In this document: piece after piece, positions 1-26,899 of the stretch
How the letters are laid out: each line of letters begins with the position of its first letter
Position numbering within the stretch: the stretch's first letter is position 1
Origin: a virus
Reading direction: 5' to 3' (one strand)
Virus record (IMG/VR): IMGVR_UViG_3300045988_046997
Span: 1-26,899 of that record
DNA: 26,899 nt
Made by a program: the position numbers and the translations under genes
The notes under the pieces: generated by a model
Databases searched by the model: none
What the model was told of the DNA's origin: nothing
What the model saw: the letters and a program-made list of their open reading frames with translations, nothing else

Positions 1-141
1 AGGAGGATCGCATGGAGTTATACGGGCTTGACAAGGGGTTCGGCTTGGTGACGGCGGCGATCCCGTACTTCAACCTGCAATGGAACAGGAAGTATTACGA
101 GTCGGGCACGTTCAGCTTGCAGATAACGGCTGACGTGTACG
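1..141. repeat. Terminal direct repeat: positions 1-141 are identical to 26759-26899. The contig is a circularly permuted or over-assembled circular genome with a unit length of 26,758 bp.
   Basis: Exact identity of the first 141 nt with the last 141 nt, read directly from the sequence. The CDS beginning at 12 re-starts at 26770. Confidence 0.9.
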
Positions 142-1046
142 ATCCGAGCTGGGCTTACATCGCTACGCACGACCGACCGGAGGTCGGAGTCGTGCAGAAG
201 ATCCAGTACACGAACGACGGCGGCGAGAAGCTAGTCCTGCTGTCTGGGTTCTTCGCGGAGCAGATGCTCAACGGCGTTGTGGCTTCCAAGAGGTTCACGG
301 CAGACCTGAGCAGGACTGAGAACGTCATCAAGCGCATGTACGACACGTTCGGCGTCCAAGCGAAGAAGGGCATCGCATGGAAGGCGAACGTTGACCCTCT
401 TGGAGACAGAACGCAGTGCGACTTCATCGGGGACAAGCTCGGCGAGAAGTGGCACTCGATGCTCGAGACTAGGGAGCTGAGCTACCGCGTCACCGCTAAA
501 GAGGACTTCAGCGGCCTTGAGTGCCAGATCTGGCAGGGCAAGGACAGGACGCAGTCTCAGGACGCGAACCCGTGGTGCGTGTTCAGCTCGGAGTTCGGGA
601 ACGTCGAGGACGAGGAGGTTTCCATAGACGGCTCGGCTTACGCTAACGTGTGCATTGTTTCCGCTAAAGACGAGGCTCTGAGCTTCGAGGTGGATCTGAG
701 CGGCGGAGGCGAGAGGTTCGAGACGTTCCTCGACAAGGGCAGCGAGTCTCCTGAGTCGGGGCAGGGCGATGAAGAGTTCAAGGCTGGCCTGAGGCAGGAG
801 GCTCTGGAGAAGCTTGCGGACTGCGTGGTCGTGCAGGAGATCGACGTTACGAACCTCGGCGAGTCCAACTACCTTGAGGACTTCGACCTCGGGGACAAGG
901 CGAGCATGGTTCTGGAGGACATCGGCTTGGAGCTTGAAACGCGCATCGTCGAGGTCTCCGAGGTGTTCAAACCAGATGGACACAGTGTACAATTGGGATT
1001 CGGTAGCAAACGCATAACGAACATCAGGAGGGCGGTAACGCGATGA
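12..1046 (+). CDS. Tail-associated minor structural protein, Gp37-like or Tal-position (downstream of Dit, upstream of tail fibre)
   Basis: 344-aa ORF with an AGGAGG RBS at 2-7. It follows the Dit-like gene once the window is circularised and overlaps the tail-fibre gene by ATGA. The family call rests on position and general sequence style only. Confidence 0.45.
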   Translation: MELYGLDKGFGLVTAAIPYFNLQWNRKYYESGTFSLQITADVYDPSWAYIATHDRPEVGVVQKIQYTNDGGEKLVLLSGFFAEQMLNGVVASKRFTADLSRTENVIKRMYDTFGVQAKKGIAWKANVDPLGDRTQCDFIGDKLGEKWHSMLETRELSYRVTAKEDFSGLECQIWQGKDRTQSQDANPWCVFSSEFGNVEDEEVSIDGSAYANVCIVSAKDEALSFEVDLSGGGERFETFLDKGSESPESGQGDEEFKAGLRQEALEKLADCVVVQEIDVTNLGESNYLEDFDLGDKASMVLEDIGLELETRIVEVSEVFKPDGHSVQLGFGSKRITNIRRAVTR

Positions 1047-2536
1047 AAGTCTTTCCAGTTGACAGCATCGTCACGAGGCTAGGAGACGACGGGCTTCCGA
1101 TTTACGACCGTCCGTACGCCAGCGCGGACTTGCGCGAAGTGTACGCGAACTTCTTCAGCAACGGCGTGTTCATGGACGACGGCACATCATTGCAGGTGAT
1201 GGCTGCTGCTGGCGGCATGAACGTCGTCGTGAAGGCTGGAACATGCCACATGAACGGCGCATTCGGCTTCGAGACGGTTGATAGGACGTTGCAGCTCGAC
1301 GCTGCCAGCCCTAGCCTCGACCGCATCGACACGGTCGTTGCGCGCCTCGATCTAGGCATCGACGCGCGTTCGATCGACTTGTACGTTTTGAAGGGGACTC
1401 CTGCGGCTGATCCCGTAAGAAGGAACCTCACGCGCAACGAGACGGTGTGGGAACTCGGATTGGCGGATATCTACCTGCCAAAGGGCATCGTAACGGTCAG
1501 CCAAGGGCGCATCAGCGACACGCGCTTGGAGACCGAACGGTGCGGGGCTGTGGCGCCGTTCGTGGAGTTCGACACGACGACTCTGTACGACCAGTTGAAG
1601 CAGGCTACAGCCGACGCGGTGGACGCTATGCAGGACGCGCTCGGCGGCACGACGGCTGGGAACCTGCAACGCTACCGCCGAAGCTTGAGAGTCGAGACTG
1701 AGATCCCGAGAGGCGCGGATCTGAACACGTACCAGTCGGCGGGAAACTACGGCTGCTCCGTTGCACTGAACGTCGCGACCATCGCGAACAAGCCGAGCGG
1801 TCTAGACGATCCGTTCCTGCTGTTCGTTCATGCCGTCGGTAGTTCAATCATGCAAGAGATCGTCGATTCTAAAGGCTCTCGCTGGTGCAGGGCAGGAATT
1901 GGAGAGTGGGAGCAGACGTACGACTCGCGCCAGACCGTCCCCGTGAAAAACGGCGGCACCGGCGCGGCTTCGCTCACGTCGAACGCTGTGCTTCTGGGCA
2001 ACGGAACTGACGCGGTTAACCATGCGGCTCCGTCGAGCGGCGCATTGTACGCGACCGGAGCGACGAGCAAGCCGACGTTCGGTACCCTGCCGATCGCTCA
2101 GGGCGGAACCGGAGCCACGAGCGGGTCGTCTGCGCTGTCCAACCTCGGGATCAAGAAGTGGCTGTTGGACAACGTCTTCAAGGTCGGTTACGTCTGGGTG
2201 TCGTACACGTCCACGTCACCAGCAAGCATCATCGGCGGTTCATGGACTGCTATAACTGGCAGGTTCCCGTACTTCAATGCAGGAACGAGTACCGGCGGCA
2301 GCAACACTCACACGCTCACCGTGAGTCAGATGCCTTCTCACAATCATAGTATCATCGACGGCTTAGGCGCTGGCTGGAATCCTACGGGATCCGCTGGAGA
2401 CAAGCTGTTTTACGGCAGTTACGCTTCAGGTCGCAGTATATCGGAGTTCTTTGGCACCAGATACGAAGGCGGCGGAGGTTCACATAACAACATGCCTGCG
2501 TATCAAACGCTGTATGCATGGAGGCGTACGGATTAA
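1043..2536 (+). CDS. Tail fibre / receptor-binding protein with C-terminal phage tail collar domain
   Basis: 497 aa. The C-terminus ...HTLTVSQMPSHNHS... matches the tail-collar signature (QMPSHxH). Gly/Thr-rich GGTGA(A/T)S repeats are present. The N-terminal ...SLDRIDTVVARLDLG... resembles BppU/fibre N-domains. Confidence 0.75.
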   Translation: MKVFPVDSIVTRLGDDGLPIYDRPYASADLREVYANFFSNGVFMDDGTSLQVMAAAGGMNVVVKAGTCHMNGAFGFETVDRTLQLDAASPSLDRIDTVVARLDLGIDARSIDLYVLKGTPAADPVRRNLTRNETVWELGLADIYLPKGIVTVSQGRISDTRLETERCGAVAPFVEFDTTTLYDQLKQATADAVDAMQDALGGTTAGNLQRYRRSLRVETEIPRGADLNTYQSAGNYGCSVALNVATIANKPSGLDDPFLLFVHAVGSSIMQEIVDSKGSRWCRAGIGEWEQTYDSRQTVPVKNGGTGAASLTSNAVLLGNGTDAVNHAAPSSGALYATGATSKPTFGTLPIAQGGTGATSGSSALSNLGIKKWLLDNVFKVGYVWVSYTSTSPASIIGGSWTAITGRFPYFNAGTSTGGSNTHTLTVSQMPSHNHSIIDGLGAGWNPTGSAGDKLFYGSYASGRSISEFFGTRYEGGGGSHNNMPAYQTLYAWRRTD

Positions 2537-2550
2537 CGGAAGGAGCGAAC

Positions 2551-3084
2551 ATGGTCGCAGCATTCGACGAACAGTGGAACATGGTTGATGATCCAGACAC
2601 GACCAAAGGCGAGGTAAGGTACGAGAGTGTAGCAGTCGAGTGCCGCTACGTCATCGATCAGGAAGAGCGAGGCCACTATGAGGTGATACGTGAGTATCCG
2701 AACGGCGGCAAGGACGTTGAGTGGAATGTTGACACGCCAGAGGTAGGCGGATGGCGCTATTACCGCAACGGCGAAGAGTGGAGCGAATGCCCAATAGAGA
2801 TACCAGATGACTGGTCTCACGAGAACGTCGTCAACACATACGTAAGCGTTGCGCGTTGGCGCGAGTACACGGTCGACGAACTTGCCGAGATCACGAAGAA
2901 GAAGGCCGAAACAGAGAAGAAGCTTCAGGACGCAAGGGACAAGGCTGAGCTAATTGATGCTTTGCCTGATGCGGTGGCGGATCTGTCGGAGCAGGTGTCG
3001 AGCAATGCGACGAGCAACGCAGACCTCGCGGACGCTCTCGCGGATCTGTCGATGGTCGTCAGCAACCTTGCTGGGTCGAAGTAA
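2551..3084 (+). CDS. Hypothetical protein in the XkdW position of a PBSX-like late region, possibly fibre-associated
   Basis: ORF 2518-3084. Start preferred at ATG 2551, which has a GGAAGGAG RBS 6 nt upstream. The C-terminal low-complexity tail is ADLADALADLS. Confidence 0.5.
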   Translation: MVAAFDEQWNMVDDPDTTKGEVRYESVAVECRYVIDQEERGHYEVIREYPNGGKDVEWNVDTPEVGGWRYYRNGEEWSECPIEIPDDWSHENVVNTYVSVARWREYTVDELAEITKKKAETEKKLQDARDKAELIDALPDAVADLSEQVSSNATSNADLADALADLSMVVSNLAGSK

Positions 3085-3095
3085 AGGAGAAAGAG

Positions 3096-3212
3096 ATGGT
3101 TAAGTTTTGGTTCAAGCGCATCAAGGGCGACATCAAGCGCATTGGCGAAGTACCCGAGCTCTGGCGCGATCAGGTGCGAGAGATGATCGAAGCGGATAAA
3201 TCGTCGAAGTGA
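3096..3212 (+). CDS. XkdX-like small phage protein (38 aa), below the ORF-track threshold
   Basis: AAGGAGAAAGAG RBS followed by ATG at 3096, in frame to TGA at 3210-3212. It encodes MVKFWFKRIKGDIKRIGEVPELWRDQVREMIEADKSSK. The size, the FW-K-R N-terminus and the position between fibre and lysis genes are typical of XkdX-family proteins. Confidence 0.5.
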   Translation: MVKFWFKRIKGDIKRIGEVPELWRDQVREMIEADKSSK

Positions 3213-3232
3213 CGGCGTTCATGTGCTAAGAT
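3204..3232 (+). promoter_or_regulatory. Putative promoter for the lysis cassette: extended -10 TGcTAAGAT at 3224-3232 with a weak -35 TCGAAG
   Basis: The same TGCTAAGAT -10 box occurs in early promoters P1 and P3. The -35 match is poor, so the promoter may depend on an activator. Confidence 0.35.
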
Positions 3233-3324
3233 CGTTTTGCTGCGGTTCCTGCCTTCCGCAGCGGTGTATGAGGTCGAGAGTTCTCTCGGCCTCTGTTGCC
3301 GTTTAGGCATTGAACGGAGACAGC

Positions 3325-3630
3325 GTGGACGACATCGAAGAGCGCGTTTGCAAGCTTGAAGCCGAAAACCAGCAGGTAATCGCCGACGTTAGGACGCTCG
3401 GGGAGCGAGTCGGCAGGCACGGATCAGAGCTTGACGAGCTGAAGATCAAGAGCGCGACGATGAACACGGTTTTAACTAGGATCGACGCGACCGTGGCGAA
3501 GATCGACGGTCGGTTGGACGCTCAGCAGATGAAGCCTGCGCAGCGATGGGACGACATCGTGAAGCAGGTTATTACTCTGGTCATAGCAGCCGCCTTCGGC
3601 GCTGTGATGGTTAATCTCGGTTTTCAGTAA
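3325..3630 (+). CDS. XhlA-like protein (N-terminal coiled coil, C-terminal transmembrane helix); lysis-associated
   Basis: ORF 3310-3630 with a TTG at 3310. GTG at 3325 has a GGAGA RBS 4 nt upstream. The coiled coil IEERVCKLEAENQQV... is followed by the hydrophobic C-terminus VITLVIAAAFGAVMVNLGF. It sits directly before the holin, as xhlA does in PBSX. Confidence 0.55.
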   Translation: MDDIEERVCKLEAENQQVIADVRTLGERVGRHGSELDELKIKSATMNTVLTRIDATVAKIDGRLDAQQMKPAQRWDDIVKQVITLVIAAAFGAVMVNLGFQ

Positions 3631-3640
3631 AGGGGGACTT

Positions 3641-3850
3641 ATGGAAAAGAGTTACATGCTGCCTGACAAGGCTTACGACGTTATGAAGTGGGCGGGTCTG
3701 ATCGCCTGCCCCGCGCTTGCGGCGTTCTACGGCGCGACGGCTCCGCTGTGGGGATGGCCTGCACCTGAAGCAGTGGTAACCACGATCAACTCGGTTGGCG
3801 TTCTGATCGGCGCTTTGATCGGCGCAAGCCACATGAAAGCGAGGTCTTAA
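3641..3850 (+). CDS. Holin (class II-like, two transmembrane segments)
   Basis: 69 aa with an AAAGGGGGA RBS. Two hydrophobic helices (WAGLIACPALAAFYGATAPLW and VTTINSVGVLIGALIGA) precede a basic C-terminus HMKARS. It is immediately upstream of the endolysin, whose ATG overlaps the holin stop. Confidence 0.7.
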   Translation: MEKSYMLPDKAYDVMKWAGLIACPALAAFYGATAPLWGWPAPEAVVTTINSVGVLIGALIGASHMKARS

Positions 3851-3851
3851 G

Positions 3852-4853
3852 ATGGGATGCGCGAACATCGCAGCGACGCTCATGGAGCACCTGTGCAACC
3901 ACGACTGGCACGGCTATAGCCAGCTTGGTCGCTACGGCGACGGCGAGGGCACCTGCCAAGTCGAGGTCGAGGGTCGCACCTATTACCTGCAACAGGGAGA
4001 CCGCGACTGCTCAAGCGCGGTTATCGAGTGCTGGCGCTCGGCGCTCATCGGCACTGCCTATGAAGGCGCACTGGATGAGGCAATCACCACTCGCAATATG
4101 CGCAGCGTGTTTGCGAACTCTGGTCTGTTCGATGTCTGGGACACGCGAGCCACAGTAGCTCAGCGCGGGGACGTGTACCTCAACGACGCCGACCATACCG
4201 CAATGTGCACGTGCGCAGACCCCGACCTACTGGGCGAGTTCTCAATCTCTGAGAACGGCGGCATCGACGGAGAAGTCGGCGACCAGACCGGTTGGGAGTC
4301 GAGCGTTCATGGCTACTACGACTTCCCATGGGATTGCACTCTGCATTACAACGGCAAGGCGGACGGCGCAGAACCTGCCGACAAGCCCATTGAGGTCGCC
4401 CCTCAGCCCTCGCAGCAACCTCAGACTAACGGTCTGCATGTCCGCTACCGCGCTTGCACTCAGGCAAGCGGCTGGTTGGCTGAGATGGTAGACCGCACGG
4501 ACACGAGCGGCTACATCGACGACTTCGCTGGAGACGGAAGCCCGATCACCTATCTTGCGATGGACTTCCCGGGCTGGTATCAGGTTCAGACGGTCAACAA
4601 TGGCTGGCTTCCGAAGGTGTCCAGCTACAACGTGGACGATCTGGAGAACGGCTGCGCTGGCGACGGTTCGCCGATCATCGGCGTTCGCTGCTACTACGAG
4701 ACGCAAGACCCGAACACGACGGGCTGGAAGGCTATCCATTACGCGGTCAACGATCTTGCTGAGATGCGCGACAACGACGCCGACCAGTACGGAGACGACT
4801 TCGCAGGAAACGGCGAGACCGTGACCAAGTTCTACGCTTACATCGGCGATTAG
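3852..4853 (+). CDS. Endolysin: N-terminal Amidase_5-type (Pal-like) catalytic domain plus three C-terminal ~45-aa repeats, tentatively ChW-like
   Basis: The motif ...YYLQQGDRDCSSAVIECW... then ...DADHTAMCT... parallels the Cys and His motifs of streptococcal phage Pal-type amidases. The C-terminal repeats share LAEM-D--D---Y-DDFAG(D/N)G. Confidence 0.8.
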   Translation: MGCANIAATLMEHLCNHDWHGYSQLGRYGDGEGTCQVEVEGRTYYLQQGDRDCSSAVIECWRSALIGTAYEGALDEAITTRNMRSVFANSGLFDVWDTRATVAQRGDVYLNDADHTAMCTCADPDLLGEFSISENGGIDGEVGDQTGWESSVHGYYDFPWDCTLHYNGKADGAEPADKPIEVAPQPSQQPQTNGLHVRYRACTQASGWLAEMVDRTDTSGYIDDFAGDGSPITYLAMDFPGWYQVQTVNNGWLPKVSSYNVDDLENGCAGDGSPIIGVRCYYETQDPNTTGWKAIHYAVNDLAEMRDNDADQYGDDFAGNGETVTKFYAYIGD

Positions 4854-4894
4854 GTTCTAGCTAGGTCGCAGTATGTTCTAGCAGAACAGATCGA

Positions 4895-4923
4895 GACCCC
4901 TCATCGCGAGGGGTCTTTTATTG
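4895..4923 (+). terminator. Rho-independent terminator T1 after the endolysin
   Basis: GACCCCTC-atcgc-GAGGGGTC: 8-bp GC-rich stem followed by TTTTATTG. Confidence 0.75.
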
Positions 4924-4933
4924 TCAAAAGTGT

Positions 4934-4962
4934 TTGCAATTGAAAACGTAATATGCTAAGAT
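4934..4962 (+). promoter_or_regulatory. Early promoter P1: -35 TTGCAA (4934-4939), 17-bp spacer, extended -10 TGcTAAGAT (4954-4962)
   Basis: Sigma70-like hexamers with exact 17-bp spacing. A GTTTGC half-site overlaps the -35 box. The same architecture recurs at P2 and P3. Confidence 0.7.
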
Positions 4963-4971
4963 TTTATTAAC

Positions 4972-4990
4972 GCAAACGGAAAGGGTTTGC
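4972..4990. promoter_or_regulatory. Inverted repeat GCAAAC-N7-GTTTGC just downstream of the P1 start site: putative operator or leader hairpin
   Basis: Perfect 6-bp arms. The same arrangement, GCAAAC-N6-GTTTGC, occurs downstream of P2. Confidence 0.5.
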
Positions 4991-5025
4991 GAAGAGCGCC
5001 CGTCATGGGCGGAAAGGCAGGGGAA

Positions 5026-5703
5026 ATGGAACCAACGAAGGAGGCTGAGCCCAGAAGCGTTTACGCGGTTCTCGCTGAGGTTCAGCATCGCGTGACGTGC
5101 AAGAAGGGTCGCGTGAACAAGTTCGGCGGCTACTCGTACCGATCGCTGGAGGACATCAACGCGGCGTTGAAGCCGCTGTGCCAAGAGCTGAGGTGCGGGT
5201 ACTTCTTCACCGACGAGATCGTGCCTATGAGCGTGGAGGGCGAGAGCAGATGGTACTTGAAAGCCACCGCGACGTTCTGGGCGGAAGACGCTTCCCAGAC
5301 CGTGAGCACGTCTGCGTTCGCGCGAGAGCAGGACTCGAAGAAGGGCATGGACGACGCTCAGGTGACCGGTCTTGCGTCGAGCTACGCGCGGAAGTACGCC
5401 TCTTGCGCCCTGTTCGCGATCGACTCAGGCGAAGAGGTGGACGCGATGGACAACGGGCAGAAACAGCGCGCTCGCAAGCAGGTAACGGCTGAGGCAAAGC
5501 AGGATCAGTCGGAAGAGCTTCTTACTCTGGTCGGTCAGTTCGCCGACATGAAAGGCAAGACTGCTGACGAGGTCATGCGAGCGTTGAACAAGAGCAACAC
5601 CATGAAGGGTCTGGGAGTTGCGGCCGATGCCGTCGAGTACGACGTGGAGCAGACTGCTGCTGCGATCGAACTGCTTAAATCATGGATCGCTAAATCGAAA
5701 TAA
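5026..5703 (+). CDS. erf: ERF-family single-strand annealing protein (recombinase)
   Basis: The ORF begins at 4987 with TTG. ATG 5026 is preferred because the conserved GAAAGGCAGG leader/RBS precedes it; ATG 5005 is an alternative. Motifs: VLAEVQ...KKG..N.FGGYSYRSLEDINAALKPL and ...GLASSYARKYASCALFAID. Confidence 0.8.
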   Translation: MEPTKEAEPRSVYAVLAEVQHRVTCKKGRVNKFGGYSYRSLEDINAALKPLCQELRCGYFFTDEIVPMSVEGESRWYLKATATFWAEDASQTVSTSAFAREQDSKKGMDDAQVTGLASSYARKYASCALFAIDSGEEVDAMDNGQKQRARKQVTAEAKQDQSEELLTLVGQFADMKGKTADEVMRALNKSNTMKGLGVAADAVEYDVEQTAAAIELLKSWIAKSK

Positions 5704-5714
5704 GGAGATAGAAC

Positions 5715-6107
5715 ATGCAAGGATTGAACACGGTGACTTTGGGCGGCAACCTGTGCAGGGACGCGGAACTCAGGATGGCGGCGAGCGGAACAGCCGTACT
5801 GTCGTTCAGCGTTGCGGTGAACGAGAGCGTGAAGGATCGTAACGGAGAGTGGAGCGATTACCCGAACTACATCGACTGCACGATGTTCGGTCGCCGCGCG
5901 GAGAGCGTCGCTCCGTACCTGACTAAGGGAGCGTACGTCGCGGTGGTCGGACGCTTGCATCAGAACCGCTGGAAGGCGCAGGACGGGCAGAACCGCTCGA
6001 AGGTCGAGGTATTAGTTGACAACGTGCACTTCGAGAGCAGGGCTGATCGCGCAGAGGCGGCGCATCAGCAGGGCGGCGCTCTGTACGACGAGGACATCCC
6101 GTTTTAA
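5715..6107 (+). CDS. ssb: Single-stranded DNA-binding protein
   Basis: 130 aa with an AAGGAGA RBS. OB-fold-like N-terminus followed by a Gln/Gly-rich linker and an acidic C-terminal tail YDEDIPF. Confidence 0.85.
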   Translation: MQGLNTVTLGGNLCRDAELRMAASGTAVLSFSVAVNESVKDRNGEWSDYPNYIDCTMFGRRAESVAPYLTKGAYVAVVGRLHQNRWKAQDGQNRSKVEVLVDNVHFESRADRAEAAHQQGGALYDEDIPF

Positions 6108-6114
6108 CGAAACT

Positions 6115-6144
6115 ATCCCCTGAGCGATCAGGGGATTTTCTTTC
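6115..6144 (+). terminator. Rho-independent terminator T2 after ssb
   Basis: ATCCCCTGA-gcga-TCAGGGGAT: 9-bp stem followed by TTTTCTTT. Confidence 0.8.
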
Positions 6145-6154
6145 GAAAAACTGT

Positions 6155-6183
6155 TTGCAATCAAAAACGTAACGTATTAAGAT
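6155..6183 (+). promoter_or_regulatory. Early promoter P2: -35 TTGCAA (6155-6160), 17-bp spacer, -10 TAAGAT (6178-6183)
   Basis: A paralogue of P1. A GTTTGC half-site overlaps the -35 box, and the spacer contains the shared AAAACGTAA. Confidence 0.7.
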
Positions 6184-6193
6184 GTTTACAGAG

Positions 6194-6211
6194 GCAAACG
6201 AAATGGTTTGC
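6194..6211. promoter_or_regulatory. Inverted repeat GCAAAC-N6-GTTTGC downstream of P2: putative operator or leader hairpin
   Basis: Perfect 6-bp arms at 6194-6199 and 6206-6211. Confidence 0.5.
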
Positions 6212-6234
6212 AAGGACAATGAAAGGCAGGAAAC

Positions 6235-6669
6235 ATGAACTTCACGAGCAAGTACGATGTAATCGAGTCTCTGCTGAAGACGTACGACGAGCTGGATCGT
6301 CTCAGGGCTGAGAACGAGCGCCTGAAGCGCGTCAACGCCGACATGAAGAGCATCGACAGCGTGGATGACGAGGAAGACCCGCGAGCGTACCAGAAGGCTC
6401 GGATCATGGAGTACGGGCGCAAGGAGATCATGAAGAACTCTACGAGCTACTGGGACAGCGTCATGGTGAAGCGTGGAGACGAAGGCCAGCTCATCGTTCA
6501 GGAGTTCGCGGACTGGCGCAAGGGAGTAATCAACAGAACCCCCGAGTTCATGAGCTGCGAGGACTTCTACGTACTGATGGACGCGGAGCTTCGAGAGACT
6601 TACGAGCTGCGCAAACTCGAGGCGATCGACAAGCTGGTCGAGTCGGAGCGCGAGTCCGATGGCGAGTAG
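6235..6669 (+). CDS. Hypothetical acidic coiled-coil protein, first gene of the P2 operon
   Basis: 144 aa. It is preceded by the conserved GAAAGGCAGGA RBS region. No family was recognised. Confidence 0.5.
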   Translation: MNFTSKYDVIESLLKTYDELDRLRAENERLKRVNADMKSIDSVDDEEDPRAYQKARIMEYGRKEIMKNSTSYWDSVMVKRGDEGQLIVQEFADWRKGVINRTPEFMSCEDFYVLMDAELRETYELRKLEAIDKLVESERESDGE

Positions 6670-7117
6670 CGCGTTCCGAGTGGCAGGTCAGGTCGTGGGG
6701 AAGCCACGACCACGCTTCAACAGAATGGGAACGAAGGTCAGGACTTACACGCCGAAGAACGGCGAGATGTTCGAGGAGCTGGTCAGGAATTCTTACATGG
6801 CTCAGTGCGGGGAGATGCACAATGGAGCCGTGAAAGTCGAGATCGCGTACCGACGAGTGCTGCCGAAGAGCCGACCGAAGAAGGTCGAGAGCGAGATTGA
6901 TCTGTTCAAGCCGGACGTGGACAACGTGGCGAAGGCGGTTCTGGACGCTCTGAACGGGGTAGCTTTCGAGGATGATAAGGACGTTGTGAGCTTGAAGGTC
7001 GAGAAGCTCCCGAGGGTCAGGATCGAGCAAGACGAGCTGTGCGTGATCGTCAGCGACGCAGACGACGAGGAGATGGAGGAACAGTGGCTACGCTTTACGA
7101 ACTCGACAAGGCTATAG
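6659..7117 (+). CDS. rusA: RusA-family Holliday-junction resolvase
   Basis: Motifs: ...VGKPRPRF... then ...LFKPDVDNVAKAVLDALNGVAFEDDKDV..., a typical RusA signature. Confidence 0.8.
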   Translation: MASSAFRVAGQVVGKPRPRFNRMGTKVRTYTPKNGEMFEELVRNSYMAQCGEMHNGAVKVEIAYRRVLPKSRPKKVESEIDLFKPDVDNVAKAVLDALNGVAFEDDKDVVSLKVEKLPRVRIEQDELCVIVSDADDEEMEEQWLRFTNSTRL

Positions 7118-7581
7118 AGCAGGTGATCGAGCACGGATTCTCATGGGACGAGGAGACGGGCGAGGTTCTGTTCGAGGAGTCTGATCTGGAGAGCCTTCAA
7201 GTGGCGCTCAGCGACAAGCTGGAGGCATGTGGCATCTGGATCAAGAACCAGAAGGCGCTGGCGGACGCTATCAAGGCGGAGGAGAAGGCTCTGAGCGACC
7301 GCAGGAAGTCGATCGAGAAGAGGCTGGAGAGGATGGACGGGTACGTGCTCCGATGCTTGATGAAAACGCCGAAGCAGAGCGTGGAAACGCCGATGGTCTC
7401 GCTGAAGACGAGGAAGTCGACGCGAACGATCATCGACGACGAGTCGGAGGTGCCCGAGGAGTTCACCGAGCATGTCGTCACCGTGAAAGTGAACAAGGCG
7501 GAGATCGGCAAGGCGCTCAAGGCGGGCCGAGAAGTGTCTGGCGCCCATCTGGAGACGAGCCAGAACTTGCAAGTGAAATGA
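7084..7581 (+). CDS. Siphovirus Gp157-like protein
   Basis: The ORF extends from 7039. The start is placed at GTG 7084, which has a GGAGGA RBS. The N-terminus (M)ATLYELDKAIEQ... and the ...EEKALSDRRKSIEKR... coiled coil resemble Gp157-family proteins. Confidence 0.6.
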   Translation: MATLYELDKAIEQVIEHGFSWDEETGEVLFEESDLESLQVALSDKLEACGIWIKNQKALADAIKAEEKALSDRRKSIEKRLERMDGYVLRCLMKTPKQSVETPMVSLKTRKSTRTIIDDESEVPEEFTEHVVTVKVNKAEIGKALKAGREVSGAHLETSQNLQVK

Positions 7582-7597
7582 CGGAAGGAGGCGCGAG

Positions 7598-8287
7598 TTG
7601 GCGGGAAAGCGGATGTTCTCGCGGGACGTCGTCGGCTCCGACGGCTTCGCGGATATGGGCTTCGAGGCTCAGGCGCTATACGTCCACCTGTCGATGGACG
7701 CTGACGACTGGGGTTTCGTAGGAGCTCCGAAGAGGGTTCAGCGCTCCATTGGATCTCGACAAGAGGCTCTGAGAGAGCTTGAGAAGTCGGGTTTCGTTCA
7801 TGTGTTCGAGAGCGGCGTTCTGGCTATCATGGACTGGTGGCAGAACAACACGATCACGGAGAGCAGGCGGAAGGCGACGCAATACGAGGCGGAGCTGGCG
7901 CAGCTGACGGTCACGGATTGCGGTTCCTACCAGCTCGTTTGCGAACCGCAAGCAAACTGCATGCAAAGTGCATGCGAAACGCCTGCTAGTTTAGATGAGG
8001 TTAGTTCAGTTAAATCTAGTTCAGATAAGAAGAAGCCCGCGCGTCATGCCTACGGCACGTACAAGAACGTCCTGTTATCCGATGAAGAGCTGGAGAAGCT
8101 GAAGACGGAGTTTCCGAGCGATTGGCAGGAGCGCATAGAGTCGATATCCACTTATTGCGCATCGAAGGGCAAGGCTTACCGAAACTATCTGGCGACGATC
8201 CGTGCATGGGCGAAACGCGACGGCAAGAAGGGAGGATCGAGAGATGCGGCTGTCTTCGATGCAATCGGCTTTTCAAACGGTGCTTGA
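7598..8287 (+). CDS. Replisome organiser / replication initiator with a DnaD-like C-terminal domain
   Basis: TTG start with a GGAAGGAGG RBS. The C-terminal ...AYRNYLATIRAWAKRDG... is DnaD/DnaB_2-like. An internal iteron + AT-rich element at 7935-8035 encodes the inter-domain linker. Confidence 0.6.
   Translation: MAGKRMFSRDVVGSDGFADMGFEAQALYVHLSMDADDWGFVGAPKRVQRSIGSRQEALRELEKSGFVHVFESGVLAIMDWWQNNTITESRRKATQYEAELAQLTVTDCGSYQLVCEPQANCMQSACETPASLDEVSSVKSSSDKKKPARHAYGTYKNVLLSDEELEKLKTEFPSDWQERIESISTYCASKGKAYRNYLATIRAWAKRDGKKGGSRDAAVFDAIGFSNGA
7935..8035. repeat. Putative origin element oriA inside the replisome-organiser gene
   Basis: Five 11-bp-spaced iterons (GTTTGCgaac, gCAAGCAAA, CTGCATGCAAA, GTGCATGCGAAA, GCCTGCtag) are followed by the AT-rich tagtttagatgaggttagttcagttaaatctagttcagataag. 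About 85 bp of this aligns with 21410-21492. Confidence 0.6.
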
Positions 8288-9077
8288 CGCGCACGAGTCT
8301 GATCCAGTCGGCGACGGGGTCTTCATCGCCGAGGACGGTCTCGCTCATTGCGAGAAGTGCGGCACTCCGATGCAGGTCATCATAACCGACCCGATGGGGA
8401 GGAAACGCACGATGCCGTGCGCCTGCAAATGCATGATCGAGGCTGAGGAACAGCGGAAGCTGGAGGATCAGCGCAGGCGATCCGAGGCGGCTAAGAGGTC
8501 GCGGGTCAGGGCGGCGTTCCCGTTCGAGTCGATGCGCGGGAAGACCTTCTCAGCCGATGACGGGAAGTTCGGCGCAGACCAGATGCGGAAGGCGAGGGCT
8601 TACGCCAAGCGGTTCGTGGAGACTGACGGGAAGATCGACTACGGTTTGCTTTTCTTCGGGAAGCCGGACAGCGGGAAGACGTTCTTGAGCTGCTGCATCG
8701 CAAACGAGGCTCTGGACGCTGGGAAGTCCGTCATCATGCGATCGATGCCGCAGTTGCTCGTCCAGCGCGACGACTCGATGCTCGGCAGGCTGCTCAGGTG
8801 CGACCTGCTCGTCATAGACGATCTGGGAGCCGAGCGCAGCACGTCGTACGGTCAAGAGTACGTCTACGCGGTCGTTGACGGAAGGTACAGCGCGAAGAAG
8901 CCGATGATCGTGTCAACGAACCTGACGCGCGAGGAGCTGGCGGCTCCAGCTGACATCATGTCGGCGAGGATCTACGGGAGAGTGCTGGAGGCTTGCCTGC
9001 CGATCGAGGTGGAGACGGGAAGGCGCAGGGCTACCCGAGACCGATACCGCGAAATAATGGACGACATGGGCGTGTAA
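8244..9077 (+). CDS. DnaC/IstB-like AAA+ helicase loader
   Basis: The ORF extends from 8202. The start is at ATG 8244, which has a GGGAGGA RBS. Walker A FFGKPDSGKTFL; Walker B LLVIDDLGAE. Confidence 0.8.
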   Translation: MRLSSMQSAFQTVLDAHESDPVGDGVFIAEDGLAHCEKCGTPMQVIITDPMGRKRTMPCACKCMIEAEEQRKLEDQRRRSEAAKRSRVRAAFPFESMRGKTFSADDGKFGADQMRKARAYAKRFVETDGKIDYGLLFFGKPDSGKTFLSCCIANEALDAGKSVIMRSMPQLLVQRDDSMLGRLLRCDLLVIDDLGAERSTSYGQEYVYAVVDGRYSAKKPMIVSTNLTREELAAPADIMSARIYGRVLEACLPIEVETGRRRATRDRYREIMDDMGV

Positions 9078-9078
9078 C

Positions 9079-9091
9079 GTGATATAATCAC
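9079..9091 (+). promoter_or_regulatory. Promoter of the XRE regulator: extended -10 TGaTATAAT embedded in the perfect palindrome GTGATATAATCAC
   Basis: TATAAT at 9083-9088 with TG two bp upstream. 13-bp palindrome spans 9079-9091. No good -35 box. Confidence 0.55.
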
Positions 9092-9124
9092 ATATAGAAA
9101 CAGTAACAAACGAGAGGGTAGCAG

Positions 9125-9310
9125 ATGAACGCAGAGGCGATCCGCGAGAAATGCGGGGAGATGGGGATCAGCCAGAACGAGCTGGCGCGACGTACTGGGG
9201 TATCGGTGGCTCACATGTCGAACGTCATGACGGGCAAGCGCGACGCGCGAGTCGGTCTGCTGAAGAAGATGTGCGAGCTGTTCGGAGTGAAGGCAGAGGA
9301 GATCTGGTAA
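9125..9310 (+). CDS. XRE-family helix-turn-helix transcriptional regulator (Cro/CI-like, 61 aa)
   Basis: ...ISQNELARRTGVSVAHMSNVMTGKR... is a canonical HTH_XRE motif. Confidence 0.8.
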   Translation: MNAEAIREKCGEMGISQNELARRTGVSVAHMSNVMTGKRDARVGLLKKMCELFGVKAEEIW

Positions 9311-9510
9311 TGAACGAGGGCAAGCGAGTGAAGATCGCCACGAGGCACGGAGTCCGTTACGGGGTGATCCACTATAGGCGCATCGAGCGCCGATCGTTGA
9401 ACCAGCTAATGGCAGAGCACCAGACGGCGACGGCGGTCGTCGGGATCCTGATCGTGTCGGCGTGCATCCTGCTCGGCGGTCTGGTCGAGGGCGCCAGAAT
9501 GGCTTTTTAA
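9310..9510 (+). CDS. Small membrane-anchored protein (66 aa)
   Basis: ATG overlaps the upstream TAA, with an AGGAGA RBS. Basic N-terminus and hydrophobic C-terminus TATAVVGILIVSACILLGGLV. Confidence 0.45.
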   Translation: MNEGKRVKIATRHGVRYGVIHYRRIERRSLNQLMAEHQTATAVVGILIVSACILLGGLVEGARMAF

Positions 9511-9615
9511 CGGTCTAGGATCGTCTGTGAGCCTCGAAACGCTTCTGAAGGCATGGTTTTACCTTGGAACGCGAAACAAGGCTTGCAAGGCGGCACGGCA
9601 ACGGAAAGGGAAGAC

Positions 9616-9855
9616 ATGGAAGAGTACGGAATGGGGTTCGCGGCGTGCGAGAAACCGCTCGGGACGAACGGTCGATATGAACGCTTGCTCGAGCAGTTCG
9701 AGGAAAGCGGCGACGAGTGCATTTGCTGCGGCTTCGAGGACGTGAAGAAGGCGAAGTCAGCCCAAGCGGCGATCAGCGCCATAGCGCGAAAGAAGCACGA
9801 GGGCATCAGATGCAGCCGCGAATGCTCGACGGTCTACATCTCGAAGGATTTGTAA
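9616..9855 (+). CDS. Small Cys-rich protein (79 aa), possible zinc ribbon
   Basis: Internal ATG preceded by GGAAAGGGAAG. Contains CICCGF...CSRECS. The ORF-track start at 9553 has no RBS. Confidence 0.4.
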   Translation: MEEYGMGFAACEKPLGTNGRYERLLEQFEESGDECICCGFEDVKKAKSAQAAISAIARKKHEGIRCSRECSTVYISKDL

Positions 9856-10274
9856 TGGCTGGAGTGGACACGCTGCCCGAGAACCTGAAGCCGCTCATGG
9901 ACGGAGTTTCCGTGAAGACCCCGTACTGCGCCGTTTGCGGGAGGTCGCGCCCGCTTAACCAGCACCACGTCGTGCGCAGGGGCGCGGGGAAGATTTTCAA
10001 GTTCGGCAAGGAGGTTGAGAAACCGACCGTCACGCTGTGCGGCTTCGGGAACAACCTAGCGGACGCGGACGGCAACGAGTACTGCCACGGGCTGGCGCAT
10101 GCGAACCGGCTCCACTTCCGATGGGTGAAGTCGAAGCAGCCGATCGACGAGTACAGCTGGATCAACGTCAACGGCGGTCATTGGGAGTACTTGAAGACGG
10201 ACGTTCCAACGAAGTACGCCGAGGCTCTGGAGATGGACGGCTGGAAACCGCTGCATCAGCAGTCTGAGTGGTGA
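9855..10274 (+). CDS. HNH endonuclease
   Basis: Start at ATG 9855 overlapping the upstream TAA. Motifs: ...CAVCGRSRPLNQHHVVRR... and ...CHGLAHANRLH.... Confidence 0.7.
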   Translation: MAGVDTLPENLKPLMDGVSVKTPYCAVCGRSRPLNQHHVVRRGAGKIFKFGKEVEKPTVTLCGFGNNLADADGNEYCHGLAHANRLHFRWVKSKQPIDEYSWINVNGGHWEYLKTDVPTKYAEALEMDGWKPLHQQSEW

Positions 10275-10279
10275 AGGGT

Positions 10280-10316
10280 ACCCGCCAGACCAAGAAGGTC
10301 GGCGGGTATTTCTTTC
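10280..10316 (+). terminator. Rho-independent terminator T3 after the HNH gene
   Basis: CCCGCC(a)GAC-caagaag-GTCGGCGGG stem followed by TATTTCTTT. Confidence 0.7.
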
Positions 10317-10334
10317 GGAAAACCTTGAATATTT

Positions 10335-10365
10335 GTTTGCAAACGTGAATGAATCATGCTAAGAT
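10335..10365 (+). promoter_or_regulatory. Middle promoter P3: -35 TTGCAA (10337-10342) inside the perfect palindrome GTTTGCAAAC (10335-10344), 17-bp spacer, extended -10 TGcTAAGAT (10357-10365)
   Basis: Hexamers and 17-bp spacing read directly. The operator-like palindrome overlaps the -35 box. Confidence 0.7.
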
Positions 10366-10366
10366 T

Positions 10367-10405
10367 AGGTCACACCGAAAGGGAAACACCGAACGAAAGG
10401 CAGGA
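10367..10405 (+). promoter_or_regulatory. Conserved 39-nt leader AGGTCACACCGAAAGGGAAACACCGAACGAAAGGCAGGA, identical to 17212-17250
   Basis: Exact identity between the two copies. Contains the tandem ACACCGAA and an AGGA Shine-Dalgarno 4 nt before the ATG. Confidence 0.7.
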
Positions 10406-10409
10406 CACA

Positions 10410-10640
10410 ATGGCAAGCAGGAAACAGACCACCGCAGAGCGTTTCGGCATCGAGAAGCGCGTCTTCGCCGCGAAGATCTGCTACTGCGACATCGAGGACA
10501 ACGGCAAGCAGGCAGGCGCGACGGTCGATTACAAGTCCCTTGCAGCCGCGTACAAGCGTTGCAGCAAGGACATCGCGAACGGCTTGGCGCTGTCTCTTCA
10601 CGCGCTCACAGCCGACGGCTGGGTCGAATGCGGAGCTTGA
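10410..10640 (+). CDS. Hypothetical protein (76 aa)
   Basis: ATG directly after the conserved leader. The ORF-track start at 10356 lies inside the promoter. Confidence 0.45.
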   Translation: MASRKQTTAERFGIEKRVFAAKICYCDIEDNGKQAGATVDYKSLAAAYKRCSKDIANGLALSLHALTADGWVECGA

Positions 10641-10652
10641 TAGAGGGGGCGG

Positions 10653-10898
10653 TTGGAGATGAGGTCTTACAAAGAGCTCGCGGAGATGACGGGAACCACG
10701 GTCGATGAAGTGCGAGCGATGATGCGATCAGCGCGTAAGGTGCACAAGCAGCGCTGCGTCAAACCAGTCGAGTATGAGCTGTACGCGGTTTGGTGCGTTG
10801 GCATCTCGGGAACCGGTTGCATCGGCAGCGGCAGCACCCGAGAAGAGGCGGTTATATACGCGCTCGAGAACAACGTTCAGTTCGCGGCGTTTCTTTAA
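10653..10898 (+). CDS. Hypothetical small protein with an HTH-like N-terminus
   Basis: TTG at 10653 with a GAGGGGG RBS; ATG at 10659 is an alternative. ...SYKELAEMTGTTVDEVRAMMRSARK. Confidence 0.4.
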   Translation: MEMRSYKELAEMTGTTVDEVRAMMRSARKVHKQRCVKPVEYELYAVWCVGISGTGCIGSGSTREEAVIYALENNVQFAAFL

Positions 10899-10910
10899 TG
10901 AGGTTCGGCA

Positions 10911-11147
10911 ATGGCATACCCGATGAACGTTGACGAGTTCAACCTGCGTTTCATAACTGGTAATAACACATGGTTGACCCTTGAGGTCGATGATACGGGT
11001 CACTGCATCGACTACATCGTGACGTACATGGAGGAAGGCTTTCCGCCTGAACGCACGACGTTCCGCGATCAGCCGAACGCGAAGAGGGTGTTCGCATTCA
11101 TGTTGTACAAGCTCTACGAGGTTTTGGCTAAAAAGGAGGAAGAATGA
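10911..11147 (+). CDS. Hypothetical protein (78 aa)
   Basis: ORF ending in an ATGA overlap with the dUTPase start. No family recognised. Confidence 0.4.
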   Translation: MAYPMNVDEFNLRFITGNNTWLTLEVDDTGHCIDYIVTYMEEGFPPERTTFRDQPNAKRVFAFMLYKLYEVLAKKEEE

Positions 11148-11572
11148 TAGGCAGGAAGCTCCACGTCGTACTCGACGGGGAAGTCCCGACGTACGCCCAC
11201 GAGGGAGACGCTGGGTTGGATCTGAGGGCAGCGGAGAGCGTGACGGTGCCAGCCGGTGGATCGGCGCTCGTGCGCACTGGCGTTCGGGTGGAGATCCCGA
11301 GCGGTTGCGTCGGTCTGGTGTTCCCGAGGTCTGGTCTGGGGTCGAAGGGCATCACGTTGCGAAACGCCGTCGGAGTGATCGACTCGGGGTACCGTGGCGA
11401 GGTCATGGCGGCGCTGTGGAACACAACGGGTGACGAGTTCGAGTGCGAGAAGGGCGACCGCATCTGCCAGATGGTCGTCATGCCGTACGTTCCTTGTCAG
11501 GTCGTGATCGTTGAAGAACTGTCGGACACCGAGCGAGGGTCTGACGGTCACGGATCGACGGGGGTCAAGTGA
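11144..11572 (+). CDS. dut: dUTP diphosphatase (dUTPase)
   Basis: AAGGAGGAAGA RBS. Motifs: AGLDLRA, PRSGLG, GVIDSGYRGEV, GDRICQ and C-terminal ...GSDGHGSTG. Confidence 0.85.
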   Translation: MIGRKLHVVLDGEVPTYAHEGDAGLDLRAAESVTVPAGGSALVRTGVRVEIPSGCVGLVFPRSGLGSKGITLRNAVGVIDSGYRGEVMAALWNTTGDEFECEKGDRICQMVVMPYVPCQVVIVEELSDTERGSDGHGSTGVK

Positions 11573-12009
11573 TGAGGAACCCGAGCGTTTACGAGCTGGT
11601 GGAATGGGACACGGGGAGGGTATTGATCCACGGAACGAAAAGCTACATTGCTGATCAGCTCGGGTTGTCGCTTTACTCAGTGGACACGATCATCAGCCAC
11701 GCGAGGAAGGGCATCGGGGCGACGAGGGTCGCGTTCTTCGATCCAGCGATCCACTACCGCGCGTCAAACGGCGATCAGGTCATCGAGGGCACGTGCGACG
11801 AGATAAGCAAGGCGATCGATAGAACACGGTTCTCGGTCATGACGGCGGCGCAGAAAGGGTACGTGACCACGAACGGGTGGAGGATCGAAGAGGTTGAGCC
11901 AGAGTGCTGGTGTGCGTTCGGTGTTCGCAAACGATACAACGACGCTGTGTCGAGGCTGAAAAGCGCGACGCGCCGTGGCAAGGTAAAACGATCTAAGGAG
12001 AGCAGATGA
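11572..12009 (+). CDS. Hypothetical protein, possibly a DNA-binding regulator
   Basis: ATG overlaps the dut TGA. ...SYIADQLGLSLYSVDTIISHARKG... is HTH-like. The C-terminus is basic. Confidence 0.45.
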   Translation: MRNPSVYELVEWDTGRVLIHGTKSYIADQLGLSLYSVDTIISHARKGIGATRVAFFDPAIHYRASNGDQVIEGTCDEISKAIDRTRFSVMTAAQKGYVTTNGWRIEEVEPECWCAFGVRKRYNDAVSRLKSATRRGKVKRSKESR

Positions 12010-12707
12010 AGGTTCGCGTGATTAGAGCAACGACGAGCCCGATGCACGCAATCAGCGAAGAGGCTGGGATATGTTACGGCAAAACTGACTACAACCCGAA
12101 GCGAGTGGAGCGTTGTCTGAGGAACGGTCACACGAGCGTCGCCGAGCACGTTTCCGCGTCGTTCCGCATCGAGGGAATCAGCCGATCCTGTTTGGCGCAG
12201 CGTATGCGGAATGAAATCCACTTCATGCGCCTCAACCGAGAGTGGTATGAATCCGAGGACAGTACGGTCGAGTGTGGCAACCGTGCGTTCAGGGACATAG
12301 CGAACGCCGTAATCCCCTATAGCCATTTTGGCAATAATTACATCGAAATCGTTGAACGCATTGCAGACCTCATCGAGCCGCAATTGATCGACGGCGAGAC
12401 ATCGGACGGCTACCACACGTTTAACGAGCTCTACCATCATCGAGCCGTGCTGTTCTCGGTGATCGTGTCGAGCTTCAGCGATCGAGCTTGGAAGTCTAAG
12501 CTGCACGCTGATGGCACCATGTACGACGGAATGTTCATCGTCGGCATCGAGACTCCAGACGGGCAAGCGACGTACCATTACGACGTAGAGCCTTACTGGG
12601 ATCTGTTCCGATGCAAGGAGGTTGACCGTGCGCCGGAGTGGGACGGGCACACACCCGGCCAAGCCATTGAGCGAATCGGCAAGCTTGCTGAGAATGCAGT
12701 AAAATAA
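12006..12707 (+). CDS. Divergent ThyX-like (flavin-dependent thymidylate synthase fold) protein with an altered signature motif
   Basis: AGGAGAG RBS. The N-terminus ...CLRNGHTSVAEHVSASFRIEGISRSCLAQRMRNEIHFMRLNREWY aligns with the ThyX segment ...[40 protein letters not shown]. The RHR-X7-S motif is replaced by RMR..H.... Confidence 0.45.
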   Translation: MKVRVIRATTSPMHAISEEAGICYGKTDYNPKRVERCLRNGHTSVAEHVSASFRIEGISRSCLAQRMRNEIHFMRLNREWYESEDSTVECGNRAFRDIANAVIPYSHFGNNYIEIVERIADLIEPQLIDGETSDGYHTFNELYHHRAVLFSVIVSSFSDRAWKSKLHADGTMYDGMFIVGIETPDGQATYHYDVEPYWDLFRCKEVDRAPEWDGHTPGQAIERIGKLAENAVK

Positions 12708-12817
12708 TGACGAAGATAAGCAAGATCTGCGAATCAGCAAAGATGGTCGCAGGGTTGATTCTCTTTTTCGTGTTTGCTTTCGCGCTGGCGATTGCGCTTC
12801 AGGCGATGCTCGGTTAG
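12707..12817 (+). CDS. Possible small membrane protein (36 aa), below the ORF-track threshold
   Basis: ATG shares its A with the upstream TAA. It encodes MTKISKICESAKMVAGLILFFVFAFALAIALQAMLG and ends at TAG 12815-12817. The RBS is weak. Confidence 0.3.
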   Translation: MTKISKICESAKMVAGLILFFVFAFALAIALQAMLG

Positions 12818-12844
12818 GTTCGATTCTCTGGGGGTCGAGAAGTT

Positions 12845-13318
12845 TTGGAGAAGGACAAGGAGAAACACGCAGGGGGACAGCCGACGAAGTACGTTGAGAG
12901 CGTCCACGTGCCGTGGGGCGTGTCCCTTGCGCGTCGAGGATGCACTGACGAGGAGATAGCGGAGGCGTTCGGGGTCAGCACCAGAACCGTTTACCGCTGG
13001 AAGAACGCGCATCCCGAGTTCTGTCACGCCATAAGCGAGACGAAGAGCCAAGCCGATGAGAGAGTCGTCGAGGGTCTTTACAAGCGCGCGTGCGGCATGA
13101 TCGTCGTGAACAAGACGGAGAGCGTAACGGAGCGCGACGGCGTGAAGACGAAGAAGACCGAGAAGGTAACGAAGGAGCTTCCGCCAGACTCCGTGGCGGC
13201 TATGTTCTGGCTGAAGAACAGGCAGCCGACGCTTTGGAGCGACAACCCTGCGGAGCAGACGCGAACCGCGTCAGACGAGGCTATCAAGGACGCGATCAGG
13301 AATGCGGGTCTGAGCTGA
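12845..13318 (+). CDS. terS: Terminase small subunit
   Basis: TTG start. HTH ...CTDEEIAEAFGVSTRTVYRWKNAHPEF... and ...AAMFWLKNRQPTLWSDN..., typical of TerS. Located directly upstream of TerL. Confidence 0.7.
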   Translation: MEKDKEKHAGGQPTKYVESVHVPWGVSLARRGCTDEEIAEAFGVSTRTVYRWKNAHPEFCHAISETKSQADERVVEGLYKRACGMIVVNKTESVTERDGVKTKKTEKVTKELPPDSVAAMFWLKNRQPTLWSDNPAEQTRTASDEAIKDAIRNAGLS

Positions 13319-14538
13319 TGCTGAGCGAGAAGCAGCGCCTTCTCGCGACGTGGTGGAGCGAAGGCGGGGAGTTTGCAGACAAAGACGGGGTCATAGCAGA
13401 TGGAGCAGTGCGCAGCGGCAAGACGTACGCGCTGGTCATTGGGTTCCTGCTTTGGTCGCAGCTCAGGTTTTCTGGTGAGTCGTTCATAATCGCAGGCCGC
13501 ACGATGGGAGCGTTGAAGCGAAACGTGGTGGCTCCGATGCTACAGGTCATACGCGATTTCGGTTGGCCTTGCCACTACAACCGCAACGAGGGCGTTATAA
13601 CGATCGCGAGCAACATGTACCACCTGTTCGGCGCAAACAACGAACAGAGTCAGGACAAGATCCAAGGCATGACGGCGGCGGGTTGCCTTCTAAACGAGGT
13701 GGCGCTCATGCCGCGCTCGTTCGTGGATCAGGCACTCGCCCGCTGCTCCGTGTCCGGTGCGAAGTTCTGGTGGGACTGCAACCCGAGTTACCCAGCGCAC
13801 TTCGTTAAAGCTGACTTCATCGACAAGGCTCAGGAACGCAACCTGTTCAGATTGAAGTTCACGATGGACGACAACCCGACTTTGGCTCCCGATGCTCGGG
13901 CAAGGTACGAGCGGCTTTACTCCGGCGTGTTCTACGACCGTTACGTTAGAGGCTTGTGGGTAGTCGCGGAGGGTCTGGTCTATCAGGACTTCAAGGAGTC
14001 GGAGATGTGTGCGGAGCTGTCGGATGAAGACATCAAGAAGGCGGCGCACGTGGTGTCCATCGACTACGGCATCACGAACCCGTTCGCGGCTATAGATTGG
14101 GTCGTCAAAGACGGCGTGGCGTACGCGGTGGACGAGTATTACTTCGATTCTAAAGACGAAGAGTTCCGCCGAACCGACGAGGAGCATTACGAGGCGCTGA
14201 AGAAGTGGATCGGCAAGAGATACGTCGAGCTGGTGGTCATCGACCCGTCCGCCTCTTCGTTCATCGAGTGCATGGCGCGCCACGGCGAGTGGGAGTTCAG
14301 AGGCGCGGACAACTCGGTCATAGACGGCATCAGCAACACCATGACGGCCATGAAGCAGCAAGGTCTTCTCATAGGAAAGAAGTGCAAGCACCTGCTTCAA
14401 GAACTCGGTCTGTATAGATGGGACGAGAAGAAGAAGCACGAGGCCGTGGTAAAGGAGAACGACCACGCTTGCGACGCCATGAGGTACTTCGTTCAAACGG
14501 TCGGCGTGAACGAGCTTTCATGTTTTGACTGGGAGTGA
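13318..14538 (+). CDS. terL: Terminase large subunit
   Basis: The ORF track extends to 13090. The start is at ATG 13318 overlapping the terS TGA. Walker A DGAVRSGKTYAL; the nuclease-half acidic motifs follow. Confidence 0.85.
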   Translation: MLSEKQRLLATWWSEGGEFADKDGVIADGAVRSGKTYALVIGFLLWSQLRFSGESFIIAGRTMGALKRNVVAPMLQVIRDFGWPCHYNRNEGVITIASNMYHLFGANNEQSQDKIQGMTAAGCLLNEVALMPRSFVDQALARCSVSGAKFWWDCNPSYPAHFVKADFIDKAQERNLFRLKFTMDDNPTLAPDARARYERLYSGVFYDRYVRGLWVVAEGLVYQDFKESEMCAELSDEDIKKAAHVVSIDYGITNPFAAIDWVVKDGVAYAVDEYYFDSKDEEFRRTDEEHYEALKKWIGKRYVELVVIDPSASSFIECMARHGEWEFRGADNSVIDGISNTMTAMKQQGLLIGKKCKHLLQELGLYRWDEKKKHEAVVKENDHACDAMRYFVQTVGVNELSCFDWE

Positions 14539-14574
14539 CGTATAATCTTCGAAGCGAAGAGATTGGAGAACCGA

Positions 14575-15978
14575 ATGGGATTGTTCGACGCGATGCTCGA
14601 CATGCTGGCAGCCGTTCTGGGCAAGAGGATCCAAGGGCACGACCAGCTGGCGGCGTACCGAGACAGCGGCAAGAAGGGAACAGAATACTCCGTGGAGAGC
14701 ATGGTCAGCGAGTCGCTCGCGAACCTGATGATGCTCGACTTCACGATGCCGATCGAGGGCGAGTCCGCAAGGGCGAGGATGCTCGACGGAACGTCGGACT
14801 CGTTCGTGCGAGACACGCTGTGCAACGCGGTGTCTATGGGCTTCCTCACCGGAGACAGCGTCACGGTGCCGAGTTGGAACGGTCGCACGATGGACAACGT
14901 GCTGGTTGACGCCGGAAGCTTCGCGATCCTAGGCGCGAACGGTCACGAGATAACGTCGATGATCTACGTCGTGGACGAGAAGCGGTTCAATCACGGCTCG
15001 ACTTACACGCTTCTAAGGCTCATCGAGCTTGTGCCGTACACCGCTCAGGACGGCACGCAGACGCACGCGAACCGGTATAAAACCTTCATCGCGAAGGACG
15101 GCACCATCACGGACATCCCGCTGAGCGAGTTCCCCGACTGGGCGGCGACCAATGAGGATGAGTGGGTCATCCCGAACGTCGATCGCCTGCTTATCGGTCG
15201 TTACCGCAGCTTCACGCTGAACCCGCTGAACCCGAACGCGCAGAAGGGAACGCCGATCTGCTTCGGAGCGTCCGCGCCGATCAGGGAGATACACTATTTG
15301 ACGGCGCAGATGCACGAGGAGTTCGGTCTGAGCGAGAAGGCGATCATCGCCGACAAGACGCTCTTTAAGAAGGAGCTGCTGCGAGACGGCGAGGGAAACG
15401 TTGTCAGCCAGAAGCTCGTCCTGCCAAAGGGTCGCGAACGGCTCTTCATGAACGTCGGCAACCGAGGGACTTCCGGAGCTCCGCTCATCCAAGAGTGGGC
15501 TCCGACGATCCAGCTGCAACCGTACGTGGACGCTCTGGAGAAGCAGTATCAAGAGGTCGAGAAGTGCGTCGGCGTGTCCTCGGGCATCCTGAGCAACCTG
15601 AACGACCAGAGCTATCAGAACGTGGACAACGTCCGCAAGAGCACGATCAAGACGCAGAGCTTCGTCAACACCGCCCGCAAAGTGTGCGAGAGCTACCTCG
15701 AGGACATGGTCTACGCTTGGAACGCCATAGCTAATTTCTATGGCTTGACCCCCGTCGGCGACTTCCACGTCGAGTACAAGTGGTCGGACGACTACATCAA
15801 CACGTTTAGCGACCAGCAGAACGCGATCCTCGCTGGCGATGCTATCGGGGCGACGGATGCCGTGGACTACCGCATGTTCGTCATGGGCGAGAGCCCCGAG
15901 GTTGCAAGGGAGCGAGTTGCGGCGATCAAGGCTGAGAAGGGCGACGAACTCGCGGCGTTCGAGGAGATCAGGGTCTAA
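14575..15978 (+). CDS. Portal protein
   Basis: 467 aa with a GGAGAA RBS. Position directly after TerL and size are typical. No motif-level check was possible. Confidence 0.6.
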   Translation: MGLFDAMLDMLAAVLGKRIQGHDQLAAYRDSGKKGTEYSVESMVSESLANLMMLDFTMPIEGESARARMLDGTSDSFVRDTLCNAVSMGFLTGDSVTVPSWNGRTMDNVLVDAGSFAILGANGHEITSMIYVVDEKRFNHGSTYTLLRLIELVPYTAQDGTQTHANRYKTFIAKDGTITDIPLSEFPDWAATNEDEWVIPNVDRLLIGRYRSFTLNPLNPNAQKGTPICFGASAPIREIHYLTAQMHEEFGLSEKAIIADKTLFKKELLRDGEGNVVSQKLVLPKGRERLFMNVGNRGTSGAPLIQEWAPTIQLQPYVDALEKQYQEVEKCVGVSSGILSNLNDQSYQNVDNVRKSTIKTQSFVNTARKVCESYLEDMVYAWNAIANFYGLTPVGDFHVEYKWSDDYINTFSDQQNAILAGDAIGATDAVDYRMFVMGESPEVARERVAAIKAEKGDELAAFEEIRV

Positions 15979-17120
15979 TGGACGCGGCGGACATCGAGTA
16001 CCAAGAGAAGGAACAGAACATCGTGGAGGAGGACGGCATGGCTGTTGAGCTTGCCGTCCTCTCCGTCATTGCGGCTAGGCTCGCGATGATCGACGATAAG
16101 ACCACTTACGCGACGGTCAGGGCGTGGCAGGTCGAGGACATGGCGACCATCTCGCGGCTGCTGTCCGCTGGCGCGAAGATGATCAGCGGCAGGTCTGACA
16201 GGATCATAGACAAGATGGGCGAGTCCTCAGACGAGTGGGCTAAGCCGTTCTTCGAGGCTCGCGGCATCGAGCAGAGGTCGGTGTTTGACGACGAGTTCGC
16301 GGCTGCGGCGATGGACGCTGGGAAGGCGAAGAACGCGAAGAACGTCGCTTCGATGTGCAGGACTTCAGTTATAGGCCTTGTGGCTCCAGACGGATCGGTG
16401 AACCGGATAAGCGAGACGTACCGGAAGCTCATGGACTCCGCGATCAGGGCGATCATGCGGAGCGAGGAGGACTACAACAGCGCGATCGAACGTGCGGTGC
16501 GCAAGCTCTCCAAGGGCGGTCTGAGGGTGAAGTACCCGAGCGGGGCGACCCGCGAGATGTACGCAGCCGTCTCCATGAACGTGATGGACGGTTTCAGGCT
16601 CACGATGCAGGACGTGCGCGACCAGCAGGCGCAGAGGTTCGGGGCGGACGGCGTGGAGGTCTCGGCTCATGGCATGTGCGCAGAAGATCATCTTCCGTAT
16701 CAAGGCAGGCAGTACACGAAGGCGGAGTTCGAGCGCATCCAGAAGAAGCTAGAGAGACCGATAGGCGAGGGCATGAACTGCCGCCACATGGTCTCTGGCG
16801 TGGTTCTGGGCGTTTCGAGCAACGCGTACGGCGAGAAGCAGCGCAGGCAGATGGCGAGGGAGTCCCGCAGGAAGACGGGGGTCGAGAATGCAGACGGGCA
16901 CGACATGACGGCGTACGAGTTCACGCAGTGGCAGAGGCGGCAGGAGACCGATATACGCAAGCTGAAGGCGCAGGCGAGGGTTCACGAGAAGGCTGGGCTC
17001 GATCCGAAGGAGTTCGAGGCGGAGGCCGCGCGGAAGAGAAAGCAATACGTCGAGCTGTCGAAGAAGGCGGGAGTTGAGACGCGGCTGGAGAGAACGAAAG
17101 TCTACGAGTGGAAGCTCTAG
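15978..17120 (+). CDS. Head morphogenesis protein (SPP1 gp7 / Mu F-like minor capsid protein)
   Basis: ATG overlaps the portal TAA. ...HGMCAEDHLPYQGRQYTKAEFERIQKK...GEGMNCRHM... resembles the Mu-F/gp7 C-terminal signature. Position after the portal fits. Confidence 0.55.
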   Translation: MDAADIEYQEKEQNIVEEDGMAVELAVLSVIAARLAMIDDKTTYATVRAWQVEDMATISRLLSAGAKMISGRSDRIIDKMGESSDEWAKPFFEARGIEQRSVFDDEFAAAAMDAGKAKNAKNVASMCRTSVIGLVAPDGSVNRISETYRKLMDSAIRAIMRSEEDYNSAIERAVRKLSKGGLRVKYPSGATREMYAAVSMNVMDGFRLTMQDVRDQQAQRFGADGVEVSAHGMCAEDHLPYQGRQYTKAEFERIQKKLERPIGEGMNCRHMVSGVVLGVSSNAYGEKQRRQMARESRRKTGVENADGHDMTAYEFTQWQRRQETDIRKLKAQARVHEKAGLDPKEFEAEAARKRKQYVELSKKAGVETRLERTKVYEWKL

Positions 17121-17122
17121 GG

Positions 17123-17149
17123 AAAACCCGCAGGTCAGCGGGTTTTTTC
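17123..17149 (+). terminator. Rho-independent terminator T4 after the packaging/morphogenesis operon
   Basis: AACCCGC-aggtca-GCGGGTT stem followed by TTTTTCATTC. Confidence 0.75.
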
Positions 17150-17181
17150 ATTCATGTATGAAATAATATAAGCATTACCGT

Positions 17182-17210
17182 TTACAAACAGAAACAAGCA
17201 ATACTATAAT
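17182..17210 (+). promoter_or_regulatory. Promoter P4: -35 TTACAA (17182-17187), 17-bp spacer, -10 TATAAT (17205-17210)
   Basis: Consensus-like hexamers. The upstream GTTTACAAAC is a near-palindrome related to the P3 operator. The 39-nt leader at 17212-17250, identical to the P3 leader, follows. Confidence 0.7.
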
Positions 17211-17211
17211 G

Positions 17212-17250
17212 AGGTCACACCGAAAGGGAAACACCGAACGAAAGGCAGGA
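17212..17250 (+). promoter_or_regulatory. Second copy of the conserved 39-nt leader, identical to 10367-10405
   Basis: Exact sequence identity. Confidence 0.7.
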
Positions 17251-17254
17251 TGAA

Positions 17255-17440
17255 ATGAACGAGAAGAAGCAGGAACTCTTCAACGAGATGATCGAAGCAG
17301 CCACAGCCTACATGAACACCAACACGTTCGAGAACGCAAAATACTGCTCAGTCCGCAAGGCGACCGAGGCTTACGCGGAGTTCAGCGGCATCAGCTACGA
17401 GCAAGCCGCGAATATCGCGCTCGAGACGATCAAGCGCTAG
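17255..17440 (+). CDS. Hypothetical small helical protein (61 aa), moron gene 1
   Basis: ATG 4 nt after the AGGA of the conserved leader. Confidence 0.45.
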   Translation: MNEKKQELFNEMIEAATAYMNTNTFENAKYCSVRKATEAYAEFSGISYEQAANIALETIKR

Positions 17441-17466
17441 GAAGGCAGGAGCAAACGAAGGACTTT

Positions 17467-17673
17467 ATGAGCAGCGACCGCTTCATGAAGGCGGTCAACG
17501 GCTACGAGAAGTACGAGTGCATGGGCGAGTTCAAGTGGTTCGACGAGCAGTCAAGGGCGCTCGCTGACGAGGTGTTCGAGGAAACCCGGATCCTCATTGA
17601 AGAGATCGCGAGAGAGAACGGCGTGCTTTACAACGACGTGCTCGATGCGGTTCGCAAGGTTTCGCGCTACTAG
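17467..17673 (+). CDS. Hypothetical small acidic protein (68 aa), moron gene 2
   Basis: Preceded by GAAGGCAGGAGCAAACGAAGG. Confidence 0.45.
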   Translation: MSSDRFMKAVNGYEKYECMGEFKWFDEQSRALADEVFEETRILIEEIARENGVLYNDVLDAVRKVSRY

Positions 17674-17686
17674 GAAGGAGCAAGAA

Positions 17687-18016
17687 ATGGCAAAGGAGCA
17701 TGATGGGCGTTTCGGCAAGTTGTACTCGGCATGGGCGTACGACGAGAACGAGGACGCGATGAGGGACGCGAACGCGAGGGTTTACCACGATCTTAGGGCA
17801 GCGGTAAGTATCAATCCGCGCAACACGGACGATGCGAAGGGGAAGGATGAACTCGTTTACGAGAACAGTGCGACAGGGTACGCGCACAGGAGCTTCATGG
17901 TGAAGGCAAAGCCAGAGTGGATGACGATGGCGGAAGCCGCGCTGGTGATCGACATGGGGAGCCTGTGCTTCGGGTTCCAGACGATGGGCAACGTCGTTAC
18001 CATCTTCACGGACTAG
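17687..18016 (+). CDS. Hypothetical protein (109 aa), moron gene 3
   Basis: Internal ATG with a GGAAGGAG RBS. The ORF-track start at 17597 overlaps the previous gene without an RBS. Confidence 0.45.
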   Translation: MAKEHDGRFGKLYSAWAYDENEDAMRDANARVYHDLRAAVSINPRNTDDAKGKDELVYENSATGYAHRSFMVKAKPEWMTMAEAALVIDMGSLCFGFQTMGNVVTIFTD

Positions 18017-18123
18017 CGAACAACACACAGACGATAAACGAGCGTCCTGCGCTTCACGAGAGCGCGGGGCGCGTTGTGCTATCATGCGGGAAGCAGCCGC
18101 GTGCTTCAACGCGGCACGTTCCC

Positions 18124-18153
18124 ACCGCCGAAGGGGCGGTTAATAAAATCTTT
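18124..18153 (+). terminator. Weak terminator-like hairpin closing the moron
   Basis: ACCGCC-gaag-GGGCGGT stem followed by TAATAAAATCTTT. It lies within a structured 150-bp non-coding region, 18017-18169. Confidence 0.4.
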
Positions 18154-18169
18154 AGAACGGAGAGTGGGC

Positions 18170-18802
18170 ATGAAGAACATCAAGGAAATCACAGGGGAAC
18201 TCGGCATCGAGCTGGACGAGGCGAAGCTCGGCGAGCTTGAGAAGTCCGTTCTCGAGAACTACCGCACCGTGGCGGAGGTCGAGAACAAGCAGAGCCGCAT
18301 CAGCTGGCTCGAGGGTCAGCTGGCTACCGCCAACGAGGCTCTGGAAGCAGCGAAGAACGCGGACGTGACAAACGCCGACGAGGTTCAGGCCATGCGAGAC
18401 AAGATCGCCGCTTACGAGGCGGCTGACGAGGAGCGCAAGGCTCAGACCGAGGAGGAGAAGGCGCGTCAGGAGTTCGAGGAGAGGTTCCGCAGCGCCGTCG
18501 GCGACAAGAAGTTCGCCAACGACATCGTTCGCAGCGCCGTCTCCGACAAGGCTTACTCCGTTGCGAAGGCGAACCCCGACATGGATCTTTCCGCGATCCT
18601 CGGCGGCATCGTCGGCGACTCCGACGGCGTGTGGCTGAACCCGCAGCAGGATCCAAAGAAGATGCCTGGGGCAAGCGAGAACGGCGGAGCGAAGGCTGGA
18701 ATGCAGTCGATCCAGAACGTCGAAGACCTGAAGTGCATGTCCGTCGATGAGATCCGCGCCCACATGGACGAAGTGAACAAGGTTCTGGCGAATCAAAAGT
18801 AA
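18170..18802 (+). CDS. Scaffolding protein
   Basis: Start at ATG 18170 with a GGAGAG RBS. 210 aa, acidic and coiled-coil (...AEVENKQSRISWLEGQLATANEALEAAKN...). Located immediately upstream of the major capsid gene. Confidence 0.65.
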   Translation: MKNIKEITGELGIELDEAKLGELEKSVLENYRTVAEVENKQSRISWLEGQLATANEALEAAKNADVTNADEVQAMRDKIAAYEAADEERKAQTEEEKARQEFEERFRSAVGDKKFANDIVRSAVSDKAYSVAKANPDMDLSAILGGIVGDSDGVWLNPQQDPKKMPGASENGGAKAGMQSIQNVEDLKCMSVDEIRAHMDEVNKVLANQK

Positions 18803-18817
18803 AAGGAGGCTGCAACA

Positions 18818-19669
18818 ATGGCAGCAGATAAGTTCATTCCGCAGATCTGGTCTGCGAAGATACTGGACGCGCTCGACAAGACGCTCGTGTACGCCCAGCT
18901 GTTCAACCGCGACTACGAGGGCGAGATCACCGACGTAGGCGACACCGTCCACATCGCTCAGGTCGGCGACGTTGCGATCAAGGACTTCAAGTGCGACACC
19001 GACCTCGATGCTCCCGACGACGTGACCACGACCGACACCGTGCTCAAGATCGATCAGGCTAAGTACTTCAACATCGCAGTCTGCGACGTCAACGAGGTTC
19101 AGAGCAAGATCAACCTGCTCGACACCGCGACCCAGCGCGCAGGCTACGGCTTCTCCGACGTGTGCGACCAGTACCTCGGCGGCTTGCTCGCAAGTGACGC
19201 TGGCGTGGTTCTCGGCGGCACCGCCGCACCGACCGTCATCACCGAGCAGAACGCTTACGAGCAGATGGTCCAGATCAAGACCGCGCTCGACAAGGCGAAC
19301 CTGCCGAAGGCCGGACGCAAGGTAGTCGTCCCGCCCGAGTACGAGGGCTTCATGCTTCTCGACCCGCGCTTCGTTCAGGTCGGCACCGACGCTTCCAACG
19401 ACCGTCTGGAGATGGGCACCATCTATCGCGCCGCTGGTCTGGAGGTTCTCGTCTCCAACAACGCTCCGACGTTCAAATACGATACTTCCAAGACAGGTTA
19501 CAAGGTCGTCGCCACTTCCGACCTCACCGGCACGTTCGCGCAGCAGATCCTGAAGACCGAGGCCTACCGCCCCGAGAAGCGCTTCGCTGACGCTGTGAAG
19601 GGTCTTCACGTTTACGGTGCCAAGGTCACCCGTCCCGCAGCAGTCGTGGCGGCGAACGTGGCTTTTTAA
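18818..19669 (+). CDS. Major capsid protein (P22-coat/gp5-like family of the HK97 fold)
   Basis: AAAAGGAGG RBS. The N-terminus MAADKFIPQIWSAKILDALDKTLVYAQLFNRDYEGEITDVGDTVHI matches the characteristic start of this coat-protein family. Confidence 0.8.
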   Translation: MAADKFIPQIWSAKILDALDKTLVYAQLFNRDYEGEITDVGDTVHIAQVGDVAIKDFKCDTDLDAPDDVTTTDTVLKIDQAKYFNIAVCDVNEVQSKINLLDTATQRAGYGFSDVCDQYLGGLLASDAGVVLGGTAAPTVITEQNAYEQMVQIKTALDKANLPKAGRKVVVPPEYEGFMLLDPRFVQVGTDASNDRLEMGTIYRAAGLEVLVSNNAPTFKYDTSKTGYKVVATSDLTGTFAQQILKTEAYRPEKRFADAVKGLHVYGAKVTRPAAVVAANVAF

Positions 19670-19758
19670 GCGCGAGGCTTGCCGCATCTCGCACGGCTAA
19701 AGTCGGCATCGCCCGAACAGGCTTCGCCGAAGTCGGGCGTTCAGAGGATTAACCAGCC

Positions 19759-19793
19759 GAGGGCGGGGGCGAATGCTTCCGCCCTCTTCGTTT
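19759..19793 (+). terminator. Terminator-like hairpin after the major capsid gene
   Basis: GAGGGCGG-ggcgaatgctt-CCGCCCTC stem followed by TTCGTTT, with further hairpins at 19672-19745. This may attenuate rather than fully terminate. Confidence 0.5.
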
Positions 19794-19804
19794 AGGAGGG
19801 CTTA

Positions 19805-20335
19805 ATGGCAACACGTAAGAAGGCGGCTGCCAAGGCGGCGGAAAACGTCGGCTTCGCCGCGAAGACGTGGGCGAACGGCGAGGTCGTAACCGCCGATGAG
19901 CTGAACAGGGTGGAGCATGGGGTCGAGCAATCCATCACCCTCGCTCAGACGAACGAGCAGGACATCGCGGCTCTGGAGAGCGGAGCGACGCACTCGATGG
20001 TGGCGGACACGCAGAGGCCGTCGGTTCCGAGCAACCTCGCGCTGAGCATCGGCTTGCTCCCCGTCTGGAAGGCGGGATCGGACGTGCTGCTGCGATCCGC
20101 GATCGTGGACGTTTCCGCGACCGAGGCGACAACAGTCAGCGCGGGAACGGTCATCGCAACCGGCTTGACATTGAAGGCGAGCCAGAGCTACGCGGTGTGG
20201 TTCCTGTCGTCCGCTGGGACGCTGACGCACAACACGTTGCAGGTGAACACGACGGGCAAGAGCGTCACGCTGTCTGCTGACGAGTCGTTCGCTAAGGGAA
20301 CGACGCTGATGCTCGTCACGGAAAACGACATCTAG
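19805..20335 (+). CDS. Hypothetical structural protein, possibly a head decoration or Ig-like protein
   Basis: Strong TAGGAGGG RBS. Ala/Thr/Ser-rich. Located between the capsid and connector genes. Confidence 0.4.
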   Translation: MATRKKAAAKAAENVGFAAKTWANGEVVTADELNRVEHGVEQSITLAQTNEQDIAALESGATHSMVADTQRPSVPSNLALSIGLLPVWKAGSDVLLRSAIVDVSATEATTVSAGTVIATGLTLKASQSYAVWFLSSAGTLTHNTLQVNTTGKSVTLSADESFAKGTTLMLVTENDI

Positions 20336-20345
20336 GAGCGGAGCC

Positions 20346-20753
20346 ATGCCGTACGTAACCTATGAGGAGTACCAGCAGGCAGGCGGGAAGCTGACGGAAG
20401 CCGAGTTCGACGTTCAGGAGCCTAGGGCTGAGGTCATGCTCGATGGATGGACGATGAACCGACTGAAGGAGCAGAGCGTCGTTGACGACCTGAAGGCGAT
20501 GGGCGATTGGCGCAGCGTCGTGATCGCCGTGTGCTGGCTCACCGACCAGATGCAGGGCATCGAGAAGGCGCGCAAAGCGAAGGCCGACGGCGCGGAGGTA
20601 ACGAGCTTCAACAACGGCGTGAACTCGTTCTCGTTCGGCGGCGGCTCGTCGAGCGACGCGACCGCTGCGGAGTCGTCCGCGTACCACGAGGTGGTCAGGA
20701 TCCTTCCAGTGGAGCTCGTGAGCGCCTGCGTGTCGTACAACAACGCGCGTTAG
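20346..20753 (+). CDS. Putative head-tail connector / adaptor (gp6/gp15-like)
   Basis: Size, N-terminus MPYVTYEEYQQ... and position after the capsid gene. Weak. Confidence 0.4.
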   Translation: MPYVTYEEYQQAGGKLTEAEFDVQEPRAEVMLDGWTMNRLKEQSVVDDLKAMGDWRSVVIAVCWLTDQMQGIEKARKAKADGAEVTSFNNGVNSFSFGGGSSSDATAAESSAYHEVVRILPVELVSACVSYNNAR

Positions 20754-20763
20754 GGGGGTTGAC

Positions 20764-21240
20764 GTGAACATCGACGTTGACGGCCTGTTGGATCGGACGG
20801 TGACGGTCATCAACCGCATCGGCGCGAAGGAGTCGGGGGAGGAGTCGGACATTTACCGACCGATCGTCCTGCGACCCGCCCAGTGGGCTGAGACCATGAC
20901 CAGAACCACGGACGCTGACGGGACTGTCCACCTGAAGAGATCGGTCAGGGTTCAGGTTCCGAGCGGCACGGCGACGTTCAAGCCCTACCGCGAATGGGTC
21001 TCAGAAGCTGTGAGAGGCTCCACAGATGGCGTTTACACGTTCTCGCTGCACGACTACGTGGTCGAGGGTGATTTGGGCGTTGCAGGCGATCTGACGCGCC
21101 AAGAGGCGTTGCAGGCGATCGAGGGAAAGCCTCACTGCGAGGTGTCCGCCTTCCGAGACTTGAGGAACGGCGGCGCGGTCGAGGCTCCGGAGGTCGGCTG
21201 CCTGAAGTACGCTTCGGTGATCTACGCGGAGGGGGTTTAG
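20764..21240 (+). CDS. Putative head closure / head-tail joining protein
   Basis: GTG start with a GGGGGG RBS. Position only. Confidence 0.35.
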   Translation: MNIDVDGLLDRTVTVINRIGAKESGEESDIYRPIVLRPAQWAETMTRTTDADGTVHLKRSVRVQVPSGTATFKPYREWVSEAVRGSTDGVYTFSLHDYVVEGDLGVAGDLTRQEALQAIEGKPHCEVSAFRDLRNGGAVEAPEVGCLKYASVIYAEGV

Positions 21241-21258
21241 ATGCGCGGTTTCGGTAGG

Positions 21259-21495
21259 AGCTTGCATGCGTTCTGCATGCAAACTGCATGCATTGTGCGT
21301 GCAACTGCAAGCGTTCTGCATGCGGTCTGCGAAGTTAGCGGTTCCCTCGTCAAAATGCGATGGGAAAACCGAAAAAACCGCGTTTGACCTGCTTGTTTGC
21401 AAACTGCAAGCAAACTGCATGCAAACTGCATGCAAAATGCTTGCTAGTATAGGTTAGTTTAGGTTAGTTTAGGTTAGTTTAGATAAGTATAGAGA
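21259..21495. repeat. Putative origin element oriB: two clusters of 11-bp-spaced iterons separated by an A-tract, followed by an AT-rich tandem repeat tract
   Basis: Cluster I has about 7 units at 21262, 21273, 21284, 21295, 21305, 21316 and 21327. Cluster II has 5 units at 21394, 21404, 21415, 21426 and 21437 and includes GTTTGCAAAC. The A-tract GGGAAAACCGAAAAAACCG lies at 21362-21380. The AT-rich tract is 21445-21495. It is non-coding, and 21410-21492 aligns with 7952-8035. Confidence 0.6.
21451..21480. repeat. Perfect tandem repeat (AGGTTAGTTT) x3 flanked by related TAGTAT / AGATAAGTAT units
   Basis: Read directly. This is the most AT-rich stretch of the genome, a candidate DNA-unwinding element. 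Confidence 0.8.
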
Positions 21496-21505
21496 GGATG
21501 CGCGC

Positions 21506-21838
21506 ATGGCTACCGTGACGCTCGACCTCGACGGAGTGGACGCTAAGGCAAGCAGGATTAAGAACAACGAGACCTTCGGTCTGTTCATCGCCACCGAGGC
21601 GATGCGCGGCATGTCGCCATACGTCCCGTTCAGGAACGGCTACCTCGACGCTTCGGCGAAAGCGGAGCCGTTCGCCGTGACGTACCAGACCTCGTACGTC
21701 TCGAAGGTGTACCACGGGACTCACATGCGTTTCTCGAAGGAGCGGCACGCTCTGGCCACCGCCGAGTGGGACAAGGCTTACGCTGCGGCTCACGGGCAGG
21801 AGCTGGCGCAGGCTTGCACGGCGTATCTGAAGAGGTGA
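21506..21838 (+). CDS. Putative HK97 gp10-like / tail-completion protein
   Basis: 110 aa with an AGAGAGGA RBS. Size and position only. Confidence 0.35.
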   Translation: MATVTLDLDGVDAKASRIKNNETFGLFIATEAMRGMSPYVPFRNGYLDASAKAEPFAVTYQTSYVSKVYHGTHMRFSKERHALATAEWDKAYAAAHGQELAQACTAYLKR

Positions 21839-21842
21839 TCTG

Positions 21843-22280
21843 ATGGGATCCAACGGTAAGACCGCAGCCGTCGTCGAATGGCTGAAGACGTACCCGGAGC
21901 TTGACGGGTACCTGAAGCTGAACGCGACGGAGCTGGAGGCTGGCGAGCGCACGGTTGACACCGTGTACAACGACGCGAAGGTTCGCGAGTTCATAGACGG
22001 GACAGTGGAGAGGCAGTACACGTTCGCCGTCGTGATGGTGTGCGACTGGTCGTCTGGCTTCGACGCGGTCAACGCTGAGGCGGAGAGCTGGGGCGAGCGG
22101 TGGCTCGACTGGTGCGACGCTCAGTTCAAGGCAGGGAACGTGCCAGGATTCGGCGGAAAGTGTACAATACGGGCGATAGAATCGCTCCAGAACATCCCTT
22201 CGTTGGCTGCGACCTATCAGGAAGAGCAACTGGCTCGGTACATGTTCCAAGCGCGCATCACGTATTGGGAGAAGGAGTAA
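21843..22280 (+). CDS. Putative tail terminator / tail component
   Basis: 145 aa. Located immediately upstream of the major tail protein. Confidence 0.35.
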   Translation: MGSNGKTAAVVEWLKTYPELDGYLKLNATELEAGERTVDTVYNDAKVREFIDGTVERQYTFAVVMVCDWSSGFDAVNAEAESWGERWLDWCDAQFKAGNVPGFGGKCTIRAIESLQNIPSLAATYQEEQLARYMFQARITYWEKE

Positions 22281-22284
22281 CGCA

Positions 22285-22779
22285 ATGACGCAATTGACAC
22301 GAAACCTGTTCGTTCCGCTGATCGACACGCTCAAGGGCGCATCCGCGAGCGAGGGAACCTACAAGTGGGTTCCGATCGACCTGTCCACGCAGTTCGAGCT
22401 TTCGTACAACCCGAACACAGAGACGAAGTCGTACATCTGCTACAAGAACGACACTAACGAGGTCACGGGCTACGCGCCCGAGCTTCCGCAGGAGATCGCG
22501 CTCGAGAGCACGAACCCGCTTTACAAGTTCATGGACGAGTACCTGAACTCGTTCCCGGTCGGCAGCGCGGCTAAGATCCCGTTCCTGTTCGTGCGCCCCG
22601 ACATCGAGACGGGCGAGGCGACCAAGGCGCTCATGTGGAAGGAAGCCACCGTCGTCGGCGACACCCTGAACACCGTGGACGGCATCCTGTCGTTCACCAT
22701 CAGCCTGAACGGCGATCCCGTTGCCGGCAGCGTGACCGGTCTCGGCACCGCAGAGGTTAAGTTCGCACCGAAGGGTTAG
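22285..22779 (+). CDS. Major tail protein
   Basis: AAGGAG RBS. 164 aa. Its position precedes the chaperone pair and tape measure. It is followed by a strong terminator-like hairpin, as is typical of major tail genes. Confidence 0.6.
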   Translation: MTQLTRNLFVPLIDTLKGASASEGTYKWVPIDLSTQFELSYNPNTETKSYICYKNDTNEVTGYAPELPQEIALESTNPLYKFMDEYLNSFPVGSAAKIPFLFVRPDIETGEATKALMWKEATVVGDTLNTVDGILSFTISLNGDPVAGSVTGLGTAEVKFAPKG

Positions 22780-22802
22780 AGACGTTGGCGTGGTAGAATG
22801 GA

Positions 22803-22837
22803 GCCGTGGCGCTTTCGAGCGTCGCGGCTTTTTTGTT
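22803..22837 (+). terminator. Rho-independent terminator/attenuator T6 after the major tail gene
   Basis: GCCGTGGCGC-tttcga-GCGTCGCGGC: a 10-bp stem with 2 G-U pairs, followed by TTTTTTGTTC. Confidence 0.7.
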
Positions 22838-22857
22838 CAAACGAAAGGTAGGGAAAC

Positions 22858-23244
22858 ATGGTCACTTATCGAGCAGCCAACGGCAACCTCATCGAGCTCC
22901 CGAAGCTCACCCTCGCGCTGAGCGACGAGATGGACGCGGTCGGCATGGCGCAATCAAACCGAGATCGCTACCGCTTGCAGCACGAGTTCGTGAAAAAGGT
23001 TTGCGGCGACGACAACGCGGCGGCGATGCTCGACGGCGAGTACATCGAGGACATCGACCTCGTTGCCCTGAACACGACGTACGTCGGGATCGTCAACGCC
23101 TACGCGGAGCCTGTCGCCAAGGTTCAGGCCGAGGCCGTTGCGGAGCAGATGAAGGCCTTGAAGCCCGTTGTCGGCGCGGCTGACGCTGTGAGCCGCATAT
23201 CCGTCATGGGGAACAGCCGCCAAGGTTTCAAGGCCGTTCGATGA
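22858..23244 (+). CDS. Tail assembly chaperone (gpG-like)
   Basis: 128 aa, acidic. Located between the major tail and tape measure genes. AAAGGTAGGG RBS. Confidence 0.5.
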   Translation: MVTYRAANGNLIELPKLTLALSDEMDAVGMAQSNRDRYRLQHEFVKKVCGDDNAAAMLDGEYIEDIDLVALNTTYVGIVNAYAEPVAKVQAEAVAEQMKALKPVVGAADAVSRISVMGNSRQGFKAVR

Positions 23245-23795
23245 TCGACCTTCGCTTCAAGCTCCCTACCGCTATAGAGGTTGGCGGCAGGGAGTACGAG
23301 CTGGACACCGACTTCAGAACGTGGATCGAGTGGGTGAGGTGCATCCGAGAGGAGGGCATCGCATCCTACTCGATCTTCAAGGGCGAGCGGCCTGAAGGCG
23401 TTGAATGGGTCGAGGCGGCGATGGAGTTCGCGAGGTCTGAGAACGCCACGCCGAAGGCGCGACCGGACGACAGAGCCGTGGAGACGTTCGACTTCATCTT
23501 GGACGGCGACTACATAGTCGGCGCGTTCATGCAGGCTTACGGCATCGACCTTGCGACGATCGAGAGCCTGCATTGGCACGTGTTCCTAGCGTTGTTCCGC
23601 AGCTTGCCGGAGGGAACTAAGATGGCGGAGATCATGGGCTACCGAGGCTGGCGCAAGAACGACGCGAAGAAGAAGATGGAGAAGCAGTACGATGAAGCTC
23701 AGCGCATGTGGCGGCTGCCGCCTAGGAAGACGGCGGAAGCCAAGGCGATGATCGAGTGGCAGAAAGAGGCGTTCGGGAACGTGGCGTTCCCATAG
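23241..23795 (+). CDS. Gp15-like tail protein / second chaperone
   Basis: 184 aa. ATGA overlap with the upstream gene. Its position between chaperone and tape measure matches A118/SPP1-like gp15. No canonical slippery heptamer upstream. Confidence 0.45.
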   Translation: MIDLRFKLPTAIEVGGREYELDTDFRTWIEWVRCIREEGIASYSIFKGERPEGVEWVEAAMEFARSENATPKARPDDRAVETFDFILDGDYIVGAFMQAYGIDLATIESLHWHVFLALFRSLPEGTKMAEIMGYRGWRKNDAKKKMEKQYDEAQRMWRLPPRKTAEAKAMIEWQKEAFGNVAFP

Positions 23796-23824
23796 GCAGG
23801 GGACTCCGTTATACGGAGGCTTGA

Positions 23825-25795
23825 ATGGCGGACGGAACAATCAGGATCGGCTTGGAGCTGGAGGACGGCGGCGTCAAGTCGGAGGCGAAGGCTGCGGGAA
23901 CGGCTGCCGGCGACGCGGCTGGAAGCGGCCTCGAGCAAGGACTTGACCAAGGGTCTAAGTCTGGAGCCGACAAGGCAGGGGCGAACATCGAGTCGTTCGG
24001 CGACAAGATGAAGGGAGTGCTGGCGGGAATCTCCGTCGCAGCGCTAGCGGCATCCATCGGCGAGCTCGTGTCCACGACGAACGAGTTCCAAGAGGACATG
24101 GGCAAGCTTTCGGTAGCGGCTCAGCAGAACAGCGTGTCGGCTGGAGAAGCAAACAAGGCGTACCGCGACATGGTGGGCATCCTAGGCGAGACCGATCAGT
24201 CAGTGGAGGCCGTAAACCACCTGTTCGCGCTGTGCGGCGACAACACTCAGGCTTTGAGCGACTGGACGAACATCGCGAGCGGCGTTTACGCGACGTTCGG
24301 CGACTCGCTTCCGCTTGAGGGCTTGACAGAAGCGGCGAACGAGACGGCGAGGGTCGGTCAGGTAACAGGCCCCTTCGCCGACGCTATCAACTGGGCGACG
24401 GCATCGGCTGAGGAGCTGGGCGACACGCTCGACGGCAACGTCGATGCACAGGACGCTTTCTACGCGGCGATCGACGGCGGCGCGACGGTCGAGGACGCTT
24501 ACACCGCAGCGTTGCAGGCTTGCTCCGACGAGGGCGAGAGAGCGCAGGTCATCACCGACACGCTGACCGGCTTGTACGGAGAGGCTGGCGAGCAGTACCA
24601 GCAGACCAACGAGGACGTAATCAACTACCGCCAGAGCCAGAGCGACCTCACGCAGGCGATGAGCGACCTCGGGCAAGCGTTCATGCCGGTGGTGACGGGC
24701 GTTACCAACATGGCGGCGGCTCTAGTGTCTGGGTTGCAGCCAGCCGCCGATTGGTTCGTGCAGAACCTGCCGATCATCGCGCCGATCCTCGCGGGCATAG
24801 CGACGGCGGTCGGGATCCTGACCGTTGCGTCCATGGCTCAGTCCGCCGCAACGACGATCGCGGCGACGGCTCAGGGACTGCTAAACGCTGCGTTGTCGGC
24901 GAACCCGATCGTTCTTGTCGTCGCGCTGATCGCTGGCCTGATCGCGGCTATCGTTCTGCTGTGGAACAACAGCGAGGCGTTCCGAAGCTTCGTGACCGGG
25001 GCGTTCGAGAACATCATGTCGGTTGCCCAGACGGTCATTTACGCCATCGTCGGCTTCTTCACGGGCACCGTGCCTAACGCTATCGGCGTCGTCGTCGGCT
25101 TCTTCCAGAACCTGTGGGACACCATCGTCAGCGTCTTCAACGGCGCCCTGAGCACGGTCAGCGGCTTCGTGTCGTCAGTCGTGCGGTTCTTCACTTCGGA
25201 CGTTCCGAACGGCATCATGAACATGTTGGGCGTTGCGGGTCAGATCCCAGGTCAGATCGCGTCGTTCTTGGGAAACGCACTGTCGAGCGCGTGGAATTTC
25301 GTCGGGAACTTCGCTGGGGCTGCCATCGACGCGGCTAGCCAGTTCGTCTCCAACATTATGAACGGTCTGTCCGGTCTCGGCTGGCAGGTCGTTTCCGTCG
25401 GATCGAACATCGTCAACGGCATCTGGGAAGGCATCAGCGGAGCGTCCGGTTGGCTCATGAGCCAGATCTCTGATTTCGCCAGCAACGTGGTGGACGGCAT
25501 CAAGGGATTCTTCGGCATCTCCTCTCCGTCGAAGGTCATGCGAGACGAGGTCGGAAGGTACCTCGCCGAGGGCGTTGCCGTCGGTTGGGAGCAGAACGAC
25601 CCGCTCTCTTCGATCGAGCGCGACATGAAGGTCGGCGTCTCCAAGCTCAGCGTTCAGGCTCAGGCGGTCGATGGCATCGGAGCAACGACGAACAACCAGA
25701 CGATCAACTTCAACCAGCCGGTTGAGTCGCCAGACCAGATCGCTAGGACGATGAGGCTCCAGCAGAGGTACGGTCTGGCTGGCTCGTACGTGTAA
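23825..25795 (+). CDS. Tape measure protein
   Basis: 656 aa with a GGAGG RBS. Ala/Gly-rich helical regions plus central hydrophobic segments (IAPILAGIATAVGILTVASMA..., PIVLVVALIAGLIAAIVLLW). It is the largest gene in the tail module. Confidence 0.85.
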   Translation: MADGTIRIGLELEDGGVKSEAKAAGTAAGDAAGSGLEQGLDQGSKSGADKAGANIESFGDKMKGVLAGISVAALAASIGELVSTTNEFQEDMGKLSVAAQQNSVSAGEANKAYRDMVGILGETDQSVEAVNHLFALCGDNTQALSDWTNIASGVYATFGDSLPLEGLTEAANETARVGQVTGPFADAINWATASAEELGDTLDGNVDAQDAFYAAIDGGATVEDAYTAALQACSDEGERAQVITDTLTGLYGEAGEQYQQTNEDVINYRQSQSDLTQAMSDLGQAFMPVVTGVTNMAAALVSGLQPAADWFVQNLPIIAPILAGIATAVGILTVASMAQSAATTIAATAQGLLNAALSANPIVLVVALIAGLIAAIVLLWNNSEAFRSFVTGAFENIMSVAQTVIYAIVGFFTGTVPNAIGVVVGFFQNLWDTIVSVFNGALSTVSGFVSSVVRFFTSDVPNGIMNMLGVAGQIPGQIASFLGNALSSAWNFVGNFAGAAIDAASQFVSNIMNGLSGLGWQVVSVGSNIVNGIWEGISGASGWLMSQISDFASNVVDGIKGFFGISSPSKVMRDEVGRYLAEGVAVGWEQNDPLSSIERDMKVGVSKLSVQAQAVDGIGATTNNQTINFNQPVESPDQIARTMRLQQRYGLAGSYV

Positions 25796-25875
25796 TGGAA
25801 TGCGCCCATGCTTGGTTATAGCTGAGATGGGCGCATCGCCCGTCAGGGGCGATTATGTGAGGTCTAGGAGGCATT

Positions 25876-26760
25876 GTGGAACAGGTTCTGCTGCGCATCG
25901 TCAGGGACGACGGCTTGGTGTTCGACATAGACAACTTGGTCTGGATGATCCCGAGCGACGGCTTGGAGAACTGGGCGAACCTGCCGCACTCGGTGTCGGT
26001 GCAGGAGAACGCCAGCTACGACGGCGGAGTTGTGACGAACAAGAGGATCGAGACGGTGGACAGGTCGGTTCACGCAGAGCTGGCGAACCCGGCGGACAAC
26101 GCCGAGAAGCGTCTGGAAGCGATCCGCTTCTTCAGCCCGAAGCACACGTACGACGCTCACCTGACGTATCAGGGTCGGACGCGTTGGTGCCACGGCGAGC
26201 AGTACGCCTTCAAGTGCGACGCGGGGAACATATACGCCCCAGTGTCGTTCGATTGGACGATCTTGTGTCCCATGCCGTACCTGCTGAGCGAGGACGACTT
26301 CGGAAAAGACGTCGCGTTCGTCACCGGCAAGTTCGGCTTCCCATACCATTCCGTCGTTCAGAGCACGCCGAGCGGGGTCTACAAGCGCGGCTTCGTCATG
26401 GGCGTTTACGACTTCAATAAAACTGTTGACATCGCCAACGACGGCGACGTGACGACATTCCCGAGGGTCGTCGTCAAGGCTGACGGAGTTGTGGAGAACC
26501 CGAAGATCAGCATCGGCGACAAGTTCGTCCGCTTCGTCGGCACGTTGCAGCAGGGTGACGAGCTGGTGATCGACTTCGATAAGAGGCCGCCGAGAGTGGA
26601 GCTGAACGGGAAGAACGCGATGAACAAGGTGGATCGCTCCAGCTCGTTCACGTCTTTCCAGATCGAGCCCGGCGACACTACATTCACGTACGACGCTGAT
26701 TCCGGCGAAAACGTCATGTCGGTCTCGCTGTTCTACCGCAAACGCTACCTCGGGATCTAG
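25876..26760 (+). CDS. Distal tail protein (Dit, Sipho_tail-like)
   Basis: GTG start with an AGGAGG RBS. 294 aa. Located directly after the tape measure gene. Confidence 0.55.
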   Translation: MEQVLLRIVRDDGLVFDIDNLVWMIPSDGLENWANLPHSVSVQENASYDGGVVTNKRIETVDRSVHAELANPADNAEKRLEAIRFFSPKHTYDAHLTYQGRTRWCHGEQYAFKCDAGNIYAPVSFDWTILCPMPYLLSEDDFGKDVAFVTGKFGFPYHSVVQSTPSGVYKRGFVMGVYDFNKTVDIANDGDVTTFPRVVVKADGVVENPKISIGDKFVRFVGTLQQGDELVIDFDKRPPRVELNGKNAMNKVDRSSSFTSFQIEPGDTTFTYDADSGENVMSVSLFYRKRYLGI

Positions 26761-26769
26761 GAGGATCGC

Positions 26770-26899
26770 ATGGAGTTATACGGGCTTGACAAGGGGTTCG
26801 GCTTGGTGACGGCGGCGATCCCGTACTTCAACCTGCAATGGAACAGGAAGTATTACGAGTCGGGCACGTTCAGCTTGCAGATAACGGCTGACGTGTACG
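26770..26899 (+). CDS. Truncated second copy of the CDS at 12-1046, produced by the terminal redundancy of the contig
   Basis: Identical to 12-141 and runs off the window end. Confidence 0.8.
   Translation, partial: MELYGLDKGFGLVTAAIPYFNLQWNRKYYESGTFSLQITADVY

Follow-up and report, generated by a model that had tools for sequence, protein, structure and literature searches.

In Firmicutes, the trans-acting small RNAs RsaE/RoxS and RNAIII mask Shine-Dalgarno (SD) sequences through C/U-rich loops. The early genes of phage T4 are controlled post-transcriptionally by RegA and RegB, both proteins (a repressor and an endoribonuclease, respectively), and the CI RNA of phage P4 is an antisense immunity RNA that acts at several sites. 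Another phage antisense immunity RNA, c4 of P1/P7, pairs through its loops with short boxes on mRNA, and the pairing blocks the ribosome-binding site (RBS) (PMC12197685). In cluster K mycobacteriophages, asymmetric conserved motifs, SAS, lie 3-7 bp before the ATG of a subset of genes (PMC3203893) and frequently occur together with ESAS, a module upstream that contains a promoter (PMC11373665); the role of SAS was still termed unknown in 2024 (PMC11373665) and in 2025 (PMC12699233). The stoperators of L5, a temperate mycobacteriophage, are DNA sites bound by its repressor (cited in PMC3203893).

We analysed a stretch of DNA of 26,899 nucleotides (the window), which is a complete circular genome of ~26.8 kb. 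The phage is a small lytic-type siphovirus of gut Eggerthellaceae. Homologues of its endolysin named the host family (Eggerthella, Gordonibacter, Arabiibacter); as an anchor for finding relatives the endolysin failed, its homologues belonging to unrelated temperate phages (L051-L053). The closest cultured relative is Eggerthella phage PMBT5; its genome paper makes no mention of promoters, terminators or small RNAs. Eggerthella is a medically relevant gut genus that is genetically hard to manipulate. A nucleotide search of 50,697 phage records returned no match for 14 kb of the window, a 19-mer of the leaders described below had zero exact matches in IMG/VR, and a contig scan using the minor-head alignment did not find prophage relatives.

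Modules of terminator, promoter and leader

A preliminary description of this DNA had proposed four paralogous cassettes, each a GC hairpin terminator followed by a promoter and a leader, and all four modules are found in the sequence as claimed. The hairpins, on the + strand, fold at -18 to -24 kcal/mol with z of -4.5 to -5.4 against shuffles: T1 (4893-4923, a 10-bp stem and a U tract, 3' of the endolysin gene; -19.9 kcal/mol, z -5.4), T2 (6115-6144, 3' of the SSB gene; -19.3 kcal/mol, z -5.1), T3 (10280-10316, 3' of the HNH endonuclease gene; -24.1 kcal/mol, z -4.5) and T4 (17120-17152, 3' of the minor head protein gene; -18.2 kcal/mol, z -5.3). Together with T5 (19759-19786, + strand, 3' of the major head protein gene), they have the properties of intrinsic terminators, with z of -3.5 to -5.4, U tracts and positions 20-90 nt past stop codons.

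TTGCAA and TAAGAT separated by 17 nt, the boxes and spacing noted earlier, occur exactly three times in the window, at P1 (4934-4962), P2 (6155-6183) and P3 (10337-10365), all on the + strand; among the four -10 boxes, the TGC extension is indeed limited to P1 and P3. At P4 (17181-17210, + strand), the TTACAA-17-TATAAT read previously is present, but TTTACA-18-TATAAT fits the consensus better, matching it at 11 of 12 positions. The sequences of P1-P4 have the hexamers, the 16-18 nt spacing and, optionally, the TGn of sigma-70/sigma-A promoters, and look like host promoters of this type, as predicted from sequence. A generic promoter/terminator scan, taken whole, showed no enrichment over shuffles, and the evidence is therefore the repeated specific pattern rather than a consensus scan.

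The cassettes are also related to one another. A blind repeat search recovered the paralogy: identity among the P1, P2 and P3 promoters is 76-79% across 33 nt, for the modules of P3 and P4 it is 79% across 78 nt, and leaders 3 and 4 share 39 identical nucleotides, from just past the -10 box through the leader motif GAAAGGCAGG. The copy-and-paste origin suggested earlier is incomplete as an explanation, as the leader bodies of relatives differ wholly and yet GAAAGGCAGG is kept by the ATG.

The modules coincide with the boundaries between the lysis, Erf-SSB, replication (RusA, DnaD-like, DnaC-like and HNH), dUTPase-terminase-portal-minor head and head genes, so that the functional boundaries previously drawn for the Erf-SSB, replication and packaging units agree in silico. 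P4, however, does not drive a three-gene moron, as had been thought; it heads a head-morphogenesis unit of three small genes, the scaffold gene (18170-18802) and the major head protein gene (18818-19669), which runs through to T5. Nor do four cassettes partition the genome, which contains, beyond these, at least four promoter-like sites and two hairpins that resemble terminators. Extended -10 boxes beyond those of P1 and P3 lie at 3224, 9080, 21442 and 22791. The promoter-like site Px (9061-9127, + strand), consisting of TGATATAAT and a CA-rich leader, precedes a gene for a 61-aa Cro/C1-type HTH protein and is without the leader motif. A degenerate fifth cassette (22791-22860, + strand) comprises TGGTAGAAT, a hairpin (22801-22830) followed by U6, GAAAGGTAGG (22843-22852) and an ATG at 22858; it is conserved in three relatives (L004, L005 and L038), and its counterpart in clade B (L011, position 15921) has the exact GAAAGGCAGG. 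Taken jointly with the antisense-RNA explanation given below, the four cassettes are, on balance, probably real transcription-unit boundaries, each made up of an intrinsic terminator, a promoter of the host sigma-A type and a short 5' UTR.

A leader motif and its complementary hairpin

All four leaders, on the + strand, carry the 10-mer GAAAGGCAGG. Leader 1 (4969-5028) has two 5' hairpins and an unpaired motif at 5012-5021, before the ATG of the Erf gene at 5026; leader 2 (6190-6237) has a 5' hairpin (GCAAAC/GTTTGC), the motif at 6221-6230 and an ATG at 6235; leader 3 (10372-10412) is U-free and unstructured, with the motif at 10395-10404 and an ATG at 10410; and leader 4 (17217-17257), with the motif at 17240-17249 and an ATG at 17255, heads the scaffold/major-capsid unit. 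These are the only exact copies in the window, none lying on the - strand, and they bear out the earlier observation of a leader motif shortly before the ATG in every cassette. The distance to the ATG stays fixed at 4-5 nt despite leaders of ~30 to 60 nt, and the motif is unpaired in four of four leader folds. Allowing up to one mismatch, we found 10 matches against 2.0 expected, a count reached in 0 of 100 shuffles, and five of the eight + strand copies of AAGGCAGG are followed by a start codon within 20 nt (binomial P ~4e-6). A further site, GGAAGGCAGGA (17440-17469, + strand), with the motif variant GGAAGGCAGG at 17440, precedes the P4 unit's second gene, whose ATG is at 17467.

Judged by its letters, GAAAGGCAGG is a Shine-Dalgarno sequence (GAAAGG-AGG) with one extra C. 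Canonical GGAGG sites serve other genes of the same genome, including genes that follow other gaps (for example, at 18818 and 19805). At the motif sites, which non-coding gaps precede, there can be no translational coupling. Most genes use GGAGG, which makes an unusual host anti-SD unlikely, and binding of the leaders by a CsrA-type protein was discarded because leader 2 has no GGA in its first GAAAGG-like element.

A candidate partner of the motif lies in the gap between an XkdX-like gene and the lysis cassette. There, an extended -10 box, TGCTAAGAT (P0, 3224-3232, + strand), which is the same as the boxes of P1 and P3 and has a weak -35, is followed after 6 nt by a hairpin (3239-3262, + strand) with a 7-bp stem (GCUGCGG/CCGCAGC) and a 10-nt loop, UUCCUGCCUU (3246-3255). 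The loop complements the leader motif exactly and can pair with AAGGCAGGAA; CCTGCCTT has a single + strand copy in the window, at 3248, and the match to the loop region is longest, at 11 nt, for GGAAGGCAGGA at 17440. A second hairpin (3263-3303, + strand) is terminator-like; its U tract is weak in this genome, where the scan did not call it a terminator, and relatives have a clearer one. The candidate RNA folds at -34.8 kcal/mol (z -5.5). In this genome, the hairpin element may be merely part of longer late/lysis transcripts. Rfam 15 gave no covariance-model match at gathering score anywhere in the window, and the single match within 3150-3350 was a chance one (E = 0.38).

In duplex calculations, the leaders bound the RNA loop at -16 to -17.6 kcal/mol versus -11.8 to -14.1 kcal/mol for a generic anti-SD, and canonical GGAGG sites had the reverse preference. 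Five of five motif sites ranked within the top 12 of 26.9k sequence windows, and the four largest gains upon cofolding were at motif sites. The gain at P1 (-6.7) overlaps the controls (-2.8 to -7.7), and coding sites using G.U pairs score equal to the leaders; thermodynamics is not specific, and a target ranking based on it, tried as a decisive test, was not decisive.

Conservation in relatives and parallels in cluster K

The hairpin was found in nine distinct sequences belonging to two clades. Across these, the loop CCTGCCTT is invariant, with leader complementarity of 8-11 nt, and it is all that the hairpins of the two clades have in common. The 7-bp stem is 100% paired, with both sides changed at five of the seven pairs, and neither its covariation score nor its paired fraction was reached in any of 500 shuffles. 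An extended -10 box lies upstream of the hairpin in every lineage examined, though the genomic position varies between clades: in the distant clade, the hairpin directly follows the major-capsid stop codon, before the SD of the next gene, and has no clear terminator. Clear terminators lie 3' of the hairpin in closer relatives and 3' of the complement in PMBT5. Relatives of the L007/L008 type have the hairpin, but in each genome only a single leader matches it, over 7 nt (AAGGCAG), and this match precedes a canonical SD. Contig L064 carries two C-to-U changes in the loop, and in L047 and L003 a third motif/complement pair was not found.

Relatives with 46-77% protein identity have the exact GAAAGGCAGG by the ATG at 2-6 operon starts per genome. 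Because GAAAGGCAGG is retained while leader bodies differ, and GGAGG is used elsewhere, the motif is, on this comparative evidence, a selected functional element; its complementary partner, at 3246-3255, is conserved too.

PMBT5 has CGAAAGGAAC as its leader motif instead, and its leaders contain (C)GAAAGGAAC five times on the + strand. The complement is present in one copy (22470-22478), in the tail/lysis gap like the hairpin of the window, with TTGCAA-17-TGCGATAAT upstream and a strong terminator downstream; rather than in a loop, it lies partly in a linker and partly in the 3' half of a stem. One relative, 97% identical, keeps the seed, and the neighbouring loops vary. Seed and target covary, AAGGCAGG going with CCUGCCUU in the clades of the window and GAAAGGAAC with GUUCCUUUC in PMBT5, which amounts to one independent switch. 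Each complement, CCUGCCUU or GUUCCUUUC, is single-copy in its own genome.

The motif has the properties by which SAS are known: it is asymmetric and multi-copy, has one orientation, is conserved past its SD core and is kept across related phages before different genes. As in cluster K, one reverse copy lies away from gene starts, an upstream promoter module is common, and the hosts are Actinomycetota. The consensus of SAS, GGGATAGGAGCCC, is alike in kind to GAAAGGCAGG (in PMBT5, CGAAAGGAAC) but of a different sequence family. SAS are confined to the non-structural arm, whereas the motif of the window is also found on the packaging and head units; and ESAS consists of two 17-bp imperfect inverted repeats around a promoter, which the modules of the window lack, the upstream inverted repeats here being terminator stems. 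In the K1 phages Anaya, Adephagia, Shaobing and Biglebops (four of four checked), a conserved hairpin within a non-coding gap displays the reverse SAS in its apical loop of 10-11 nt, the same geometry as in the window. The reverse copy was absent from the region fetched for six representatives of other subclusters (K5, K6 and K3 among them), which limits the generalisation to K1-type phages.

A candidate antisense RNA and competing explanations

We lean towards an explanation in which GAAAGGCAGG is a start-associated RBS motif and the target of a phage-encoded antisense RNA. An RNA of ~65 nt would be made from the extended -10 promoter at 3224, and its first hairpin would display UUCCUGCCUU in the 10-nt loop for pairing with AAGGCAGGAA in the leaders. 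By this pairing, the RBS would be covered in every unit's first cistron and in the gene at 17467, and a single RNA could in this way exert coordinate translational control of the Erf, replication, packaging and head units. The extra C/G pair would confer selectivity for motif leaders over ordinary GGAGG sites. All support for a regulatory role is computational: from the observed sequence, structure, conservation and covariation we infer that the RNA is transcribed, that it pairs in vivo and that its effect is, most likely, repression. Points against this explanation are the weak U tract of the second hairpin, the unspecific thermodynamics, the single short leader match in relatives of the L007/L008 type, the two loop changes in L064 and, in PMBT5, a complement that lies outside a loop.

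Like RsaE/RoxS and RNAIII, the candidate RNA has an unpaired pyrimidine-rich loop as seed and several predicted mRNA targets at RBSs, and it would be short, with a terminator-like hairpin; no sequence or Rfam relationship to these RNAs was found. Unlike them, it is encoded by a lytic-type phage, would be directed at the phage's own operon leaders, and has predicted targets that carry one dedicated non-canonical motif instead of generic G-rich SDs. With c4 and P4 CI RNA it shares the use, by a small phage RNA, of loops against complementary boxes on phage mRNAs. Those RNAs, however, function in lysogenic immunity, arise by processing of the target transcript and act on one operon, whereas the window is without lysogeny genes and has the target on four to six separate units. 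In T4, RegA/RegB likewise act globally on many phage mRNAs through a short RBS motif, but the effectors there are proteins, while the sole conserved candidate effector in the window is an RNA.

The modules might instead be plain modular promoters, with GAAAGGCAGG an efficient stand-alone RBS that selection maintains because first cistrons need strong translation, the hairpin a terminator or stability element and the complementarity functionless. The clear paralogy of the modules, the position of the motif sites beyond the reach of translational coupling and the duplex scores, which are not unique to leaders, are all compatible with this, as is the pairing of GAAAGG with the 16S tail (predicted at -12 to -14 kcal/mol for the motif against a generic anti-SD). 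We nevertheless regard it as unlikely, since it leaves unexplained the invariant C (GAAAGGAGG would bind better), the canonical sites used after gaps (18818 and 19805), an invariant loop on a covarying stem at different genome positions in two clades, and the joint change of motif and complement in PMBT5. An altered protein specificity would likewise predict such a concerted change, if the motif were recognised by a protein, as RNA (by a RegA-like repressor or a RegB-like nuclease) or as stoperator-like DNA, and the reverse copy were one more site. Indeed, the motif is short, intergenic, multi-copy, asymmetric and orientation-biased, as are L5 stoperators (PMC3203893), and one of the phage's genes, preceded by a promoter-like site of its own, codes for a small HTH protein of the Cro/C1 type. 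Stoperators, however, have no fixed distance to start codons and no reverse copy displayed by a hairpin. Moreover, the fixed 4-5 nt to the ATG regardless of promoter distance suggests a role in translation, not transcription, the reverse copy is in every case framed by a covarying stem and follows a promoter, neither of which a DNA operator needs, and the small genes yielded no recognisable RNA-binding protein family. Recognition by a protein is quite improbable.

Finally, the hairpin might act in cis, as part of the late tail-lysis mRNA or, in the distant clade, of the 3' end of the capsid mRNA, pairing within or between long mRNAs in, for example, stability or processing. The weak terminator in the window would suit such an element, as would the distant-clade hairpin that directly follows the major-capsid stop with no clear terminator. 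The extended -10 box immediately upstream, conserved in every lineage, and the clear terminators after the hairpin in closer relatives and in PMBT5 argue against it, and we consider a cis element very unlikely. The pyrimidine-rich complement of an SD-like motif could also have other roles.

If the antisense RNA is accepted, a broader and more tentative proposal is that the phage runs its entire programme of gene expression through a private RBS code, the bulged-SD motif, by which one hairpin RNA may address operon-first cistrons and spare ordinary RBSs. The same logic, in which a start-associated motif is combined with a single reverse copy shown on a hairpin, might explain the SAS of cluster K and be a general scheme in phages of Actinomycetota.

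Modules of terminator and promoter are commonplace; what is undescribed for gut Actinomycetota phages is a leader motif that is used phage-wide and has a conserved, covarying antisense partner. If the pairing is real, it would provide a minimal 27-kb phage with a simple post-transcriptional master switch, and would supply an orthogonal RBS/antisense pair for engineering Eggerthella. It also offers a testable answer to the function of SAS in cluster K mycobacteriophages, a question open since 2011, and tests are feasible because PMBT5 and cluster K phages are cultured.

Transcription units of the genome

The ends of the window repeat one another (positions 1-127, about 127 bases, recur at 26773-26899), an assembly overlap which shows the window to be a complete genome, circular or permuted, of about 26.8 kb. 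Every plausible gene is encoded on the + strand, and PHROG and Pfam annotation gives the following order: minor tail and fibre-like proteins (12-2536); a 38-aa ORF (3096-3212), which we take to be XkdX-like from the sequence pattern of that family and which had no Pfam match; the lysis cassette of XhlA-like protein, holin and endolysin (3325-4853); Erf and SSB (5026-6107); RusA, a DnaD-like organiser, a DnaC-like loader, a Cro/C1-type HTH protein and HNH (6235-10274); small genes, dUTPase, small and large terminase, portal and minor head protein (10410-17120); three small genes, scaffold and major head protein (17255-19669); and connector and tail genes through tape measure and Dit (19805-26760). 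Annotation of the window revealed neither an integrase nor any other lysogeny gene, and a nucleotide search of the phage collection (50,697 records) with 14 kb of window DNA gave no match. The portal protein shares 51% identity with its counterpart in Eggerthella phage PMBT5, the nearest cultured relative, named homologues of the endolysin belong to Eggerthella, Gordonibacter and Arabiibacter, and the relatives derive from human-gut metagenomes; the host is accordingly a member of the Eggerthellaceae (Actinomycetota).

The preliminary description proposed that four paralogous modules, each a GC hairpin terminator (T1-T4), a promoter (P1-P4) and a leader, partition the genome. The modules are indeed present as claimed: the hairpins fold far more strongly than shuffles (z -4.5 to -5.4), TTGCAA-17-TAAGAT of P1-P3 occurs exactly three times in the window, and the exact leader motif, GAAAGGCAGG, has four copies, all on the + strand and 4-5 nt 5' of ATG. 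The uniform 17-bp spacing stands at P4 if the site is read as TTACAA-17, and gives way to 18 bp in the alternative reading, TTTACA-18-TATAAT. Paralogy was visible in a multiple alignment and was recovered by a blind repeat search; the alignment shows promoter sequence common to P1, P2 and P3 and a 5' hairpin (GCAAAC/GTTTGC) common to P1 and P2, and the identity of P3 and P4 is unbroken over 39 nt, from the first base past the -10 box through the motif. Since a generic consensus scan of the window for promoters and terminators found no enrichment over shuffles, the weight of the case lies on this repeated specific pattern.

The cassettes in themselves are ordinary, and the interpretation placed on them is partly supported. 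The P4 unit is not the moron described: it holds scaffold and major head protein, and is closed by a fifth strong terminator (19759-19786). Nor do the four cassettes alone partition the genome, as extended -10 boxes (TGnTAnnAT) are also found at 3224, 9080, 21442 and 22791, all within non-coding DNA. The box at 9080 lies upstream of a Cro-like gene encoding the 61-aa Cro/C1-type HTH protein (Pfam HTH_3, E = 5e-11); in this stretch (9061-9310) the predicted promoter-like site, ACGACA-16-TGATATAAT, directly 3' of the DnaC-like gene and with no terminator upstream, drives the HTH gene, whose CA-rich leader is without the GAAAGGCAGG motif. A degenerate fifth cassette starts from 22791, with a hairpin and U6 followed by GAAAGGTAGG 5 nt 5' of the ATG at 22858; it is kept in three relatives (L004, L005 and L038), and its counterpart in a distant clade has the exact GAAAGGCAGG. 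At 22791-22836, TGGTAGAAT is followed a few bases on by a 13-bp hairpin and U6, a unit that would either yield a predicted RNA of only ~35 nt or serve as an attenuator for the tail-chaperone gene downstream.

Arrays of 11-bp repeats (CTGCATGCAAA type) are found within the DnaD-like replisome-organiser gene (7929-8029) and in the non-coding gap between head-tail and tail genes (21260-21487). They have in common a 101-nt stretch, 81% identical, and look like two replication origins with iterons, for which SPP1 oriL/oriR is the comparison case. Immediately past the iterons (21442-21492) is the extended -10 box TGCTAGTAT, with 3.8 tandem copies of TAGTTTAGGT between it and the gene at 21506, just 5' of the gene; this site at 21442 may be a regulated late promoter.

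The leader motif and a complementary hairpin

In relatives taken from IMG/VR and metagenomes, with minor head protein identity of only 46-77%, GAAAGGCAGG stands 4-7 nt 5' of the ATG at 2-6 operon starts per genome, and leader bodies outside the motif are unrelated: those of one clade are CA-rich and lack structure, those of another form two hairpins. In the window, five of the eight + strand copies of AAGGCAGG have a start codon no more than 20 nt away (P about 4e-6), all four leader folds leave the motif unpaired, and internal genes mostly have canonical GGAGG sites. The motif reads as a Gram-positive-type SD, GAAAGGAGG, plus an inserted C, and these sequence comparisons indicate that it is a selected element.

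The reverse complement, CCTGCCTT, has a single + strand copy in the window, at 3248, within the 112 nt that separate the XkdX-like ORF from the lysis cassette. This copy is part of a hairpin (3239-3262, +; the anti-leader hairpin) in which a 7-bp stem, GCUGCGG/CCGCAGC, bears a 10-nt loop, UUCCUGCCUU (3246-3255). An extended -10 box, TGCTAAGAT, the same as at P1 and P3, ends 6 nt 5' of the hairpin, and a second hairpin (10+4 bp) lies 3' of it; the 71-nt stretch with both hairpins folds at -34.8 kcal/mol (z -5.5). The element had no family match in Rfam.

The arrangement of promoter box and hairpin was found in all relatives whose corresponding region was fetched. In the closer clade the hairpin keeps its position, with a clear terminator 3' of it and, beyond that, a TGCTATAAT promoter serving the lysis genes. 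The distant clade has it 3' of the major-capsid stop codon, where TGTATAAT or TGTACAAT and another hairpin, unrelated in sequence, come first; the stem of the loop-bearing hairpin there has 13 bp and its loop likewise 10 nt. Should the hairpins of the two clades be non-homologous, their shared loop would reflect convergence, an even stronger argument for function. Across nine distinct sequences the loop CCTGCCTT is invariant, and pairing of the inner 7-bp stem is complete (100% of cells), with 5/7 pairs altered on both sides; none of 500 shuffles matched the stem covariation score or the paired fraction, and slid registers collapse.

A short contig of a different phage background (L064, 865-945), with an endolysin 92% identical, has promoter and hairpin alike; its loop, UUUCUGCUUU, differs by two C-to-U changes that could still allow G pairing by wobble. 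In one group of relatives (L008 16364-16458; L007 15656-15850; L015 about 6339) the leader is CCAAGGCAGAUGAAAGGAGCC, with a 7-nt match to the hairpin loop a few bases 5' of a separate canonical SD, so that pairing box and SD are separable.

Co-variation in PMBT5 and predicted pairing

PMBT5 (51% G+C) has the leader motif (C)GAAAGGAAC, in five + strand copies 3-6 nt 5' of ATG codons versus 0.26 expected, and a sixth copy in the form GAAAGGAA. The complement, GTTCCTTTC, is again present once (22470-22478), in the homologous gap between tail protein gene and lysis cassette, with TTGCAA-17-TGCGATAAT on its 5' side and the terminator GCCCCUGC/GCGGGGGC-UUUU on its 3' side. The unit folds at -30.2 kcal/mol (z -4.7), and its seed lies partly in the single-stranded linker and partly in the first stem's 3' half. 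In a 97%-identical relative, CAUGGUUCCUUUCGG is kept and the first loop, terminator loop and upstream DNA vary. Motif and complement have thus changed in concert from one lineage to the other, as one independent event rather than many.

Just 5' of this unit, in the same gap, PMBT5 has a second promoter-hairpin-terminator unit (22267-22345; TGCTATAAT, GUGAGGU/ACCUCAU, GAGCCGGC/GCCGGCUC-UUUU), whose single-stranded part has no complementarity to the leader motif. At 22511-22523 a TATAAT ends 4 nt 5' of the ATG of the first lysis-cassette gene, which suggests a leaderless mRNA; such mRNAs are common in Actinomycetota.

Against a generic textbook 16S 3' tail, which may not be that of the host, the leaders gave -11.8 to -14.1 kcal/mol, in contrast to -16.0 to -17.6 kcal/mol against the RNA loop. 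The order was reversed for canonical sites, namely a consensus construct (-15.6 with the tail, -10.5 with the loop), the major-capsid site (-12.2 and -11.4, respectively) and the SSB site (-8.2 and -6.8). The extra C/G pair is thus predicted to make the interaction selective. In a genome-wide duplex scan of 26.9k windows each of the five motif sites ranked among the best 12, coding sites with G.U pairs scoring much like them. Cofolding gains were greatest for gene 17467, P3, P4 and P2, with P1 within the control range, and ACACCG in the P3 and P4 leaders complements CGGUGU just 3' of the hairpin. The calculated energies agree with the pairing model without amounting to proof.

Possible mechanism and related elements

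A short phage RNA, or the hairpin on longer late transcripts, would pair by its loop with the promoter-proximal RBS motifs and compete with 30S binding. Repression would be the default expectation from masking of the RBS, activation or stabilisation being the alternative. The evidence is all computational (conservation, stem covariation and one trans-covariation event), and on balance we lean slightly towards the RNA-RNA interaction being functional. The motif could instead be a favoured RBS spread through duplication, but this leaves unexplained why the C is constant and why the loop stays invariant while its stem covaries, as well as the switch in PMBT5. Recognition of the motif by a protein, RegA/RegB-like on RNA or stoperator-like on DNA, is compatible with that concerted switch, but does not account for the fixed distance from motif to ATG, nor for the promoter and covarying stem that frame the reverse copy. 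The hairpin might also act purely in cis inside long transcripts, in keeping with the weak terminator after the hairpin in the window and with the distant-clade arrangement.

Of the elements described so far, the start-associated sequences (SAS) of cluster K mycobacteriophages come closest; these are 13-bp asymmetric motifs located 3-7 bp 5' of ATG codons, with an SD core, conservation beyond that core, and one orientation only, bar a single reverse copy in K1 phages (PMC3203893). SAS is often joined to a promoter-containing upstream module, ESAS (PMC11373665), and its role was described as unknown in 2024 (PMC11373665) and 2025 (PMC12699233). In mycobacteriophage Anaya (L054) we found the reverse copy as GCGCGG[CCUCCUAUCC]CCGCGC (34862-34889), a 6-bp stem with a 10-nt loop within a longer helix, in a 385-bp non-coding gap. 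Three further phages, Adephagia, Shaobing and Biglebops (L055, L056 and L059), keep the copy, which in Adephagia falls between gp92 and gp93. In these K1 phages it occupies the 10-11-nt apical loop of a conserved hairpin, within non-coding DNA towards the right end of the genome, and all 16 predicted pairs are maintained across the four phages, with one double change. No reverse copy was found in the corresponding region of six K3, K5 and K6-type phages. The parallel is striking but limited: because its consensus differs and ESAS repeats are absent, the window element is outside the SAS sequence family, yet it seems to be an element of the same type.

The predicted RNA would work like small RNAs whose loop seeds mask SD sequences, and like P1 c4 RNA. 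No actinobacterial or Gram-positive example appears in a 2025 review of phage small RNAs, and the PMBT5 paper does not mention regulatory elements. Judged by sequence, P1-P4 resemble strong constitutive host-type promoters, and the annotated genes include no recognisable phage sigma factor or activator, so that an antisense RNA would provide the coordinate or temporal control that is otherwise missing. Together, the conserved motif and candidate antisense partner would be a variation on regulatory kinds already known.

Follow-up and report, generated by a model that had tools for sequence, protein, structure and literature searches.

A hexamer common to early promoters, leader hairpins and replication origins of a gut phage probably belongs to three unrelated multi-copy elements

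Organisation of the locus

The window, meaning the whole stretch of 26,899 nucleotides that was analysed (IMG/VR record IMGVR_UViG_3300045988_046997), comes from a virus described as a gut phage with a clade of gut phages as its relatives, designated here by L numbers. Four expression cassettes, P1 to P4, share the order intrinsic terminator, A/T tract, sigma-A-type promoter, leader and RBS GAAAGGCAGG, and the window holds exact copies of this RBS only at these four sites. P1 is preceded directly upstream, on the plus strand, by the stem-loop GAGACCCCTC..GAGGGGTCTT and a T-run (4893–4917), a layout found again before P2, P3 and P4. Its core promoter (4932–4962, plus strand), within a cassette conserved in relatives, consists of GTTTGCAA with the -35 box TTGCAA at 4934–4939, a 17-bp spacer and TGc-TAAGAT with the -10 box at 4957–4962; further downstream on the same strand lie the RBS (5012–5021) and the ERF start codon (5017–5019). 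P2, also on the plus strand, has an intrinsic terminator at 6115–6136, a core promoter at 6153–6183 with GTTTGCAA, a 17-bp spacer and TAAGAT (6178–6183), an RBS at 6221–6230 and an ATG at 6235. On the plus strand at P3, an intrinsic terminator (ACCCGCC..GGCGGGT and a T-run, 10280–10307) is followed by a core promoter at 10335–10365, in which GTTTGCAAAC holds the -35 box TTGCAA ahead of a 17-bp spacer and TGc-TAAGAT, and by a leader with its RBS at 10395–10404 and ATG at 10410. The terminator 5' of P4 lies at 17126–17143; the P4 core promoter (17180–17210, plus strand) carries GTTTACAAAC, a -35 box that may be taken as TTTACA or TTACAA and TATAAT at 17205–17210, and the plus-strand leader behind it, with its RBS at 17240–17249 and ATG at 17255, is near-identical to that of P3.

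Two iteron-bearing elements lie outside these cassettes. The first, oriA, sits inside the replisome-organiser gene (7598–8287) and comprises, on the plus strand at 7937–7991, five 11-bp units (GTTTGCgaacc, GCAAGCaaact, GCATGCaaagt, GCATGCgaaac and GCCTGCtagtt), adjoined at 7987–8030 by TAGTTTAG/TAGTTCAG repeats on the same strand, which are here also read as protein and probably serve as a DNA-unwinding element. Relatives have the same layout, and in L013 it persists with different repeat sequences. The second element, oriB, is on the plus strand and has a left array (21260–21328) in which six or seven GCWWGC cores recur roughly every 11 bp, separated by varying spacers (gttct, aaact, attgt and others), represented in relatives by 3–8 TGCAAGC copies with variable spacers. 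It also has a right array (21395–21449) of five 11-bp units: GTTTGCaaact, GCAAGCaaact, GCATGCaaact, GCATGCaaaat and GCTTGCtagta. Three GGTTAGTTTA repeats follow on the plus strand between head-tail connector genes (21450–21485) and are probably the unwinding element of oriB. The organiser gene matches PHROG 8489 (DnaD-like loader/replisome organiser) at 4e-48, with no match in Pfam, NCBIfam or the PDB, and its product presumably binds the phased GCWWGC cores.

Over-representation of the hexamer

The initial annotation had drawn attention to a non-random arrangement of the hexamers GTTTGC and GCAAAC, and their excess is borne out: both strands of the window hold 30 copies against 13.2±3.9 expected from dinucleotide shuffles, a count reached in 0 of 100 shuffles, while the palindrome GTTTGCAAAC with at most one mismatch is found nine times against 0.51 expected. 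Half of the 30 matches fall in five clusters, at P1, P2, P3, oriA and oriB, and these account for the entire excess, the other 15 being at background level; likewise, 15 of the 30 are within non-coding DNA (about 1.8 kb, 6.6%). Most positions given in that annotation stand, among them GTTTGC over the -35 boxes of P1, P2 and P3 (4932, 6153 and 10335), the inverted repeats GCAAAC-N7-GTTTGC behind P1 (4972–4990) and GCAAAC-N6-GTTTGC behind P2 (6194–6211) and the 32-nt string at 21395–21426. Both iteron elements are real as well, and their arrays show 11-bp phasing. Two positions needed correction. The degenerate form at P4 exists as GTTTACAAAC at 17180–17189, the range 17182–17210 given for it being that of the promoter, and the oriA hexamers, GTTTGC at 7937–7942 and GCAAAC at 7952–7957, extend one base beyond the end at 7956 assigned to them.

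The copies of the hexamer are not independent, because P1 to P4 are paralogous cassettes, as had been claimed and as their alignment confirms (mean identity per column only 62%), and because the iterons repeat a single unit in tandem; the excess therefore stems from about three sequence families with several copies each. The full palindrome GTTTGCAAAC occurs exactly at 10335–10344 in P3 and at 21395–21404 in the first iteron of the oriB right array.

The hexamer at the promoters

All four promoters share one geometry, with sigma-A-type -35 and -10 hexamers 17 or 18 bp apart in an intergenic position, a terminator upstream and an RBS and start codon downstream. P4, read as TTTACA, 18 bp and TATAAT, has 11 of 12 consensus matches and is the only one to pass a strict consensus promoter scan. 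At the promoters the hexamer amounts to the -35 box TTGCAA plus two bases upstream, and the promoter GTTTGC would be read by the host RNA polymerase as a -35 element. Across 31 distinct cassettes of relatives this region varies as RTTTRYMH, positions -37 to -30 reading GTTTGCAA/CA/AC/AT, ATTTGCAC, ATTTGTAC, GTTTGTAA or ATTTACAA, and conservation of hexamer bases 1 and 6 does not exceed that of spacer positions. Only the closest relatives retain the palindrome of P3, its place being taken by GTTTGCAACC or GTTTGTAACC in L002, L006 and L010.

Conservation in these 31 cassettes extends beyond the -35 flanks, as the spacer positions -16, -15 and -12 to -9 and the positions +1 to +7 (GTTTACA) carry equal information, and a regulator may bind somewhere within cassettes that are conserved throughout, spacer included. 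Another explanation is that a dedicated phage factor, or frequent gene conversion among the copies, maintains uniformity over the whole cassette (about 60 bp), the hexamer being one part of a larger recognition or recombination module and no separate site. The phage encodes ERF, SSB and RusA, cassettes are uniform within lineages (aaattctcGTTAGt..CTAAC..TATACT in L007, TGcTATACT in L012), and the same cassette precedes different genes in different phages. This explanation is nevertheless rather unlikely: a mean column identity of 62% among P1 to P4 is no exceptional level of conservation, a candidate factor was not identified, and common descent together with selection on the -35 box, -10 box, hairpin and RBS explains the pattern equally well.

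Leader inverted repeats as probable RNA hairpins

Both leaders with an inverted repeat, those of P1 and P2, have a propensity to fold. The first P1 hairpin (CGCAAAC-ggaaagg-GTTTGCG, 4971–4991, plus strand) contains the GCAAAC/GTTTGC pair and begins some 2 nt past the predicted start of the transcript; a second (GCGCCC-gtca-TGGGCG, 4996–5011, plus strand) is conserved in 11 relatives, among which it shows no covariation. The P1 leader RNA folds at -19 kcal/mol (z = -2.3) and the P2 leader, with GCAAAC-gaaatg-GTTTGC at 6194–6211 on the plus strand, at -7.9 kcal/mol (z = -2.9), within a range of leader z-scores from -2.3 to -4.6. The leaders of P3 and P4 are different, being unstructured (z = 0.06 at P3) and devoid of the inverted repeat. 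No Rfam family was matched by the leader hairpin.

Most relatives have ACAAAC/GTTTGT arms, a paired change from G:C to A:U with a G:U intermediate, and the P2 arms of L031 are CACAAAC/GTTTGTG. The pair that distinguishes the two arm types is AU in eight cases, GC in three, GU in one and unpaired in one, and 89% of arm cells pair, as against 15–62% when the two partners are offset by 1–3 columns. Support from such compensatory change, as expected of a stem-loop, is modest and reflects few independent events, concerning mainly one base pair with perhaps two or three independent switches; exceptions are an A-C mismatch in L001 and another mismatch in L032. Loop length is about 5–8 nt overall and 6, 7 or 8 nt within this hairpin type. 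One subclade has a CAAACACC/GGTGTTTG hairpin in a shifted register, L007 has GGGG..CCCC hairpins of unrelated sequence in the same leader position, and in L004 the P1 and P2 leaders differ from one another.

Paired changes and folding scores together favour what had been offered as an alternative, namely that the downstream repeats act as RNA hairpins. The arms of GCAAAC-N6/7-GTTTGC would then pair into a stem-loop at the extreme 5' end of the transcript. Leader hairpins begin 2–5 nt past the start predicted from the -10 box. By analogy with the 5' stem-loops of B. subtilis, the P1 and P2 hairpins would most likely protect early mRNAs from 5'-end-dependent decay.

The hexamer in the iterons

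The iteron unit of 11 bp consists of a GCWWGC core and an AAACT spacer. Within the arrays GCAAAC spans the junction between core and spacer, and GTTTGC, in phase with the other cores, is a degenerate form of the first one. Among relatives the first unit of the oriB right array begins with GTTTGC, GCTTGC (L019) or GTTTAC (L016), and the oriA of L004 and L030 lacks GCAAAC and retains three GCWWGC cores, with organisers 93% and 88% identical. Of the nine copies of GCATGC in the window, eight are in the origins and none is at a promoter.

Taken together, the hexamer excess is probably the sum of three unrelated multi-copy elements: the -35 boxes of the cassettes, the P1 and P2 leader hairpins and the origin iterons.

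The proposed single protein for promoters and origins

The initial annotation had suggested that one DNA-binding protein might recognise both early operators and origins. On this view, the organiser would bind single iteron-like GTTTGC(A) sites over the -35 boxes, the P1 and P2 inverted repeats and the iterons, so that early transcription falls as the organiser accumulates, in the way that Rep dimers of plasmids act as repressors at their promoters via inverted repeats derived from iterons. The hexamer excess is indeed confined to promoters and origins, the exact 10-bp palindrome is present at both P3 and the first oriB iteron, and P2, with its inverted repeat, drives the operon of the organiser gene, the repeat lying between promoter and operon as in plasmid Rep autoregulation. 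The distribution of the iteron core, the relatives and the PWM and k-mer comparisons do not support this suggestion, and such a role of the organiser appears very unlikely.

Promoters and leaders are without the GCWWGC core, which is the best-conserved part of the iteron at the 11-bp phase, and GCAAAC is dispensable, as its loss from the oriA of L004 and L030 indicates. Leader arms shift to ACAAAC/GTTTGT and iterons do not, these retaining GCAAAC or losing it independently; the L004 leaders of P1 and P2 are unlike each other; and the arms are spaced by N6, N7 or N8, or stand in another register in the subclade hairpin. At the -35 flanks, ATTTGT, GTTTGT and ATTTAC occur in genomes with unchanged iterons, and the P3 palindrome is lost from the same three relatives named above. 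Two further relatives have iterons but no promoter motif: L007 keeps GTTTGC/GCAAAC iterons with an overall count of 13 against 12.3 expected, which is background, none of the 13 copies being at its promoters, and L012 keeps GCATGCAAAGT iterons with promoters that use TGcTATACT.

Scanning the window with an iteron PWM gives a similar picture. The P2 region yields several mid-ranking matches, but promoter sites take ranks between 11th and about 300th, with scores equal to those of the coding-region background. Hexamers shared between cassettes and origins number 11 at P1 (7.3±3.2 in shuffles), 10 at P2 (7.0), 5 at P3 (4.2) and 2 at P4 (2.5). At k = 8, P3 has 3 k-mers in common with the origins against 0.34, a value reached by 26 of 1000 shuffles, and the P1 value, reached by 63 of 1000, is borderline. 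Overall, an unbiased k-mer comparison of cassettes with origins gives no clear excess over shuffles. Judged from the sequence, a link between promoters and origins through one protein is disfavoured, with little chance of being right. Were the organiser or another early protein to throttle the early promoters during assembly of the replication complex, through single degenerate iteron-like GTTTGC(A) sites over the -35 boxes, phased with the leader repeats, transcription would be coupled to origin occupancy in the manner of plasmid Rep proteins; this seems highly improbable, and no description of such coupling for phage replisome organisers was found.

It is equally doubtful that the P1 and P2 repeats are DNA operators with no connection to the origins, at which a dimeric helix-turn-helix protein would form a roadblock just past the transcript start: the repeats are perfect over 6–7 bp and centred at about +20, and the conserved 61-aa XRE protein (9125–9310), syntenic in all relatives of this type, is the obvious candidate, but the distance between arms varies, the register is shifted in one subclade, arm changes keep pairing through a G:U intermediate meaningful only in RNA, L007 has unrelated hairpins in the same place, and P3 and P4 have no such repeat.

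Comparison with known systems

The three elements of the preferred explanation are ordinary ones, as is the sharing of the hexamer overall. The promoters resemble sigma-A (sigma-70 type) extended -10 promoters in that TTGCAA matches TTGACA at four of six positions, the spacer is 17 bp, the -10 box is TAAGAT or TATAAT and TGn precedes it at P1 and P3; they differ from the norm in the TAAGAT -10 box and the GTTTGC-flanked -35 box, which are lineage-specific styles.

For the hairpins, the counterparts are the stabilising 5'-terminal stem-loops known from Firmicute mRNAs, the aprE leader of B. subtilis being an example. According to references given in PMC3997798, 5' stem-loops such as that of aprE stabilise mRNAs. 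Common to both are a stable hairpin near the (here predicted) 5' end, a strong purine-rich RBS behind it and pairing conserved despite sequence drift; the sequences themselves are unrelated.

Iteron plasmids with autoregulatory operators include, besides F with RepE, the P1 plasmid (RepA), pSC101 (RepA) and R6K (pi). RepE dimers bind inverted repeats lying between promoter and open reading frame (PMC13028717). The P2 leader is similar in having an iteron-sharing inverted repeat between a promoter and the initiator operon. It differs in that only 6 of 11 iteron bases are in common, the least conserved ones; the distance between half-sites varies; paired changes carry the arms away from the iteron sequence, with no matching of operator and iteron across relatives; the conserved GCWWGC core, presumably what the initiator recognises, is absent; and the repeat is also present at P1, a promoter that does not drive the initiator gene.

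The origins find their closest parallel in Bacillus phage SPP1, whose oriL (within gene 38) and oriR (late region) are some 13 kbp apart and are both bound by gp38 (PMC6316719). A genome review of SPP1 does not mention gp38 binding at early promoters. BLASTP detects no similarity between the organiser and gp38 (E = 2.1), so that the organiser may work like gp38 by analogy, with family membership lacking sequence support. Further differences are an IstB/DnaC-like loader, repeats of unrelated sequence and a replication module in which no helicase gene was found. The resemblance lies in the arrangement: one origin is within the organiser gene and the second, 13.46 kb away, occupies an intergenic position between late structural genes, a layout conserved in relatives; a helicase-loader gene comes after the organiser; and both origins have direct repeats of helical period followed by an A/T-rich repeat region, as in oriL and oriR.

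Genome setting and motif count

The genes of the window lie on a single strand throughout, tail and lysis genes coming first, followed by four blocks that each stand behind one of the promoter cassettes P1 to P4 (at about 4932, 6153, 10335 and 17180): ERF and SSB behind P1; RusA, a Gp157-like gene, a DnaD-like replisome organiser, an IstB/DnaC-like loader and an XRE protein of 61 aa (9125-9310) behind P2; dUTPase, ThyX, the terminase subunits and portal behind P3; and head and tail genes behind P4. The relatives used for comparison (contigs and loci numbered with L) are contigs of ~30 kb that share this gene order and come from human-gut metagenomes; a metagenome scan using the organiser added seven loci, mostly short, and an IMG/VR pattern scan for further cassettes returned no contig beyond the relatives already in the set. 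Megablast of window positions 4000-12000 against an annotated phage collection gave no match, and Rfam at gathering thresholds found nothing in the whole window. In some relatives a tRNA-Pro(CGG) gene precedes a DAM-like/GNAT-like gene and the terminase genes (L006:13361-13438, L010:16338-16415); the window is free of tRNA genes.

Counted on both strands, GTTTGC occurs 30 times in the 26.9-kb window against 13.2±3.9 in dinucleotide shuffles, none of 100 shuffles reaching 30, and GTTTGCAAAC with at most one mismatch has 9 sites in the window against 0.51 expected, so that the enrichment suspected in the initial annotation is borne out. The sites listed there all exist, with two corrections: the last base of GCAAAC in oriA, the iterons inside the organiser gene (7598-8287), is 7957, and the P4 variant GTTTACAAAC spans 17180-17189. 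Half of the hits, 15, fall in P1, P2, P3, oriA and oriB (the iteron arrays at 21260-21449), the other 15 being dispersed in coding sequence at background rate; non-coding DNA, 1.8 kb or 6.6% of the window, contains 15 of the 30. Near-palindromes at 3346, 4109, 11923 and 13371 were considered as extra binding sites and set aside, since they stand in ordinary coding context without phased neighbours. The excess is the sum of three ordinary elements: duplicated cassettes contribute their -35 box, leader RNAs a hairpin, and the origins an iteron of 11 bp. It illustrates how motif counts can be inflated by duplicated elements without any common function.

Promoter cassettes

P1 to P4 are paralogous cassettes with a common layout: first an intrinsic terminator and an A/T tract, next GTTTRCAA and TAAGAT or TATAAT with a 17-bp spacer between them, and then a leader, followed by the RBS GAAAGGCAGG and ATG. 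Since they are paralogous and the exact RBS decamer is confined to them in the window, the promoter hexamers are copies of one ancestral cassette rather than independent events. Taking the spacer as 17 bp puts the -35 hexamer at TTGCAA, itself palindromic, and GTTTGC is the same box moved two bases upstream. Relatives supplied 31 distinct cassettes, in which the stretch from -37 to -30 is GTTTGCAA (14 cassettes), GTTTGCCA (4), ATTTGCAC (4) or GTTTGCAC (3), with ATTTGCAT, GTTTGCAT, ATTTACAA, GTTTACAA, ATTTGTAC and GTTTGTAA as singletons; beyond the two T positions in this stretch that the harvest filter demanded, neither end base of the hexamer is conserved above several spacer positions. The 10-bp palindrome of P3 is kept in the closest relatives only, L002, L006 and L010 reading GTTTGCAACC or GTTTGTAACC. 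The cassettes are conserved over their entire length, which is compatible with, and leaves room for, some regulator acting on them or gene conversion between their copies, but neither would turn the hexamer into an independent site.

Two further promoter-like sites occur in the window. A fifth one at 3227-3265 (TGcTAAGAT, without a GTTTGC -35) lies ahead of the holin/lysin genes and is followed, just upstream of them, by a strong hairpin (GCTGCGGTTCCTGCCTTCCGCAGC); similar sequence, hairpin included, stands upstream of lysis genes in L010:4449-4558 and L006:142-366, and the lysis genes may be transcribed from this site with a structured leader. The other, the 9083 site (9061-9088), has an extended -10 (TGaTATAAT) and no GTTTGC, and immediately precedes the 61-aa XRE gene; the short inverted repeat GTGAT-ata-ATCAC that overlaps its -10 could be an autoregulatory site.

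Probable leader hairpins behind P1 and P2

Reckoned from the -10 box, the transcripts would start 2-5 nt ahead of the P1 and P2 inverted repeats. The P1 leader RNA folds into two hairpins at -19 kcal/mol (z = -2.3), hairpin 1 holding the GCAAAC/GTTTGC arms, and the P2 leader folds at -7.9 kcal/mol (z = -2.9), with z down to -4.6 in relatives; folding of the P3 and P4 leaders gave no structure (z about 0). The arms read CGCAAAC...GTTTGCG in the window against CACAAAC...GTTTGTG in most relatives, with a G:U intermediate form in L030, and L004 has the A:U form in its P1 leader and the G:C form in its P2 leader. In RNAalifold runs on P1-type leaders, MAFFT placed the right arm of hairpin 1 differently from subgroup to subgroup, and hairpin 2 alone was called as a result, without covariation; hairpin 1 was for this reason counted on a shorter alignment with the structure specified by hand. 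Over its 13 sequences, 89% of cells are paired, sliding the partner by 1-3 columns lowers this to 15-62%, and the informative pair is AU in eight sequences, GC in three, GU in one and unpaired in one. Loop length is 6, 7 or 8 nt, one subclade has a CAAACACC/GGTGTTTG hairpin in shifted register, the more distant L007 carries unrelated GGGG..CCCC hairpins at the same position, and L001 and L032 have one mismatch each. The stable folds, the pairing and the paired AU/GC/GU changes support the alternative raised in the initial annotation, that the repeats act as hairpins in the leader RNA: they behave as RNA structure and not as a fixed protein operator, with modest covariation (one pair, few independent switches).

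Origin iterons

oriA (7937-7991) and oriB (21395-21449) each hold five 11-bp units in the same order, reading in oriA and oriB, respectively, GTTTGCgaacc and GTTTGCaaact (unit 1), GCAAGCaaact in both (unit 2), GCATGCaaagt and GCATGCaaact (unit 3), GCATGCgaaac and GCATGCaaaat (unit 4), and GCCTGCtagtt and GCTTGCtagta (unit 5). TAGTTTAG/GGTTAGTTTA repeats come after each array, and upstream of its units oriB has further GCWWGC cores (21260-21328), arrayed with spacers that vary. Given this layout, GTTTGC is the core position of unit 1, which in relatives reads GTTTGC, GCTTGC (L019) or GTTTAC (L016), and GCAAAC in the arrays is made of the final two bases of a core joined to the spacer's AAAC. 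In L004 and L030, whose organisers are 93% and 88% identical, oriA retains three GCWWGC cores and zero GCAAAC, and L013 has the same architecture with another iteron, GGCAACCACAT. GCATGC occurs nine times in the window, eight times in the origins and never at promoters. A promoter within oriB, with TTGCAA of the first iteron as its -35, was rejected, inspection by eye giving no -10-like hexamer 17 bp downstream.

The oriA iterons and probable unwinding-element repeats (7937-8030) are translated as the organiser linker (VCEPQANCMQSACETPASLDEVSSVKSSS), so this stretch is constrained both as protein and as DNA; linker length and sequence vary among relatives in step with repeat number. In L007 an origin-like iteron array with TAGATTAG repeats is intergenic (L007:6493-6585, between lysin and the recombinase operon) and the corresponding stretch of the organiser gene has two GCWWGC cores only, so that the position of origin copies may differ between lineages; the contig does not include the late region that holds oriB in the window. 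L032, at 68% G+C against about 58% in the window, shows many A:T to G:C transitions relative to its siblings in the oriA region (L032:10290-10470), with GGCCAGTCCGGG instead of GGTTAGTTTAGG as unwinding-element repeats and GCSSGCagact iterons; candidate explanations are hypermutation in this lineage, another host to which it has adapted, or faulty assembly.

The proposed common protein for promoters and origins

The main proposal of the initial annotation, that one DNA-binding protein reads both the early operators and the origins, would if true mean a new coupling of transcription to replication in a lytic phage, but is disfavoured by the sequence comparisons. In scans of the window with iteron PWMs, the best promoter or leader sites rank from 11th to about 300th, depending on the matrix, with scores equal to those of coding-region matches, e.g. 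10097, 4109, 3345 and 13370. An unbiased k-mer test of each cassette against all three origin arrays gave 11 common hexamers for P1 (shuffle mean 7.3±3.2), 10 for P2 (7.0), 5 for P3 (4.2) and 2 for P4 (2.5), with dinucleotide shuffles as control; some coding windows exceed every cassette, and the sole nominally unusual value, k = 8 at P3, is reached by 26 of 1000 shuffles. Relatives, too, speak for a decoupling of promoters and origins. L007 (organiser 58% identical) has GTTTGCaattt GTTTGCaaact GCAAGC..GCAAACt in its origin, promoters all of another type (aaattctcGTTAGt-N-TATACT) and no motif enrichment (13 against 12.3 expected); L012 keeps GCATGCAAAGT iterons with TGcTATACT promoters; and in the close clade -35 flanks and leader arms change without matching iteron changes, and vice versa. 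L032, with different iterons and unchanged promoters, was given little weight as decoupling evidence because the contig is anomalously GC-rich. On this evidence, annotation of the motif as a shared operator is not warranted.

Two other repeats were seen in L007. Its promoter cassettes (L007:8270-8315, 9935-9975, 12755-12800) have a common inverted repeat, GTTAG-N7-CTAAC, across the -35 box and spacer, which looks more operator-like than anything in the cassettes of the window, and GCAAACG-N12-CGTTTGC stands at an operon 3' end (L007:12601-12627), followed by a terminator and then another promoter, the L007 promoters being without the motif.

Comparison with known systems

The nearest known parallel to a protein common to promoters and origins is Rep autoregulation in iteron plasmids (PMC13028717), from which the present case differs in that the part of the iteron presumed to be recognised is absent at the window's promoters, half-site spacing in the window and relatives is not fixed, and operator and iteron evolution are not matched. 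The P1 and P2 repeats would most likely form a 5'-terminal stabilising stem-loop of the mRNA, a role assigned by likeness to B. subtilis aprE, such stem-loops being described for aprE and other mRNAs in references given in PMC3997798. For the annotation of this uncultured ~30-kb human-gut phage group, the gain is a map that places four promoter cassettes, a hairpin conserved in 5' leaders and a pair of origins resembling those of SPP1. SPP1 carries one origin, oriL, in gene 38 and another, oriR, ~13 kbp off in its late region, both being bound by gp38 (PMC6316719). The arrangement in the window is like that of SPP1: the organiser gene contains one origin copy, and the other stands between head-tail genes at a distance of 13.46 kb. 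The organiser of the window, labelled a DnaD-like loader/replisome organiser in PHROGs and without a match in Pfam, NCBIfam or PDB, has no sequence similarity to gp38.

Follow-up and report, generated by a model that had tools for sequence, protein, structure and literature searches.

An origin-like element carried twice by a small human-gut phage, inside the initiator gene and between head-tail genes

Why would a phage hold, among its head-tail genes, a second copy of the very stretch of its initiator gene that codes for a linker between two protein domains? The question is raised by a small human-gut phage (IMG/VR record IMGVR_UViG_3300045988_046997), whose 26,899 nucleotides, hereafter the window, correspond to a circle of 26758 bp. 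It belongs to a group that is very abundant in the human gut, with genomes of 26-33 kb and more than 400 portal variants at E <= 1e-50. A database of 50,697 phage records contained no megablast match to 25 kb of the window, and the tract junction, searched as an exact pattern in 185,579 species genomes, occurred in none of them; a profile scan for the initiator returned only matches of 33-47% identity, mostly in Bacillota prophages and metagenome-assembled genomes (MAGs). The initiator gene, its neighbours and the in-gene copy, together with the small terminase gene discussed further below, are located as follows.

4987 to 7581, plus strand: recombination genes beside the initiator, Erf (4987-5703), SSB (5715-6107), RusA (6659-7117) and Gp157/Gam-like (7039-7581), from Pfam and PHROGs matches
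7598 to 8287, plus strand: replisome-organizer (initiator) gene, 229 aa, TTG start, GGAGG 7 nt upstream
7929 to 8029, plus strand: putative in-gene origin element, full extent of the paralogy, coding for linker residues 111-144
7937 to 7986, plus strand: in-gene iteron array, GTTTGC at 7937, GCAAGC at 7948, GCATGC at 7959, GCATGC at 7970 and GCCTGC at 7981, with an exact 11-bp period (TRF period 11)
7987 to 8029, plus strand: in-gene AT-rich tract, (TAGNT)n with GAG, AAA or AAG in place of TAG in one pentamer out of three, that in which it would be read as a codon; 30% G+C
8244 to 9077, plus strand: DnaC/IstB-like helicase loader gene overlapping the end of the initiator gene (PF01695, 2e-11; phrog_50, 2e-46; NF005992, 3e-56)
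12845 to 13318: small terminase gene

The resemblance between the two copies had originally been predicted to span about 85 bp, 7952-8035 against 21410-21492. It is real and slightly longer than that: positions 7929-8029 and 21387-21487 align without gaps at an offset of 13458, or 0.50 of the circle, with 82 of 101 positions identical (81%; blastn E 6e-23 within the window), and the 11-bp phase of the iterons is held in both. Each half of the match was compared with 5000 composition-matched shuffles. The iteron half (58 nt, 45-55% G+C) has 50 of 58 positions identical, the best shuffle reaching 30, and the AT half has 32 of 43, the best shuffle reaching 26. Low-complexity AT matching is thereby ruled out as the source of the similarity, and the paralogy of the two stretches is real and far beyond chance. 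They share one design, in which five GCWWGC cores at exact 11-bp spacing are followed by a tract of TAGNT pentamers.

The gene that contains the first copy encodes a replisome organizer, as had been proposed: its product matches phrog_8489, 'DnaD-like helicase loader' (4e-48), and phrog_5708 (4e-40), and its close homologues carry the NCBI name 'replisome organizer'. A tblastn search with the protein found matches in 136 phage records, mostly annotated as replisome organizer or replication initiation protein, and residues 1-127 are 44% identical to Rep of Tuc2009 (BLASTP E 3e-33). NCBIfam and Pfam hold no model that matches it. The protein consists of a winged-helix-like N-terminal domain, a disordered linker and a C-terminal domain; in the AlphaFold model, pLDDT is 85-95 for residues 11-110, ~30 for residues 117-145 and 75-85 for residues 150-210. 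When the model of the N-terminal domain was submitted to Foldseek, the top matches were RepA_N plasmid initiator-DNA complexes (5kbj, 4pt7 and 4pql; probability 0.95-0.97); together with 4pta, these are its best structural matches, and we take them to be pSK41/pTZ2162-type RepA proteins of staphylococcal plasmids. In RepA proteins of this type the winged-helix N-terminal domain binds iterons, and in RepA_N replicons the origin lies inside the central part of the rep gene. The structural match is, however, a weak one (E 0.01-0.05, TM ~0.4 on the target) to plasmid rather than phage initiators, with no sequence-level relationship, and a PDB sequence search with the initiator family profile gave no meaningful match; we do not claim membership of that family. 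No helicase was detected in the scanned window proteins, from which several small window ORFs were left out, or in the precomputed Pfam lists of relatives, and the sole helicase-loading function in these sets is the DnaC-like loader.

The in-gene element lies in frame within the inter-domain linker, again as predicted, and encodes the peptide ...YQLVCEPQANCMQSACETPASLDEVSSVKSSSDKKKP... at residues 111-144, which coincide with the low-confidence segment between the two confidently folded domains. The five iterons beginning with GTTTGC were confirmed at 11-bp steps (cores 7937-7981), and the degenerate sequence that follows them is a tract of TAGNT type. Three perfect TAGNT units in succession would give a stop codon in every frame, and the in-gene tract departs from (TAGNT)n at the in-frame TAG only. 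Among relatives, amino-acid identity is lower in the linker (0.55-0.67) than in the domains (0.70-0.90), and at third codon positions the linker is at least as conserved (0.68-0.78 vs 0.52-0.72); identical residues more often share the same codon there (0.77-0.87 vs 0.56-0.77). The linker thus keeps its synonymous sites better than the flanking domains do, and the comparison points to selection on the linker at the level of DNA, in the window clade as well as in its sister clade. The in-gene tract is also the third least stable 45-bp duplex in the genome and, of the eight least stable, the only one that is coding.

The second copy lies in a gap within the head-tail connector block, which is found at the same position in the 11 relatives whose gap was read.

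21241 to 21505, plus strand: non-coding gap of 265 bp, flanked by a phrog_3366 gene (20764-21240) and a Minor_capsid_2 gene (21506-21838)
21264 to 21334, plus strand: array A, 6-7 GCATGC/GCAAGC cores, the first six at 21264-21318, with 11-bp spacing and one 10-bp step; no in-gene counterpart
21336 to 21386, plus strand: spacer between the arrays, poorly conserved (41-49% identity to the other clade)
21387 to 21487, plus strand: intergenic paralogue, with the cores of array B at 21395, 21406, 21417, 21428 and 21439 and a perfect (TAGNT)8 from 21445

The intergenic copy holds three exact AAACTGCATGC units, and its tract is the genome's least stable stretch of duplex at both 45 bp and 60 bp (z 5.2). 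An expansion of iteron number in this copy, as suggested in the original prediction, is not seen in the paralogous array, which has five cores like its in-gene counterpart; extra iterons do exist, in the separate upstream array A, which has no adjoining AT tract. The number of units in array A differs among relatives by 11-bp steps: L007 (IMGVR_UViG_3300045988_025172) has 4 units more than L004, L044 has 3 more, and L060 more still. A 63-codon ORF at 21266-21457 was rejected as a gene, both on account of these 11-bp shifts in array length and because its ATG sits in GCATGC cores that read GCAAGC elsewhere. A promoter and terminator scan of 20700-21900 found neither a sigma-70-like promoter nor a plus-strand terminator in the gap, and Rfam at gathering thresholds gave zero matches within the window. 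GC skew is positive along the whole genome because all genes are on one strand, and it carries no origin signal.

Comparison of clades separates the element from its surroundings. Identity between clades is 80-86% in array B and 76-88% in the tract, compared with 41-49% in the adjoining spacer, and in genomes with the cognate initiator the pentamer repeat stays perfect even though its unit number changes. Each of the four class-1 genome types in which both sites were read has both copies. Imperfect tract units number 10 of 36 in relatives whose initiator has been swapped, vs about 1 in 75 in genomes with the cognate initiator or its gene layout. Since array B and the tract outconserve the spacer, both copies occur in the four class-1 types, and the tract decays without the cognate initiator, the second copy appears to be kept by selection and not to be a chance relic. 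On these patterns, both copies look functional. The iteron cores barely vary among genomes with this initiator, too little for co-variation of initiator and iterons to be assessed.

Not every relative retains the arrangement. In some, the replication module has been swapped for one located elsewhere in the genome, with another initiator and other in-gene iterons, and the intergenic copy is retained largely intact. L061, with an initiator 58% identical, has lost the in-gene tract and carries the same iteron and TAGNT cassette between the lysis genes and the early promoter, next to its cognate replication module. P0033, P0034 and P0035 have no in-gene tract. In L051 the initiator is intact (86% identity in the N-terminal domain), and the in-gene element has been turned G+C-rich by T>C and A>G changes and has no AT tract. 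L051 is known from the in-gene side, its locus ending short of the connector gap; the genome's own portal and capsid protein were not among the proteins returned, the best capsid match being 94% identical. As L061 illustrates, the cassette tracks the initiator family rather than one locus.

That an origin may lie inside the initiator gene, which the original prediction offered as a known arrangement, holds for this very protein family. In lambda O, the initiator gene contains four iterons and an AT-rich region, placed between the parts coding for its two domains, although that protein is of an unrelated family and the origin is single. The Rep gene of Tuc2009 is annotated 'contains origin of replication', and Rep2009 has been reported to bind direct repeats inside its own gene (PMC8965321). 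With this P335 group (Tuc2009 ori2009/Rep2009, TP901-1 ORF13 and r1t ORF11), the phage shares a homologous N-terminal domain, as given above for Tuc2009 Rep, and an origin-like element in the central, linker-coding part of the gene. In Tuc2009 the linker DNA is likewise in two parts, 11-bp CAACCAAATG-type repeats and then a AGGTTAGG/ATAGG tract, and the TTAGG/TAGNT-type tracts are read as ...RLGKDS... or ...EVSLG... peptides. Both in initiator homology and in having repeats and an AT tract in the linker, the in-gene copy therefore conforms to the Tuc2009/P335 type of in-gene origin. Binding of the in-gene repeats by the initiator, with a PER phenotype in which the fragment would support replication or interfere with it, is predicted on that pattern, and the DNA-level constraint on the linker lends it indirect support. 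The differences are that the iterons are of CAACCAAATG type there and of AAACTGCATGC type here, that the C-terminal domains are not alignable by BLASTP, and that no second copy exists in the genomes of Tuc2009, ul36 and five further complete phages of the family.

For the pair of elements the closest parallel is SPP1. There oriL is embedded in gene 38 where the linker is encoded, its paralogue oriR is found in non-coding DNA among the late genes, and gp38 (G38P) binds both (PMC6316719). The original prediction had cited SPP1 for oriL only and called a distant intergenic duplicate unusual. In kind it is not, given SPP1, in which we re-found the oriL/oriR pair by blastn; within this initiator family, however, a second copy is rare, being absent in 7 of 7 complete phage genomes and not found within 10 kb in any of 80 prophage loci. 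The likenesses are several. SPP1 oriL (nt 373-441 of gene 38, coding for ...KRHEKDTKKTQKRINNNDNNENNDNK...) occupies the linker-coding middle of the initiator gene, as does the in-gene copy here; the paralogous copy is in non-coding DNA of the late or structural block in both phages; each copy combines direct repeats with an AT-rich unwinding element; the two copies match each other to a similar degree (81% over 101 nt here and 83% over 71 nt in SPP1); and annealase, SSB and Holliday-junction resolvase functions are encoded beside the initiator in both. The Erf, SSB, RusA and Gp157 set is the kind of toolkit invoked for the switch from theta to sigma replication in SPP1, for which a recombination model has been put forward (PMC3485210).

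There are also clear differences from SPP1. Its oriR follows the minor head protein gene, in the interval separating genes 7 and 8, rather than lying between connector genes; its copies are separated by 0.29 of the circle rather than 0.50; it has its own DnaB-type helicase (gene 40), whereas only a DnaC-like loader was found in the proteins scanned here; and the intergenic site of the present phage has an additional iteron array. The phage thus has two marks of an SPP1-type dual origin, paralogous elements and a second copy apparently maintained by selection; two others, orthology of the initiator to G38P and a phage DnaB-type helicase, were not detected. BLASTP finds no likeness between the initiator and G38P, and the scanned proteins yielded no helicase. 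What the two phages share is therefore architecture and probable mechanism, not descent. The dual-origin layout is already known from SPP1, and what is new here is another example of it, with a dissimilar initiator.

These observations suggest the following model. We consider it likely that both stretches are copies of a cognate origin cassette, the in-gene copy being the counterpart of oriL and ori2009 and the intergenic copy that of oriR, with initiator binding predicted and firing putative at both. The cassette would consist of 11-bp iterons (core GCWWGC) and the easily melted (TAGNT)n tract that follows them, and the iterons would be bound by the replisome organizer that the phage itself encodes, with its winged-helix N-terminal domain as the candidate binder. 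The initiator would thus bind the DNA that codes for its own linker and melt the adjoining tract, and together with the neighbouring DnaC-like loader it would load a helicase, presumably that of the host. From the shared iterons we infer that the same initiator binds both sites with high affinity. The intergenic copy and array A would then give the initiator a second site of high affinity, located in the late block on the opposite side of the genome and equipped with an unwinding element of its own. This site might either fire as a second origin or retain the initiator firmly enough to stall forks arriving from the first; stalled forks could in turn trigger recombination-dependent (sigma) replication through Erf, SSB, RusA and Gp157. 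A two-origin strategy or a titration site, the pair of readings originally offered, was accordingly a reasonable one. Several observations count against the model. The orphan intergenic element is largely intact in phages without the cognate initiator, so its persistence does not strictly need that initiator, and the seven complete phages of the same family live on a single in-gene origin. The uninformative GC skew, the weak structural match to RepA_N and the near-invariance of the iterons also count on that side. The orphan-carrying genomes are close relatives of a class-1 genome, which makes them a weak test in both directions.

Several other explanations bear on the intergenic copy. It is possible, though we lean against it, that this copy does not fire at all and serves as an initiator sink, as a handcuffing partner or as a replication fork barrier. 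Auxiliary iterons of plasmids have a sink or handcuffing role, and extra iterons outside the origin there lower the frequency of initiation; array A, with iterons and no adjoining AT tract, fits that anatomy. In SPP1, gp38 at oriR is, by the accepted proposal, a roadblock that sets off the theta-to-sigma switch (PMC6316719, PMC3485210), a matching recombination set is encoded here, and at 13458/26758 of the circle the site is where bidirectional forks would meet. A sink or barrier would not, however, need a conserved and perfect unwinding tract, and the tract is as well conserved as the iterons and is the weakest duplex in the genome; the roadblock is, moreover, a proposal even in SPP1. We think it rather unlikely that the roles are reversed, so that the intergenic cassette would be the main or a sufficient origin, and the in-gene copy, of secondary importance or not needed at all, would persist through descent and occasional gene conversion. 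Such a reversal would agree with the unconstrained consensus of the intergenic copy (three exact iteron units, perfect (TAGNT)8, extra array, least stable duplex), with the intact initiator of L051 beside a G+C-rich element, with the missing in-gene tracts of P0033, P0034 and P0035 and with the external cassette of L061, and the greater likeness of the two copies within the window clade (0.82) than across clades (0.73) suggests exchange between them. Yet in the window clade and its sister clade the conservation of synonymous sites indicates continuing selection on the DNA of the in-gene copy, and Tuc2009, ul36 and other family members use an in-gene origin alone.

The remaining alternatives deny the intergenic copy a part in replication, and both appear improbable. 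A job in the structural module, as a pac site or as a regulatory array for the downstream tail genes, with the likeness to an origin merely historical, would explain why the element moves together with the structural module and persists where the replication module differs and sits elsewhere; the element also lies directly upstream of the ribosome-binding site of the gene at 21506-21838, and in its first unit, GTTTGCAAAC, there is a likeness to the -35 region of the promoter-like repeats of this phage. We nevertheless regard such a job as very unlikely, given the empty promoter, terminator and Rfam results for the gap, the quite different context of the L061 cassette beside its cognate replication module, and the decay of the tract in genomes without the cognate initiator. 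Pac sites normally lie in or beside the small-terminase gene, here at 12845-13318, and the pac-site idea found no support. Slimmer still is the chance that the copy was left behind by an earlier duplication or illegitimate recombination and has no function: it does survive as an orphan alongside another initiator, and seven related complete phages lack a second copy, but array B and the tract have kept 76-88% identity from clade to clade, which the spacer has not, and with a cognate initiator the tract remains a perfect pentamer repeat through changes in unit number.

Within the preferred reading, that of two copies of one cognate origin cassette, we tentatively raise a further idea that we hold to be somewhat doubtful: the cassette may be a portable origin module, able to reside in the initiator gene, in the late block or upstream of the early operon, and the copy opposite the in-gene origin (0.47-0.50 of the genome) may be a programmed point at which forks meet or stall, leading from theta replication to recombination-dependent synthesis of concatemers. 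To our knowledge, studies of what a duplicate origin in the late region does are essentially confined to SPP1, and the present phage places the same architecture, with an initiator that BLASTP does not relate to G38P, in a very abundant group of gut phages. Natural variants in which a copy is orphaned, erased or relocated provide a comparative handle on whether such a copy acts by firing, by fork stalling or by initiator titration, and they show how origins and initiators stay linked or separate during modular exchange; the orphan, T>C/A>G-erased and externalised variants also open the disputed role of oriR-type sites to direct testing. For annotation, the ...EVSLGEVS... and ...RLGKDS... linkers of 'DnaD-like' phage proteins may be read as coding-compatible (TAGNT)n origin tracts, so that matching intergenic tracts could be used to find extra origins.

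The stretch inside the initiator gene and a second one in a non-coding gap of the connector block are paralogous, as originally predicted: 82 of 101 positions are identical without gaps (blastn E 6e-23). The possibility, raised with that prediction, that the similarity is only low complexity of AT-rich DNA is ruled out, since the iteron part (45-55% G+C), with 50 of 58 positions identical, and the AT-rich part, with 32 of 43, each scored above every one of 5000 composition-matched shuffles. Both copies carry five hexamer cores of the GCWWGC type, the first being GTTTGC (start 7937 in the initiator gene, 21395 in the connector gap), with the iteron phase kept at a spacing of exactly 11 bp, and a pentamer-repeat tract follows each five-core array. 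The expanded iteron number that had been proposed for the gap does not concern its paralogous array, array B: the extra iterons belong to another array further upstream, array A, with 6-7 cores (starts of the first six at 21264-21318), from which a 51-bp spacer leads to array B.

Features around the two copies in the window
7598-8287, + strand, initiator ORF (TTG start, GGAGG upstream)
7929-8029, in-gene copy
8244-9077, + strand, DnaC/IstB-like loader, the next gene after the initiator
upstream of the initiator, + strand, Erf, SSB, RusA and a Gp157/Gam-like gene (Pfam/PHROGs)
21241-21505, 265-bp non-coding gap between the phrog_3366 gene and the Minor_capsid_2 gene, inside the connector block
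21387-21487, gap copy

The initiator matches PHROG families annotated as DnaD-like helicase loader or replisome organizer (4e-48), and 45%-identical homologues in Enterococcus prophages carry the NCBI name 'replisome organizer'. Its residues 1-127 are 44% identical (E 3e-33) to Rep of the lactococcal phage Tuc2009, whose gene is annotated 'contains origin of replication' and whose product is reported to bind direct repeats within its own gene that act as origin (PMC8965321). In an AlphaFold model built with 14 homologues, a confident N-terminal domain (pLDDT 85-95) is followed by a disordered segment at 117-145 (pLDDT ~30) and a helical C-terminal domain. The best structural matches, the Rep-DNA/initiator entries 5kbj, 4pt7 and 4pql, which we take to be RepA_N-type plasmid initiators, are weak (prob 0.95-0.97, E 0.01-0.05), and we use them solely as support for a predicted DNA-binding winged-helix domain. 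The in-gene copy lies in frame and codes residues 111-144, which places it in the linker as had been proposed. Placement of the origin within linker-coding DNA of the initiator gene is standard for this initiator's family, as it is for lambda O and for RepA_N plasmids.

Three lines of evidence indicate that the in-gene copy is a DNA element, more than linker code. When codons were compared among three initiator clades, amino-acid identity was 0.55-0.67 in the linker vs 0.70-0.90 in the domains, whereas third-position identity was equal or higher in the linker (0.68-0.78 vs 0.52-0.72), and identical residues more often shared the same codon there (0.77-0.87 vs 0.56-0.77); the pairs are non-independent and the comparison hence descriptive, with the same direction in 3/3 comparisons. 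The codon phase of the tract is the second line. The gap tract is a perfect (TAGNT)8, and three successive perfect units put TAG in all three frames, so that such a tract is untranslatable. In the in-gene tract, GAG, AAA or AAG stands in the pentamers that fall in codon phase, precisely one in every three, and the rest keep TAG or CAG; L001, a relative, shows this without irregularity as (TAGTT TAGNA GAGGT)x3, read as EVSLG repeats. Since replacement is confined to the codon-phase pentamers, the in-gene tract, described at first as degenerate, is the closest coding-compatible form of the gap consensus. The third line is family-wide: the Tuc2009 linker DNA has the same two-part design, with 11-bp CAACCAAATG-type repeats and then a AGGTTAGG/ATAGG tract, and by analogy the linker peptides that recur across the family (VRLGKDRLGKDS, SIDKNSIDK, RLEENRLEE) are taken to be encoded by the same kind of tract. 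One relative, L051 (10320-10450; ENA ERZ27279820 k141_357039; protein P0023), has an intact initiator and ordinary flanks around an in-gene cassette that a cluster of T>C and A>G transitions has made G+C-rich (TAGTTTAG to CAGTCCAG; EVSLG repeats to EASPG); selection to silence the origin in the gene, or mutation acting locally, could be the cause. P0012 resembles an intermediate.

Nucleotides 1-141 of the window are identical to 26759-26899, which we read as the overlap left when an assembler closes a circular contig (the largest default k-mer of MEGAHIT is 141); if so, the true genome is 26,758 bp, circular or circularly permuted. On this circle the two copies lie 13,458 bp apart, nearly antipodal at a fraction of 0.503, and the separation is ~0.49 in the 29.2-kb L044-type relatives and ~0.47 in the 32.8-kb IMGVR_UViG_3300014963_000062, although this placement may merely reflect gene order. 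In duplex stability, the gap tract comes out weakest of all stretches of the genome at both 45 bp and 60 bp (z 5.2). The in-gene tract takes third place; of the eight weakest stretches it alone is coding, and the rest are promoter-like regions.

The order array A, spacer, array B, tract occupies the same place in 11/11 relatives whose region was read. Between the window and the other clade, identity is 80-86% in array B, 76-88% in the TAGNT tract and 66-68% in array A, vs 41-49% in the spacer. Close relatives differ in the number of 11-bp units of array A and of tract pentamers, the units themselves remaining perfect.

Both copies are present in 4/4 genome types in which a window-type initiator occurs and both sites are readable (the window; IMGVR_UViG_3300014963_000062; the abundant 29.2-kb L044/L045/L052; and the pair L035 + L037). 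A second group (contigs 047184, 094940, 025554, 129657 and L054) shares the window's structural module at 75-88% identity but has a different replication module, sited between the minor-head and scaffold genes. Phages with the moved module include L015 (3061-3927; IMGVR_UViG_3300045988_047184), L012, L021, L036, L042 and L054, and its slot is where SPP1 has oriR and morons. In the second-group initiator the N-terminal domain is unrelated, and the linker carries iterons of its own, GGTGATAAAACATCAC x4 (L015 3337-3415), plus an AT tract, in a single copy per genome. These phages retain the window-type TGCAAACTGCA gap element as an orphan within ~10% of a relative that has the window-type initiator; as the likeness extends even to the spacer, retention says little for or against a function. 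The orphan tracts contain 1-4 imperfect units of 9 (10/36 in four sequences), vs ~1/75 in tracts with the cognate initiator or its layout, and these phylogenetically non-independent counts agree with a relaxation of constraint where the cognate protein is missing. In L061, where the initiator is 58% identical and the in-gene tract is lost, the same cassette (GTTTGC/GCAAGC cores, then TAGTATAGATTAGATTAGTTTAG...) lies at 6488-6585 in non-coding DNA, 3.5 kb upstream of the initiator gene, with lysis genes on one side and a terminator and early promoter on the other; judged by this layout, it is a putative externalised origin. Taken with the in-gene and gap positions, the cassette thus follows this initiator family through three positions.

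SPP1 has oriL inside gene 38 and oriR among its late genes, in a segment that is non-coding; gp38 binds both, and at oriR it is proposed to form a roadblock that triggers the theta-to-sigma switch, which involves a Holliday-junction resolvase, exonuclease, annealase and SSB (PMC6316719, PMC3485210). The same blastn procedure recovered the SPP1 pair (gene 38 nt 373-441 vs 4878-4948, 83% over 71 nt). The duplication, regarded in the original prediction as unusual, is real and was largely correctly interpreted, but its architecture was already known from SPP1, with which the window shares a duplicate origin-type element in the late region. The initiators, however, have no BLASTP similarity; the second copy lies between connector genes rather than after the minor-head gene; array A is an addition; the copies are separated by 0.50 of the circle (13458/26758) vs 0.29 in SPP1; and, in a further difference, no phage helicase gene was found among the scanned proteins of the window or in the relatives' precomputed annotation. 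Within the initiator's own family, duplication is uncommon: a second copy is absent in 7/7 complete phages (Tuc2009, ul36, NF5, phiRgIBDN1, Javan18, Enterococcus 4995_1 and MT835524), and among 80 prophage loci, searched over 10 kb each side, five gave nothing beyond short 27-38 nt matches, and a single locus, L100, has a 290-nt duplicate (100% identical). The window, L044 and SPP1 pairs were all recovered by this method.

The window (G+C 59%) carries all plausible genes on the + strand, in the order tail and baseplate, lysis, replication/recombination block, small early genes with dUTPase and a ThyX-like gene, terminase, portal, minor head protein, scaffold, capsid, connectors and tail. Its relatives come from human-gut metagenomes, with 435 distinct portal variants at E <= 1e-50, most on 26-30 kb contigs; megablast of 25 kb of the window against 50,697 deposited phage records gave no match. 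The product of 12006-12707, not a full thymidylate synthase, joins the initial ~85 residues of a ThyX (Thy1) domain to a WDGH domain (1e-40). The large terminase of abundant 29-kb relatives (L044 8289-9965; also L045, L046, L052 and L053) is a 558-aa protein with an intein-splicing domain (PF14890), the window ORF has 482 aa and Terminase_6N as its sole Pfam match, and a split TerL match in contig 047184 suggests another insertion. Four promoter-like repeats (4931-4963, 6152-6184, 10334-10366 and 17180-17212; TGTTTGCAA-N17-(C/A)TAAGAT, the copy at 17180 being GTTTACAAAC...TATAAT) sit where gene blocks begin. GTTTGCAAAC, the -35 part of these repeats, is palindromic over 10 bp and equal to the first unit of both iteron arrays, and so the initiator could, on sequence grounds, touch these promoters too. 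Two 78-nt repeats (10335-10412 and 17180-17257; 79% identical) each consist of a promoter-like site and a common 40-nt leader, GGTCACACCGAAAGGGAAACACCGAACGAAAGGCAGGA, up to the start codon; L061 has a related ACGAAAGGCAGGAG leader ahead of its first early gene, and the shared leader may represent a 5' UTR that is conserved, or a signal for translation. In an unrelated 39.6-kb viral contig (L013, IMGVR_UViG_3300045988_063464; ~3629-3680, reverse strand), four 11-bp repeats GCAAACTGCCC adjoin a strong divergent promoter region, a similar iteron-like word in a different context.

On the reading that the evidence favours most, each of the two stretches is a copy of the cognate origin cassette; the in-gene copy would be an origin of the oriL/ori2009 type, and the gap copy a second site of the oriR type that has an unwinding element of its own. 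We infer binding, firing and fork stalling at the copies. The gap copy could instead be the main origin, or it could act as a barrier or sink only. A non-replicative role, or persistence as a functionless relic, is unlikely given the pattern of conservation across the gap, the relocated cassette of L061 and the decay of the orphan tracts. The main value of the origin-cassette finding lies in the set of natural variants that it provides, which could settle the role of a second origin copy.

Follow-up and report, generated by a model that had tools for sequence, protein, structure and literature searches.

A constrained start-associated motif and a complementary hairpin loop point to a possible RNA switch in a human-gut siphovirus

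The block CGAAAGGCAGGA, which closes the leader of operon-first genes in a human-gut siphovirus, is by sequence comparison under strong constraint across distant relatives, even on unrelated phage backbones, and appears to be a start-associated sequence that is shared throughout the family and used only at promoter-proximal genes. A hairpin elsewhere in the same genome exposes a complementary loop, and motif and loop together point to a previously undescribed RNA switch. The block forms the 3′ end of a 39-mer that is identical at two distant genes, an identity which seems best explained by recent gene conversion. The window, that is, the whole stretch of 26,899 nucleotides analysed here, is a complete siphovirus genome of ~26.8 kb. 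The three-layer explanation as a whole, namely a ribosome landing pad, conversion of the leader, and a motif matched by a hairpin RNA, is one that we consider moderately probable.

Two promoter cassettes sharing one leader

The phage carries six promoter cassettes (P0–P5; features in Table 1). The first-pass annotation drew attention to a leader shared by two distant genes, and the observation holds: AGGTCACACCGAAAGGGAAACACCGAACGAAAGGCAGGA occurs exactly twice, on the + strand and with 39/39 identity. No third match was found in the window even with 3 mismatches, and none of 100 dinucleotide-preserving shuffles matched the 39-mer. Identity drops abruptly outside it: the adjoining 39 nt match at 21/39 positions on the upstream side and at 14/39 on the downstream side. 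The tandem ACACCGAA described earlier is likewise present, twice per copy and 14 nt apart (10372/10386; 17217/17231). A terminator and then a sigma-70-like promoter stand 5′ of each copy, and the two promoters do differ in sequence, as had been noted; the −35 box of P3 falls within the palindrome GTTTGCAAAC. Each copy ends 4 nt short of an operon-first ATG. The two transcription units had been called otherwise unrelated, and their first proteins indeed share no relationship. Neither protein matched Pfam or PHROGs, and the AlphaFold model of the 76-aa protein reached a pLDDT of 50.

From this anatomy, two of the six cassettes would have the 39-mer as their discriminator and short 5′ untranslated leader. 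Because it begins 1 nt after the −10 hexamer, its first ~5–7 nt (AGGTCA) are probably discriminator DNA lying 5′ of the transcription start and not transcribed; transcription starts were placed from the −10 boxes alone. Structure prediction for both leaders, which the first-pass annotation had proposed, showed no stable fold, with every base unpaired in the centroid (−3.3 kcal/mol, z = −0.7), and no Rfam family reached the gathering threshold in the window. The same anatomy suggests that the leader would serve as a U-free, unstructured ribosome landing pad at the first cistron of the operon, ending in GAAAGGCAGGA 4–5 nt before the AUG, where GAAAGG could pair with a Firmicute-type 16S tail.

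Relatives were reached by protein searches. Exact leader searches in IMG/VR returned no match, window positions 9000–19000 had no match in INPHARED phages by megablast, and the 76-aa protein had none there by tblastn. By capsid protein, the closest isolates are Firmicute phages (42–46% identity). Contig scans with the minor-head protein and with the 76-aa protein alignment found no prophage.

Table 1. Features of the window discussed in the text
Feature	Position	Strand	Remarks
Promoter P0, TG-extended −10 TGTGCTAAGAT	3222..3232	+	6 nt 5′ of hairpin
Hairpin GCUGCGG-UUCCUGCCUU-CCGCAGC	3239..3262	+	10-nt loop 3246-3255, exact complement of AAGGCAGGAA
Second hairpin (GAGGUCGAG-AGUUCU-CUCGGCCUC)	3270..3304	+	weak U-rich tail
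GAAAGGCAGG of P1 (4934-4962)	5012..5021	+	4 nt before ATG 5026, ERF recombinase gene
ERF-family single-strand-annealing recombinase gene	5026..5703	+	Pfam ERF, E = 4e-32
GAAAGGCAGG of P2 (6155-6183)	6221..6230	+	4 nt before ATG 6235, replication-module operon
Intrinsic terminator closing operon 5′ of P3	10280..10316	+	ACCCGCC...GGCGGGT then T tract, read from sequence
Promoter P3, TTGCAA-N17-TAAGAT, TG-extended −10	10337..10365	+	orthologous promoter of L050 33/35 identical
39-mer copy 1, putative discriminator and leader of P3	10367..10405	+	5′ of 76-aa gene 10410-10640; sequence search; RNA predicted unstructured
GAAAGGCAGG of P3	10395..10404	+	5 nt before ATG 10410
Intrinsic terminator after minor-head gene, just 5′ of P4	17123..17148	+	CCCGC-AGGTCA-GCGGG then TTTTTT; conserved in L020, L045, L050
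Promoter P4, TTTACA-N18-TATAAT	17181..17210	+	11/12 consensus match; conserved in L045, L050, L020
39-mer copy 2, putative discriminator and leader of P4	17212..17250	+	5′ of 61-aa gene 17255-17440; sequence search; predicted unstructured
GAAAGGCAGG of P4	17240..17249	+	5 nt before ATG 17255
GGAAGGCAGG	17440..17449	+	17 nt 5′ of second P4-operon gene (ATG 17467); also in L020, L045
Variant motif GAAAGGTAGG, cassette P5	22843..22852	+	5 nt before ATG 22858

Leader divergence and the origin of the identity

Exact conservation of the leader had been read as a sign of selection. In relatives, this holds for the 3′ block CGAAAGGCAGGA and fails for the full 39-mer, the middle of which diverges. The orthologous P4 leaders match that of the window at 35/40 (L045), 34/39 (L050) and 38/39 (L020) positions, and orthologous leaders of close relatives have 4–6 of ~39 positions changed, approximately the same as third-codon positions of flanking genes. 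Third-codon identity in the adjacent minor-head gene is 0.83–0.84 (the minor-head and downstream-CDS identities of L020, which are frame-shifted, were left out), and in most pairs CDS third-position identity exceeds leader identity. Within single genomes, the P3 and P4 leaders agree at 34/39 positions in L050 and 33/40 in L049/L045, and are also unequal in L057; three other genomes thus carry both cassettes with non-identical leaders. With orthologues at 34–38 of ~39, within-genome paralogues at 33–34 and a variable middle, selection along the full length is not supported. The tandem ACACCGAA, proposed earlier as part of a possible operator, fares no better: its second unit reads ACACCCAA, AACAAAAA or CACCAAAC in other genomes and is not conserved in L020, L044, L045, L049 and L057, so that the repeat is not supported as a functional unit.

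A very recent duplication had been offered as the fallback. Recent copying does best explain the perfect identity, though as conversion rather than a new insertion: the flanks of the two copies are unlike, and relatives own both cassettes with diverged leaders, which fits conversion of a pre-existing paralogue better than segmental duplication. The P4 leader of the window is closer to P3-type leaders (L050 P3, 37/39; L044, 36/40) than to orthologous P4 leaders. Further, L020 and L057 carry another gene behind the P4 leader, and the leader is therefore a recombination joint. On this comparison, the two leaders would be old paralogues of one leader family, and in this lineage the P4 leader would lately have been overwritten by a P3-type leader via gene conversion or short-homology recombination, a direction and mechanism drawn from four genomes. 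The agent would probably be the phage's own ERF/SSB system (SSB gene at 5715–6107, with homologues in relatives), and the ERF recombinase is a plausible agent of homogenisation. Erf-type recombinases are efficient on short, diverged homologies, and Rad52-like phage recombinases (Erf, Red-beta, RecT) drive mosaic exchange where short sequences are conserved (De Paepe et al. 2014, PMC3945230). Conserved intergenic stretches act there as module joints, which fits a homogenised leader with alternative genes behind it; the exchange described is, however, between phage and prophage over hundreds of bp, whereas here a conversion of ~20–40 nt within one genome is proposed. Taken jointly, the landing-pad role of the leader and the conversion origin of its identity are held with considerable confidence.

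The start-associated motif and its complementary hairpin

In a 12-sequence alignment, the sole fully invariant leader block is CGAAAGGC.GG, and the ribosome-binding motif occupies the final 11 bases of the leader. All four copies of GAAAGGCAGG in the window lie 4–5 nt 5′ of operon-first ATGs, and internal genes are served by GGAGG-type sites; the window holds 9 occurrences of AAGGCAGG, where 0.72 would be expected. Across the fetched loci, which take in phi29-like as well as temperate phages with the 76-aa gene, 34 of the 38 distinct occurrences of GAAAGGCAGG stand 4–5 nt (rarely 6–8) before an ORF start, nearly always ATG, and only one non-start copy is found on the opposite strand. The distance from motif to ATG is fixed (4–5 nt) whereas that to the −10 box ranges over 19–49 nt, which fits a role at the level of RNA or translation. 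The motif is kept even where the minor-head protein is only 46–48% identical and the rest of the leader is entirely replaced. GAAAGG fits a Firmicute-type anti-Shine–Dalgarno, a tail that may not be the host's, and conservation also extends to the invariant C and the GG(A) after it, which pairing with a Firmicute-type 16S tail does not need. GAAAGGGAGG is the C-to-G form of GAAAGGCAGG. The P1 leader has a 5′ hairpin (GCAAAC..GTTTGC), and a TG-extended −10 (TGGTAGAAT, 22792–22800) and a hairpin with a T tract lie 5′ of the variant motif of P5.

The hairpin downstream of P0 has a loop, YUCCUGCCUU, that is invariant, one U/C position aside, in all family genomes covering the region. Three or four different stems carry it, with a further stem variant in L186. 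The 7-bp stem core is paired in 100% of cells, and 5 of its 7 pairs are changed on both sides; its covariation score was reached by 0 of 500 shuffles and collapses in slid controls. The stem includes G-U pairs sensible only in + strand RNA, and in five genomes both the MFE and the centroid fold leave the loop unpaired. Judged by these compensatory substitutions across relatives, the element is a conserved hairpin. A stem-specified, loop-blind search returned 6 family matches, all with this loop, and 1 unrelated hairpin. The same kind of search with the 7-bp A/B stem, which is too unspecific and serves as a crude negative control only, returned 120 unrelated hairpins with 107 loops, this loop in none. 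A promoter-anchored loop-blind search added no further genomes, and Rfam gave only chance-level matches (E ≥ 1.9) within 3150–3400.

The surroundings of the hairpin vary across the family. A P0-type −10 box precedes it in L021, L023, L049, L057 and L060, with GTGTATAAT or GTGTACAAT instead in other subfamilies. In L021, L023 and L060, the order is TG-extended −10, hairpin, 13-bp GC-rich terminator stem and next promoter, an architecture that would fit a discrete sRNA with its own promoter and terminator; a strong terminator follows the hairpin in L021 and L060, and subfamily B has a strong terminator and then a new promoter where the window has its second hairpin. The U tail in the window is weak. 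The lysis cassette lies 3′ of this second hairpin (GTG 3325, holin 3641, amidase 3852), before which the hairpin is a possible attenuator.

The loop pairs 10/10 with AAGGCAGGAA at P2 (6223–6232) and with the P1, P3 and P4 sites through 8–9 pairs plus wobbles; at P5, the T of GAAAGGTAGG would still form a G-U wobble with the loop G. Loop–target duplexes are predicted at −15.2 to −16.5 kcal/mol, where the genome averages −6.4 ± 2.7, and coding-region sites (e.g., near 790, 1890 and 22128) score as well as the leaders. Among the family genomes compared, co-conservation only and no loop–target compensatory change was found. C-type loops (UCCCUGCCUU), which differ by the U/C change at position 2, face unchanged targets, the A-to-C change in P4 of L057 (GGCCGG) breaks one loop pair uncompensated, and P3 of L050 (GGCGGG) keeps loop pairing as G-U. 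Subfamily B leaders have a canonical GAAAGGAG site with AAGGCAG still just 5′ of it.

In the proposed mechanism, the hairpin would have its own promoter, and its RNA would form the 5′ end of the lysis-operon leader or, in one subfamily, a separate transcript of ~60 nt. The hairpin loop UUCCUGCCUU would pair with AAGGCAGGAA across the ribosome-binding site and so adjust the translation of all operon-first genes in concert, most probably by repressing it. If so, the non-Shine–Dalgarno positions of CGAAAGGCAGGA would be explained, because the block would also be the target of a phage RNA. The idea of an sRNA target, one of several floated at the outset, has thereby gained a complementary conserved loop, and the hypothesised pairing of hairpin and leader stands at roughly even chances. 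Antisense control of operon-first translation by the hairpin is what we infer from these comparisons. The fuller proposal, in which operon-first cistrons are marked by a private ribosome-binding word, GAAAGGCAGGA, that is read by the loop UUCCUGCCUU as a global translational switch or a timer that ties lysis to the other operons, is tentative. Against pairing, besides the missing covariation and the coding-region sites that score equally well, stand two points: one lysis-operon-linked RNA would act alike on the operons for recombination, replication, packaging and capsid, and covarying stems with a conserved loop are also what protein-binding (boxB-like) hairpins show.

Alternative explanations and related systems

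The leaders could instead be neutral copies with an ordinary ribosome-binding site, their identity a functionless recent conversion or duplication, GAAAGGCAGG a horizontally spreading Shine–Dalgarno cassette that travels with promoter modules, and the loop complementarity a coincidence; hairpin 3239–3262 would then do other work, as a 5′ mRNA stabiliser or an antitermination or protein-binding site. Leaders drift at about the synonymous rate, loop–target covariation is lacking, in silico the loop pairs just as well with other genomic sites, and 5′-terminal hairpins are known as stabilisers in Firmicutes. Further, leader, motif and 76-aa gene co-move between unrelated phages with CDS third positions still 78–87% identical, so part of the motif conservation could reflect recent spread. 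However, neutrality does not account for a motif retained in those relatives in which the minor-head protein is down to 46–48% identity and the remaining leader is replaced, for a conserved C and trailing AGGA that are needless for 16S pairing when internal genes use GGAGG, or for a loop that stayed fixed while its stem was replaced three times. By a rough estimate, the chance of an invariant 10-nt loop exactly complementing the sole invariant 10-mer of the leaders is ~1e-4 to 1e-5. We consider this explanation unlikely, without dismissing it. Far less probable is that the whole 39-mer with its ACACCGAA tandem is an RNA operator (for a translational repressor, an RNase or antiterminator loading) held by purifying selection. 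The perfect identity, the sharp edges and the presence of the 5′ 20 nt (AGGTCACACCGAAAGGGAAA), also identical, in the phi29-like phage L044 would suit it, but the second ACACCGAA is not conserved in five relatives, the P3 and P4 leaders differ in three other two-cassette genomes, leader identity lies below CDS third-position identity in most pairs, and neither a structure nor an Rfam family was found; the comparisons largely refute it.

Two readings would have a protein as the partner. A dimeric CsrA-type host protein could bridge an upstream A-N-GGA and the GGA of GGCAGGA, ~21 nt apart, and cover the ribosome-binding site. By inspection, the upstream element keeps A-N-GGA-AA with N any of the four bases (AGGGA in the window; AAGGA, AUGGA or ACGGA in relatives), and a spacing of ~21 nt would fall in the range of CsrA dimers. 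The more distant L026–L028 and L036 are, however, without the upstream GGA, the downstream CAGGA misfits A-N-GGA, the sites lie in unstructured RNA and not in hairpin loops, the usual setting of CsrA sites, and the complementary hairpin is left unexplained, all of which makes the reading very improbable. Still less credible is AAGGCAGG as a DNA operator bound in either orientation by a phage DNA-binding protein, with 3248–3255 as an inverted copy. The motif does lie downstream of all six promoters, and the phage encodes small HTH proteins, with HTH_3 genes in relatives; but the distance to the promoter ranges over 15–49 nt against a fixed 4–5 nt to the ATG, and the inverted copy coincides exactly, in every case, with the loop of a covarying hairpin with G-U pairs valid only in + strand RNA. 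Three further candidates were rejected. A STAB-SD-like stabilising role of the upstream GAAAGGG at the 5′ end would suit the window, but relatives have AUGGA and ACGGA there, which pair poorly with 16S; the segment of 16S helix 45 with which GCAGG might pair is base-paired in the ribosome; and autoregulation by the 76-aa protein via its own leader is countered by adjacency, which explains the linkage, and by the leader also serving other genes.

For start-associated sequences in phages, we know of no mechanism described since 2011. The nearest example is the SAS of Cluster K mycobacteriophages (consensus GGGATAGGAGCCC, 13 bp), the function of which is unknown and for which a host- or phage-encoded RNA or protein partner was proposed (Pope et al. 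2011, PMC3203893). SAS are short asymmetric motifs in one orientation, with several copies per genome and conservation across subclusters, as is the phage motif. They stand 3–7 nt before the mostly ATG starts of unrelated genes, a position that GAAAGGCAGG also takes, and they have a Shine–Dalgarno core with conserved positions beyond 16S pairing, as the phage motif would if its host has a Firmicute-type 16S tail. Unlike SAS, the motif described here occurs only at promoter-proximal cistrons (4–6 per genome versus 11–19), has a different sequence (GAAAGGCAGGA versus GGGATAGGAGCCC, of which the window holds 0 matches at ≤2 mismatches) in phages of another host phylum, and lacks the 17-bp inverted-repeat ESAS. 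It further has a candidate partner, the complementary hairpin loop, in the same genome.

Among antisense RNAs, c4 arises from the 5′ part of an operon and blocks translation through an exposed sequence that complements a ribosome-binding site at another place in the phage genome. It belongs to phages P1/P7 (Citron & Schuster 1990, as cited in PMC2864571; Rfam RF01695). The hairpin described here shares with c4 that it would be a phage-encoded structured RNA with an exposed segment, loop 3246–3255, predicted to pair with ribosome-binding sites; the RF01695 covariance model gave no match in the window at gathering threshold. It differs in having one 10-nt loop instead of two complementary regions, many candidate targets at every operon start instead of one, and a setting in Gram-positive-type gut siphoviruses with no immunity link. 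C-rich hairpin loops that pair with Shine–Dalgarno regions are known from sRNAs of Firmicutes and actinobacteria, namely S. aureus RNAIII (PMC2837412) and the 6C sRNA (PMC6486639). There, as predicted here, an unpaired C-rich loop on a stable stem meets a ribosome-binding site, G-rich and unstructured, that several mRNAs have in common, a contact that gives co-ordinate translational repression without the need for Hfq. In contrast to the phage hairpin, those RNAs are host-encoded and use a short UCCC seed against a generic Shine–Dalgarno, with specificity from extra contacts, whereas the loop here has a G matching the one non-Shine–Dalgarno C of a private motif.

Even if the pairing is unreal, the perfect identity of short non-coding repeats gives weak support for selection when the phage encodes a recombinase, and leaders that are conserved serve as gene-swapping joints between phages. 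A start-associated motif comparable to SAS comes here with a concrete candidate partner from the same genome. Should the pairing be real, one small RNA would co-ordinate all phage operons post-transcriptionally, which would supply a mechanistic precedent for the unexplained mycobacteriophage start-associated sequences and a reason for the conserved non-Shine–Dalgarno positions in such motifs. Synthetic biology in Firmicutes would also gain a compact orthogonal RBS/anti-RBS pair. Mobile gene cassettes carry the motif into phi29-like and temperate phages, so that cross-talk between co-infecting phages could then arise.

Two copies of one leader in a complete phage genome

Positions 1-141 and 26759-26899 of the window are identical (141/141). 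The window therefore spans an entire phage genome of about 26,758 bp (~26.76 kb), closed into a circle or else terminally redundant. All genes lie on the + strand, in the order tail genes; lysis cassette (holin, amidase); ERF recombinase and SSB; RusA, Gp157, DnaC-like protein and HTH genes; the 76-aa gene followed by dUTPase, small and large terminase, portal and minor head protein; small genes, scaffold and major capsid protein; head-tail and tail genes. Related phages come from human-gut metagenomes, the nearest cultured phages by capsid protein comparison infect Firmicutes (42-46% identity), and no prophage relatives were found among species-representative genomes. A non-coding region between head-tail genes (21260-21480) holds arrays of 11-nt CTGCATGCAAA-like repeats, then four TTAGGTTAGT repeats; a 101-nt copy (81% identical) lies at 7929-8029, within the replication-module ORF 7598-8287. 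The arrangement suggests iterons, belonging to a replication origin or to a packaging site, in two copies.

The 39-mer AGGTCACACCGAAAGGGAAACACCGAACGAAAGGCAGGA occurs exactly twice, with no further copy in the window even at three mismatches and none in shuffled controls. Exact search thus bears out the 39/39 identity reported by the first-pass annotation, along with its tandem repeat, ACACCGAA being present twice in each copy at a spacing of 14 nt. Beyond the edges, identity falls to 21/39 upstream and 14/39 downstream. Each copy lies behind a terminator and a promoter, with 4 nt between its end and the ATG that opens its operon. The 39-mer begins one base past the -10 hexamer, so transcription probably starts some ~5-7 nt into it. 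As RNA (A17 G12 C9 U1) it is predicted to be unstructured (centroid fully open, z = -0.7), and no Rfam family matched anywhere in the window. The last base of copy 2 opens a two-codon mini-ORF, AUG AAA UGA (17250-17258), whose stop overlaps the true start (AUGAAAUGAAC); the site reads AUG GAA UGA in the related locus L050, is absent in L045 and in L026 shows AUGAUGUAA after the motif. It may represent start-stop coupling or an accident.

Features of the leader cassettes and the complementary hairpin (window positions)
Feature	Position	Strand	Details
Complementary hairpin	3239-3262	+	GCUGCGG-UUCCUGCCUU-CCGCAGC; 6 nt past extended -10 TGTGCTAAGAT; upstream of lysis cassette
Intrinsic terminator before copy 1	10280-10316	+	
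P3, sigma-70-type promoter	10337-10365	+	TTGCAA-N17-TAAGAT
39-mer, copy 1	10367-10405	+	
First gene behind copy 1	10410-10640	+	76 aa; start backed by 77-aa homologues
Intrinsic terminator before copy 2	17123-17148	+	
P4, sigma-70-type promoter	17181-17210	+	TTTACA-N18-TATAAT
39-mer, copy 2	17212-17250	+	
First gene behind copy 2	17255-17440	+	61 aa; start backed by P0019
Sixth cassette	22792-22860		TG-extended -10 TGGTAGAAT; hairpin GCCGUGGCGC..GCGUCGCGGC + U tract; GAAAGGTAGGGAAAC-ATG at 22858

Divergence in relatives and the origin of the identity

Relatives were fetched via the capsid, minor-head, 76-aa and 61-aa proteins. In orthologous cassettes the P4 promoter is kept (29-33 of ~35), and the P4 leaders match that of the window at 35/40 (L045), 34/39 (L050) and 38/39 (L020). 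Third-codon identity of the adjoining minor-head gene is 0.83-0.84, so that over its full length the leader evolves at roughly the pace of synonymous sites. P3 and P4 leaders are unequal in all three other genomes retrieved with both cassettes (34/39 in L050; 33/40 in L049/L045; L057), and the second ACACCGAA is replaced in relatives by ACACCCAA, AACAAAAA, CACCAAAC or CCACATCC. The sole fully invariant block of a 12-leader alignment is CGAAAGGC.GG. The argument that exact conservation implies selection is therefore supported in part: it does not hold for the 39 nt as a whole, since the body of the element diverges in relatives, and selection is confined to the 3' motif.

The identity itself appears to come from recent conversion. 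The window P4 leader is nearer to P3-type leaders (37/39 to that of L050; 36/40 to that of the phi29-like L044) than to orthologous P4 leaders. L020 has the same P3-like P4 leader, yet a different downstream gene, and this alternative gene also follows the P4 leader in L057. On the simplest reading, a pre-existing paralogous P4 leader would have been overwritten by the P3 type across at least ~18 nt, with the conserved leader ends acting as joints at which the genes behind them are exchanged. An ERF recombinase and an SSB are encoded by the phage, and Erf-type recombinases efficiently recombine short, diverged homologies (PMC3945230).

A motif tied to operon-first starts

The window contains four terminator-promoter-leader cassettes (promoters at 4934, 6155, 10337 and 17181; P1-P4) and two further ones with TG-extended -10 boxes (3222 and 22792). 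Its four exact copies of GAAAGGCAGG, the motif at the leader 3' end, coincide with the ribosome-binding region of each first cistron in these four, at 4-5 nt from the ATG, and internal genes have ordinary GGAGG-type sites. AAGGCAGG occurs nine times against 0.72 expected. The sixth cassette, which carries the variant GAAAGGTAGG, is also kept in L045, and the terminator-like hairpin within its leader suggests that the tail-gene operon is controlled by attenuation. The P1 and P2 leaders (4970-4991, 6194-6211) open with a hairpin, GCAAAC-loop-GUUUGC, whose arms change jointly in relatives (ACAAAC/GUUUGU, CACAAAC/GUUUGUG) and match the -35 region TGTTTGCAA common to P1-P3; the P3 -35 sits within a perfect palindrome, GTTTGCAAAC. 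This element may act in RNA as a 5' stabiliser, in DNA as an operator, or in both ways.

Across the loci fetched for this count, GAAAGGCAGG has 38 distinct occurrences, of which 34 precede an ORF start by 4-5 nt (rarely 6-8); nearly all of these start-linked ones follow closely on a -10 box. The distance to the promoter varies (19-49 nt) and that to the ATG is fixed, which points to a role of the motif in RNA or translation. Relatives with a 46-48% identical minor-head protein retain GAAAGGCAGGA in a leader whose remainder is now A/C-rich. Two relatives carry CTG (L050:6362, a 76-aa gene homologue; also L051) or ACG (L002:4713) where the operon-first ATG would stand; motif and spacing are unchanged there and the reading frame stays open. 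Such codons may be non-canonical starts, or else reflect gene decay or an error of assembly.

No Pfam or PHROG family covers the 76-aa protein (MASRKQTTAERFGIEKRV...), and AlphaFold models it poorly. Its sequence is 84-96% identical in the retrieved relatives (L038, L040, L044, L052, L055, L058) and 79-96% over full-length database matches, on backbones comprising the same siphovirus family, serine-recombinase temperate siphoviruses, an HK97-like phage and phi29-like podoviruses. The gene always comes first behind a promoter, these promoters being unrelated, and the leader before it is in every case a related one with GAAAGGCAGG (or GAAAGGGAGG) at its end. In most comparisons the leaders are less alike (60-91% identity) than third codon positions of the coding sequence (78-87%). 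By these comparisons, the small gene is both strongly conserved and highly mobile.

A complementary hairpin upstream of the lysis genes

The single minus-strand AAGGCAGG of the window (3248-3255), when read on the + strand, forms a hairpin loop. This loop is the exact complement of AAGGCAGGAA and matches P2 at 10/10, P3 and P4 at 9/10, and P1 with 8 pairs and two G-U wobbles. In every family genome covering the region, a single hairpin of this kind follows closely on a -10 box; the loop is UUCCUGCCUU or UCCCUGCCUU, and the stems differ (GCUGCGG/CCGCAGC; ACCCCCAGUCGC/GCGACUGGGGGU; ACCCCCUGCCGC/GCGGUGGGGGGU; a CCGCCGC variant). In the 7-bp stem core all cells are paired, with double changes at five of seven pairs; the covariation score was reached by 0/500 shuffles, and slid controls collapse. 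G-U pairs in the stem fit + strand RNA only. A stem-specified, loop-blind search returned six family matches, all with the loop, and one unrelated hairpin, and the loop is open in predicted folds of five genomes.

Such a loop, which the first-pass annotation could not have seen, makes its suggestion of an sRNA target plausible. Predicted loop-target duplexes reach -15.2 to -16.5 kcal/mol against a genome-wide mean of -6.4 +/- 2.7, and several coding sites pair equally well in silico. The dUTPase start (11144-11158, ATG ATA GGC AGG AAG) has a 9-nt loop match, AGGCAGGAA, just inside the coding start that ranks among the best predicted targets. Subfamily B leaders (L021, L023, L060) have a canonical GAAAGGAG site with AAGGCAG still a few bases upstream, a retention that fits a recognition element separate from Shine-Dalgarno function. 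Against pairing, the genomes compared show loop-target co-conservation only, with no compensatory covariation, and the GGCCGG variant of the L057 P4 target is uncompensated; a protein-binding hairpin would likewise account for a loop that is conserved while its stem covaries. We therefore put even odds on the motif being targeted by the hairpin loop.

Parallels exist on both sides of the proposed pair. Like the start-associated sequences of Cluster K mycobacteriophages (PMC3203893), the motif keeps a set position and orientation, favours ATG starts, precedes unrelated genes and apparently conserves non-SD positions; it is not a member by sequence and is confined to operon-first genes. The hairpin-motif pair, predicted to act on the ribosome-binding site, recalls the c4 antisense RNA of P1/P7; its C-rich loop, with predicted pairing, recalls those of RNAIII-type sRNAs (PMC2837412), and the hairpin matched no Rfam family, RF01695 included. 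In subfamily B a strong terminator directly after the hairpin, followed by a new promoter, gives what would be the layout of a free-standing ~60-nt RNA. The second hairpin of the window (3270-3293) has a weak U tail only, so the element here may occur in two forms, as a short attenuated RNA and at the 5' terminus of the lysis mRNA. As for the 39-mer, it is probably a promoter-proximal translation leader, homogenised by recent conversion and carrying a constrained start-associated motif.

Follow-up and report, generated by a model that had tools for sequence, protein, structure and literature searches.

The late non-coding element

The window, that is the whole stretch of 26,899 nucleotides that was analysed (IMG/VR record IMGVR_UViG_3300045988_046997), comes from a small human-gut phage with 59 % GC, the genes of which all lie on one strand; an integrase was looked for in the genome and none was found. 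A gap of 265 bp at positions 21241-21505 separates an open reading frame of the head-tail region (20764-21240, phrog_3366) from the ORF coding for Minor_capsid_2 (21506-21838, PF11114). The following features were assigned to the gap.

21241..21505, + strand: whole late non-coding element, between ORFs 20764-21240 and 21506-21838, at the same junction in relatives
21263..21327, + strand: left iteron array, with six TGCNNGC units separated by variable 4-nt spacers, in steps of 11, 11, 11, 10 and 11 bp
21328..21404, no strand: spacer, non-conserved in sequence and conserved in length
21405..21448, + strand: right iteron array of four units, TGCAAGCAAAC, TGCATGCAAAC, TGCATGCAAAA and TGCTTGCTAGT, matching the intragenic array unit for unit
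21445..21494, no strand: (TAGNT)n tract, TAGTTTAGGT x 3.8, candidate DNA-unwinding element
21495..21505, + strand: ribosome-binding region (AGAGGAT...), directly 5' of the Minor_capsid_2 ATG, from the alignment of relatives

The initial annotation had described the gap as non-coding, and this was borne out: it is flanked by two ORFs, and the alignment of the relatives contains indels, of 11, 22 and 66 bp within the arrays and 5-15 bp long within the TAG tract, some of which are not divisible by three. The (TAGNT)n repeat also places stop codons in all three frames. The description of the gap as the only large one among the structural genes was partly correct, since it is the largest clearly non-coding gap of the structural module, but 17674-18073 (400 bp) is also free of ORFs in the ORF list. 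This second stretch is free in the ORF list only, and a close relative has called genes there. Scans of the late element for Rfam families, tRNAs and sigma-70 promoters returned nothing.

Ten strict 11-bp units with a TGCNNGC core were located, six in the left array (starting at 21263, 21274, 21285, 21296, 21306 and 21317) and four in the right array (21405, 21416, 21427 and 21438), following each other in steps of 11 bp with a single step of 10 bp. Phasing at 10-11 bp in two clusters had thus been described correctly, and the earlier count of about 12 copies is fair when degenerate units are added to the strict ones. TRF reported period 11 at 21263-21330 (6.3 copies) and at 21398-21444 (4.3 copies, 88 % matches), and period 10 at 21445-21482 (3.8 copies, 96 % matches). 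Of the 13 exact occurrences of TGCNNGCA in the genome, six are inside the 265 bp and a seventh is in the intragenic copy described below. The left array contains 4 to 9 units among relatives.

The spacer contains a degenerate unit, GTTTGCAAAC, at about 21394 and an A-rich motif, GGAAAACCGAAAAAACCGCG, at 21363-21382, which is restricted to one clade. This A-tract had been presented as a bent component of the element; it occurs in the window and its closest relative (L206) only and is missing from the main clade, and was rejected as a functional bend of general significance because it is clade-specific. The distance from the start of the last left unit to the start of the first strict right unit is exactly 88 bp (8 x 11) in nine of ten genomes, and the conserved property of the spacer, as judged from the alignment, is its length rather than a bend.

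The least stable 50-bp window of the genome, by nearest-neighbour energy, is 21444-21494 (z = 5.3). The tract had been called the most AT-rich stretch of the genome; with 72-75 % AT it ranks third. The arrangement corresponds to that of an iteron-type theta origin, with three or more direct repeats at intervals of about one helical turn, a putative unwinding element adjacent to them and an initiator gene in cis.

The intragenic copy and the replication genes

In a blastn comparison of the window with itself, 21387-21487 matched 7929-8029 on the same strand, with 81 % identity over 101 ungapped bp (E 1e-18). A second match at about 7935-8035, within the gene at 7598-8287, had been predicted in the initial annotation. 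The units of the late right array and of the intragenic array correspond one to one. The features of this region are as follows.

7598..8287, + strand: replisome organizer gene (DnaD-like; phrog_8489 at 4e-48), predicted to encode the iteron-binding protein
7929..8029, + strand: intragenic origin core, within the organizer linker, with iterons starting at 7947, 7958, 7969 and 7980
8202..9077, + strand: DnaC/IstB-like helicase loader gene (PF01695 at 2e-11; phrog_50 at 1.5e-46), 3' of the organizer gene

Origins of organizer-type phages usually lie in the linker of the organizer gene. Among the 50-bp windows of the genome, the TAG tract of the intragenic copy (7986-8036) ranks fourth in low stability, and the three ahead of it lie in intergenic gaps. 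The N-terminal domain of the organizer has 42.7 % identity with Rep2009 of Lactococcus phage Tuc2009 (residues 1-127, E 3e-24), and orf16 of Tuc2009, which encodes Rep2009, is annotated with 'contains origin of replication'. A search of the Protein Data Bank with the organizer sequence gave no match. The loader gene probably starts downstream of 8202, since in relatives it overlaps the organizer gene by a few bases only. No helicase-sized replication ORF was found in the phage genome. An Erf-type annealase, SSB, a RusA resolvase and Gp157 are encoded just 5' of the organizer gene.

Cumulative GC skew rose monotonically through the window and gave no origin signal, a measure that is uninformative here because all genes are on one strand. 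The late and intragenic copies are about half a genome apart, at 0.503, 0.492, 0.518 and 0.478 of the length in four genomes of 26.8-32.8 kb. That both copies evolve in concert within a genome was considered and dropped, as no excess similarity was seen: the intragenic copy of the window is about as similar to the late copies of relatives as to its own late copy.

Conservation of the late element and its dependence on the organizer

No match to 25 kb of the window was found in a phage genome collection with megablast, nor to the late element alone with a sensitive blastn search of the same collection. A bacterial genome collection gave nothing in a portal-protein scan or in a scan with a 22-base pattern of the tract. 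Among viral contigs, a 14-mer scan for the intragenic junction returned chance matches only, and a pattern scan with 15 specified bases returned only relatives that were already known. TerL, used as an anchor, reached distant, unrelated phages only, and repeat scans of the distant loci from the TerL and tail-protein searches showed nothing comparable.

The relatives, which are from human-gut metagenomes, have the late element at this junction too. Identity between the window and the main clade is 0.48-0.51 at four-fold codon sites, which are saturated, and 0.83-0.92 in the right array and TAG tract taken together, which points to purifying selection on this part of the element. The right array has 86-90 % identity to relatives, the left array of the window 70-74 % and the spacer, compared with the main clade, 41-48 %.

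Four types of organizer N-terminal domain occur in the phage group, each with its own internal repeats: TGCNNGCAAAC in type A, GGTGATAAAACATCAC in type B, a 22-mer present four times in type C and GGAAAACCCAAAAAACCCAC in type D. Judged from these sequences, the iterons track the type of the N-terminal domain. In type-A genomes, 17 of the 113 sites of the late core were segregating, compared with 94 of 344 four-fold sites (ratio 0.55, p = 0.008). For organizers of type B or C the corresponding counts were 11/113 and 24/248 (ratio 1.0, p = 1), this test of relaxed constraint being based on 3 and 4 genomes and about 110 sites. By this measure the constraint on the late element depends on the organizer type, with apparently neutral drift in the presence of type B or C.

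The late element of the type B or C genomes is largely intact and is the sole copy, no type-A N-terminal domain being found anywhere in these genomes. These elements are read as recent orphans, and a function of the late element that is independent of the organizer may also exist. A small winged-helix-like protein of the type-B module was considered as a substitute for the type-A N-terminal domain and was dropped, as BLASTP showed no similarity and Pfam no family. One genome with a B/C-type lysis cassette retains a 91-bp remnant without iterons. The element is eroded in L226 and absent from L224 and L225, in which the two flanking genes overlap. A distant relative (L222) has a different 11-bp repeat, TACGACTACGG, present three times at the left position beside a type-A right array. 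One motif in the spacer of the window, which occurs nowhere else in the genome, is similar to iterons belonging to a different organizer type, with 16 of its 20 positions as in the L003 type.

Function of the late element

The late element is probably a second, enlarged and non-coding copy of the origin core, and as such a functional analogue of oriR of the Bacillus phage SPP1. A pair of origins resembling oriL and oriR of SPP1 had been proposed in the initial annotation, and the proposal is supported by the second copy, by the family of the organizer and by SPP1 itself as a positive control. The homology of the copies, the organizer family, the low helix stability, the selective constraint and its dependence on the organizer type, all established here, are what this reading builds on.

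The copy at 7929-8029 in the linker of the organizer gene would be the primary one. The N-terminal domain of the organizer is expected to bind the TGCNNGC units; with 11-bp spacing and an 11-bp register shared by all arrays, the bound proteins would align on one face of the helix and could wrap the DNA into a nucleoprotein complex. The adjacent (TAGNT)n tract would be the site of the genome that melts most easily, and the DnaC-like loader would deliver the helicase of the host there, a phage helicase gene being absent. The late copy has the same right array and tract and, in addition, an upstream array of 4-9 units in register across a spacer of fixed length, and because of this extra array it should bind more organizer than the intragenic copy. 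With the organizer bound, the late element may fire as a second origin, or it may instead, as has been proposed for oriR of SPP1, be a tight complex at which forks arriving from the intragenic origin stall, bringing about a recombination-dependent switch to concatemer synthesis.

That the late copy never fires and is a control array, acting as a sink that titrates the organizer, by 'handcuffing' of the intragenic origin or purely as a fork barrier, is possible, although we would not expect it. In plasmids P1 (incA) and F, additional iteron arrays are considered to control the timing or extent of initiation by titration or handcuffing, and the late copy has two to three times the number of units of the intragenic copy, with 4-9 copies in its left array. 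The complete low-stability tract of the late copy is, however, strongly constrained, and a pure sink or barrier would not need it. The position of the two copies almost exactly half a genome apart in four genomes would suit a control array, but this spacing could stem from gene order alone. A barrier is also the role favoured for oriR of SPP1 in the literature (PMC6316719, PMC3485210), and the gut phage encodes Erf, SSB, RusA and Gp157, as recombination-dependent restart needs.

It is unlikely that the element serves the expression of the tail-gene block from 21506, as a set of activator or repressor sites or as an mRNA leader, with an incidental or ancestral likeness to an origin. It does end 10 bp before the next start codon, in the same orientation, and is kept in genomes with other organizer types; phased direct repeats 5' of late promoters are known for activators of lactococcal phages. 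But the element contains no sigma-70-type promoter, and the promoter consensus of the phage itself (TTGCAA-N17-TAAGAT at 4934, 6155 and 10337; TTTACA-N18-TATAAT at 17181) is absent from it, while the same 101 bp are found within a coding region, where a late promoter would hardly be expected. As RNA, its consensus fold had no benefit from covariation (RNAalifold term +1.56), with pairs that derive from the palindromic repeats, and there was no Rfam match at gathering score. The loss of constraint upon a swap of the replication module is a weaker point, since a regulator could have been swapped too. A packaging site (pac or cos) bound by the small terminase is very improbable. Phased repeats and bent DNA can make up a pac site, as in SPP1, and the element does lie inside the morphogenesis module; but terS is at 12845-13318, 8 kb upstream, whereas pac or cos is normally in or beside terS, the element is homologous to the interior of the organizer gene, the ends of the relatives' contigs are scattered over many positions, none of them at the element, and the TerS type does not co-vary with it. 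Equally hard to credit is a functionless relic of duplication or recombination. The element looks dispensable in some lineages, being eroded in one genome and absent from two, and its rate of evolution is neutral where the organizer is of type B or C; against this stand the identity of 0.83-0.92 with type A, compared with 0.48-0.51 at four-fold sites, the ratio of 0.55 (p = 0.008) and a spacer with a constant length of 88 bp and a randomised sequence.

A further and rather doubtful idea is that the late site is an evolvable 'second organizer dock', half a genome from the origin, which acts as a fork trap or as a switch from theta to concatemer replication and is re-fitted at each exchange of the organizer. 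Hints in this direction are the spacing of 0.48-0.52 of the circle in four genomes, the repeat of L222, the L003-like motif in the spacer and the decay of the element with an unmatched organizer. If it were true, natural variants of an abundant gut phage would provide a direct comparative test of oriR-type function.

Returning to the late element as a second copy of the origin, the phage lineage has no cultured member but recurs in hundreds of human-gut assemblies, with about 400 or more related genomes, and its natural variants amount to a ready-made experiment: a matching organizer with a constrained element, a swapped organizer with a drifting or eroded element, and a minimal or missing element. 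With these variants, oriR-type function can be tested by comparison and by simple assays. It is predicted that the cloned element would hinder infection, in line with the PER effect of cloned phage origins in lactococci. Both origin copies are now marked for annotation and engineering of these phages.

Comparison with known systems

The iteron plasmids P1 (incA) and F (incB/incC) have an additional initiator-binding array of variable copy number outside the initiation array. These control arrays lack an adjacent unwinding element, unlike the element of the gut phage, which keeps one under constraint, and the context here is that of a phage rather than a plasmid.

The homology of the N-terminal domains (42.7 %, E 3e-24) makes the gut-phage organizer one of the lactococcal Rep2009 type, known from P335 phages. 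The origin of Tuc2009 (ori2009) is embedded in the linker of the organizer gene, as is the intragenic copy of the gut phage, and consists of 11-bp repeats, GCAACCAAATG, present four to five times and followed by GGATAGGATAGGAGAGGTTAGGTTAGGTAAGG. Both phages thus have 11-bp direct repeats, followed by a tract of the TTAGG/TAGGT type which also encodes an EV(S/R)LGK-like linker. The iteron differs, being GCAACCAAATG in Tuc2009 and TGCNNGCAAAC in the gut phage, and Tuc2009 is a temperate phage of low GC content, whereas the gut phage has 59 % GC and no integrase that could be found. Rep2009 and ORF13 of TP901-1 bind direct repeats within their own genes, and these repeats are the origin (PMC8965321). 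For both Tuc2009 and TP901-1 there is experimental proof of this binding and of origin function, the organizer gel-shifts the origin DNA, and the cloned origin gives phage-encoded resistance (PER) in trans (PMC8965321). Tuc2009 has no second copy of the origin anywhere in its genome, and since its organizer is the closest that has been characterised, a late copy is not generally needed by this organizer family.

The identical blastn self-comparison and stability scan were applied to SPP1 as a positive control. They recovered the published pair, oriL and oriR being 83 % identical over 71 bp, and placed the least stable 50-bp window of SPP1 in oriR; the analogy is therefore supported by a positive control. 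In both phages one core of iterons and AT-rich DNA lies in the organizer gene (gene 38 in SPP1) and a second in non-coding DNA that interrupts the morphogenesis genes. The copies are similar in identity and length (83 % over 71 bp in SPP1, 81 % over 101 bp in the gut phage), and in both phages the late copy has distal and proximal clusters of repeats and holds the least stable DNA of the genome. SPP1 also encodes an annealase, SSB and a Holliday-junction resolvase (PMC3485210), as does the gut phage. For oriR of SPP1 the literature favours a replication-fork barrier over an origin that fires (PMC6316719, PMC3485210).

The two systems differ in their proteins and in the position of the late copy. 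The gut-phage organizer and G38P of SPP1 are not sequence homologues (BLASTP E = 2.2), and SPP1 has its own helicase, G40P, with the loader G39P, whereas the gut phage has a DnaC/IstB-like loader and no helicase gene. OriR of SPP1 lies between genes 7 and 8, behind a terminator-like hairpin with a T run in the sequence; the element of the gut phage lies between two head-tail connector genes with no preceding terminator. The distance between the copies is 0.29/0.71 of the circle in SPP1, compared with about 0.50 in the gut phage. With an organizer that is not a G38P homologue, a different loader and no helicase, the late element would therefore be oriR-like in function rather than a descendant of the SPP1 system. 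To our knowledge, SPP1 has so far been essentially the sole phage for which a late-region second site for organizer binding is discussed, either as an origin or as a fork barrier for the theta-to-sigma switch. The layout found here is a new example of the known oriL/oriR arrangement, which recurs independently with a different organizer family, of the Rep2009 type, and a different loader.

Genome organization

The first 141 bases of the window (1-141) are identical to the last 141 (26759-26899). It follows that the window is a complete genome, of about 26,758 bp, assembled as a circle. Its GC content is 59%, and the + strand carries all likely genes:

12-3084, +, tail genes
3310-4853, +, lysis genes
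4987, +, Erf-type annealase (recombination)
5715, +, SSB (recombination group)
6659, +, RusA resolvase (recombination group)
7039, +, Gp157 (recombination group)
7598-8287, +, replisome organizer
8202-9077, +, DnaC/IstB-like loader
between loader and TerS, +, HNH endonuclease and dUTPase
12845, +, TerS
between TerS and major capsid protein, +, TerL, portal, minor head protein and scaffold, in that order
18818, +, major capsid protein
20346, +, head-tail adaptor
20764-21240, +, 158-aa protein, here named headX
21241-21505, element under study, between headX and Minor_capsid_2
21506, +, Minor_capsid_2 gene
between Minor_capsid_2 and tape measure, +, tail completion protein
23825, +, tape measure protein

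Neither an integrase nor a helicase gene was found in the window. The relatives come from human-gut metagenomes; no matching genome was present in the bacterial reference genome collection. The ORF at 12006-12707 joins an N-terminal ThyX-like fragment (Thy1, PF02511) to a C-terminal WDGH domain (PF25311). TerL contains an intein in several relatives (Intein_splicing matches; L207 8289-9965, L218 7892-9965), with HNH_3 also present in L218, and has none in the window.

Structure of the late element and its copy in the organizer gene

The 265-bp gap had been described in the initial annotation as densely repetitive, which arrays from Tandem Repeats Finder (TRF) and strict TGCNNGC units confirmed:

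21263-21330, 11-bp array (TRF)
21398-21444, 11-bp array (TRF)
21445-21482, 10-bp repeat (TRF)
21263, 21274, 21285, 21296, 21306, 21317, starts of strict units, left
21405, 21416, 21427, 21438, starts of strict units, right

Six of the 13 exact TGCNNGCA sites of the genome fall inside the element. The region is non-coding; its indels among relatives measure 11, 22 and 66 bp, and the (TAGNT)n tract places stop codons in every frame. This tract, claimed earlier as the most AT-rich stretch of the genome, ranks only third by simple AT content but is the least stable 50-bp window genome-wide by nearest-neighbour energy (z = 5.3).

In a blastn comparison of the element with the whole genome, a single strong second match was obtained, 21387-21487 against 7929-8029 on the same strand (81% over 101 ungapped bp, E 1e-18), where a match at about 7935-8035 had been predicted. 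The same 11-bp unit was found there independently by TRF (7940-7980). The intragenic copy forms the linker joining the two domains of the organizer and encodes ...CEPQANCMQSACETPASLDEVSSVKSSSDKKK...; its units (CGCAAGCAAAC, TGCATGCAAAG, TGCATGCGAAA, CGCCTGCTAGT) pair one to one with those of the late right array (TGCAAGCAAAC, TGCATGCAAAC, TGCATGCAAAA, TGCTTGCTAGT). The intragenic tract (7986-8036) ranks fourth among the least stable 50-bp windows, ranks 1-3 all lying in intergenic gaps. The two origin copies (7985 and 21443) are separated by 0.503 of the genome length, and with 0.492 in L207, 0.518 in L219 and 0.478 in contig 3300014963_000062 they lie nearly diametrically opposite on the circle (0.48-0.52) in these four genomes of 26.8 to 32.8 kb.

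Conservation and history of the element

All close relatives have the element at the identical gene junction. One clade consists of the window and its near-twin L206, and the many other genomes are referred to as the main clade. Comparison between the clades shows saturation at four-fold degenerate sites (0.48-0.51 identity) and an equally random spacer (0.41-0.48), whereas identity is 0.83-0.92 in the right array and TAG tract and 0.70-0.74 in the left array. Relatives have 4 to 9 left units and also differ in the length of the tract. In nine of ten genomes the last left unit lies exactly 88 bp (8 x 11) from the first strict right unit; the whole element is thus held in one 11-bp register, which suggests that it is the site of a single nucleoprotein complex. 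Both copies were verified in the window, L207, L208, L213, L219 and contig 3300014963_000062. L206 probably has both as well, because an organizer 91% identical to that of the window sits on a sequence of matching length (25,705 bp), a match in size alone.

In relatives at about 56-58% headX identity the element is minimal; in L221 it comprises the right array and tract within 131 bp. In L222 and L223 the minimal element, again at this gene junction, has another repeat of 11 bp, (TACGACTACGG) x 3 (L222 1415-1450; L223 1099-1134), immediately before its type-A right array. L224 and L225 (55% identity) have no gap, and the two flanking genes overlap. From these minimal or absent elements in distant relatives, the element appears to have originated as an old insertion of an origin core and to have gained its upstream array later.

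Organizer types and module exchange

At least four types of organizer N-domain, each with its own internal repeats, occur in this phage group:

type A, TGCNNGCAAAC (window)
type B, GGTGATAAAACATCAC x 4-5 (contig 047184)
type C, 22-mer x 4 (contig 094940)
type D, GGAAAACCCAAAAAACCCAC (L003)

In every type the repeats are followed by an AT-rich or 5-bp-periodic tract. That the repeats co-vary with N-domain type supports their prediction as binding sites of the organizer. In three organizer types, that of Lactococcus phage Tuc2009 among them, a 5-bp sub-period is seen in the tract: AACAG/AACTG (L003 9927-9976), TAGGA/TAGGT (Lactococcus phage Tuc2009, L220, 7485-7550) and TAGTT (window 7986-8036). 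Inside genes it is held to a coding-compatible 15-bp period, whereas the late copy, being non-coding, repeats it freely at 5 or 10 bp, which points to a DNA-level role of the 5-bp repeat itself. The window spacer carries GGAAAACCGAAAAAACCGCG (21363-21382), the sole such match in the genome to the L003 iteron (L003 9860-9930; 16 of 20 positions); it is present in L206, missing from the main clade, and may represent either a relic iteron or chance similarity.

Type B/C genomes have the entire replication module inserted in the head genes, with the minor head protein gene on one side and the scaffold gene on the other. In one sub-lineage (contig 047184, comprising loci L184+L165, and L203, L217 and L218) the early/replication module in this slot comprises organizer, annealase, SSB, Gp157 and in some genomes an HNH endonuclease, and terS follows the lysis genes almost directly. 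Type B/C genomes are recent offshoots of the main clade; their four-fold identity to main-clade type-A genomes is 0.74-0.88. They retain the late type-A element, and neither a type-A N-domain nor a second type-A array was found in the fully assembled type-B genome.

Segregating sites in the late core and at four-fold sites
Type B or C genomes: late core 11/113; four-fold 24/248; ratio 1.0; Fisher p 1
Main-clade type A genomes: late core 17/113; four-fold 94/344; ratio 0.55; Fisher p 0.008

In L226, a main-clade genome with a B/C-type lysis cassette, the element is cut to 91 bp (1077-1167), with the iterons lost and the TAG tract degraded; the remnant is GC-rich, with a GC-rich hairpin (CCGGCCCGGATCGGGCCGG). 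Small as the samples are, they suggest that only genomes with a type-A organizer maintain the element.

Alternative functions

Were the element an RNA element, covariation should strengthen its fold, but it adds nothing to the consensus fold (+1.56), many predicted pairs are broken by the window sequence, and Rfam gave no matches. A promoter is likewise disfavoured, since the element contains neither a sigma-70-type promoter nor any instance of the phage's own consensus. The promoter-like sites fit just 8 of 12 consensus positions and so would be missed by the generic scan, which covered 20500-22000 only:

4934-4962, 6155-6183, 10337-10365, +, phage consensus TTGCAA-N17-TAAGAT, near-identical, in intergenic gaps, each preceded by TGTT
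17181-17210, +, promoter-like TTTACA-N18-TATAAT, in the gap from the minor head protein gene to the genes preceding scaffold

The sites at 6155 and 10337 share an upstream motif, TTTCTTTCG(G)AAAAC.

As a packaging site the element would be oddly placed, with terS at a distance of 8 kb and none of the relatives' contigs ending at it, and the constraint in type-A genomes contradicts a mere relic. The element may be a firing origin or may instead serve as a control array or fork barrier. The spacing of 0.48-0.52 of the circle in four genomes is as expected of a terminus-like or barrier role, although gene order alone could produce it.

Comparison with Tuc2009 and SPP1

The organizer matches the PHROG 'DnaD-like helicase loader / replisome organizer' families (4e-48), and its N-domain shares 42.7% identity with Rep2009 of Tuc2009, the record of which is annotated 'contains origin of replication'. 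In experiments summarized in PMC8965321, Rep2009 and TP901-1 ORF13 bind direct repeats within their own genes. The Tuc2009 origin shares the build of that in the window, with 11-bp repeats (GCAACCAAATG x 4-5) and then GGATAGGATAGGAGAGGTTAGGTTAGGTAAGG..., but its genome, unlike the window, is without a second copy.

The same self-blastn applied to SPP1 as positive control recovered oriL in gene 38 (35950-36018) against oriR (4878-4948; 83% over 71 bp, E 2e-12), and the least stable 50-bp window of SPP1 lies inside oriR. Together with the second match in the organizer gene, this control bears out the oriR-like reading of the initial annotation, and the element is best described, on sequence grounds, as a second, oriR-like copy of a phage origin of the Rep2009 type. 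What it adds is a natural series of matched, orphaned and eroded variants. SPP1 oriR has the same layout (distal box cluster, spacer, proximal cluster, AT-rich tract) and, with genes 8-10, occupies the same slot as the replication module of the L184+L165/L203/L217/L218 sub-lineage, whereas G38P has no sequence homology to the window organizer (E = 2.2). G38P binds both oriL and oriR, and at oriR the bound protein may cause forks to stall and set off the switch to concatemer synthesis (PMC6316719, PMC3485210, PMC5737612).
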